Origin: Bugula neritina
Taxonomy: Eukaryota; Animalia; Bryozoa
NCBI GenBank assembly: GCA_964035545.1
Contig: OZ037766.1
Coordinates: forward strand, 12,700,722 to 12,764,721
DNA length: 64,000 nt
Reading direction: 5' to 3'
A model generated the notes under the pieces. The model saw only the letters and a list, made by a program, of their open reading frames with translations, was not told the origin of the DNA and made no database searches. Of this stretch, positions 1-64,000 are shown piece by piece. The translations under genes and the position numbers were made by a program. Every line of letters begins with the position of its first letter. Positions within the stretch are counted from its first letter, which is position 1.

Positions 1-42
1 GCTTTGAATAAAGATGTTTGCAATAGCATGAAAGTTTCCATG

Positions 43-10005
<9,963 letters not shown>

Positions 10006-11179
10006 GACCGATAATTTCTACAGAGAGAATATGTGGGGAATATGAACATTGAGACAGTTCAAGGCTTAAAACTGTATTGCAACATAAAGTCAGGCTGTAG
10101 AACAGTATATAAAAGCAACAGTATTATTCAAATGTTCAGTTACAATGTAAATCATTAATAAATAAACAATTTGTGTAAAATAATTAGATTTAGTGCAACT
10201 TTCCACTGCATATTATTTTTGGCTACTGTTATATGCAGACCATTAAGTAGGATGGTTACACTGGCTACATGCTGCTGAGTGAGAAAACAAATTAAGCCAC
10301 TGGAAACAGATATCCAAGTTAAAATTACTGCTAATTGAAATAATTATTTATAACAAAAAATAAAAAAGAGTTGTAATAGACAGTTATAGCATTGTTCTGA
10401 TAACCACCGAGCTGATAAGTGGTGAAATATTTCTTCAACGTTGAACATTAAACATTACTGCGGGTATGATTTATAAATGGCAATTACAGCAATCCAACAT
10501 CAGTTATTCGAAAATAGAAACTGATGCAGTAACAGACTAAATTGATTATACAAAAAATAAAAACAAAGATCATACAAAAATACAATTATACAAAGATACA
10601 ATTATACAAAGAAAATGAAGTCTAATGCAACTCTTGCATCCAAATCTAACAGCAACGATGCTGATATGTACAGTATCCAAGCATAAATGAAATGATAAAA
10701 CTAAACCCAAATAGAAATCACAGTAAAAGGAGCTAGCATTACCGGAAGTTTTAGCTGACTGAATTTGCTGAATTTCTAAACACAGTTTTTGATGACTATT
10801 TTTTCTACAAGATCATAGATGAAGGCCCAATGAGGTGAGCCGAGCTAATGAATTAATTGCTTACAAAACATGAGCTGAACATGCAACTCTTACAACACTC
10901 TGAGTTTACAGCCACCATGTTTTTGCGTATTTTATCATTAGATACATGGAGTATATGATAATTTATAGCTAATAGTAATAGTAACCATAATGCTATACTA
11001 ATACTGTGAGTCAGAGTTATAATTATAGAGTGATTATAGACTATTAGTATTAGTAATCCTATTAAGTATTACTATTAGTATTAGTATTACTGAAGACTTA
11101 GAGACTAGAGTAATAGCAATTACAAATAAGTATAGGTTAATTACACTATTAGTATTATTAATACTACATCGGAAAGCTT

Positions 11180-11310
11180 ACTACTACTACTACTACTACT
11201 AGACTAGTACTAACTACTAGGTCTAGGACTAGTGGTAGTAGTAGTAATAGACATAGTACTAGTACTACTACTAGTAGTAGTAGTAGTAGTAGTAGTAGAA
11301 GTAGTAGCAG
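11180..11310. repeat. (CTA)n / (TAG)n trinucleotide microsatellite patchwork
   Basis: Runs of actactact followed by tagtagtag. Confidence 0.8.
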
Positions 11311-13802
11311 TATTTATTATTCATTATAATTTAAATTTATATTTTAATTTTATAATAATAATTAATAATTAATAAATTATTCAATTTCACTTGAACTTGG
11401 AGTTTGACTTTCAGTATTTTATTTTTAGATTATTCTTGTTTTGTACTAATAGTAATCGATCAATCCATCACTAAGATGAATTTTAAAGCAATAGCAAACT
11501 GACCTATTGACGTTAATTTAATATCGCCAACAGCCACTGCAGTTTACATAACTTTTCTATTAATGTTGAGCTCGACAGAAATTCAACGTCAGAAACTTAA
11601 ACTTACAAGCATGTGCAAAAGTGCTGCTTTGAACAACATTTGCATTTCCGGTTGCCCGATGTTTTCCACGCGGTGTACCTTAAAGAGTGCACAACTCTAT
11701 ATCAACTCATTCGCTTACAGCTTAGTAAAATAATAATTTATTAGTGAAATATATTATTTATTACTGAATCTAAGACTCTACTCGTTATAGAATTACTCAT
11801 CGTAACCATAATTAGAACATCAATAATTTACGAATGTTTGCTACATGTATCACATTTTCTGTCCCTTAAAGTCGCAAACAAGCTTTTAGATATTCATTTT
11901 CATAAAAATGTTGATTAGGTAGTAAATTTAGTTTTTAGCCGGTTCTACCCTCTTTTTTGCAAAATGGCTCTATCGATTATCTTCAAGCATCATTAGCTAC
12001 TAATTATACTACTTTATAACTAAATATTGCAATATTTCAATTTAGTATGGTTACTGATAAAACACTTGAATTATCATAGTTTATTTACTGAAAATCTCAG
12101 CATATAGGCTACATATCTTTTACCAGAAGCAAAACTCTGAACTGTATGTGAAACTAATGTATTTATTCTATTGACAAACTAAAGATTAATTAATGAAAGT
12201 GCTTAAACATATTATGGGAATTGAACTAGGTAACTATTTAAAACTGTAAAGCAGTTTTGTTGTGCACAGCAGTAACTAATCCTGCAGTGAACACTCATAC
12301 GGAAATATTCAAAAATAAATGAATGAGAAACATTTTTTGTTTAATTTACTACTTTATTTATCTAGATATGATATTAATTAATTGTAAAATTGTTTATTCC
12401 CAACACTTATGTACCATTTTAAACGTATAATTGGTGATTGTGAGTCACTTATAAAGTTAAACTTTGCAATGGCTGATTAAATGTGCCTTTGAACGATATC
12501 CTGGTTCATTTGAAAGAAGCAATGTGTTTTTTTAATATAACAGAGCTTCTATCCCCACTTTGCACAGAGAACAGTTTTTTGTTTGCTTTTATTTTCTTTG
12601 ACATGCATAATATGTTCTTTAACCAAATTTCACTGATAGTATCACGTTAGTAACTTATAAGCATAATGCAGGTGTGTTTGGTTTGTATGTAGTAAAACAC
12701 ATAGAAAAGTTAGCAAATATATTCTTGTCACTCATTAGTTTTAAGTACCTAGACAAAATGAAGGCCTACCATCTATTCAGTGCACTATACTTAAAGTATT
12801 GTATTCATTAATTGAACATTTAGTTGTATGCTATGTCAGCGTTCTAACCTAGCAGTGTTCTTTGACAGGAGAAGACAATCTTTTACTCTCATGCTTCATT
12901 TCTACAAAACTTACTATAATATATTAGCTTCTAGTACAATCAACTTTTAGTCAAGAATTATGTAGAATTATATATGCTATGAATGCATATTATAGCATTC
13001 CTTATTCACAATAGCACAGCCCATTAGAATTATAAATTACCAATATAATTATAGTGATCAAATAATGATATTTACATTAAACTATATAGTTAAAGCCACA
13101 CTTCTATAGTTTAATGTTTGGGTACATTGACTTCAAAAATGAATTGCATACATAACTGTATGGGTAACAAAGCAATTAATATTGTATAAGCAGCATGACT
13201 ACTCAATGGGTGAAAAATTACAAAACAAACATAACCATATTTATTAAGGATTTATATTAATAAAATCTACAAAATCGCATAACATGAATGCATACTTCTT
13301 TTCTCCCTTACATGAACATTTTGATTTGCTTACATATTGATTGAGTAAAATTGTTAGAGCCAGTTTGCTTTGTATTTAACTGGTATATTTATTAATATTT
13401 TACAAAACCTTGTGATTGATAAAATGTGAAACAGGAAATTATCACAGAATAGAGACAAGTATGATTGATAATTTGAAGAGTTTGGTGATTTAGGAATGTA
13501 AAATATGACAGCAACTGGTACATGTGACAGCAAAAGAATCTACACCATATATTTTGTAATATATCACAGTTTATATAGGAGTTATAATTACTGCAAAATT
13601 GAAATTCAAATAAAATAATCAATACATACTTAGAGATAAAGAAACATACAATAGAACTAGTAGTAAAGGCTTTTCGCAACAATACAACACTTACGTAAGA
13701 GTTTAAATTATATGTGAATCAGTAATTGTGTTTACATTATAACCCACTAATGATTGCTGGTTGATAATATGTTATATGTATAAACTAGCTAGGAAAACAT
13801 AG

Positions 13803-14603
13803 TTAAAATATTCTATGCATAGTTTCTTTTATGTGTGTCTTTTTGGTATAATGCAGTCGGCTAGTGATGTCATGAAAATTTGGGGATTTTGGTAAACCAC
13901 ACATTAAAGGTAAATCTTTAGATTTTGGCCTAACCTCCATATCAGGAGGGAATTTTGAGCATTTTGGTTCACCACAAAGAGAAGCGTTAGTAGGAGTTCG
14001 TGCCCTTTTCAACACCATTTCATATTGCTCCTGAGTCAACTGTGGCTCTGGAATTCTTTCAGATTCTAACTGCTTATCAAAGAGTTTATAATCGAACTCA
14101 GTGCTGTCACAATAACCACAAGCGCCTAGTCTCTTCAGCGATGAGGCTGTTGTTGGACGAGATAATCGCTGCACCCGTTTCTTCTCACTCAATGTAGTTA
14201 TAGGTGCTGGTGACATATTTTCAATCATTTTCAATTTGTTGGGCACATGTGACAGTGTTTTATTTAACTCTTTAATTTTAGGTGACGCTAGTCTTGTAGA
14301 TAGTTGTTGAAGTTGTCTGCTCGAGGAGGGCTTCTTTTGAGCTGAGGCTATTACTGCAACAACATCTATTCTATAGAGATTAAGTTTAGGGCACAAGTCA
14401 GAAGAGAGAAGGGATTGCTTGAATATTGAGGATTGGCCCACAAAGTTTTTCCGATCAGACTCGGTGACTGCACTAGATCTAGTGTGAGTTGTGTATAACC
14501 TGTTTGATATGGCATCAACTTCCTGTTTGGATAGCAACTGAAACCCATAGGTCTTAGAGTCAGGTATGTTATATGCTACTTTGTACACCAAAGCACTTGC
14601 CAT
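13803..14603 (-). CDS. Uncharacterised basic 266-aa protein with recurring RL-x-x-P/T-x-x-S motifs; single coding exon
   Basis: 801-nt ORF in very AT-rich DNA; polypyrimidine/AG acceptor ~10 nt upstream of the ATG; motifs ISNRLYTTHTRSS, LSTRLASPK, VQRLSRPTTASS, LKRARTPTNAS, ITSRLH. Confidence 0.75.
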   Translation of the reverse strand: MASALVYKVAYNIPDSKTYGFQLLSKQEVDAISNRLYTTHTRSSAVTESDRKNFVGQSSIFKQSLLSSDLCPKLNLYRIDVVAVIASAQKKPSSSRQLQQLSTRLASPKIKELNKTLSHVPNKLKMIENMSPAPITTLSEKKRVQRLSRPTTASSLKRLGACGYCDSTEFDYKLFDKQLESERIPEPQLTQEQYEMVLKRARTPTNASLCGEPKCSKFPPDMEVRPKSKDLPLMCGLPKSPNFHDITSRLHYTKKTHIKETMHRIF

Positions 14604-17588
14604 ACTTTAAACCTAGAAGGAGAGAGCAAATAAAATTAAAAACAAATATTGTTGTATTGAACTAATATTTAATGAAAATATACTTATGTTATATATGTTG
14701 ATGATAATTATAAATATGTTGTATTCTTAATAACCAAACAACCTGGTTCAAGTACTGTACCTGTTGCTATCACAGTACTTTCTGCAATTACAGTACCTGC
14801 TTGAACCCAAAATAGAAACATGTAAAATCATGAGCTGTATAATTATTGTTTCACATAATCACTGAGATGTTAATATGGTAGGAGCACAACTTGGAGATTA
14901 ACCAAAGCAAAGAAGGCTGACCTCTGATGGCTACAGAGGTAGATGGAAAGGTTGGTGAAACTTACAGCAAAGTAGATACCCTTCACCAGCACAAGACAAA
15001 AGCAGTAAAAAAGTTGAGTGGTCAATGAGTGAGTATGTAGAGACGCATTGTTGTTTGCATCAATAGCAGTCTTCTAACGCCAGAAACCAATACTTAGTAC
15101 CTATGATAACTTACCTTATATGCTATAGCTACATGCTATATATGATCAAATTATGAATAGTAGTATTTTGATAAAATAATGCCTTTCAAAACTTTTTAGT
15201 GAGACTGATATAAATAAATACCTGATGTAGAATACCAAAATGTTAGAAATGGTTATAAAGCAAGTACTATTGATAATTAGTTATCTCTATTAGAATCAAT
15301 AAACTATATTTGTTGCCACTTCACACTACTTACCTTTACAGGATAAATTGTTTGGCTATAAATGAATGCGGTTGACAACCTTCAAGACTTTTTGATTAAG
15401 CTTATACAGATTTTATTGCACCTGGTTTGAGCTAATATTTTTCAATAGGATCACTTATAATGTGTTAGGAAATCGGTCAGACAGAGGAAACTGTGCTACA
15501 ATAGATAGAGTCAATACCCACACACTCTATACACATTGGTATAGATTTTGTATCAATAAATCAGCTTTGATGTTTGCTGGATAATTATAAACATTTTATA
15601 TTCAGGAGATCACAACTCCGTATTAATATAGTTGTTCAATACAAGTAGCACTATAATATATTATGACTTAGCTTTAGCAGACAAGAAGTTGTCCTTTCTT
15701 TCTAAATAATACTATGGCATTAGGCACTGGGCTGCTAGGCCTTATGCTAGTCTTTTTGGAGAACAGTAACAATTAATATATAAATAAAAACCTTAAATTT
15801 GCTTATTATAGAAACATAATTCAATTTATTTATCATAATTTTATTTTGCTTCTAATACTACTATAGTTTTTAACTGAAAAGTGGCATTCAAAAATACTTT
15901 TTCTATACAAGTAACTATATACCAATAATTCATTTTATATGTGTAAAAACGGCACAAAATACATACATACTTGCCTTTGTATAAATAAGTTTCATAATAA
16001 AAACATTATTTTCTACTAATTGACAAAACATCATGATGGCAAATAGTTTCATTAATTGATACAGTTATCTCATAACCTCACAAAGATAACCTTCATTGAG
16101 AGAGATGAGTTATAATCACTCATAACCATTACTGGACTGCACAACTTTATTATTTGAAATGAAAGTGTTATAGTGTATTAAATAGTTCATATTGATAATA
16201 ACTGTCTAAGTGTAGATCATTGCCTAACAAACCAATTTGAACCACCATACAGTTTACACATTTTCAATAAACTTAATAGAACATATAACAGCATTGTACC
16301 AATTGAACAATACTCTCAGCAATTAGGCCACTCTATGCTAAGTAAACTTTTTTCAACAAATAGTATTTACAGGCCAAATGGAGACATAAGTCTTATAGCT
16401 ATAATTCGTGTTCAGCATCACCTTAGTGAGAACTTGAATCTCTTGCAGAAGATATTGGCCTGTAATTTATATTCAACTGTCAATACTGAGTCAGCCATAA
16501 AAAAGTCACAGTTGGTGCTTTGAAAACAAACAAATTAAGTTCTTTACATTCATAATACTTCAAAAAGGATGTATGAAAATAGTGAAGACTGATTGCATGT
16601 ATAGACTGGTCAAGGGCATATTGCCATTAGCTAAATGTTATAACACTGTTCTATATATGTAAAGGTCACCCAACCTAACAAGTATGTTGTCATGCACTTA
16701 TATACTTCACAACCTACAAGCTCATACAAACACAATTCAATTACTGAAATAAGCTTCATGCTTGGCGAATGCATTTTCTTTATAAAATAAAAACAATTTT
16801 AGATCTAAGACAGAGTGTCAGTACTCATATGCTTATAGATGCACATTTTTAAGGTGTATGATTGTATATACTAGTGCAGTAAATTTTTATTATTAAGAAC
16901 TGCAAGTATTTGCATTATAAATTTGTAAATAAGGCGGTAGAAAGAAGCTTCATTAAAATTATATTATCCTTTGTTTAGATTATTTACACTGCCAGTTATT
17001 TGGTGTTTTCTAGAAAATGTTATGAATTTGTATGCAGCAGCCTTGTAGTTTGAGCAGCAACTAAATAATATGTCAAAATAGAATGTTTACTTATGCATTT
17101 TCTCTACTAATATTTTATTAATATTATTTTTAAATTAAGTAGCTTTTCTTTCTATATAATTGCTAATAATATTATTCTGTTTTTTAGTCTCTGATATGTA
17201 TATATTATTCTGATAAGCAAATGGAATTGATCTTGACTCTTATTAAAATGTTTATATTTGAGCATCAATTATAATATTATAACATTTTATAATACACAAA
17301 AGGAGTAATTCATATTATAATATATTTTATCTGCTGTAAAATGTGTATTATAGTGCAATGTAATGCAAATGCATAATTATACAGTGATAAAAATAAAATT
17401 CAATAACTTTTAAAGGATTTTGCTTATAAAAAAAGTTTAGGTAAAAAACTTGTTGAAATAACATCACACATTTTCATTATATATAATGTTGTAGTTTTTA
17501 ATCAGTTATACAAAAATAAGTCAACTGAACCCTGCAGTAGCAAAGTGCTATAATTAGGATAACATTATGCAATCATTGATAAACAGTT

Positions 17589-18818
17589 CTACAGTTTATT
17601 TTCAGCGCACTTTGCTGATGCACTATCAACTAGAGGTAGAAATGAGACTTGCTCATGAGCTATGTTACCAATATCCCGAACAACTATTGTTCCAGATTTA
17701 GATATGCTGGTAGAATGGCTTTGTGAAGAGCTCTTAGCGTCTTTCTTTTCTATGCCTATACTGCAGCTCATTCTACATAGAAACTTCTTGAAAGCCTTTT
17801 TAAATATGGAAGATGAGATGGTATAGATGAGTGGGTTTATACATGAGTTCATGTATGCCAAGCAATTAGCACTGATTTGTATTATTACATGCATTTTGGA
17901 GTTCTCATATACACCATAGTTGCTCATTATTAGTATGATGTGTATAGGAAACCAGCAAATAATAAACACAACCACAACAATGACAACTACTTTAGCTACT
18001 CTTCTTTTTGTTTTTCTGCGCCTGGTGGAATTAGTAACCATCAGTGAGTTCTGTCTTTTAAGAAAAACTATGATGACAGTGTATAAAATAACCATAACTG
18101 TTACGGGGAGAGCAAATCCAACAAGAAAGTTTATTAAATGAAATGTCTCAATTGAATGTTGTCCAACATTGCTCAGCAATCTGCATGTTTTTCTGATTCT
18201 ACCATTTCTATTATACTCATGTATGCCGTGATACATCCATGTTGGAATGTTGGCTAGAAGTATCCCAATCCAAGTTATGATTATAGCTAGAATGTAATTT
18301 CGTCTGATTCTTATATGTTTTGATTTGACTGCAAAAACTATTGCAAGCAGTCTGTCTATGCACAAAAGCATTAAAGTATAGGCACTGCCCCAAGCGCTGA
18401 TAAAATTTAAGTAGTTTACCACCTTGCACCACTTGTCTCCAAATATCCATGTGCTTGCAGTGTATCTGACAGCTGAGAATGGGATGCAAATAAGAATGAA
18501 CAAGAGATCAGCCACTGCAAGGTTGAGCACTAACAAATAGGTGGGCTGTCTAAGAGTCTTGTCTGTTACCACTACAAGAATGACCAAAAAGTTCCCGAAG
18601 GCTCCAACTACAGTTAGAAATACAAAAAGTGTCAGAATGATTGCAGAAATAGTTTGTGTAAACTGGTCATTTTTAGCAGAACTGGAAGCAATAGTCTGCA
18701 CGGAGTCATTTTTAAAAATCTCTTCCAAAGAAATGTTAACAAAAGTATCTTTTAATGAGCTGTTTAGGTGAGTGTAATGCCAAAGTTCCGTTGAATTTCT
18801 CAGTAAAGCGTGTTCCAT
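17589..18818 (-). CDS. AstA-R: Rhodopsin-family neuropeptide GPCR, allatostatin-A/galanin receptor-like
   Basis: Seven hydrophobic segments; GN in TM1, LNLAVADLLF (TM2), CIPFSA, WIFG..WCK, DRL (DRY position), CWFPIH (TM6), NCLAYMNSCINPLIY (TM7); N-terminal N-glycosylation sequons; intronless CDS. Subfamily assignment is from motif recognition only. Confidence 0.85.
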   Translation of the reverse strand: MEHALLRNSTELWHYTHLNSSLKDTFVNISLEEIFKNDSVQTIASSSAKNDQFTQTISAIILTLFVFLTVVGAFGNFLVILVVVTDKTLRQPTYLLVLNLAVADLLFILICIPFSAVRYTASTWIFGDKWCKVVNYLNFISAWGSAYTLMLLCIDRLLAIVFAVKSKHIRIRRNYILAIIITWIGILLANIPTWMYHGIHEYNRNGRIRKTCRLLSNVGQHSIETFHLINFLVGFALPVTVMVILYTVIIVFLKRQNSLMVTNSTRRRKTKRRVAKVVVIVVVVFIICWFPIHIILIMSNYGVYENSKMHVIIQISANCLAYMNSCINPLIYTISSSIFKKAFKKFLCRMSCSIGIEKKDAKSSSQSHSTSISKSGTIVVRDIGNIAHEQVSFLPLVDSASAKCAENKL

Positions 18819-19844
18819 TTTTCCACCCGCAGCTAAGGAGAAGATATTGGAGCTTTTACCAACTTAACGTCACAAAATCTAAAACAGCACATTACAATTC
18901 TTGCATAGACAGCTCACAGTTATGGGCAGAAACCCTTGCTAATGAATTAACATTATGGTAGGATAAAATGGTGAAATTATTAGTAGGTAATAGTTATAAC
19001 ATTGTTTTTTATTGGCATAAATAATTTGTAGCTTGCATATTTGATACTAAATTTAAAACATCTTTTTAAAGCTTGGTAAAAAACGTGAGAAAGAAAATGA
19101 AATTTAATTTTCTTTTGATTTACAAAACTATTTGTTTCAGAACTGTATGCAAAGTATTAAATTTCATTCCACACTATAAATAATGTTTTGATTGGTAATT
19201 TAATTTGTTTTATTGTACTAAAACAGCTACACATACAGTTTAAATATCTACATCGTACCAAGTTTAAACTGGTAGTCATTAAAACACAAGATAAGATGGA
19301 CAAACTTCTGCTTTGAATTAAAACCAAGTTTAGTGAAAGTGATGGGATTTATTTTCACACAGCATGATGTAATAACGATGAAGACCTGTGTGTTAATTTA
19401 ATTGAAATTAAATTTAATTATTCAATTTTACCTTTTTATATTTTGCACACACACTATAAATACAGTATTGATGTCTTAAATTATACTTGAAGAACTTTAT
19501 GAAATAAAACTCATTTGCTTCAAAACAATAGTATACGTATTTATGAACATGTATGCCTAAAAACGAAATTGTATGCATAAAGAAATTGAATGAACTCAAA
19601 ATACAGAGTACTAGTCAATAAACTGGATCCCTATAAACTAATTCAATTTGCATTTATGGTAACAAACCCTTGAAACTTTTTAAGATGAGAAAATTTTAGG
19701 CCAACAATCAAACATTGATACTATTACTCTTCCTAATGCATGAGAAATTTCGAGACACTGTAAGAAAGAACATTAGAATAAATGGAATATCTCAATTGTT
19801 TGCTAGCATACACACATACAAATACACATGTATAACACACATTT

Positions 19845-20490
<646 letters not shown>

Positions 20491-23414
20491 CTACTACTTT
20501 CTTTAAATGATGCATTCCGATTCACTTTAACCAAAACTGCTTTTTTGCTGCATGGAAGTAATTCAGCTGATTTGTACTTCAGTGCTGTGGTATATATTAT
20601 TTAAACAATTATCAGTTATATACTTAATTAAATCCACAATATAATGTTATACAGTTCCTTAAGCTAAACAATTTTATATTTGTGGTATGCAAGTGAGATT
20701 ATGCTATATATAAGATATAATCAATATTTTGTTAATAAAAGCAAATTATTGCTTATTAAATCAATTTTGTACCTCGGTAATTTTGTCAGTATAGTTCTTC
20801 TCAGTATTTTCAACTACTTCAGGTTTGATTGAACAGAAGTCGTAATCTCTGAAAAAGCAAAATATCAACAACTAGTCAAAGTAAACTGATGCATATTTGT
20901 ATAAACATTGAAAAATTAATGATGCAATAACAGATATCTTTTTAAATGCAACATTTTTTATTTAAAATGCATTACAAAAACCCCTTTACACATAATTTTT
21001 TGTTCAAAACAATATGGATAATTTAAAATAAACAGCATGCTTACGAGTTGCTTTGCTAAGAAAACAAACAAATGGATACAAGACTAAGCAAGTTGCAAAT
21101 GTATCGGTACTGCAATAGTTTTCTACCAGCCCAAAAGATAGTAATTATATGTGTTTTAGAAAAGTCCAGTAATTGCTTGTTTCATTACATTATATTGTTT
21201 AATGTTCTGTGAGCTGCAAATAAAAAGTGAGCTGTAGGTACTGACGGTCACAACTGTTTGCTTAGACTAAAAATTTATATGATAGTTGCATAATACTAGA
21301 CTCACATAGGCACCTCTATTGCTTATTGTAACGAAAATTCTTATTGATATTTCCAATGAGAGAAAAACTAAAAGTGTGCACTATGTACACTGTATACTAA
21401 GCATGTAGCGGTTTTTGTTGCTGTAAGTCCAAATTGATCCACTTTCTTAAATTTTTTCAGAAGAAATATGAAAGCATATCATTGCCGCAAGAATATAATA
21501 ATAGGTACACACATCGTTTCATTCGGAAATTATACCATTAAGTTCAAAAATAGTGTAGAAGTGAATGACCAAGATGAGTGCAGGCCACAGAGTCTATATA
21601 TGTGGTGACTTAATACAGTGGGATGCTTTACAATATACTTACCAGTATAACTATTTTCTGTGACCAAACTTGTATGTTTCCTTCAAAACATCATATAGAC
21701 AGGGTGGAGTAAAGCTGTGACACCAACCTGAAAGGGTCTTCTGTTATATACACGATCTCATTCTCCAATAGGCAACCTCGTATTATCTAACTGTGTTATT
21801 AATTATAAGCCATACAGTAAGACCATTATGCAAAGTACACGCGTGTTATAGTAAACACGATGCCTGAGGCGCGGGAAGGGTTGGGCTGAATAACTAGTGG
21901 CTAGCAGCTTTACAATGACAAACAGATTGGTTATTATGAGGTAGCAGCAGTATTTGATATCATCTATCATAACATAAGTACAATCCCCTTCCAGCTAATC
22001 ACCTGAACTCCATGAAATGTTTGATATTGATAAGCTTGAGCTGTTTGTTGTTGAATGAAAACAAATGTTCAATCAAAATGAAGAATGAGAAACATAATGG
22101 AACTTTAAAAAGAATAGAAATTAAAATAGTTATTACCCTGTACTGATGAAATAATATTCACCTGCATGTTATTGTCACCATTAAGTTGTAACATTAAACA
22201 GGGACTCATATACAACTGTTTATTAGTTTGGAGAATGCTATAGCAGATGTTTTGTAAATAAGAGATCTACAATTAAGTTGTAAATTTATTCCAAATATCA
22301 ATACAACTTTATAGATTAGAGATGCTATCATTGCACATGTTTGCTGATATTATCTGGCATAGGCTGTCAGCCTATATGATGCATTATTGCTAGTTGCTGT
22401 TGCTACAAAAAAATATATCTTTGCACGGCGTGCTTGTACTCAATATTATAGTATATAATTATGTAAGAAGTTGATCATATAGTGATGCAGCTATCAATGC
22501 TAATAAAGAACTGAAGTGTATTCCATAGAGACATTCTAATGTCAAACATCTGATAAACATTCTAAAAGTACATAAACATTATTGATATTTTAGTACACAG
22601 AGTTATAATGCACCGTGCTTCATAAAATATGGAGTCCTATTCTACTAAAATTTTAGAGTGCTATTGTATTTTCAGTAATAGAGGTGTTAGAAATAGTCCA
22701 AGTATATTTAATGTAAAAATAAATAAAGTTGTTCCGTTCTTGAACTTTGTTTCATAATAATATATATCAATTTACAAACACAGAATGTGTAAAAGAACAT
22801 AGTCTTACTTAAATACATCTGGTAGAATATAGCTCTATATAAGCTATACAAGATAGCTAATAATAGAAAGCAATATAAATACGTAATACAAGCATAGCAA
22901 GTTATTGCAGCTAGGAGAAAGAATTGAAAATATAATAAACTATTGCCAGCTATTGTAATGTTTTAAAATAAATAATAGTAAAATACCAACACAAAGCTTA
23001 CATTATAATAAAAGCATAATTTATATAAACCTAAAGTTTTGCCCAGGTAGTAAACACACATACCTATAACAAACATATACTCACATGAGCATTATAACAT
23101 TAGCCTTCTAACCATTATAATTAATATATGTGTATAATGAAATACAATTTTTGTAAATTTATATTATCATAATTACTGAAAGGCTATCATTGATATTATA
23201 TGCAGATTTTATTATACCATACTGCAACTTCAATAGCCTAATCAAATGTTTTTGAATTACAGTTTTTTAAAAAGAATTATATTATGCATTTTACTAGCTT
23301 TGGATATTCACAATATGGCTTGTGAATTTATGCTTTGAGGCAACTTAGTTGCAATCAAAGTCTACATTCATACTTTTTTTTATTTGTAACTAGCAGTTGC
23401 TGTAAATCTTTAAA

Positions 23415-23645
23415 GAGCAGCAGTGCTCTAGGGGTTAGATCGTTTGCCTAGTAAGCAGGAAGTCATGGGTTCAAACCCAAAGTTATGTGTTTGAACCTCA
23501 GTAAAGGCCATTGGTGATGTTAGGAAGAGCATTCAGTCATAATTGCTCTTGTGCCCAATCTGAATAAGTCTTTAGCCTAATTTAAAAAAAAACTCTTTCC
23601 ATCAGGGGTTTCTTACCACGATGGTGACTTTCGTGAGTGAGTTCC
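23415..23645 (+). mobile_element. tRNA-derived SINE, near full length
   Basis: A-box-like TGCTCTAGGGGTTAG, anticodon-like CCT-AGT-AA, B box GGTTCAAACC, shared body and tail. Confidence 0.8.
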
Positions 23646-25879
23646 TGTAGATCTATAATTTTTGACAGTTTTATTGTAGCTAATGACTAGTAGTGACTAG
23701 TTATTAGCATGTGAGTGACAGTAGATTACAGTTAATATTTTAAAAATATTTCTGCAAAGATGATTTGTGACCTTCATAAGATATAATATAGTTGTATGTC
23801 ATCATTGACCATTATATGCAGATTATTATTCATTGGCGGTTTCAGATAACATATTTATTGCAATAATATTATGAATGTTGTACTGAAAATATTGCTATCA
23901 TTTTTTTAATATGTAGGTGCATCCTAATTACCATAATATTATATGGCATCTATTGAGTGAGAACAACTACAACGTGTATAGTAAACAAAATTACTGCTGT
24001 GAAATAATAGAGCGAAATTTTTAAACTTACAAGGTTGTTATATTTCAAGTGTCATCATAAAATAAAAACTAACCAATGACAGCAGGCTATTGTTTCTGTA
24101 GAATAAAATACTTGAATATTTTATAGACCTGTAATTTTTAAAAAAAAAATCACTTAGATTTCGGAGTTATCTGCTTTAAAATATCAACCAGCTGCTTCAA
24201 TATTAATGATTTCGTTATTTAAAATGAACCAAATGAAATATAATATTAAATGTAAGACACTTTGCTGTTAGAAAACCAGCACACAGTTAGAGAGCAATGC
24301 TATATATCTGATAACCTCAAATTTTGCTGCTATATGATATCTAATCTATTTTTTCTAACCAATAAACTGTAAAATAAGTAGGAAAACTCAATGTAAGTAT
24401 ATAGGTTACTGCATAAAAATGATTTATTACCATAGTTTTACTTGCATGCATATACTACGGGATACCAGGAGTTTAGTTACTAATGTTACCTAATATTTAT
24501 TTTGCTTAAAACTGACCTGTAACTTTTAAAATAAAACCTCTGTTAACTATTTTCCTATAACTTATAACTATTAAAATTAAATTTTGGCAAAGCGTCATAA
24601 TACAAAATTTGAACTAAATTAATAGCTGTAAGAATTTGCCTGCTACATAACTATATGTATTAAATATTAGACAATAAGCACTCTCAGTATAATATCATTA
24701 GCTGCAGCCATAGCAGCTTACAAACACAGATTTTAACCGATTTAGCAGATTTTCAGAAATATACGTCAATAGATTATAACTTGAGTATTGAGTTGGGATA
24801 GTCTGCAGTATTATTCCTATGTGCTATAAGAAAACATCGTGATTAAACAAATTCTACCTTTCTAGCTCTTCAATTTACTTGTACATAGTCAATATTTTTA
24901 GAAAGCAGATAACTCTTATTTTGATTACAAGTTCAACTTTTCACATACAAACCGTAAGAAAAACTTAAAGCAAAACCTATATAAATAAACTATGAAATTA
25001 ATTTTATTATACATATTTTTTAACTTTCTTCATGTCTCTAATTAAAACATCTGACAAATTGAATGGTATAGGATAAAATCGTAAGCAAAGTATGGAACAA
25101 AGGCAATATACATGCATCTTCAAACTGCACTGATATTATATGCTTCAAAAGTATATAATTCAGTTTAAACGTTATTATAAATTATTCATTAATTTGCTTT
25201 ATTTTTAAAACCTATACCTTGGGTATTAAGCAAAGTTAAACAGACTAAATTAATAAATGACCCTTGAAACATTTTGGAAACAAAAAGCTCAAAGTTTCTA
25301 CTTGTTTAGAATTTTTGACCAGGCTAGGCTGCGCTTCATAACTTCAGAATAGACCATACATGTTTCAGTGCCATTAGATGATTCAATAAAATATTATATT
25401 TTCTTTCAATAGTGGAAAGTGGTAAGAGCTATAATCACAACAATATTCAGCATTTATCAGCATTTACCTTCTAAGCAATTTAGCTGATGATCTCTTTAAA
25501 AGAAGGCTATATTCTGAAGGGCAAAATAAAATAGGCACTACCTGCGATGCAAAAAATATTATTTTACAAATTATTACAAAATAACTTTACTACAAATACA
25601 AATTGACGTAGTACACTTAGAGTTAAGAAGTTCAAGTATTTACAAAGCAATGTATACAGCGGAAATTCGACTGCATCCTTATTTGCTGTTATAACATAGG
25701 CCAACTAGCTCTTGCAAAACTTTAAAGGATTGCTCTATCTTGTCTAATAAATGGCCATTTAGGTCAAACACACATAATATTGTGTTTTTCTAAGCATGCA
25801 TTGACAAAAAGCATTTGACCAAAGGTAGAAAAAGTTAGTTGAAGTTGAGGGTGTAGATTGGTAACAGCCAAAACGCCGA

Positions 25880-25945
25880 TTTTGAAATGAGCTGGGAAGT
25901 GTGACGTAACAGCGCCAGCATTCCTGCTGGTCACGTGACTATACA
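25880..25945. promoter_or_regulatory. Candidate regulatory cluster: CRE-like TGACGTAA and palindromic E-box/CLEAR-type GTCACGTGAC (25930-25939)
   Basis: Motifs visible in a locally GC-richer patch between the GPCR and the lysozyme-like array; target gene unknown. Confidence 0.3.
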
Positions 25946-27172
25946 AATGAATAACTATAGAAATATGACTGTGAGATGTAATCTTTTAGCTTGCAATTTG
26001 TATATTTATAGAAGTGCAAATGTGAATTATCTCAATCTATAGTTTTTTGACATTTTAAATTACATGTACGTGATAACATTAGGCTATATTTTGCTTGTAA
26101 ACATAGAAAAAAGCCTTGCAAAAACATGCATTCTTTAGGATGAATGCCTGCGATCGATCTAAACTAAGTCAGATTGTGCAATATCACTGGCGCACCAAAG
26201 CTGACCTATATAGCGCACTGTAACTGCTTGAGCGTAATTGGTTGATGTTGTGCCCAGCAACCTTGAATACTATAGCGTTATAGTTAGCACGTGCAGCATA
26301 GTTACTGGCGTTCACACGTCACGTATTAGGCTATTCTTTTTCATGGCTGAAAATTTTACCTCCCTCAAAATCGGAATTTTGAAAAGCTGTTTTCTAGGCA
26401 TATATCCCTTTGCAAAGCCACAATTGTTTGCATACACATTAGATTATAGTTCATAATTATAATGTGATTGTAATAAACTAAGATTGAGCAATCCTTTAAG
26501 TGAGAAATGCTATTATAAGCTGTCTGCGACAGGATACCAATAAACTCTGAAAACAAAACAAAATAAGTCTCTGTGCTATTCTAAGCAATACCAGGATATT
26601 ATTTAAAATACCTCAGCTAATCAGTAAAGTAAAGACACCCTTAGTAATTATGAGGGGCTAGGCTCTAGCAACTGGGAGGTTTTGGAGCTTGGCGAAAGTT
26701 TGCAGTTGGGTGATAAGTACATTCTAAATGGCTTTGCCAACAGTCCATAATTCTTAGAATATATTTAATAGAATTTCAAAAGTGTCAACTTGGTAAAAGA
26801 GATTTCATAACAGATAAAAGTGATTACAAATACAACTTTCTGGCCCTAATGATATTACCTCCATAGCAATTATATGTAATTGCTTTGTTACAATAATTTA
26901 GCGTGTAAAAATATTTCAATAAGCTACCAAATTCACGCTATAGTAGTGATACATTTAATTCTGGCAAATATGTTATAGGTCAAGTATCTTTAGAATGTCT
27001 TAGCTGTACAAGACAAGTATGGTTACAATTAGCAAATATATTATGAGTTTGCAATATCTGCAATAGCTTTAGCAATAGAACAAAAATAATATTTTGCAAA
27101 AAGTCCACGAAGACATTTTCCTGCTGGAAATGAATGCCGGTATTTTGCATGCCGCGAAAGATTCGTGTAGTT

Positions 27173-27669
27173 GGTTTCATTCCAGTTAGATGCTAGGCTA
27201 AATTTTCCACTTGGACACTTTCCACTTAGAAGCTTCCCAGTTAGACGAAGTTTTTTATTTTGGTGCCATAATAATGTATATAAATGTTGTATTGGTTGGT
27301 AAATAGCTAATATTATGCTAATTATAGCTATAATAGCTAATATAAAGTATTAGGAATAATAGCCCACTTTTCAGAGATTTGTGTGGAGCGGAAAAAAAGT
27401 AATACACTATTAATAGACATTATTTTTAATAAAAACTTATTAACGAAATATTTTTTTCTAACAACAAGAAGTATAGAATATGCAAAATTAATAAGTTAAC
27501 GCAGATCAAAGGAATTTATTTATGTGCTATATAGCAAACAATTGATCCAAGTTTATTTAAATATACATATATTCCAATAATATTCAAATAAATTGCACAT
27601 AAAATATATATATTGTACCAAAATAAATAAGTGGCGTCTAACTGGGAAGCGTCTATCCAGGATTACACC
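27173..27669. mobile_element. MITE (~500 bp) with TIRs built of ~15-bp subrepeats (TTCCCAGTTAGA)
   Basis: Left end GGTTTCATTCCAGTTAGA...CTTCCCAGTTAGACG, right end CGTCTAACTGGGAAGCGTCTATCCAGGATTACACC; homologous elements at 44258 and 61428. Confidence 0.75.
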
Positions 27670-27889
27670 ATGCAGTTGATGCAAGTTAATTTAGAATAGC
27701 GTCATAAAGGCTAACTAAACTCTTGTAATTTCAATAGAATTATTTATACGCCTTTGGGTATATAAAGTAATATTCCAGCATTTTAATGCGATTTAGATTG
27801 CAAGCTGCAATCTTGTAGTGCTGTCAAACACCTATTGCTTACTCTATATACCTATTTGGTTAATAATTTAGTCTGCAGGTTGCAGAAAA

Positions 27890-29166
27890 ATGAAGATTAT
27901 AACTTTGTCTATAATAATTGCTCTCAGTGTTGGACTATCAGCAGCACAGATCTCTGATGAGTGTCTCAGCTGCTTGAGACAGGTGAGAATTTCTTCTATA
28001 GTTGTCTGTATGCATATGTGTTATATGCTTTATTACAATTATTATATAGAGAAAGAATGCAACTTTTTACCAGTTTGTTATAACAATTGCAAATTACATT
28101 TATAGTACTATTAAAAAGCTCAGGGAAGTTTATAGTCACCATCCCCTTGAGAAACCTCTGGTAGGAAAGGTTTTTTAAAGACTTATTCACAAATGGCACA
28201 GGGGCAATTATGATTGAATGCTCTTCCTAACATTACAGATGGCCTTTACTGTATATCGAGCCTATGCTTTTGAGTTTGCTAGGCCATTATAGACCACAGC
28301 TGCTACCATTAAAAGATGATTTTAAACTAACCTCCAATTTCACTGTTCAACCATTGCTAATTTATTACATCATAACTATTAATTATTTTTACTAAGTATA
28401 TAAAATCATATCCTATTGAGCCTGCTATATTTAGCTTAATGAAAATTACAGAAACTACAAAAAAAATTTTTTTCTTTTATCTAGTTAATGCATTTATACT
28501 TCTGTAGTACGAAGATGGAGTCTATGACTGCAGAGAGGCATTTTTTCAAATCACTCATTGCGGGAGGTACCACATAACACCCTCATATTGGGAGGAGTGT
28601 GGAAGAAAAGGAACCAGTAATCTTATTTTTATTTTATAAACCCAAATGTACATAATAGTTCTGTGACAACTTTGATTGAAACAATATAATAAAAATAATT
28701 TTTGAAGAATAGCTTTGTTTGAATTGTACAACAGTTGCAAGTTCAGTTTTCATGGGCTTTATTTTAATAGAGAAAACACATTTGATTTTTAAGCAATCCA
28801 TTAGTGTGTTTCTGGCAGTTTAAATAATAATAAATAATGAAATTTGTAATAATAGTAGATTTCAATAATATTATAATAATTATTATAATATTGAAATCTA
28901 CTATTATTACAAATTTTATTTAAATATTTGAATGATAGTATACTATTGCAGCTTGGATTAACTGTGCCCTTGATGATCACTGTGCTTCGGATTGCGTTAG
29001 GATATACTTGAGAAAGCATGCTGCTTGGTGCGCCTTGTGGCTCAGGAAAGAGGTTCATGAGCTAACTTGTGGAGATTATGCAAGAATACATGCTGGTGGA
29101 AAAAATGGCTGCGTTAAGCCCTCAAAAGTAGCTACCAAGGAGTTTATTGACAAATGTATGGAATGA
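27890..29166 (+). CDS. L1: secreted i-type (invertebrate/destabilase) lysozyme-like protein
   Basis: Exons 27890-27982, 28508-28616, 28952-29166: MKIITLSIIIALSVGLSAAQISDECLSCLRQ|YEDGVYDCREAFFQITHCGRYHITPSYWEECGRKGT|TWINCALDDHCASDCVRIYLRKHAAWCALWLRKEVHELTCGDYARIHAGGKNGCVKPSKVATKEFIDKCME*; signal peptide, CLxC, CGxxxI, YWxxCG, CxxDxxCxxxC and CxDYARIHxGGxxGC motifs; TATA-like at ~27760. Confidence 0.85.
28115..28303 (-). mobile_element. tRNA-derived SINE in L1 intron
   Basis: Reverse complement of the same SINE family (ATGCTCTTCCTAACAT...TAGACCACAGCTGCT on +). Confidence 0.75.
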
Positions 29167-31096
29167 AGCAAAGTTTATGAAACTTATAAGCTATATTTCT
29201 AAAATTTAACAATATAATATTATTATTTCACTTCTTCATCTAAATGGTATTTAAATAAAGTTTTATGATCAAAAGTTATCATAAAATGCTATTGATCGAG
29301 ATTTCATCTGTACATAAGGCTTTGTGCTGTAAACTTTGACTGCAACAAATTTTGCAGAGCATAAGCTAAAATATTAAGGAGTACTGTTTCTGTATGCTAA
29401 ATAAAGGCCGCAAAAATTATTGCAATGAACACCTAAAATATAATTCTTAAAGCTTTGGCTTTGATATAGCAACAGAATGGTATACCTGTTTCTTATAGAT
29501 ATAGTATTGTGCGACATATAAATGTGCAGAGGCTAAGCATGTGATTTTACTTCCAATTAAATTGTTTACTACCGGTACTTTTAATATATTACTCAATTTT
29601 CTACTTTATAGTTGAAACTCTATGCTGTAGTAACTAATGCATGTAAAATAATTAAGAGAGAGCATATAGATATTCAAAATATTTTTCTAAAAGCTAATAG
29701 AAACTGGCTTCTGAATTTAAAATTTGCTGCCATATTTTAAAAATATCTCCTCAAAACCTTAATTGTATGCTACAAATTACATTCAAGTGTAAAAATACTA
29801 AAAAAAATAAATTTATCAGTTTAATTTGTAAAAATGCAAATATATTTTCTGCCAGTATGTAGCAAGCTTAGAATTATATATAGTAGGGATTATGGAATAC
29901 TAATATTATACTCAGTGGCTAACTTGTATAAGATCAAAATCCTAAAGAAATGATATTTATAATCTGCTTTAAAGATTGTAAGCAAACATTTATGAAGTCG
30001 TTTGTTTCTATAATCTGTTAGTGTAAAGTATTGTTATATAGAACTTTGTAATAAGATTTGTCTCGCTACCAAGAATTGCGTAAATAATAAGCCACTAGTA
30101 CTGAACTTAAAGAGAAGAATAATCTGGTGCATTCATGCTGCTTGCAATAAACAGGGTGCATAATATAGTATGCGTGCGGCTATATATTTAGCATCAAAAA
30201 TTTCTCAAACTATAGTGCCAGATTCCATAATTTATGTGCAAGTTTGCTTTCTCATGTAGGTTATCACCAACTCTTTTCTACAGATAACTAACTTTAAAAG
30301 ATTTCAAAATTAAATAATTAAGCTAAATAACAAAATTAATTCAATTCACATATAAATAAGCGTTTTTAAACTCAATACAAATACAAATTATATAAATATA
30401 TGAGTCATATATAATAAACGACATTGCAAACAAAATGGCAAATTTTCTCTGTGAATAAAAACACTTTGGTTGGTGGAGGGCATGTCCATATATATGTAAA
30501 TAAGATAGTAAATTGAAAATATAGGTAAAAATCGCAAAGACATAGGCCTACAGAAGATATACACTATTTAATTATTTATGATGATGAAAAATATAAAATT
30601 ATGAAACTGCACCATTCACAGCTACATAACTATCACATTGCAATGGCACTTCATGATATTAGTTTGAAAACAATACATTAGTTTGCTGTATTATAACTGG
30701 TTGAATATTCCTTGCCAAAGTTGATGCTTTAGAACAGGTTGTAACTACAGAGTATATAGATGTATTCTATTGGCTAGGTAAAAGAGTTAGGCTCCACCCT
30801 ATTATGCAATATAAAAGGGTTACTCTACTTCCTACACTTTCGACTTACTGCTTGGTAAATATCGTGAGTTTGAACTATTTAATTTTAATTGCGTGATTAG
30901 AGGTGTCTGTTTCCTTCTTTGCAAAACATTTTTCAACAAAATCTTTTTGTTTGGTTAAAGTAAATATTTTGCTTTAATTCTGCAATTTTCCTACTTGTTA
31001 AAATTATTAGCTATACATTATATTGATATTTCTATGTTCGAAAGTTAATTCATTTTTACCTTTAACAGGTTGTTGTTTCAAATTCACTACATAAAC

Positions 31097-32042
31097 ATGA
31101 AAAACAAGTGTTTGTCTTTTGCCCTATTGTGTCTGACATTTGGCACCATCGGTGCTCAAGTGGATGAGAAATGTCTAAGTTGTTTAAGACAGGTAAGTTG
31201 TAAATAAATGCTTTATAATAACTCTAGTTCATTTTACGTAATTGAATAATTATTTTCATTACGCTGTATTTATATCATATTTTAATGAAGATAAACAGTT
31301 TCTTTTTCAAAATTATTATCTATTTTAATTGTAAGCTTAATTTGTCTACCAGGTATAAGTAAATAAAGTACAAGCTGTGCATACAATGATTTGCAAACTT
31401 TTCTTTTCCAGTCCTAAAACTAAGGCACTTAACCTATTAAACTATTATTTCTTCTGTGCAACTGTTTTTGTAGTATGAAAATGGACCAAGAAATTCATGT
31501 TCCCATAACTTTATCACCAAAACCTCATGCGGTATTTACAAAATCTCTGAGCCTTTCTGGGTTGCATGTGGTCGCCCAGGATATTGTGAGTATGCTACAG
31601 TAAATGTACTATACCGCTCAGTAAAGTAAAAGCTGGTTTATAGTCAAACCAATTAGAATAGTTTAAAATCCTAAGATTTATTGTATAATCAGTGTTATGT
31701 TCTTGTTTTATCTATTCTATTTTGTTTATGCAAGAAATATACCCAAAAGTATTACTTTTATTTATAGTAAGTGCACAGTGAATAACTCTCAAAAACTGTA
31801 ATGTTTTAGCATGGGGACACTGCACTACTGATAGTAAATGTTCAGCAGATTGCTTAAATGCCTACTTTAGAAGATATGCTAGCAGATGTGCTAATATGCT
31901 CAAAAAACCTGTTTCTGAACTTACCTGCGCTGACTACGTAAGACTGCACCACGGACCTGATGGCTGCGGCATGTCTGCTAGCCTTCGACACTCTCGTGCA
32001 ATCACCAACTGCCTGTGGCCTGCAAACATGTTTAGTAGTTAA
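31097..32042 (+). CDS. L2: secreted i-type lysozyme-like protein
   Basis: Exons 31097-31192, 31474-31585, 31810-32042: MKNKCLSFALLCLTFGTIGAQVDEKCLSCLRQ|YENGPRNSCSHNFITKTSCGIYKISEPFWVACGRPGY|SWGHCTTDSKCSADCLNAYFRRYASRCANMLKKPVSELTCADYVRLHHGPDGCGMSASLRHSRAITNCLWPANMFSS*; TATAAAAG at ~30810. Not called in the ORF track. Confidence 0.85.
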
Positions 32043-34589
32043 AAGAAATATTGCCAACAATTTTGACTGATGCTTAATTCAAGCCTGCTGTGTTTTACCT
32101 AATACTGGACGATTAACAAAAACTTGAGTAAAATATAAAACTAAATTCAGTTGATAACCATTGTTTCTGGTACTGAAAAGTAATAATCAACATTAAAGTG
32201 AATTTAGCTTATTGTATTTTTATTATTGATTGAAAAATAATAAACATCAATAAAATGTACTTTGTTTTATTTCAATAGCTATTTTGTAATCTCAAATAAT
32301 TTTACTCTATCAATCATTGTGCAAACTAAATTTAAACAATCCTATATTATATTCTACAACTTGCTTTAGCTGTAAAATACATTCTTTTACAAAACATGAA
32401 TGTTCCTGGATTACGTCAGCATAATTTAATAATATAATATGTTACTAATAATATTACAGAGTGTACATAACGAAAAGAAGAAGCGCAACAACATGTGCCT
32501 AAAAGTACTTTTGGATCATATAATTTGATATATAAATAGTATATCTAAGAGAAACAGTGCTGCATTATTAGAAACTGCATAACAAATGCAAGTATAGTGC
32601 ACAGAATGTCACGTGATTAACTGTCTAAAAAAATTTATAAAATATGAATCATAAGCAAATGCCACAATTCTAAATACCTGATATTCTAGTGAGCACTACC
32701 AAAATTTTTAATCTATATTTGCAGAAGCTCAAAAACACCTACAAATATAAAAACATACTTTTAAAATGCACATACGCCGACCAATAGAGACTTCACTGCT
32801 ATGATACAATAAGCAAATTTGAACTCATCCAACTTTGCAAATATTTTGTAAGAAAATGCTTTTATACAAGGTTTCTATCTTCTATTACAGCTTCTTTGGC
32901 TACAATACAATAAGTACCCATTGGCTAGGTGCTGAGAGTTGTATTTTTCAATGGTGGTTTAGAGATGTTACAAGCACTGCTCCTGTGTCTTGCTTTACTG
33001 TCCATCGTTTTGCTGTTTTATATTTTATTTATATAATTTGTCAAAAAAAATGCATGCATTGATAAGCAGCTAATTGAATAAGATTTTGGTTACTGTTGGC
33101 TACAATTTGCATTAACTACCTACATGCTGTTGTAAAAGGAATCGGTTTGAATATTGTAAGCATCAGATGTTGAACAATGCTTTGCCATTTGGTAATTCTT
33201 AAGAAAATTTTTGAAGTGTCATGACTTGCATCATGTTGGTGCACAATAACAAGAACTAGGAACTTATGGGAGTCAAAAGCTCTTGTTATACAGACATTCA
33301 AACAAGTATTTAATTGCATATTGCAAGGTATCGCTTATAACAGCTACTGCTAATATGAAAACCTATTCAGCGTCACCAGAATTAAAAGAGATTTGTTCCA
33401 GAAAAGTTCAAAATAGCCCATGAAATGTTGTTTAATCGGGAATTTGCTAAAATACAGGCGTCTGTTTTGGAAATATTTACTACTTTCCTACAAACAAGTT
33501 AAAATAAGCTTCCCTGCTATTTTAATGTGTTAAACTGGCATATAAAAGAAACTAATGCTATTTGTATTTTTAATGCATTTAGACGTTGAAACATTTAGTA
33601 TCTAAGCGCTAATATTTATATAGCTGCACCTGAAGTCTTTTGAAACTTGTAAAATAACTCAGCAGCTTATAAAACTCTGGCACAAATTTGTAAGCAGCAT
33701 AAATCTGGTATTAAAAACTCAAAGCTACCAATTAATGCAAGCCATTGCACCTTTAAGTAAATGAAATAACCTAAATACTGAGATTGAATTTGTTTCAGCA
33801 TGCCAAGCTGGCTAATAATCACATAATTCTGTAACAAATTTAACAGCAAATGCAAATTGCAGGGTGAAAAATACTAATAAAGTTCACTTAGCAATCTATT
33901 TTACTAAAATAATATTTTGCTGGAATGTTCGCACCGTGTTCTATTGGCTATAGTACTATGGCAAAATAAATTACTATTACAATACTATGTTTACTAAATT
34001 TAAAAGTGAACAGCACTACTGTATCACGTGCACCCTGCTTGTTAAAAGAATCAACAGATTGGTGTCTTGTGGAGGAATAGATATTCAATCTATTTCCAAA
34101 TGTTCCTTGTAGGCCTTACCAATCATGATACTGAAATGCAATTTCAAAACATAGAAAGATAAATAATTTCATGAACATTAATATGTATATTAACTGAAAC
34201 AGCTCAAAACAAATATATGCAAATGTCACAACATTTTATAATTAGTCAAATGTATAAATAAACAATAGATCACAAAAAAGTTGTTACCTTTTCCTCCTTT
34301 TAGGCGAATGTGATATAATTAACCAAATAGCCTACAAAACAATTTCAAACTGAATAATAATTTCTATAACACCATTTGTTCAATTATAGTAGGCATCTGC
34401 TTTTTCTGTTGCTGATATTTTATATGCTTAAAGCTAATTATTGAGCTGCTATCAGCTATAAAGCTAGCTTTCAATAAGGGATAGCTGTCATTATAGCTAT
34501 AAGAAAAACTGTCATTTATGGAACTTATGCTCCTACTGATTATACACTTTACAACTACCTTAAACTGTCTGCACGACGATTTCATTCAC

Positions 34590-35260
34590 TGTATAACTCT
34601 GATGATTGACTTAGTGGTGTCTAAAATATTAGTGTACTTTGATAAATGAAACAATAAACAAATAAAATGTTTTTTGTTTACTTATTAAACGATCTGCCCT
34701 GAAACATCTTGTAAACAAACATATGCAAGAGAAACGGGGCATTGCCTATCATACGAAATCAATGAACTCTGCAATGACTTAAATTCACAAAAACTTTACT
34801 AATATGGGAGCATATCTATAGACAATGCAATAGTTTAGATCAAGCCTAGGAATCCACAATCATAAATTAGCTGAAGCGCTCTACATTAGACAAATAAAAC
34901 CTCAACTTAATATACAAAATTACTCCTTACAGTTGAAACTATACCAATAAATTTTTATACTAAATAACTTCCACTGATCTATCACAAATGTTGTTGCTTT
35001 TCTGTATACATAGGCCTATATTTTTTGATTTTCGAATCTTATTCATTTTTATATAAAGAGTAAAGTATAATATTTTTATTTATGTAATATTTAAAAACTA
35101 TATTATTTTCCTTGGAGATAACTGCCACTCCTTTACCAATTATGCCACACATACAGATTAACATAACATCAATGTGACTTTTGAATTTTATTAAATGTAC
35201 AACTCTGAAGATGGGCACAGTGATGTCTGAAATATTAGTTGACTTATTTTAATCGTTTAC
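34590..35260 (+). mobile_element. Degenerate Penelope-like retroelement 3' fragment (GIY-YIG endonuclease remnant between two short repeats carrying hammerhead-like motifs)
   Basis: Translates as ICPETSCKQTYARETGHCL (C..C...YIGETGR-like) and KLAEALYIRQIKPQLNIQNYSLQLKLYQ* (34864-34950, LEALxIxxxKPxLN-like); related repeats at ~34595-34633 and 35200-35241. Confidence 0.7.
35200..35241 (+). ncRNA. Minimal type I hammerhead ribozyme motif (Penelope-type)
   Basis: CAACT-CTGAAGA-T-GGGCA cagtga TGTCT-GAAA-TATT-AGTTG: stem I CAACT/AGTTG, stem II with G-U pairs, palindromic AATATT in place of stem III. Confidence 0.6.
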
Positions 35261-35745
35261 CTATTTTTGATATACAAATATATCTATAAATAACAAATAT
35301 GTATATAAGTATATATAATGTATAGATAAAAAAGTATAAAAGTATATGTATCCATGTATACCTTTTAAGTTAATACATAAATTTATATAGAAAAATAGGC
35401 AAAAAAGTCTTTTTATTATTATTGTTGAAAGATGAGAAACTGCTAGGAAAACAAATGAATTTTATTTTTGCAAAGGGAATATATTTTATCAGGGTTGAAA
35501 GGTCATTTGACCAAATGGGAAAACTTAGCTGATTAGTCAGTTTCAAGGCAGTTTATTGGATAGCTGTAGAAACAAGTTCCGCCCAGTCTTTATTCTATTT
35601 AAAAGAGCTTAAGCTTAGTAGTAAATACTCTAAAGGCACTGCATTTTACTTTACGAATCAAGGTTCTGTAAGTTGCTAATTTACAGTAATTGTTTAACGA
35701 TAAAACAGGTTTCAAAATAACGTTTCACTCTCAACAATCATAAAA

Positions 35746-37140
35746 ATGAAAAGATTTCTTGCTGCCATTTTACTTTGTATGGCTCTTGGAGAGGTAGCTG
35801 CTCAAGTGGATGAGAAATGTCTAAGTTGTTTAAGACAGGTAAATTACAGATGGGATTTTTGTATAGCAAGCAAACCTAATTAGACTTTATGTATTTGAAT
35901 GTTATCAATCATGATGCTGAATAGTTGGTATTATTATTGGGATTGTTAATTAACAAAGCAGCATAGTTATTTCTACAAAAAACTACCAGCAGTGTTTAAC
36001 TCTACTTTGCTTTATTGTCAGTGCTTTCTTTTTGCTAGTATGAAGATGGTCCAATTGACTCATGTTATACATCCTTTGGTACCAAGATTGCCTGTGGAGT
36101 TTTCCACATCTCTAAGCCATTCTGGGTTGCTTGTGGAAGTATAGGATACAGTAAGTCAGCTACACTCTGTTATATTTAGTCGTACTTGGTTATACTTGAT
36201 AGCTTGATTATACTTGGTTACTTGATAATTATAACTAATAGCTTGATTATACTTGATTATAATTGATTACTTGATTATACTTGATTATACCTGATCACTT
36301 GATCAATCAGTGTGTAGTATAGGGTAAATATTTTGCTACAATATTCTATAGAAGCAATATAAGAATGATTTACATGCACATAATATTGCTTTTACTTGAT
36401 CTTAGTTGGGTGGTCATTCTAAATACATTGTATTTGAGTTTAAAGACGGATGGCAATTTGAAACTTCTTTCTATATCTAGATATCATAGCAAAACATAGA
36501 TTTTGATGCGTTCTACATTTTTGAAGTAAGGATTTTTACGTATTTTTCATATGTATGTCTAGTATTTTCTTTGCTGTAAGTTTAAATCTGTGCCAAACTA
36601 TAAACTTTGTTCCTATTACTTAAGTTTTGAATTCAGATGTGCTAGTCATGATGATAAGCTAATTGGCTTAAAAATTAATTTGCTTTTGTTGAAGCACGAG
36701 TTAAACACAATTAATTTGTAAGCTTGCTAATGTGTTTATTCGATAACACAAAAGCCCCATAGCGCACATCTTTTTAATGTCAAACTATAATTTTGCAAAC
36801 CTAATTTTTTTGCTTGTGTAACTTTTGGTTTAAGTATGTAGCCAATATCCACTGCAGCTGCATAGTACGTAATTGTGATTACTTTCTAATGTTTTTTTTA
36901 GACTGGGAGCGATGTACTCAAGATGAGTTTTGTGCTGGGGAATGCATACAAAATTTCTTCAGAAGGTTTGCTAGCAGATGTGCCCATCAGCTCAAGAAGC
37001 CTGTTTCTAAACTTACTTGCGCTGACTATGTAAGACTGCACCATGGAGCAGATGGCTGTAGTATGTCTTCTAGCCTTCGACACTCCCGTGCAATTAATAA
37101 CTGCATGTGGCAAGATAACATGTTTGCTAAAAAGAAGTAA
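35746..37140 (+). CDS. L3: secreted i-type lysozyme-like protein
   Basis: Exons 35746-35838, 36039-36150, 36902-37140: MKRFLAAILLCMALGEVAAQVDEKCLSCLRQ|YEDGPIDSCYTSFGTKIACGVFHISKPFWVACGSIGY|NWERCTQDEFCAGECIQNFFRRFASRCAHQLKKPVSKLTCADYVRLHHGADGCSMSSSLRHSRAINNCMWQDNMFAKKK*. Confidence 0.85.
36183..36305. repeat. Degenerate ~10-bp tandem repeat (CTTGATTATA)n in L3 intron 2
   Basis: Visible; a shorter degenerate counterpart lies in the L4 intron (~40410-40490). Confidence 0.7.
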
Positions 37141-38814
37141 TTAACCAAATACTTAGTTGATTTTCAGTTCAACTTACTAGCTGAAGTCTTATATGGGTAA
37201 TTATGATTACTTTTTGTGGCAGTTAACTTACCATATCATACATGGTAAGTCCATTACTTGAGAAAATAGATGTTAGCATTTTATGATGCTTGCTATTTTT
37301 TAATAATATTATTATCTAATTAATTTTCTCAACAATAAATAAAAAGTTTTAAACTTTCTGATAAGCTTGCATTGTTTGTTCCCCTAAGTTGTTTATACTT
37401 ATCACAAAGAATTATTATGGCAATATTTCAGTTTATAAGTGAAGAGTTTTTTATAAGTTGTAACCTACATGTATATAGCTATTCTCTCACAAGAAATAAA
37501 GTTGCCATAACCCTTTAATATTACCATTCGACCACTGCTATGTTTACAAAAATATTTTTATATGACAACATGATTACTTACTAATACAGCGATATACTCT
37601 TTTTTTCAATATAAAACATTTTTGCATTCATAGCTGCAACATACTTCAGCTATTTCAGCTTTGAGTATGTTAGTATTTTGGTCATAAAAAGGAAATCAAT
37701 ATAATAAATAATAAACTATAAATATGAAATAATAAACAACAAATTAAAAAGAAAGCATAATTTACACTAAATTTTTTAAGTATATAGATAATAGAGTTAT
37801 GAACTTCCAGTTAGAATTGTAGTGAGCAAAATTAATGACTAAAATGTAAGTTTTAAATAACGAATATATATTAAAGTCATATTCATAATTAATTGGAAAC
37901 CAAAATTAAAATTTGTTGACGTTAAAAACCTACTTCAGTGCAGAAACTATGCTGCTCTCTTAAACTATCAAAAGCTAAATAGCTTCTTATGCCAACTCAT
38001 TTAGTTTTACGGCATTTTCTACATTTATTTTTAAAAGTTTACATCTCATATAATTGTAGCTATCATCCTATTAGTTTTGTCAGTCAAATTATGTGCATGA
38101 CTAAATAGCCAAGAGAAGAAGATATTTCGAACACCAGAACTTAAAATTAAATGAACTTATGCTTCAGTATGTTGAATGTGATTTTTAAGATAAAAAGATA
38201 AAAGCCTGTGCAAGTAAAATTATATTAAATTATTATAGCAACTATAATATTTTAATTACCGACCAATAGTTCAACAAAGCTGTAAAATGTACATTATTGC
38301 CATAAGATATGCCAATAATTTAGCAACTATAACATAGTCACAATTTCCAAGCATGTCATATATTACGTCAGTGTATGTACATCACTAAAGCTACTGCATG
38401 CAGTGTTATTATTGATAATTCTCACTTGTGGAATGCAACATTAACCTGGAGTTGGTTGCAAAACGCTACTTTTATGTAAAATAAAAACAACACCAATTTC
38501 ATGCAATAAAAAGAAGTCATTTCATTTTACTGAAAGTTTGCGGTGCATTTCATGAGCTGAAATGAGTAGTATATGAAAGTTACCAGATAGCTATATTTGT
38601 AAAATTTTGTCAAACTATTACTGGGGGGGGGGGGGGGAGGGCTAATGAGGCATGATATTTTGTCGTGACATCATGTTTTACACAAATCTATGAATTTTTT
38701 TGCTGTCAGGTATTGTTTGTACACTCAGTATAGGCAGCACCTTTTACTTTTTCAAACAAAATGAGCTCAAATTGTGGCATTAAAAGGGAAAGCTATCTAG
38801 AGAGAAAAATAGCA

Positions 38815-39520
38815 GCAAAAGTTAACTTGCATGGGTATATAAGGACTCCATCAAGCTATTATTATTATTGATATAGCATAGTTACTACTAAAACCTACAT
38901 AGTAAGATGATTTGGGGAACCACATTGGTGATGGGTGCAACTTGACTTTATTTCTACGAAGAAAAGCACCTATGAACCCGGACATGCATTAGCATTGCAG
39001 AGAACAATGGAGAATTACATATGGGAGTTCACAAGTGCATAATATTAATGCAAGATGGTGCTCCATACCATACATTAAGGATCATCAGTGAAATTCTTAA
39101 GAAGAGAAAAGCTACAGCCCTGGAGTAGTCACGAAACAGCCTTGACCTGAAATTCATTGAAAAGTCGCAAAATGTTTTCAAAAACAAGATAGTAGAAAAA
39201 CAACATGGAAATCATGAAACAATGAATGAAGCCATAAAGACAACGTGGGTTTAGACTTTAGAGTATGTCCAAGAAATACTACAAAAGAGTAATTGAGAGT
39301 GTGCCTAGACGCCTGGAAACTGTGATAAAAAATTAATGGTGGTCATATATATTAAACTTTTTATGAGAAAACAGGTTTTTTCTGAGTCCCTAAATACATA
39401 ACAACTTAACTACCACTGCTTTAATTACAGAATAAAAGTGCTATTACAAGCATAATGATAACTTAACTCCAAACTGCAAACTATCACTCAAAGGTGGTCC
39501 TAAACTTTTGCAAATGACTA
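38815..39520 (+). mobile_element. Tc1/mariner (DD34E) transposase pseudogene fragment with 3' TIR remnant
   Basis: MIWG (38907), QDGAPYH (39051), LE*SRNSLDLKFIE (WPxxSPDLNPIE-like; D at 39054 to E at 39159 gives D34E), IESVPRRLETVIK; stops and frameshifts; TIR-like CCTAAACTTTTGCA...ACTATA at ~39500-39520. Confidence 0.8.
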
Positions 39521-39949
39521 TATATATACAGTATATACAGCATATTTAGGCCTATATAAACTTCTTTTTAGCAATTTATTCAAATGCATATATTTTTATT
39601 ATTATTGTTAGAGAATGAGGAACTGCTAGAAACATATGATATTTAGATTGTGCAAATTTAAACATTTATCAGGGCTGAAAGGTCATTTGACCAGATGGGA
39701 AAACTTAGCTACAATTAGTCAGTTTCAATGTAGTTTATTGGTTGGTTGTAAAAGCAAGCCCTGCCCAGTCTTTATTCTATTTAAAAGAGTTTAAGCTTTG
39801 GTAATTAATATGTACTTCTAAGTAAGTTGCTAAAGGTATTGCAATTTTACTTTTACTTTTTCAAAATTCAGCTCTTTGCTATTTTACAGAAATTATTTGC
39901 CAATAAAACAAGTTTCAAAATAACATTCTACTCTCAACCATCGCAAAAG

Positions 39950-41594
39950 ATGAAAAGCTCTCTTGCTGTAGTTTTACTTTGTCTGGCTCTTGGAGAGGTA
40001 GCTGCTCAAGTGGATGAGAAATGTCTAAGCTGTTTGAGACAGGTAAATTATAGATAGCTGTTTTGTATAACATGCAAACCTTGTTAGAATTTATGTATTT
40101 GAATGTTATTGAATATAGTTAGTATTACTATAATAATTAATAATTGGCAAAGCAGAACTGTTTTTTTGATGCTGCAAAATTATTTTTATTAAATTTTATT
40201 TCTACAAAAAAACTACCAGCAGGTTTTAACTCTACCTTGTTTTATTGTCAGTGCTTTCTTTTTGCTAGTATGAAGATGGTCCAATTGACTCATGTTATAC
40301 ATCCTTTGGTACCAAGATTGCCTGTGGAGTTTTCCACATCTCTAAGCCATTCTGGGTTGCTTGTGGAAGCATAGGATACAGTAAGTCAGCTGCACTTTAC
40401 CATATTTGATTGTACTTGATTATACTTGCAGTTACATGATTATTTAATAACTTGATTATCCTAGATAAATTGATAATACTTGACTACTTGAAAATTAGTA
40501 TGTTAGTATATGTATAGTAAATATCCTACCACAATATTCTAGAAGCAACTTATAAATGGTTTACAAGCACACTATTACTTTTACTTGATCTTAGTTGGGT
40601 GTTCATCCTATAAATCTTGAGTTTAAAAATAAGTATATGTATGAATGGTAATTTTAAACTTCATTCTTGATCTACATAAAAACTCACGCAAGTTTATGGT
40701 CACTATCCCTGTGAGAAACCCCTGATGGAAAGGGTATATATGTTAAAGCGGGCTATGGACTTATATAAATGAGGCACAAGAGCAATTATGACCGGATGCT
40801 CTTCCTAACATCACCAATGGCCTTTATCTGGGCTCGAACCCATGACCTTCGTGTTTACTAGGCAAACGCTCTAACCCCTAGACCACGGCTGCTCCCTCAT
40901 TCTACATATCATGGCAAAACATTAATTTTTGATACATTTTACACTTTTTAAAAGCAAAAGGTTTTCATGTATTTGTCATATGTCTATAAGCAGTTTCTTT
41001 GGAGCAAATTTAAAACTGTGACAAACTATAAATTTTGTCAATGGTGCAGTGAGAATTGGTTCCTATTGCTTAAGTTTTGAATTCAGATGTGCTACTCATG
41101 ATAATATGTTGCAATAAGCCAATTGGCCTTAAATTAGTTTGCTTTTGTTGGAGCACAAGTTAAACACCAATAATTTGCAAGCTTGCTGATTTGTTTATTT
41201 TTTAACACGTAAGCCCTTTAGCACACATCTTTTTAATGTCAAACTATTTGTGCAAACTTAATTTTCTTTTTTGCTTGTGTAAATTTTGATTTCAATATGT
41301 AGCCAATATCTACAGCTGCATAGTGATTGTAATTACTTTCTGAGACTTTTTATAGACTGGGAGCGATGCACTCAAGATGAGTTTTGCGCTGGAAAATGTA
41401 TTCAGAATTATTTCAGAAGATATGCTAGCAGATGTGCTGATCAACTAAAGAAGCCTGTTTCTGAGCTCACCTGCGCTGACTATGTAAGACTGCACCACGG
41501 ACCTGATGGCTGCAGTATGTCTTCTAGCCTTAGACACTCCGGTGCAATTAGTAACTGCATGTGGCAAGATAACATGTTTAGTAAAAAGAAGTAA
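39950..41594 (+). CDS. L4: secreted i-type lysozyme-like protein (recent duplicate of L3)
   Basis: Exons 39950-40042, 40269-40380, 41356-41594: MKSSLAVVLLCLALGEVAAQVDEKCLSCLRQ|YEDGPIDSCYTSFGTKIACGVFHISKPFWVACGSIGY|NWERCTQDEFCAGKCIQNYFRRYASRCADQLKKPVSELTCADYVRLHHGPDGCSMSSSLRHSGAISNCMWQDNMFSKKK*. Confidence 0.85.
40679..40900 (-). mobile_element. tRNA-derived SINE, best-preserved copy, in L4 intron 2
   Basis: Minus strand GAGCAGCCGTGGTCTAGGGGTTAGAGCGTTTGCCTAGTAAACACGAAGGTCATGGGTTCGAGCCC (A and B boxes, AGT anticodon-like loop); candidate TSD TCTACATA at 40671 and 40901; absent from the paralogous L3 intron. Confidence 0.85.
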
Positions 41595-43562
41595 TTGATC
41601 AAATATTTAGTTGATTTGCAGCCCCAGCTTATTTGTCATAACTAACCAAATTTTTGCATGGGGAGCTAAATTACCAGATCATTCATGGTAAATTCATATT
41701 TTGAGAAAATAGATATTAGCATTCTATGATGTTTGCTACTTTTTAATGATATTATTATCTAATTAGTTTTCTCACCAATAAACAAAGAGTTTTAAACTTT
41801 CTGATGATCTTGTGTTGTTTGTTTACTCTGGTTGTCACAAAGATTTATTATGCAGTATTTCAGTCTAATGAAAAGCTGTCTTATTTAAGCTGTAGGCTGC
41901 ATTGATTTATATTATAGCTATTATCTCACAAGAAATAAAGTTGCATAACTCTTTTAATATTATCAGACTATTACATGGCTATGTTTACAAAAATAGTTCT
42001 TTAATATACAACATAATTACTTACTATAATACTCTTTTTTAGCATTAGCATTAGCATTAGCATTAGCCAAAACATACTTCAGCTAGTTCAACTTTAATGA
42101 GCCATATATAAATTAGTATATGTTAGTATTTCAGACATAAAAAGGAAATCAATATAATAAATAATAAACAGTAAATATAAAATAATAAACAACAAATAAT
42201 AAGAAGGCAGAATTTACACCAAAGTTTTTAGGTATATAGAAGAGAATATAGTTATAAATGAATCAGTATAACTTACAGTTAAAATAAGTAGCTTTAAACC
42301 AAAAGTTAAAGTTATAAATTTTGTTGACATTAAAAACCTATTTTAGTGCAGAAATTAAACTACGCTGCTTTCTTAAACAATGAAATAAATAAATAGCTTC
42401 TTTTGCCAACTCATCCAGTTTTACCATATTTTCTACATTTATTTTTAAAAGTTTACATTTCATATAATTGTAGCTATCATCCTATTACTTTTGTCAGTCA
42501 AAATATGTGCATGACTAAATAGCCAAGAGAAGAAAGTATTAGGCCAGTGCAAGTACAATGATATTAAATAGCAACTATAACTGGCCAAAAATCTAGTTAA
42601 GCTCGACATAATCGCCATAAGATGTGTTAATTAAATTTAGCAATTAGTCACAGTTTCGTGCATGTAAAAGAACAGTTAGTGCCTGTACATTATTTAAGCT
42701 GCTGCAGTGTTATTATTAATCACTTTTACCTGTGGAATACAATATAAACCTAGAGTTAGTGACAAAACACTACTTTTATGTAAAAAAAACAATATCAAAT
42801 GCACACAATAAAAATAAATTATTTCATTTTACTGGAACAGTGCATATTATGAACTGGAAAGAGTATAGTAAGAAAGTGAGCAAACAGTTGCACATGGTAA
42901 ATGCTAATTAAATTGAAGACCTACTATAATACCCAGACTAACTAGTACTTAAGCACAAGCCAGAAAAACATAAGCTGCAACTAACCGGTTTATTTACTGA
43001 AATTATACACTATAGGTAACATAAAATGTATTAACAACGCTGTATTCATAGTTGTGCAATATACGTACTTAGCATGCAATAAAATGCCAGTTTCTGACAG
43101 GTTTGGCTGCTTTAGAGGTTAATTCTATTTTATAAACATAGAATTAAAAATAAATAAGCATATAAATCTGTTAAGAAACTTTTAGTAACTCACAACAATG
43201 TTACATTTCATCTGTAGGCTAATACACCGTACCTAGTATATCTATAGTATAAAGGTTATATAATATTATTTTCTTGTCATTATAATTACTTGAAGAAAGG
43301 TAAGCTCTATATTTAGTATGTTATGATACCAAATATATTTACTATAAAGACTTTCCTTTACTTACTTACTCAACCTATATGTCTTTCTTTTTAATTTTCC
43401 TAAGAGAGAAAAGAGCTCCTATAATTATTATTCAAGTTCCTTGAAACTTTATATATTTTTAGCAATAAAATATAGTATATTTGAGCACTATAATTACGTT
43501 TTGTCTGTACTTGGCAGGCTGAAGCTGGTCTTTGCTGAAATTGTGTTAATTCAGACAAAAAG

Positions 43563-45425
43563 ATGATCAAATTTCATTCTCTAGTAATACTGTGTCTGAC
43601 TATTGGACTAGTAACCTCTTATATGCTGACTGATGAATGTCTCAGCTGTTTAAGACAGGTAATGTGAACTTACAGGTATATTATAATCTACGATTATTTA
43701 ACAAATTGACATTTATAAATTTTTATCTTTTCACAATCTTTAATTTGCACGCATCAACATATTATAATGATGACTGTATATAACATTCATAGAAAAAGAA
43801 GGGAGATAAGACATGCCGGTGGAACTGGGGGAACAAGTCATGTGGAACATATCACATCACGGAGGAGTTTTGGTCTGATGCCTACCAGAGAGGATATTGT
43901 AAGTGTATCTGCCTAATTTTAAGTATAGTTGCTGCGTCATCATATTATATATTCTATACTGACAAGGCAAAAAGCCAGAAGCACATATAAAATATGTTTT
44001 ATAAAATGTACAATAACTCAAACTTCTATTTAAAATATTATTCTAAATATAGAAGTTTGAGTTTGCAGATAAAACTGAAATTATCTGTCACTCAGCACCA
44101 TGTACCGTTGGAAAGCTTAAAACTAATTACACGGATCTAGTTCAACACAAAACTGTATTGCACACTAGAGAAATTAAATTTATGATACATGCCAGTGTGA
44201 AAATGCGTAAATAAAAACCAGTATAGTTATGAACAGTAATATGATACATGTATAAGAGGTTTCACTCCAGATAGATGCTTCCCAGTTAGAAGTTTCCCAG
44301 TTAGATGCTGTTTTTTTATTTTGGTGCTACGTATAGTAATGTACGTGTATATATATATACTTATATAATTGTTGCATTGATTGCTAAACATGAAATAATA
44401 GATAATGTGAATTATCTGAAATAATATTCCAATTTTTCACTTATTTTTGCAGGACAGTAATTAATATACAATAATAATAAACGCTATCTTCAATAAATAC
44501 TTATTAATAAAAATAAGTTTTTAAGCAAGAAGTATAGACAATTCAAAATTAATTAGTTAATGCAGATCAATGGAACTACTTTCAAGACTTAAAGAAAATA
44601 TTTTATACTCTTGTTTCAATAATATATCGTATATATTTCAATAATAAATTACACATAAAATACATATATATCATACCAAAATACATAAATAGCCTCTAAC
44701 TGAAAAGCATCTATTGGAGATGGCACTTTGCAAGACACTGCTGCACAGATTGATTCCAAAATATATTTTTTGATGGGTATTTTGCTATGATCAAAATATA
44801 TCGAATTTGAAAAAAAATTCAATTTTTTAGTAACGAAGTGACCTATAGATCGTTTTTTATAGTAAGTTGATATTTAGATGCTACTTATATTAACAGATGT
44901 TTAAACATATATACGTACCTATTTTATTTTTCAACATTTAATTGTTATAGCTATTATTATTGCAGTTGGCAACTGGTAAAAGTAATGCAGATATCATACG
45001 GCATCAATTTAATTTTGAAGAATTATAAATTTTCTTTATAGAGAGTCTTTGAAGCTCTTATTTGTTTTTTCAATACACATGGCAAACCAGTTCTATCGGC
45101 TATACACAATGGTGATTAATGCAATACCATTAATGTATTTTTAATATACATTATTTTCAAAGATGCTTTATTTGTATGCATTTTTATCCAATGTAGCATA
45201 TTTGCAGCATATGAAACTTGTACTAAGGATGATCAATGTGCTGAGCAGAGCATGATGTCGTACTTCCGTCGATATGGTGAAAGATGTGCCAAACAACTGA
45301 AAAAGGAGACATACCAGCTGACTTGTGGAGATTATATAAGACTGCATGATGGAGGACCTGATGGTTGTTCTAAATTTAGCACTATCAATGCCTCAGGGTC
45401 AATAGACAGGTGCATGTCACGATAG
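43563..45425 (+). CDS. L5: secreted i-type lysozyme-like protein, catalytic Glu replaced by Lys
   Basis: Exons 43563-43658, 43793-43898, 45208-45425: MIKFHSLVILCLTIGLVTSYMLTDECLSCLRQ|KKKGDKTCRWNWGNKSCGTYHITEEFWSDAYQRGY|SYETCTKDDQCAEQSMMSYFRRYGERCAKQLKKETYQLTCGDYIRLHDGGPDGCSKFSTINASGSIDRCMSR*. Not called in the ORF track. Confidence 0.83.
44258..44727. mobile_element. MITE, same family as 27173-27669, in L5 intron 2
   Basis: GGTTTCACTCCAGATAGATGCTTCCCAGTTAGA... ...CTCTAACTGAAAAGCATCTATTGGAGATGGCACT; internal similarity to the 27.2 kb copy (CAAGAAGTATAGA, GCAGATCAA). Confidence 0.75.
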
Positions 45426-46320
45426 GGGATTTCAAGAAGAACATGTTTAGCTGCAGTGACAATTCCCTACTTTGTCAGATAAACACATATTCCTAAATCA
45501 TTCTGTAAACTTGTGTGGCTTGGTCGCTTTTGATTGTTAACTAAAATAGTAGTAGCCTAATCTTGCTTTTAGTGAGCAACCTTGATGTAAGCTGCATGTA
45601 CATTGTTAGAGATGCATAGGTTTTGCTTCTACCATGTCACCATGACTTCTTTTTACAATACAACAATATTGTAACTTATTCTAATAATAATTTTTGCTCT
45701 GAAAATACAATACAGCAAAAACAGTCACTCGCAAATGCATCACACGTTAAATATAATCCATGTAGTAAACTTTGTGGCAGCCATGTCTGATCAAAGTAGT
45801 ATAATCTACACCTTGAGGTAAAAAACAGTGCTTCTATATTAAGTTTGAGTTTAGTTGATTTAATTTAGTTAAAATAATTTTTAGCAACCTTTAAAGTTTA
45901 AGGCATCGTCAATTATACAACTTCCCATTTTATAGTCCAGATGTAAAAATCTCAGTGAATGCAAAAGTGTGTGAATAATTATTTTTTATTTTTTTGAAGC
46001 ATATTCTATTTTACAAGCATAGAAATATATAATTGCCTAAACTTAGATAGTTCATACTATAAACTGAATATAAAGCAATTAAAAATTGCAATGATACTTA
46101 CAGCATTTGGTTGAACAATAGAGCTTTGAATTTATTTAATGAAATTTGCAATCTTTTGTTCTGTTTTCTTTTAATATTATGTTTAAGAGTATAAATGAAA
46201 AACTTAATGTGATTAGCTATAATTTATTTGTCAAATTATTTAATTACTCTGGTAGAAGAAAAAATTGCTATTATGCAACAAATGCATTATTCTGGTATAT
46301 ATAGTAAAATTAATGATCAC

Positions 46321-46472
<152 letters not shown>

Positions 46473-46578
46473 AATATAAAACCATTCAATAAAAACTTAG
46501 AGTAGGTTTATCCCACAACATTCTAAATTATTAAAATGTATTGATTGAGATGAGAAATTGTAAGTATTTAGCACTTTA

Positions 46579-48020
46579 TCAGGCCCGTATTGGGCATCTC
46601 CTATTCATTTCAGCCCATGCATCGTATGTTTTAGAACTGGAACAGCCGTTATTAGGTCCTCCATCATGTAGTCTAATATAGTCTGCACAAGTCAGCTCAT
46701 AAGGCTTTTTATTTAACTGTTTAGCACATCTGGCACCATATCTGCTAAATAATGTCCTCATACACTCACCAGCGCAGTGATCATCTTTGGCACACTCCTG
46801 AAATCCTGTGAAACACATGCAAAACTTCAAACATGTCTTGGTTGCCATTTTTTATTTTATAGTTTGTAATGGTACTTTTCTAATTTATGAGTTATTAAGC
46901 TGCAGCTACATAAAATGAAAATGCCTATGGCTGTTTTTGAATTTATATGTATTTTCAGCATTTTTAAATCTTTTTAAGTTTGGTAAAAACACTGATATGT
47001 AGAAAAATTAAGAAATGTGGAATGTGTAAAAACTGTCCTATTTTCAACTATGCATTTTTAGCAACACTTGTACTATACTCTTTTTTTACAATTCTAGCTA
47101 CCTATATATAACTTTTTAATAACTATTACTATAACATATACATTAAAATTTTCATAAAACTTAATTGCACTAGAGCTTGATTTAATCTAATAATTTTGAT
47201 GACCATTCAAGAGCTACAACTATATAGGTACTGCAGTTATGTACTAGGGCTATAAATTAGCAATCTAATATTAGCAAGGTATATTTATATAATGCACCCA
47301 TCTGAAATCATCTATAACATATGCAGCCCCAAATTGGGGTGATTTAGTGCAACAGTTGTAGCATGATCTGGGTTTGAAGTTAGGAGAAAGTCAAAGTTGT
47401 AACCTATACTCCCAATTCCAACATTGAGAACCTCAAACTACTGCACTTAGTTAGTTACCCCATCTTGTGGCTACTTTTAAAAAGTTTTCACTAACCTAGT
47501 CCTCTTCTACCACAAGAGTTCCAGAATGAATAAGTCATCACATAGGATCCACAAGTGAAACTTCCCCACCCCTTGTAACAACCATTTTTTGGGGCAGTAG
47601 TGCTTTTGTGCTGTTAAGGATAAAATCACTGGTTTGATACTAAATGCAAACGCCCAGAAAAAAGTACTGGGGACGAAAATTTTATTAACATTGTAATACA
47701 ACTTATAATAAATAATTACTGTAGCATAAAGTTTTTTAAAATAGCTTCGACTATATTTTAAGTAGCAAAAATGTTGAAGTCACTGCCAATTAAGGACTTA
47801 GAATTTTCAAATAATTGCAATACTATAGTCATTATATTAAACAAAAACTCTGCCCTAATTACTAAATAATAATTTATATTATTGTATTAAAAGAACTTTG
47901 AGCTTTAAAGTTTATTTACAATACCTGTCTGATGCAACTGAGACACTCATCTGTCAGTACCTGAGAACCAACCAGTCCAAGAATGAAGCTGAATACCACC
48001 AAACAGCAAACTCTACCCAT
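46579..48020 (-). CDS. L6: secreted i-type lysozyme-like protein (only minus-strand member), Glu replaced by Lys
   Basis: Exons 47925-48020, 47496-47610, 46579-46805: MGRVCCLVVFSFILGLVGSQVLTDECLSCIRQ|HKSTTAPKNGCYKGWGSFTCGSYVMTYSFWNSCGRRGL|GFQECAKDDHCAGECMRTLFSRYGARCAKQLNKKPYELTCADYIRLHDGGPNNGCSSSKTYDAWAEMNRRCPIRA*. Confidence 0.85.
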
Positions 48021-48559
48021 TTTTCTGTTAAATATATTATTCTATAGCATTTGAGAAAAATAAATGTGTAGGTAAATTTTGCATCTTGTAAAACATAACA
48101 TAAAACTGTCTAAGATCACCATATTACGTTTCAACAGATTTAGAAAAAATTAAGGATTGATGAGCTAATTTAAATATTCGAAATGATAGTTCAAAAATAT
48201 TTTAAAGCTGATCTAACTATTTAGTATAATAAGGCTGTAAAAGTTGCTTTTACATTGAGGAAAATATTTAGAAGTTAAGTCTTTTTAGCTCAAAGCAACA
48301 CACTCCTGTCTTTTTCACCCTATTTATTTTTTATTTTTTTATAATTCTTAAATACAAAAAACCTGTTATTCTTTTGCATTTAGGAGTATTATTGCCTTTC
48401 TTACCATAATGTGACCAAAAACATAAAATAATATCAATATTTGTTTTTTAAAAGGACAAGTTTACCTTATTAACTTACCTTCAATCATAAAAGTTTATTC
48501 AGTATCTGGCTACTGTAGAAGTAGTAGAAGGCTATATGCTACTGTTCCAATGCAGTAAA

Positions 48560-48591
48560 CTTTATAGGAATTTATTTGTATACTCTATTGG
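48560..48591 (-). promoter_or_regulatory. Putative L6 core promoter: CCAAT (48587-48591) and TATAAAG (48560-48566), upstream of a short non-coding exon ending at a GTAAG donor (~48478)
   Basis: Motifs and spacing seen on the minus strand; no transcript evidence. Confidence 0.5.
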
Positions 48592-50066
48592 TCTATTCTT
48601 AGATTGTGTTTCAATATTCAGGTTATTAAAATGTTTATATACTTTTCTTATATATTTAATCTGTTTTCAAAGTGAAGCTTTAACTACATAAGCACCCAAA
48701 GTCAGACTATGCAACTTCTCCAAAGAGTTGCATAGAATTATATTGCAAATGCTTAGCAACGCATGCTAATAATAATGGAAGATTGCCAAACTGCTGTAAC
48801 TTATTACACTACTACTAATAATAATATTCAGGATGATGTATAAATGAGGCACGTAAAGCAGCCAATTTCTAAAATTCAGGACAGCAAATAGTTTAAAAGT
48901 ATAACATATAATTATTTATTACTTCTACTTGCAACTATTTCAATAACTCTAATTAATTTGTAAGAGTAAAATTATATTGTAAAATTTTTAAAAAAAACCT
49001 TAATTTATAATATCATTTTATTCAAAATAAAATATTTACTCCAGCAGTATAATTCTGGAAAAATCAACAAATATAAGACATCTATTCTGTTTCGAAGTCA
49101 GTGACAAATCTTCATTATATAACAAAACATTTCAGAATTAATTTATTCACTCAATTTTCCATATTTTAATTATTAGCCAAATGATGGAAAACAGAAGATT
49201 TGTTATGTTAGTAAATTTATATAAAAATAGGCTTTAGATTTACGGTAATGTAGAGTTTTACTTGAGCGTATTACATTTATACCTTGCTATTGGTTTATAG
49301 GCAGTCCATAGAGTTAACATGGCACTAGCAAAAGGCTTGCTAATCAGAAGAGTTATTTAAATTAAGCCCAGGGGGTTAAAATACTTACCTATATAAAAGT
49401 CTGATATGAGTGCTTAGCTAAGTAGCTTGCTAGGAACAATCATGCATTTAGAAGAAGACTAAGCTGTATAGTGCCATAAATATTTAGGGTTGCGTTTGTG
49501 CTCTTATGTAATATTTCAGACATTTCAAGGGTAATACGCTAATAATTTGACCTATACACTTTTGTTTACCTTCAGGTGGCATGATGTTGTCTTGTAGACT
49601 AGTATTGTAAGTTGTCTTCCCGTGAATTCATTAACAAACAGATAAGTAATCATTTAAATACCACAGCAAACACAGAGTGAATGGCTTCATGGATGAATCT
49701 TTGTAAATAGCTGACAAGTTACCGTGGAAAAACTTAGCACTATGCAATATGGTAGTATATATAGCCTAGCTACAATTAGTAATAGTGATGGTAATATAAC
49801 TGCATAATTATAGTAGCCAAGATTGGTAAATAGACATAGTAACTCAAATAAATGTTATTAAACAATCATCTCCAGTGTCTATATTTGAAGAAAAGTTTTT
49901 CTTACAAAAAGTAGTTTTGCCTTATATATTTTATGTTTAATGCGAAATTGTGCTGCATATTTTGGACATGACAATCTATAATATGAAGTGTGAATATATT
50001 ATTTGTAATAATTGCTAGTCTTACTTAAACTTTGCATTTTTCTGCTCTGCTCTATTACTCTACTAT

Positions 50067-50148
50067 ATACACTGCACAATATGTCTGGTGTTTTCTCTCA
50101 TTGCTTTAAAGTAATGACAGAAAACACCAGACATATTGTGCAGTGTAT
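50067..50148. repeat. 82-bp near-perfect palindrome (41-bp arms, 2 mismatches, no spacer); possible tiny TA-flanked MITE
   Basis: ATACACTGCACAATATGTCTGGTGTTTTCTCTCATTGCTTT / AAAGTAATGACAGAAAACACCAGACATATTGTGCAGTGTAT. Confidence 0.9.
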
Positions 50149-50325
50149 GTATAAACTCACGGAAGTTTATAATCATTATCCCTGTGAGAAACCCCTGATA
50201 GAAATGGTTTCTGTTAAAGCAGGCTAAAGACTTATTTACATGAGGCACAGGAGCAAATAGGACTTGTTTCTCTTACTAACATCACTTGTAGCCTTTGTCC
50301 TTGCTGGAACCCATGACCTTGTGTA
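50149..50325 (-). mobile_element. tRNA-derived SINE, 5'-truncated copy
   Basis: AAACTCACGGAAGTTTAT...CCTGTGAGAAACCCCTGAT...GAACCCATGACC matches the 40.7 kb copy. Confidence 0.75.
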
Positions 50326-51204
50326 TATACTTTGAAAAAAGGCTTTAAGACATGTAGACTCTCAGTGTATTGTCGTTAAAATTCGATTAGATTTAGTTAA
50401 AGCCTGACTATTCAAAGCACACATTGCAATTTAAGCTGCATGAAATAAAATGCTCTTATTACAATGTAGCAGTACAAGAGAGTAAAATATACTAACATAG
50501 ATTATCCGCTGTTCAATGTTGTTACAATAACTATACACTGAAGCTACAGTGTATTAGTTTTTCAATAATGTGAACAACTTTAAATTAAATCTAGTTTATT
50601 GACATAGTACTTAAACAAGCCTATATATGACACACGAAACAATAAATTCTAAAGGAAAAGCCGCTATTCTTCCTTTACTTATAATAGCCAGTTAGTTTAC
50701 CTGCACATTTATGTATTGCTGGGAAAGGTTGAGAGGTTAAATTATTGCCACAACCGAAGTAAGGGAGGTGAGTGTAGATCCAAACTATTATCTTTGTATA
50801 ATACTTTGATTTTGATTTAAAGTTTAGCACATAACTAATGATTTTGTTAACAAGTTTTGAATTGTATGCTAGTATGAAATATGAACTGCAGAAAAATTGT
50901 GTCGGAGATTTGCAGTACTTGAAAGTTGAATTTACAGCTGAAAATTTATTAACTCCACTTCAATCAATACTCTATGTTATAGCGTTTCAAAATATATGCT
51001 GTTTATATTGTTTTAATATATTTTGCGCCACTCATCTCGCAATAAAAATAGCGTTTAATTGTTTGTTGAAGTACCCAAAGATGTGTGCATTAAAATTTAC
51101 ATTATTATTATGTGGAAAATGATCAATTTTCAGGATTTGTCAGCATTGATCTAGTTTCATTTTAAACAGCATATGTGTTTATTTGTTTACAGCTCAGACT
51201 GAAA

Positions 51205-52060
51205 ATGGTTAAAATACACTCAGTGTTGTTGATCAGTTTATTTCTCAGATTGGTAACCTCACAGATACTAACTGAAAAGTGTCTCAGCTGTTTAAGACAG
51301 GTAAACTAGCCAAAAGCTCTTCTAACAAATATTAGTATGTTTTGTCACATTAATTTTCTTGCAAAAACTAACACTGAGCTGAGTACAATAAATAATATTC
51401 ACAGCATAAGGAAGGGACTGAAGGTTGCCGCATGACTTGGACCGACACATTTTGTGGAAAATATGTCATGTCAAAAGGATTCTGGGAAGCTGGTGGTTAC
51501 AGAGGACTTTGTGAGTAGTTCAGCTCCTGTGTTATCATAGTTAATTTTAATTACCTGCAGTCCAAAATTTAAAAGATAAACAACCTAGCTGCAGAATATA
51601 GTTTAAAGTTATACATGTATATATGCATGCTAAGAATATTACATAAGTTCAAGTTTTCAAACATGATGTAAATACAATATTATTGGCAACATATTCAGTT
51701 GCACTTCTCAACTCCCTATATTCAAGTTAATCTGATATAAAACACATTACGTAACAACAGCAGTTTTATTGTTGTGCAATATTTCTTGCAGAGATCTGGT
51801 ATTTTTTATATAAAATTATATTCAAAATTATAACTTTTGCAGCATTTGAGGCTTGTGCTAGTGATGATGATTGTGCCGCTGATACTATGAGGATTTTCTT
51901 CTGTCGATTTGGTGAAAGATGTGCCAAACAACTGAATAAGGAGACATACCAGCTGACTTGCGGAGATTATATAAGACTGCACAATGGCGGAGCTGATGGT
52001 TGTTCCAGATCAGATACTCTGGCTGATTCTAGGTCAATAGAAGGATGTATGTCATATTAG
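51205..52060 (+). CDS. L7: secreted i-type lysozyme-like protein, Glu replaced by Lys
   Basis: Exons 51205-51300, 51405-51510, 51843-52060: MVKIHSVLLISLFLRLVTSQILTEKCLSCLRQ|HKEGTEGCRMTWTDTFCGKYVMSKGFWEAGGYRGL|SFEACASDDDCAADTMRIFFCRFGERCAKQLNKETYQLTCGDYIRLHNGGADGCSRSDTLADSRSIEGCMSY*. Not called in the ORF track. Confidence 0.83.
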
Positions 52061-54650
52061 AAATGCAGCTCAAAAAGACTATCTTTACAGAACATTAAAG
52101 CTGTTGCATGTTTGATTGTTCATTGTAAAAATAATCAAGACATGTATAAGCATTATACTTTATGAAATTTTGTGATATATACCGACGCGGTATATTAAGA
52201 ATAATTTTATGGAAATAAATTTAAGCTTTTGCAAGATGGAGCTTTCAAATTAAAACAGAAATGAGAAATATAGACTGCTATATATACTAGATATAGCATT
52301 CTAGCACAAACTTTGTAATAGAGCAAAACATGCAAAGTTTTTATAAGACTAGCAATTATTAAAAAATATGGCACATGCACATTTCATATTAGATTGTCAT
52401 GTGGAATTAAGCCATTTCAAAATATGTATCGAAAGTTTGCATTAAACATAAAATATATCAATGGATATAAGGCAAAACTAACTTTTGTAAAAAAAATTTC
52501 TCCAAATATTGACACTGCATGGGAATAATTGTTTAATAACGTTTATTTGAGTTTTATGTCCACTTATCAATCTTGGCTACTATAATATGCAGTTATGTTA
52601 CTATCACTATTACTAATAGGCATATATACTACCATTGCATAGTGCTTGAGTCTTTCCATTTTAAATTAATTAATTCCAAAGCAATTTATAGTTTAATACT
52701 TGATATATAAATTTATTTCTAGCCAAAAGATTCTATAAATAAGAATCCAATATTATACTTTCATTGCCTGTAATGGGAGCACATTATATGTGCGATTAAT
52801 ATATATTGAAAATTTTGCCAGCATTCATCAAAGTAAAGAAAAAACTCTTTTAAATATTGTAACTTGTCAGCTATTTATTAAGATTCATACATGAGATCAT
52901 TCACTTTGCGTTTGCTGCGGTATTTAAATGATTACTAAAAGGTTTGTTAATAAATTCTTGAGAAGACAACTTACAATACTAGTCTACAAGACATCACACC
53001 ATTTTAAGGCAGACAAAAGTTTATAGGTCAAATTATTAGTGTTAAAACAAAACACACTGCTACCCTGGAGATGTCTAAAATATTACATAAGATCAAGCAG
53101 TGCCATTTTAAAAGACTGACTGGTTTTTACCACCTACACAACGCTAAATATTTAAGGCTATACAGCTAAGCCTTCTTCTAAATACACTAGTGTTCCCAGC
53201 AAGCTACTTAGCTATAAGCACTCATACTATAGTTTTATATAGATAAGTATTTTAACCACATGGGCCCAACTTAAATAGCTCTTTTGATTAGCAAGCCTTT
53301 TATTAGCTCGGCAGACTGCCTTGGTCAAAACAATAGCAAAGTGTGACCGGAGCACAAGTTGAAAAAAACTCTATAAATATTAATGTGAATTTAAAACTTA
53401 TAATATTTGTATATGAATGTTCTAAAATAAAAAGATTTCTATTTTCCATCATTTGGCTAATATAATTAAAATGAAAAAATTGAGTGAATAAATTAATTCT
53501 GAAACATTTTGTTATATAATGAAGATCTGTCACTGACTTCAAAACGGTGTCTTACTTTTGTTGATTTTTACAGAAGTATACTGCTGGAGTAAAAATTTTA
53601 CTTTGAATAAGATGATCTAATAAGTTAAAGTCTTTGTTATGAATTTTACATTAGAGCGTTATGCTTAACAAATTTATTAGACAAGTTTATTAAAATAGTT
53701 GCAAGTAGAAGTAATAAATAATTATACATACTTTTAAACTACAATTTGCTGTCCTGTTTTAGAAATTGGCTACTTTACATGCCTCATTTATACATAATAC
53801 TGCATTATAATTAGTAGTAGTGTAATAAGTTACAGCAGTTTGACAATCTTCCATTATTACTGCATGCGTTGCTAAGCATTTGCAATATAATTATATGCCA
53901 GTATTTGGTTCTAATCTATTATAAGCTTCACGGGTTTTCATTAGAGAAGTGTTCTGGCAGCAAAAATTAAACTCTTTGGAGAAGTTGCAAAGTCTGACTT
54001 TGAGTGCTTATGTAGTTAAAGCCTCACTTTTGAAAACAGATTAAATATACAAGAAAAGTATATAAACATTCTAATAACCTGGATATTGAAACGAACTCTA
54101 AGAATAGACCTACAGAGTATACAAATAAATTCCATAGCCTTCTACTACTTCTAAAGTAGCCAGATACTGAATTTTATTTGAAGGTAAGTTGATAAGATAA
54201 ACTTTTTATTTCAAACATTAAATAATAATATTTTTAGGTAAAAATAAACTAGTTTTTGGTCACACTATGGTAAAAAAATCAATAATACTCCTAAATGCAA
54301 AAGAATAACAGGTTTTTTGTATGAAAATTATAAAAAATAAATAATAAATAGGGTGAAAAAGACAGGAGTGTGTTGTTTTGAGCTAAAAAGACTTAACTTC
54401 TAAATATTTTCCTCAATGTAAAAGCAACTTTTACAGCCTTATTATACTAAATAGTTAGATCAGCTTTAAAACATTTTTGAACTATCATTTCGAATATTTA
54501 AATTAGCTCATCAATCCTTAATTTTTTCTAAATCTGTTGAAACGTAATATGGTGATCTTAGACAGTTTTATGTTATGTTTTACAAGATGCAAAATTTACC
54601 TACTCATTTATGTTTCTCAAACGCTATAGAATAATATATTTAACAGAAAA

Positions 54651-56082
54651 ATGAGTAGAGTTTGCTGTTTGGTGGTATTCAGCTTCATTCTTGGACTGGT
54701 TGGTTCTCAGATACTGACAGATGAGTGTCTCAGTTGCGTCAGACAGGTATTGTAAATAAACTTTAAAGCTCAAAGTTCTTTTAATACTCTAATAGAAATT
54801 ATTATTTAGTAATTATGATTAGGGCAGAGTTTTTGTTTAATATAATGACTATAGTATTGCAATTATTTGAAAATTCTAAGTTCTTAATTGGCAGTGACTT
54901 CAACACTTTTGCTATAATTAATTAATGCATATTATAGAAGTTATTTTAAAAAATTATGCTACAGCAATTATTTATGATAATTTGTATTACAATGTTGATG
55001 AAATTTTCGTCCCCAGTACTTTTGTTTGAGCATTTGCATTTATAGTACCAAACCAGTGATTTTATCCTTAACAGCACAAAAGCACTACTGCCCCAAAAAT
55101 TGGTTGTCATATGGGTTGGGGAAGTTTCACTTGTGGATCCCATGTGATAACTTATTCATTCTGGAAAGATTGTGGTAGAAGAGGACTAGGTTAGTGAAAA
55201 CTTTTTAAAAGTAGCCTAGAGATGGGGTAACTGAGTGTAGTAGTTTGAGATTCTCAATGTTGGAATTGAAAGTTTAGGTTACAACTTTGACTCTCCCCAA
55301 CTTCAAACCCAGATCCTGCTATAACTGCTGCATTTAATCACCCCAATTTATAGGAGGCTGCATATATTACAGATGATTTCAGATGGGTGCATTATATAAA
55401 TATACCTTGCTAATACTAGATTGGTAATTCATAGCCCCAGTACATAACCAGTATTTAGTTATAGCACTTGAATGGCCATCAGCATTGTTAGATTAAATCA
55501 AGAGCGCTAAGCTTTAATCAAATTAAGTTTTATGAGAATTCTAATGTAATTATTAAAAAGTTATATATAGGTAGCTAGAATGGTAAAAAAAAGGGTGTAG
55601 TAAAAGTGTGCTAAAAATGCATAGCTTAAAATATGACATTTTTGTATACATTTCAAATTTTTCAATTTTTATGATATCAGTGTTTGTAGCAAACTTAATT
55701 ATAAATATTCAAAATGCTGAAAATATACATACAAATTCAAAAACAGCCTTCTGTAGCTATAAGCATTTCATTTTATGCAGCTGCAGCTTAACAACTCATA
55801 AATTATAAAATGAAAATGGCAACCAAAACATTTTTGAAGTTTTGCATGTGTTTCACAGGATTTCAGGAGTGTACCATTGATGATCAATGCAGTGGAGAGT
55901 GTATGAGGACATACTTTCGCAGATTTGGCCCCAGATGTGCTAAACAGTTGAATAAAGAGACATACCAGCTGACTTGCGCAGACTATATTAGACTGCATGA
56001 TGGAGGACCTGATGGTTGTTCCAGTTCTAAAACATACGATGCGTGGGCTGAAATGAATAGGAGATGCCCAATACGGGCCTGA
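54651..56082 (+). CDS. L8: secreted i-type lysozyme-like protein (inverted duplicate of L6), Glu replaced by Lys
   Basis: Exons 54651-54746, 55075-55189, 55859-56082: MSRVCCLVVFSFILGLVGSQILTDECLSCVRQ|HKSTTAPKIGCHMGWGSFTCGSHVITYSFWKDCGRRGL|GFQECTIDDQCSGECMRTYFRRFGPRCAKQLNKETYQLTCADYIRLHDGGPDGCSSSKTYDAWAEMNRRCPIRA*. Confidence 0.85.
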
Positions 56083-56222
56083 TAAAGTGCTAAATACTTA
56101 CAATTTCTCATCTCAATCAATACATTTTAATAACTTAGAATGTTTTGAGATAAACCTACTTTAACTTTTCATTGAATAGTCTTATACTATAATATACAAT
56201 AATATACAATAATATACAATAA

Positions 56223-56224
<2 letters not shown>

Positions 56225-56302
<78 letters not shown>
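56225..56302. repeat. (TA)n microsatellite (left flank of the ribozyme element)
   Basis: Directly visible. Confidence 0.97.
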
Positions 56303-56305
<3 letters not shown>

Positions 56306-56566
56306 AATCTGTGGACAGCAGCTGTTTCGGGATTTGTCCCCTCATCAGCACAGAACAGAGTACCATGGCCCACACCTTCGCAATAGTGAAACTTGTAGTT
56401 TTACTAAAGCATATTTAAAAGGTGTGTAAACTCAAGCCAGAGGGCTCAAGTGACTCTAGGGGTCACCTAGGAGTTACGAGCATTGCAAATGCTAGCAGCT
56501 TGAGTTTGTGACCATGGTGAGAGTGCTCAATCATTTAATGTCATTGCTGAGCATTAAATGAGAGCG

Positions 56567-56568
<2 letters not shown>
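56303..56568 (-). mobile_element. ~265-bp non-coding, highly structured hammerhead-bearing element (retrozyme/Penelope-derived-like) inserted in (TA)n
   Basis: GC-richer island bounded by (TA)n on both sides, several nested inverted repeats, hammerhead at its 3' end. Confidence 0.65.
56308..56354 (-). ncRNA. Type I hammerhead ribozyme with intact core
   Basis: Minus strand: UCUGUG-CUGAUGA-GGGGA caaa UCCC-GAAA-CAG cug CU-GUC/CACAGA. Stem I UCUGUG/CACAGA (6 bp), stem II GGGA/UCCC, stem III ACAG/CUGU, canonical CUGAUGA and GAAA boxes, GUC cleavage triplet (predicted cut between 56314 and 56313). Confidence 0.88.

Positions 56569-56650
<82 letters not shown>
56569..56650. repeat. (TA)n followed by (TAA)n microsatellite
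   Basis: Directly visible. Confidence 0.95.
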
Positions 56651-56651
<1 letters not shown>

Positions 56652-57199
56652 CTAACATATTATAATGAACATTACTCTTTAAACCTTGTGCTAGAGTTTA
56701 CATTTTCTTAAAAACTATCTTGATATATTGGATAAAATAAAAATAATTGTACTACTATCACCAACTGTGCAGTGATTTTTGTTGAGCCTGTTCAGATAGA
56801 TGGCTTATACAAATATAAAATTGCAAAGTAGTAAATATTGCGCTAAGATCACCTCATTGCAAATCATAACAATTCACTAGTTTATACAAACTGCTTTCAT
56901 CTAGTCAGCATATTTATTATAATGCAAAGTGTGAGAATAGCAACTTCTTGTTGACTTTTTATTAACATATATTTGACCTTTTATACTGCAAAACTTGCAT
57001 TATAATATTTGTTCTAGAAATTTCTATTTGCTAATTTACTCTACCATTTTAGCTACTGCATAACTGTGGATGGTTTAATTTTATAACAATATTTGATTCT
57101 AATGCTCTCTTCATATGCCTAAAATTGTATATTTGGTAAAAGCATTTCTACTTTATACTCTGATCAGCTGACTTAAATATTTGTCAATAAACTAGCCAA

Positions 57200-57446
57200 C
57201 ATACAGCACAAAACACAACACAAAATACAGCACAAAACACAACACAAAACACAACACAAAACACAACACAAAACACAACACAGAAGACAACACAAAACAT
57301 ACATAAAACATACACAAAACATACACTAAACATACACTAAACATACACTAAACATACACAAAACATACACAAAACATACACAAAACATACACAAAACATA
57401 CACTAAACATACACTAAACATACACAAAACATACACAAAACATACG
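57200..57446. repeat. Minisatellite: (ACACAAAACA-type 10-mer)n grading into (AAAACATACAC 11-mer)n
   Basis: Directly visible. Confidence 0.9.
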
Positions 57447-58722
57447 CACATCTAATTAATTTTACTGAAATGGTGTCCATTTTTTCTTCTTTCTGTAACC
57501 GGCAGCAGATATTTATTAAATTTAAAAATTATGTTTACTGAAACATAGGTTGTCTGACATAATTTGTAAATTTTAAAAGACTGTAGTACTGTAAGCTGCT
57601 TAAATAAATTCAAACCTGTATTTAAACCATAAGCTTTGTTTAGCTTGTTGCTGCCAGATTCAATTTGAAGCTCGTATACATGGTTTTAAGCTAGCTTTCA
57701 ACAACTATGAATGGCATTCTCTAGTATTTATCTTTTTAATCCCAGATTAGATTTTGTATTGGGCACTTTTAATAAGTATTATATATTTATTGCCATTCAA
57801 AACAAGATTTGAGTTGTTTTACAGCATAAATGATGTGATAAACAAAAGAAAAGTAGTATTTATCCCGTCTGTTGCCTAGCACACTCACCTAGCTAGCATA
57901 AATCTAGAAACAGTCATTTTATTAACTACATCCAGCATAGTTGGTTATCTGCTGTATAAACAGGTGAGGAGATAGTAAGTGAGTGAGTATAGCATTTATA
58001 TTAGTAGTTTTCACTGATAATTTATTATTCACCAGATAGAATCATTCATTTAGGCCTAATTGAAGTGAAATTAAATTTGAATGCTATTATAATAAAGGAA
58101 AAACAAAATATGTTATCATTTAGTTTTTGTCTAATTAGATTGCTATTAGGATGAATAACATATTTTTAAATACTTACTTACTTTGAGCTTTTAATTGCTG
58201 CATAATTTAAAGACAAGGTCTTTAGTTATACCTATACAATGCCTAGGGATAAAAACCAGAAACCTAGCACACCTGAGTTTATTGCAGCTCTGTCATTTTC
58301 TATTTGAAGCTACAATTTAGTTATGGGTTTGGGGAAATTTAAAAATAGCATTTTCAATTTTTCGCTAGGTTGTTACAGGAGAGTTCCAAAAAGACAAGTC
58401 AGTTATTTTAAGTTTTTTTTAGATATTTAAAACTTTGTTTCTCAGGATCGATAGTTTTGTAAATGAAACTTTAAATTAATCTTTCCTGCACAGCCTATAT
58501 ATAACATTGAATAATTAAGCCTAATTGACAAAAACATAATATATTGTTTCTAAATTACTATATATGCATTATAATATAGTGTTTTTTAAATTAGAATAAA
58601 TTAGCAAATTTGTTTAAAAAGTAAAGTTGAATAACATTTTCAAGCAATTCTAAAAGCAATTTAAGCTTTGAGTAATACACATAATTAGTACTATTTGTCA
58701 GGATTGTCTTCAGAAAATAAAG

Positions 58723-59813
58723 ATGATCAAGATTTACTCAGTATTTATATTATGTCTGGCTGTTGGGCTGGTAACCTCCCAAGTACTGACTGATGATTGT
58801 CTCAGCTGTTTAAGACAGGTAATGGGTAAAAATAAACTTCATCGCAAGCAAAAACTCAACATCTGCTTTTTAACAAATAACTACGATGATACCAATGCCA
58901 TATATGTCACTACATTACTTATTTTGACAGCATAAGCTAGGTGGAAATGATTGTCGCTGGAATTGGGGAAACCGATCATGTGGAAAGTATCACATATCGT
59001 TTGATTTTTGGAACGCTTGTGGTAGACCAGGATATGGTGAGTTTAGTGCATGCAGCTAGAGTTAAAAGCTGCAAATCTCCTAGCATTACGTCACTAGAAA
59101 CTAAAAGTCGTATCCCTTTTATAAAAACTTACTCAAATATGATGAACTGTAATGCTGTATAAATAGTCCAGTTAGATTTGAACCTTAAGTACAACTAATG
59201 TGGAACATAAACTGATTTGGTAGTTGTGTAGTAACTCAAAGTAGCCTACATAACAGGTTTAAAATTATTATTAGAACAGCTACAAAATCCAATACCATTA
59301 TTGACAGTTTCGGAGTTCCTCTTTAAAATACATTATTTTAAAACATTATAATATTACGAAAATATAATTGTGATTTTTAACTTAACAACCAATTCAAATA
59401 ATGCTACTCAATTGTTGTTTATGTTTTTATATAAATTGTTTGCTCTAGTTATACACGCTGCATGCACAATTTCTTATCTTTTATAACAGTTGAAATTGTA
59501 AAACCAAATGTTTTATGTATATCAGGTACAACAACTTTGTTGCATCATGTTTACAATTTCAATTTATTTCAGAAATATGAATATTTTTACAGGTTATCAA
59601 GAGTGTACTGTTGATGATCAATGTGCCGGTGAATGCATGAGAGCCTACTTTACTAGATATGGTGTAAGATGTGCTAAAGCTTTGAATAAAGACACGGTTG
59701 ATTTGACTTGTGGAGACTATATAAGACTGCATGATGGAGGACCTGATGGTTGCGGAAAAAGTGATACTAAAAGCGCAGCCAGTACCATAAACGTTTGCAT
59801 GTTAATGTCATAA
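58723..59813 (+). CDS. L9: secreted i-type lysozyme-like protein, Glu replaced by Lys
   Basis: Exons 58723-58818, 58931-59036, 59593-59813: MIKIYSVFILCLAVGLVTSQVLTDDCLSCLRQ|HKLGGNDCRWNWGNRSCGKYHISFDFWNACGRPGY|GYQECTVDDQCAGECMRAYFTRYGVRCAKALNKDTVDLTCGDYIRLHDGGPDGCGKSDTKSAASTINVCMLMS*. Confidence 0.85.
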
Positions 59814-60422
59814 CAAGAGATTTGCATGGCACAGTGTTGATATTTATGCATATGTGAGCTTTTTTCATCATGGTGTTCCAATAATATTCATCAATTAATA
59901 CCACTTATTGCATTTGTGTTTGCTTTGTCTTGTATTTATCTTAATAAATTTCTCCAAAATTTACACTGCTAACTATAAGTATATGCTTCAACTGCAAAAC
60001 ATTAGAATTATAGAGTTAGTATTTTCGATAATAAACACATTATAAAGTACCGAGTATCTCAACTGACAACACGCGTAATAAAGAGCAGCTGAAATGTTAT
60101 ATAAATGTTTAAAACTAAAAAATAAGCCAGGCAGGCGTTTATTCAGTTAGTTGAGCATGTGCGTGTTTTAGTACATATACTCTGATAATTCTATATAATA
60201 TGAATAAATAGTAAATCAGGTTAGAATCTACAAAGATTGTGGTTTTAGACATAATGTGAAAATTTCTAGACATCATAAGCTTTGTTGGAAACTTGGAAAT
60301 CATACACACCATGTTAATCTATTTATACTATATATTGAACTACTTACTTCAATATTATACCTACCCCGATCTGCTTCCCCGTTTGTAAGGAAACAATGTA
60401 GTTATGAGCTCAGAATAACATT

Positions 60423-60578
60423 ACACACACACACACACCACACACACCACACACACCACACACACCACACACACCACACACACCACACACACCACAAACA
60501 CCTCACACAAACACCACACACACACACACACCACACACACCACACACACCACACACACCACACACACCACACACACCA

Positions 60579-60629
<51 letters not shown>

Positions 60630-60735
60630 ACACACACCACACACACACACCACACACACCACACACACCTCACACAAACACCACACACACACACACACCA
60701 CACACACCACACACACACACCACACACACCACACA

Positions 60736-60766
<31 letters not shown>

Positions 60767-60816
60767 CACCACACACACCACACACACCACACACACCACA
60801 CACACCACACACACCA

Positions 60817-60879
<63 letters not shown>

Positions 60880-60915
60880 CCACACACACCACACACACAC
60901 CACACACACCACACA

Positions 60916-60954
<39 letters not shown>

Positions 60955-61000
60955 ACACACACCACACACACCACACACACCACACACACCACACACACCA

Positions 61001-61091
<91 letters not shown>

Positions 61092-61092
61092 A
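60423..61092. repeat. Compound (CA)n / (CACACACAC 9-mer)n repeat, ~670 bp
   Basis: Directly visible; source of the spurious His/Thr and Cys/Val ORFs. Confidence 0.97.
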
Positions 61093-61427
61093 TACATAAT
61101 TGTATTTTATAATTTCTTCAAATTAAGTCACCAGCTAATTGGTACAGTTCTAAGCATTTTTAAAAATAATGTGGGATGATTTACTCAATATTCTGTTTAT
61201 ATCATATGTTATAATATATACATATTTTATTTTAAAAACTTAAAACATCTGCTATTGCATGGTGGGGGGGGGGGGGTGGAAATGATAAAAGTATATATAA
61301 GCCAAGAAAACAGTTCCAAGTTGCTTCAGAGGCAATTTATAATAATTGAGCTGAAAACAAATTTCTAGTAGCATTGTAGTTTCTAATGATGAATAAGTAA
61401 AGTAAAAGATCCGTGCACGTTTATAAT

Positions 61428-61993
61428 GGTGTCATCTCACTTAGACAATTCCGAGCTAGACGTTTCCCACATGGGCACTTCCCTCTTAGACAATACTTAT
61501 AGATTTTAGTGTAATATATGTATTTTATATTATTATTTAGCACATAATAGAAAACAAAGAAGCCATCAGCAAGCCACTTACAGTAACAATGCTTCTATAC
61601 CTAATTAAGAAGCCGTCTTGCACAGACCTTAAACTTAAACGTAAAAGATAGACAAAATACAATAAGAAAAAATATCAAATATTTTTATTAAGTATCTAGT
61701 ATATTAAAAAAGATTCTAGACAAAAAATGGCACAGTGAAGTTGTAATATAGCAGTATGCGATATACCAAGAAATACATTTGTGCATTTTATTCTGTTATT
61801 CTAAATAAAATAAACTGTAAGTTATAGCTAAATTAGTATTGCATTAAAGCAAATAGCTGGCTTGGTAGCTTATTTTATGTTTAGCAGAAAAGGCAACAGT
61901 TATATATGTATATTACTAAATATATTGTACTAAAATAAAAAAGTGTCTAACTGGGAAATGTCTAAGTGGGAAATGTCTAAGTAGGATGAAACT
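61428..61993. mobile_element. MITE related to the 27.2 and 44.3 kb elements
   Basis: Left subrepeats CACTTAGACA / TAGACGTTTCCCAC / CTCTTAGACA; right GTCTAACTGGGAAATGTCTAAGTGGGAAATGTCTAAGTAGGATGAAAC. Confidence 0.65.
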
Positions 61994-62691
61994 GTTCACA
62001 AAATCAGTGAGTATAACTTATTATTTTGAACCTATACAATGACGTCTAAACAAGAAAATTCAAATTATAGCTTTATTAACTGTCTTATATTCTTTGAAAA
62101 GAACAATCAACTTTACTATACGCATGCTTTTCTCACTATTGAAAAGTTAAGGACTATTAGGAACAGATTAAATCGCTGAGTGCAGAGCAATTCTTGAGCA
62201 CTACTTGAATTGAATGTAGATTCTTCTTAGTCTCTGAACTTCAAAGATTATTACGGCAAATACTTTATAAGCTGCAAACGTAAGCTAACTAATAATGTTT
62301 AGCAGAGCTTTATACCACCTAAGTCCCTCTGCAACAAACAGTTTCTTAAAGTTTTATTTAAATTGTAAACCTATAATAACAATATTAAGCTACCTAAAAA
62401 TAAAATTACAAGCAGATAAATCGGCTGTGACATAAAGATTTCATCAGAATAACCTGCCCTATGAACTCTATAAGCTTTAAACAGTCTTTACGTACACTAG
62501 CCTAAATCTGTTTTGCTGCAAGAAGGTAAGCAGGGTCTTTTCAGCCATCTTGGTATTGGGGTTTGTGATTTGTAGTATTTGAGTTTTTTGTGTTTAAAAT
62601 TAGATTTGTAATTTGTAATTTGTTTATAGGCAATCATCAACTGCTCAGTTGCATTTGCTTGATTACTTTAATAGTATATTCAACAGAGAAA

Positions 62692-64000
62692 ATGAGCAAG
62701 TTATACTCTCTAGTAATATTATGTCTGGCTGTTGGACTAGTAACTCCTCAGATACTGACTGATGAATGTCTCAGTTGCATAAGACAGGTACGGTGAATTT
62801 ATTAGCCTTAGAACCTTATATATACTATACCATCTGTATACCTTTAAAAGTTTAAAGAAGAGGGAATTAAGCTGCAAAAATTAATGCTTATCGTAACAGT
62901 TTGATTGTTGTTTGATCATCACATTAATATCGTAATTAAAGAAACTGTTTAACTGATACAACTAAGTTGATGACATCGTTTGACAGAATAAGAAAGGTAG
63001 CAATACTTGCTCTTCTTGGAGCCTGATGCACAGTCAAACTTGTGGAAAGTATCTTATCACACATTCATTTTGGAATGATTGCGGTAGAAGAGGAGTTGGT
63101 GAGAAATGTTTATACATTATTTTATCTAAGTTATGAGAAATGTAGTTACTATAGTTTTTAATATAAGCTAAGACTACATCTAATACATAATAAGTTTTTG
63201 AAAATTGGTTTTTTAAATGGTTGGTTTAATGTAGAGACCAACTAAAATACTGGTGGCAATTAATTTTACCTGAGGCACTCTTTTTAAACCTATTCATAGC
63301 ATGCTTTGCAGCAATTATAATAAAATCTATTATATATAATAATAATTGCATTTTTATAGTTGAACTGAAACATCGATGAAAGTTTTCTTTATGTTATTTT
63401 TTTCGTTCCTACTCCACAAAGTAAAGCATTATTTGGAAACTATAAAATCTAGCTATTTTGCTAGTTTACGATGACTAATGCCTCTAAAGCAATTGAAACT
63501 CCAATTTGGTCAACAAAGTGTGTCAGCCAACGTTTTCTAATGCTTAATGCCACATCTTATGATATCGCTTATAAGCAAGTATTTATACGTGACTTAATGA
63601 CAAAATAGGTGATCTAGAGTAGAAGCAAAATGCTAGTTTGGCAATTCAAATTTCCAATCCACGCCAGCTTTAAATTTTTGAATTATACTTTATCTAATCT
63701 CTCAAATAAATTACTATTTATTCTGTTACATAACTAATTAGCAATGAATGCATTTATCAAACTTTCATATATATATTTTGCCTTGCTGGTTATAAAAGAA
63801 TGCACTTTTTTACAGACTATGACAATGTATAACAAATGCCTGCTTTTCCATAAGCGTCAATGTTATGACTGTTAATTTATTGCATAAATATTGCGCTTTA
63901 TATAAATATTTTTGATGAGCAAATTATACTGAAATTTCTTTTATTTCCATTTCAGGTTTTTCAGAGTGCACTAATGACAATCACTGTGCAGGAGAATGTA
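62692..64000 (+). CDS. L10: secreted i-type lysozyme-like protein, Glu replaced by Lys; truncated by the window end
   Basis: Exons 62692-62787, 62987-63098, 63956->64000: MSKLYSLVILCLAVGLVTPQILTDECLSCIRQ|NKKGSNTCSSWSLMHSQTCGKYLITHSFWNDCGRRGV|GFSECTNDNHCAGEC... Confidence 0.83.

What the first reader, a model, noticed from the sequence alone, without database searches (positions are those of the whole stretch)
27890..64000. Tandem array of at least 10 divergent i-type lysozyme-like genes that appear to have abandoned canonical muramidase chemistry
Seen: ten intact-looking secreted paralogues with identical intron positions and phases. Established: classical i-type lysozymes (Tapes/Ruditapes lysozyme, leech destabilase) have CLxCxCxxES...CxxDxGSxSCGxFQI...HNGGP, with catalytic Glu and Asp. 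Here none has Asp at the CxxD position, none has the Gln of FQI (it is H/K/V/L), and none has Ser after Glu. The His of the HNGG motif, linked to isopeptidase activity, is kept in all nine complete genes. Inference: a lineage-specific repertoire of lysozyme-fold pseudoenzymes or neo-functional proteins (glycan/peptidoglycan binders, antimicrobials, symbiont recognition or isopeptidases). The array continues past the window edge.
Basis: partly seen in the sequence, partly recalled or inferred. Interest (0 to 1): 0.85.

Follow-up and report, generated by a model that had tools for sequence, protein, structure and literature searches.

The report
Bryozoan array of catalytically disabled lysozyme-like genes
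The ruby bryozoan Bugula neritina carries a tandem array of 16 intact, secreted, selectively maintained lysozyme-fold genes (ten of them in this window) that have lost one or both catalytic residues, a further and unusually large example of the 'lysozyme that no longer cuts' already known from insects and crustaceans.

Summary
The window (Bugula neritina chromosome 2) has nine complete genes and one cut-off gene. All have three coding exons, GT-AG introns in identical positions and phases, and a match to Pfam Destabilase. G6 is on the minus strand.

The array continues about 22 kb past the window. It holds 16 divergent genes, one decayed copy and, at the far end, one canonical lysozyme (G17).

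- **Catalytic residues:** no divergent gene has the catalytic Asp or the Gln of YQI. The catalytic Glu survives only in G1-G4.
- **Not pseudogenes:** all 16 reading frames are open. dN/dS is 0.02-0.45 against a diverged sibling assembly. A spliced cDNA contig confirms the G7 model.
- **Fold:** models of two orthologues match leech destabilase (TM 0.81-0.85).
- **His argument:** the conserved His is invariant across the whole family. The proposed Ser-His-Glu isopeptidase triad is complete only in G2.

Most likely these are non-lytic binding or antibacterial proteins with paralogue-specific loops. That is inferred, not shown. Muramidase-deficient i-type lysozymes are already known in arthropods, so this is a new member of a known kind. 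Other first readers of this scan had already noted the continuation of the array and a second cluster.

The parts
27890..29166 (+). G1, 138 aa, Glu kept (Q-Y-E-D-G), Asp lost. Exons 27890-27982, 28508-28616, 28952-29166.
   Evidence: Model with GT-AG introns and an open frame. Exon 3 matches PF05497 at E 2.3e-10. Longest branch of the array clade. Its orthologue in the draft assembly looks broken.
31097..32042 (+). G2, 146 aa, Glu kept (Q-Y-E-N-G), Asp lost. The only gene with Glu, the Ser51-equivalent and His together. Exons 31097-31192, 31474-31585, 31810-32042.
   Evidence: Orthologue P0006 (KAF6019433.1, Bugula neritina) differs at 2 of 146 residues; dN/dS 0.02. AlphaFold model of P0006 has pLDDT 91 and TM 0.81-0.85 to destabilase 8bbu.
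35746..37140 (+). G3, 147 aa, Glu kept. Exons 35746-35838, 36039-36150, 36902-37140.
   Evidence: Segmental duplicate of G4 (35410-38126 matches 39593-42540 at about 76% identity). dN/dS is 0.09 against G4 and 0.11-0.12 against the orthologue.
39950..41594 (+). G4, 147 aa, Glu kept. Exons 39950-40042, 40269-40380, 41356-41594. Intron 2 carries a high-copy repeat at about 40648-41021.
   Evidence: dN/dS 0.13-0.15.
43563..45425 (+). G5, 139 aa, Glu replaced by Lys (Q-K-K-K-G), Asp replaced by Asn. Lacks one Cys pair. Exons 43563-43658, 43793-43898, 45208-45425.
   Evidence: Orthologue P0152 (EB796_008546, Bugula neritina) differs at 17 of 139 residues; dN/dS 0.22-0.24; the loop is identical.
46579..48020 (-). 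G6, 145 aa, minus strand, Glu replaced by Lys (Q-H-K-S). Exons 48020-47925, 47610-47496, 46805-46579.
   Evidence: Arm of an inverted duplication (46352-49722 matches 56302-52859). dN/dS is 0.45 both against G8 and against the orthologue.
50716..52517 (+). G7, 139 aa, Glu replaced by Lys (Q-H-K-E-G). Lacks the same Cys pair as G5. Non-coding 5' exon about 50716-50767. Coding exons 51205-51300, 51405-51510, 51843-52060. 3'UTR to about 52517.
   Evidence: The spliced cDNA contig L019 (SRR4020085) has a contiguous 139-aa ORF, and its blocks end at my exon boundaries within the few bases that overlapping BLAST blocks allow. dN/dS 0.15. AlphaFold model of P0003 has pLDDT 93.8 and TM 0.84-0.85 to 8bbu/8bbw.
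54651..56082 (+). G8, 144 aa, Glu replaced by Lys. Exons 54651-54746, 55075-55189, 55859-56082.
58723..59813 (+). G9, 140 aa, Glu replaced by Lys (Q-H-K-L-G), Asp replaced by Asn, Gln replaced by His. Exons 58723-58818, 58931-59036, 59593-59813.
   Evidence: Residue-level alignment of exon 2 to destabilase 8bbu residues 22-49 and of exon 3 to residues 52-114.
62692..64000 (+). G10, cut by the window end (complete gene 140 aa, stop at 64170), Glu replaced by Lys (Q-N-K-K-G). Exons 62692-62787, 62987-63098, 63956 onward.
   Evidence: The remainder was read from the genome (locus L001).

Best explanation
This is a lineage-specific tandem array in the bryozoan Bugula neritina, shaped by repeated gene duplication and occasional loss. 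It encodes small secreted proteins stabilised by six disulfides. They keep the i-type lysozyme (destabilase, GH22i) fold but have given up the retaining Glu/Asp glycosidase mechanism.

Two grades exist. G1-G4 (and a stray copy, U1, about 170 kb upstream) keep the acid Glu but lack the Asp. G5-G16 are a single clade in which the Glu became Lys by one GAA-to-AAA change and has stayed Lys ever since. The second grade cannot be a muramidase of the classical kind.

The most likely function is non-lytic binding of bacterial or other glycan surfaces in the old substrate cleft. Consequences would be agglutination, opsonisation or non-enzymatic killing, as reported for muramidase-deficient crustacean i-type lysozymes. 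The stretch between the Glu/Lys position and the C-G-x-Y strand differs strongly between paralogues but is conserved within each orthologue. It could therefore supply different specificities.

- **Shown:** gene structure, homology, fold, residue states, intactness, purifying selection, and transcription and splicing of one member.
- **Inferred:** secretion, loss of activity, and binding as the function.
For: - **Gene models and homology:**
- **Residue states** across 27 genomic paralogues.
- **Phylogeny:** the array clade has 99/99 support. The Lys clade is monophyletic (90/87) and needs only one change. Both Lys codons are used.
- **Selection between paralogues:** pairwise dN/dS 0.09-0.50.
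- **Selection between orthologues:** dN/dS 0.02-0.45 against a sibling assembly whose introns are only 75-89% identical.
- **Loop region:** its dN is 2-9 times that of the rest between some paralogue pairs (for example G12, G13 and G15; not G3/G4 or G6/G8). Pooled omega between orthologues is only 0.15.
- **Cysteines:** the same two Cys are missing together in G5, G7 and U1. This fits loss of a disulfide partner pair in folded proteins.
- **Transcription:** spliced cDNA contig for the G7 orthologue.
- **Fold:** confident models, TM 0.81-0.85 to leech destabilase and 0.76-0.81 to clam lysozymes.
- **Precedent:** muramidase-negative but antibacterial or binding i-type lysozymes in arthropods (PMC10126035 Table 1, PMC13736114).
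Against: - No biochemical data exist, and no ligand was tested.
- Net charge of the mature domains ranges from -2 to +9 and is no higher than in the canonical paralogues. There is no uniform cationic signature for membrane attack.
- Pairwise and orthologue omega in the loop is below 1, so diversifying selection is not demonstrated.
- G1-G4 keep the Glu and could still be weak or unconventional glycosidases.
- Expression evidence covers one gene only, and it comes from a sibling lineage. No RNA run was served for this window.
- Structures were predicted for orthologues (P0003, P0006), not for the window's own spliced products.
Confidence: 0.55

Rival explanations
1. The Glu-keeping members (G1-G4) are still glycosidases. 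They would work with a single acid residue, as goose-type lysozymes and lytic transglycosylases do, or with a nearby alternative carboxylate. They could serve digestion of filtered bacteria. Only the Lys clade would be non-enzymatic.
For: - Glu is conserved in G1-G4 and in the stray copy U1.
- G2 is under very strong constraint (dN/dS 0.02).
- G1 has Glu two residues after the loop Cys (C-R-E-A), next to the usual Asp position.
- Single-Glu mechanisms in related lysozyme-fold enzymes are established knowledge. Destabilase is structurally close to lytic transglycosylases (PMC10126035).
Against: - The Asp position, the Ser-x-Ser loop and the Gln of the GH22i signature SCGPYQIK are all changed.
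- The loop has a different length in G1-G4.
- There is no assay.
Confidence: 0.2
2. The proteins are isopeptidases or another kind of hydrolase that uses the conserved His.
For: - His is present in all 16 genes.
- Two crustacean homologues are reported as muramidase-negative but isopeptidase-positive (PMC10126035 Table 1).
Against: - His is invariant in 26 diverse family members, whatever their activity.
- In the proposed Ser51-His112-Glu34 triad, Glu is Lys in G5-G16.
- The Ser51-equivalent is kept only in G2, G5, G9, G15 and G16.
- Only G2 has all three residues.
Confidence: 0.1
3. The proteins are decoys that soak up bacterial proteinaceous inhibitors of i-type lysozyme (PliI-type). This would protect the few active lysozymes.
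For: - A PliI-lysozyme complex is among the closest structures (4pj2).
- The array sits beside an active-looking lysozyme, G17.
- The cleft loops are variable.
Against: - This is purely circumstantial.
- Inhibitors of this kind insert into the active site, which is heavily remodelled here (from my own knowledge, not checked here).
- No test was run.
Confidence: 0.05
4. The genes are decaying duplicates with no function.
For: - One decayed copy lies between G12 and G13.
- An exon-1-like relic lies at 26981-27016.
- The G1 orthologue looks broken in the draft assembly.
Against: - All 16 reading frames are open, with canonical splice sites.
- Omega is well below 1 in every comparison, while introns have diverged 11-25%.
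- A spliced transcript exists.
- The Cys framework is conserved.
Confidence: 0.03

Closest known systems
Leech destabilase-lysozyme (Hirudo medicinalis; PDB 8bbu, 8bbw) and clam i-type lysozymes (Tapes japonica 2dqa, Meretrix lusoria 3ab6)
   Same: - Same Pfam family, PF05497.
- Same fold (TM 0.76-0.85).
- Same C-G-x-aromatic strand, the same H-x-G-G-P-x-G-C loop, and most of the disulfide framework.
- All are secreted proteins of about 115 residues.
   Different: - The Glu34/Asp46 dyad is incomplete (G1-G4) or absent (G5-G16).
- The Gln of YQIK is replaced.
- There are 12 Cys, not 14.
- The loop carrying Asp46 to Ser51 is rebuilt.
Muramidase-deficient i-type lysozyme homologues of arthropods: all insect i-type lysozymes; Scylla paramamosain Splys-i; Procambarus clarkii Pclysi1/2; Penaeus monodon; Harmonia axyridis
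   Same: - The lysozyme fold is kept and the catalytic residues are lost.
- The genes are nevertheless retained by selection.
- Non-enzymatic antibacterial or binding roles are proposed or shown (PMC10126035 Table 1; PMC13736114).
   Different: - The phylum differs (Bryozoa).
- The Bugula genes cluster with canonical Bugula paralogues, which hints at an independent origin (Bugula sequences only).
- Here 16 copies stand in one array.
- Among the database relatives retrieved, Ser, Val, Ala or Gln is the usual non-Glu residue at the Glu position. Here it is a conserved Lys.
Other lysozyme-fold or glycosidase-fold proteins that became non-enzymes: alpha-lactalbumin, sperm lysozyme-like proteins (PDB 4yf2), chitinase-like lectins
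   Same: Catalytic carboxylates are lost, while the fold and, in some cases, sugar binding are retained. This is established knowledge. 4yf2 appears as a weak fold hit.
   Different: These belong to unrelated sub-families (c-type lysozyme, GH18). They offer an analogy of principle only.

Membership tests
i-type lysozyme / Destabilase (Pfam PF05497, GH22i) | Significant match to the family profile | tested here: met
   Exon 3 of all nine complete genes gives E 1e-8 to 1e-10, at 34.6-42 bits against a cut-off of 26.2. Exon 2 gives colinear weak hits, except for G7. The genome-wide scan is.
i-type lysozyme / Destabilase (Pfam PF05497, GH22i) | i-type lysozyme three-dimensional fold | tested here: met
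   AlphaFold models of the orthologues P0003 (G7) and P0006 (G2) have pLDDT 93.8 and 91.0. The best PDB matches are 8bbu/8bbw (TM 0.81-0.85), then 2dqa, 3ab6 and 4pj2. The window's own spliced products were not folded.
i-type lysozyme / Destabilase (Pfam PF05497, GH22i) | Catalytic Glu (Glu34 of destabilase) | tested here: not met
   Glu is present in G1-G4 only. G5-G10, and G11-G16 beyond the window, have Lys.
i-type lysozyme / Destabilase (Pfam PF05497, GH22i) | Catalytic Asp (Asp46 of destabilase) | tested here: not met
   The position holds A, N, S, G or T in the ten window genes, and also R or K in G11-G16. Asp is present only in G17, C1a and C1b.
i-type lysozyme / Destabilase (Pfam PF05497, GH22i) | Signature (L/D/Y/N)-S-C-G-P-Y-Q-I-K (as quoted in PMC11083476) | tested here: not met
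   The array genes have C-G-x-[YFH]-[HKVLIF]-[IMV]. G12 and G13 have C-S in place of C-G. G17 has S-C-G-K-Y-Q-I-K.
i-type lysozyme / Destabilase (Pfam PF05497, GH22i) | Fourteen-cysteine (seven-disulfide) framework | tested here: not met
   Most genes have 12 Cys. G5 and U1 have 10 and G7 has 11. The canonical Bugula paralogues also have 12, so the loss of one pair is lineage-wide. Destabilase has 14 (PMC10126035).
i-type lysozyme / Destabilase (Pfam PF05497, GH22i) | Muramidase activity | not testable with these tools
   This needs a recombinant protein assay.
Destabilase-type isopeptidase (proposed Ser51-His112-Glu34 triad, PMC10126035) | All three triad residues present | tested here: not met
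   His is in all genes. Glu is only in G1-G4. The Ser51-equivalent is only in G2, G5, G9, G15 and G16. The full set is in G2 alone. The triad itself is a proposal, not established.
Muramidase-deficient i-type lysozyme-like proteins (arthropod examples) | Family fold with catalytic dyad lost, yet under purifying selection | tested here: met
Muramidase-deficient i-type lysozyme-like proteins (arthropod examples) | Common descent with the arthropod branch | not tested
   My tree holds Bugula paralogues only. The array clade groups with canonical Bugula genes, which suggests an independent loss.

The most novel reading that the evidence does not exclude
The array is a germline-encoded recognition repertoire. 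Each paralogue presents its own conserved loop over the former active-site cleft. In the Lys clade the charge-reversed Lys helps to hold anionic microbial ligands without cutting them. The colony could then discriminate, tolerate or police bacteria, including its vertically transmitted bryostatin-producing symbiont, without lysing them.
Probability: 0.12. Interest if true: 0.75.

Novelty: new member of a known kind. Interest (0 to 1): 0.45.

Why it matters
- Bryozoans are almost unexplored immunologically. Bugula neritina is a model for a defensive bacterial symbiosis (bryostatins).
- Only four of about 28 i-type lysozyme genes in this genome keep both catalytic residues. The rest include a 16-gene array under purifying selection. 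This points to a large investment in non-lytic lysozyme-fold proteins.
- The finding gives concrete candidates for testing how a lysozyme fold is re-used for binding.
- It is a warning for annotation: UniRef auto-names these proteins 'lysozyme'.
- It extends the recurrent loss of catalysis in this family from arthropods to a lophotrochozoan.
- The concept itself is not new.

Tried and rejected
- **RNA evidence from public runs:** The look-up of sequencing runs returned three runs and none is recorded as RNA. Read laying was given 5,601 letters, within the operators' 6,000 limit. It showed genomic-type contigs only, with no joints at the annotated introns. This neither supports nor refutes expression.
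- **Database homologues:** The search for homologous proteins with an exon-3 frame found only one fragment. The exhaustive profile search was needed to reach full-length orthologues.
- **Positive selection in the exon-2 loop:** NG86 omega in the loop is 0.2-0.8 between paralogues, with saturated dS in several pairs. Pooled omega between orthologues is 0.15. Diversifying selection is not demonstrated. PAML-type site tests were not available.
- **Uniform cationic antimicrobial character:** rejected. pI ranges from 5.6 to 9.1.
- **Leech origin:** I considered this from the best PDB hit and rejected it once database names and the assembly statistics identified Bugula neritina.
- **Substrate-subsite residues of clam lysozymes:** no usable paper in the library.
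- **Disulfide map of destabilase:** not given in PMC10126035. That the jointly lost Cys are partners remains an inference.
- Searches were made exon by exon, by reference. Folds used the stored orthologues P0003 and P0006. Joined models were used only inside local scripts for alignment, tree and dN/dS.


Full report
**Source of the window.** The window is G000:C2:12700722-12764721 of a 216,009,554-base assembly in 321 pieces. The largest piece is 35,640,107 bases. A full-length database protein that differs from my G2 model at 2 of 146 residues is KAF6019433.1, 'hypothetical protein EB796_022240 [Bugula neritina]', on GCA_010799875.2. That accession is the 2020 draft of B. neritina (PMC7576161). 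The 2024 Darwin Tree of Life assembly tzBugNeri2.1 has 216.00 Mb, 320 scaffolds plus the mitochondrion, and a longest scaffold of 35.64 Mb (PMC11480708). The window is therefore B. neritina chromosome 2. Introns of the draft assembly are only 75-89% identical to the window, and synonymous divergence is 0.11-0.33. The draft thus represents a diverged sibling lineage, which makes it a useful outgroup.

**Checking the observation.** Six-frame motif scans and tblastn located ten exon-1 units ending in C-[LF]-S-C-x-R-Q, ten exon-2 units and the exon-3 units. I read the boundaries base by base.
- Every exon 1 ends at ...AGACAG|GT (phase 0).
- Every exon 2 starts after AG and ends one base into a codon before GT (phase 1).
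- Every exon 3 starts after AG.

Joining the exons gives nine open frames of 138-147 residues, all with GT-AG introns. The tenth gene starts at 62692, and its third exon begins at 63956 and runs off the window. G6 lies on the minus strand. Exon 3 of each complete gene matches Pfam Destabilase above the curated cut-off. Eight of nine exon-2 peptides give weak colinear matches to profile positions 14-43; G7 gave none.

**Extent of the family.** A six-frame scan of the genome with PF05497 gave 28 exon-level hits. I fetched the flanks and the other clusters and built models.
- The array goes on for about 22 kb: G10 (complete, stop at 64170), G11-G14 (minus strand), G15 and G16 (plus strand). All are intact with GT-AG introns.
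- A decayed copy with stop codons in exons 1 and 2 lies between G12 and G13.
- At the far end sits G17, whose intron 1 has a GC donor.
- G17 has I-E-G-G, C-N-W-D-V-G-S-Y-S-C-G-K-Y-Q-I-K and H-N-G-G-P, so it looks like an active lysozyme. Its best PDB relatives are leech destabilase 8bbu/8bbw and the clam lysozymes.
- A second cluster on chromosome 1 holds further canonical copies (C1a, C1b, and C1e with a frame-disrupting internal duplication) and divergent ones (C1c, C1d, C1f).
- Three more divergent copies and one stray copy lie elsewhere.

**Residue states.** In the 27-sequence alignment and table:
- The acid Glu is kept in G1-G4, U1, G17 and the chromosome-1 genes. It is Lys in all of G5-G16.
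- The Asp and the Gln of YQI survive only in G17, C1a and C1b.
- The His of H-x-G-G is in every array gene.

A direct alignment of G9 exon 2 to destabilase residues 22-49 shows Asp replaced by Asn and Gln by His. The Lys codon is AAA in seven genes and AAG in five, while Glu is GAA in G1-G4. One G-to-A transition explains the change, and synonymous turnover with an unchanged residue speaks for selection on the Lys. 'No Ser after Glu' and the missing third Cys of CxxCxC are lineage-wide and also true of G17, so they are not signs of lost function. Most genes have 12 Cys. G5, G7 and U1 lack the same two Cys together, which fits loss of a disulfide partner pair. That inference was not verified on coordinates.

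**Are they real genes?**
1. All 16 frames are open.
2. Pairwise NG86 dN/dS between paralogues is 0.09-0.50.
3. Against the sibling assembly or the cDNA, dN/dS is 0.02 (G2), 0.11-0.12 (G3), 0.13-0.15 (G4), 0.22-0.24 (G5), 0.45 (G6) and 0.15 (G7).
4. A 963-base Logan contig from SRR4020085 starts with adapter sequence. It carries a contiguous 139-codon frame 94% identical in protein to G7. It maps to the window as four blocks whose edges agree with my exon 1/2 and 2/3 boundaries to within the few bases that overlapping BLAST blocks allow, plus a 5' non-coding exon near 50716-50767. This is a spliced mRNA, so at least this member is transcribed and my splice model is right.

Public runs offered for this window were all DNA-like and said nothing about expression.

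**Phylogeny.** In a maximum-likelihood tree of the 27 domains, G1-G16 plus U1 form one clade (99/99) apart from the canonical genes. The Lys genes form one clade (90/87), so a single change accounts for them. Self-comparison shows how the array grew. G3/G4 is a direct duplication of about 2.7 kb. G6/G8 are arms of an inverted duplication of about 3.4 kb around G7. G11, G12, G13 and G15 share a repeated unit.

**The variable loop.** Between some paralogue pairs (for example G12, G13 and G15) the stretch from the Glu/Lys position to the C-G-x-Y strand has 2-9 times the non-synonymous divergence of the rest; the youngest pairs (G3/G4, G6/G8) show no such excess. Its omega stays below 1 where it can be measured. 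Between orthologues the loop is nearly unchanged: it is identical in G2 and G5 and differs at one to three residues in G3, G4, G6 and G7. Pooled omega is 0.15 for the loop, 0.10 for the rest and 0.48 for the leader peptide. Each paralogue therefore keeps its own loop. That pattern fits diversified, then conserved, specificities. It does not prove diversifying selection.

**Structure.** The rule against sending joined models to tools was kept. Instead I folded stored orthologues from the profile search with a 26-sequence alignment.
- P0003 (G7 orthologue, Lys type): pLDDT 93.8, TM 0.84-0.85 to 8bbu/8bbw and about 0.80 to 2dqa, 3ab6 and 4pj2.
- P0006 (G2 orthologue, Glu type): pLDDT 91.0, TM 0.81-0.85 to 8bbu.

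The fold is kept in both grades.

**What they probably do.** Destabilase uses Glu34/Asp46 for muramidase activity. Its isopeptidase site is disputed, and the latest proposal is Ser51-His112-Glu34 (PMC10126035).
- The Lys clade lacks both dyad residues, so a classical glycosidase mechanism is excluded for it. This is an inference from established lysozyme chemistry.
- G1-G4 keep the Glu only. A weak or single-acid mechanism cannot be excluded.
- The isopeptidase triad is complete only in G2, and the His is invariant in 26 diverse family members.
- Muramidase-negative homologues with binding, agglutinating or non-enzymatic antibacterial action are documented in crabs, crayfish, shrimp and a ladybird. 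[quoted passage not shown]
- Among the database relatives I retrieved, nearly half of the domains have a non-Glu residue at this position, usually Ser, Val, Ala or Gln. Lys occurs outside Bugula in only one protein, from Seison nebaliae.

I therefore read the array as non-lytic binding or antibacterial proteins. Confidence is high that the Lys clade is not a muramidase and moderate that binding is the function. Charge is not uniformly basic, which argues against a simple cationic-peptide mode of action.

**Novelty.** The genes are already in GenBank as hypothetical proteins, and UniRef auto-names them 'lysozyme'. I found no paper in the held library that links B. neritina with this family. Leech genomes carry 3-9 destabilase genes (PMC12866057), whereas this genome has about 28, most of them non-canonical. 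The principle is known. What is specific here is the phylum, the size of the array, the conserved Glu-to-Lys clade and the paralogue-specific loops. I class it as a new member of a known kind and of moderate interest. Other first readers of this scan had already flagged the continuation of the array, the chromosome-1 cluster and the loop. I checked those points myself as described above.

Noticed in passing
window 40648-41021 (intron 2 of G4); also 44201-44574 (intron 2 of G5) and 27218-27656: High-copy interspersed repeats. Contig depth reaches 1e5-1e6 at 40648-41021, and the loose ends contain tRNA-like GGTTCGAACC motifs, which suggests a tRNA-derived SINE. It interrupts the G3/G4 duplication at 40678-40901. 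The sequence at 44278-44714 is 70% identical to 27218-27656.
   Followed up: partly
window 46352-49722 and 52859-56302: An inverted duplication (86% identity in the inner 2.4 kb, 77% in the outer 1 kb) carries G6 and G8 as arms around G7. Both arms end at (TA)n microsatellites.
   Followed up: partly
window 26981-27016 (+): An exon-1-like relic reading Q-V-S-L-E-C-L-S-C-T-R-Q followed by GT. It has no start codon or leader and lies just upstream of G1. It is probably a remnant of a lost array member (tblastn E 0.005).
   Followed up: partly
continued window coordinates about 71684-71788 and 71926-72003 (beyond the window, between G12 and G13): A decayed array member. Exon 1 has two stop codons and exon 2 has one.
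   Followed up: partly
continued window coordinates 84917-85782 (G17, beyond the window): A canonical-looking lysozyme at the end of the array. Its intron 1 appears to use a GC-AG splice site (AAG|GCAAGG).
   Followed up: partly
L023:6905-8161 (draft assembly GCA_010799875.2): The G1 orthologue in the sibling assembly has TA in place of the exon-1 GT donor and an exon 2 that is one base shorter. It may be a pseudogene there, or an assembly error.
   Followed up: no
G000:C1 about 666600-667650 (C1e; L005): An otherwise canonical chromosome-1 lysozyme has an internal duplication of the C-A-A-S-D-S-C-A stretch that shifts the frame in exon 3.
   Followed up: no
window versus L020-L023: The two public 'Bugula neritina' assemblies differ by 11-25% in introns and by dS 0.11-0.33 in these genes. 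This fits different members of the known cryptic species complex.
   Followed up: partly
window 56150-56700: Another reader reported a type I hammerhead ribozyme at 56303-56568. Rfam finds nothing at gathering thresholds in the whole window. It finds no hammerhead family even at E up to 1 in this stretch, only AT-rich chance hits.
   Followed up: partly
window 6141-9477 (-), 17589-18818 (-): Upstream neighbours. One set of exons has ubiquitin-specific-protease Cys-box and His-box motifs (judged by eye, not run through Pfam). There is also an intronless 409-aa ORF that looks like a seven-helix receptor.
   Followed up: no
window 19715-20534 and 60256-61179: Long compound (CA/TG)n-type microsatellites of about 0.8-0.9 kb. 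The second causes the strong GC-skew dip at 60-62 kb.
   Followed up: no
P0018, P0021, P0022, P0036, P0042, P0048, P0096 (database proteins of other organisms): Proteins of 800-1200 aa with three or four Destabilase domains. Most of these domains have Ser, Val, Thr or Gln at the Glu position. Some also have short dockerin-like or EF-hand matches. The non-catalytic lysozyme fold seems to be used as a repeat module elsewhere.
   Followed up: partly
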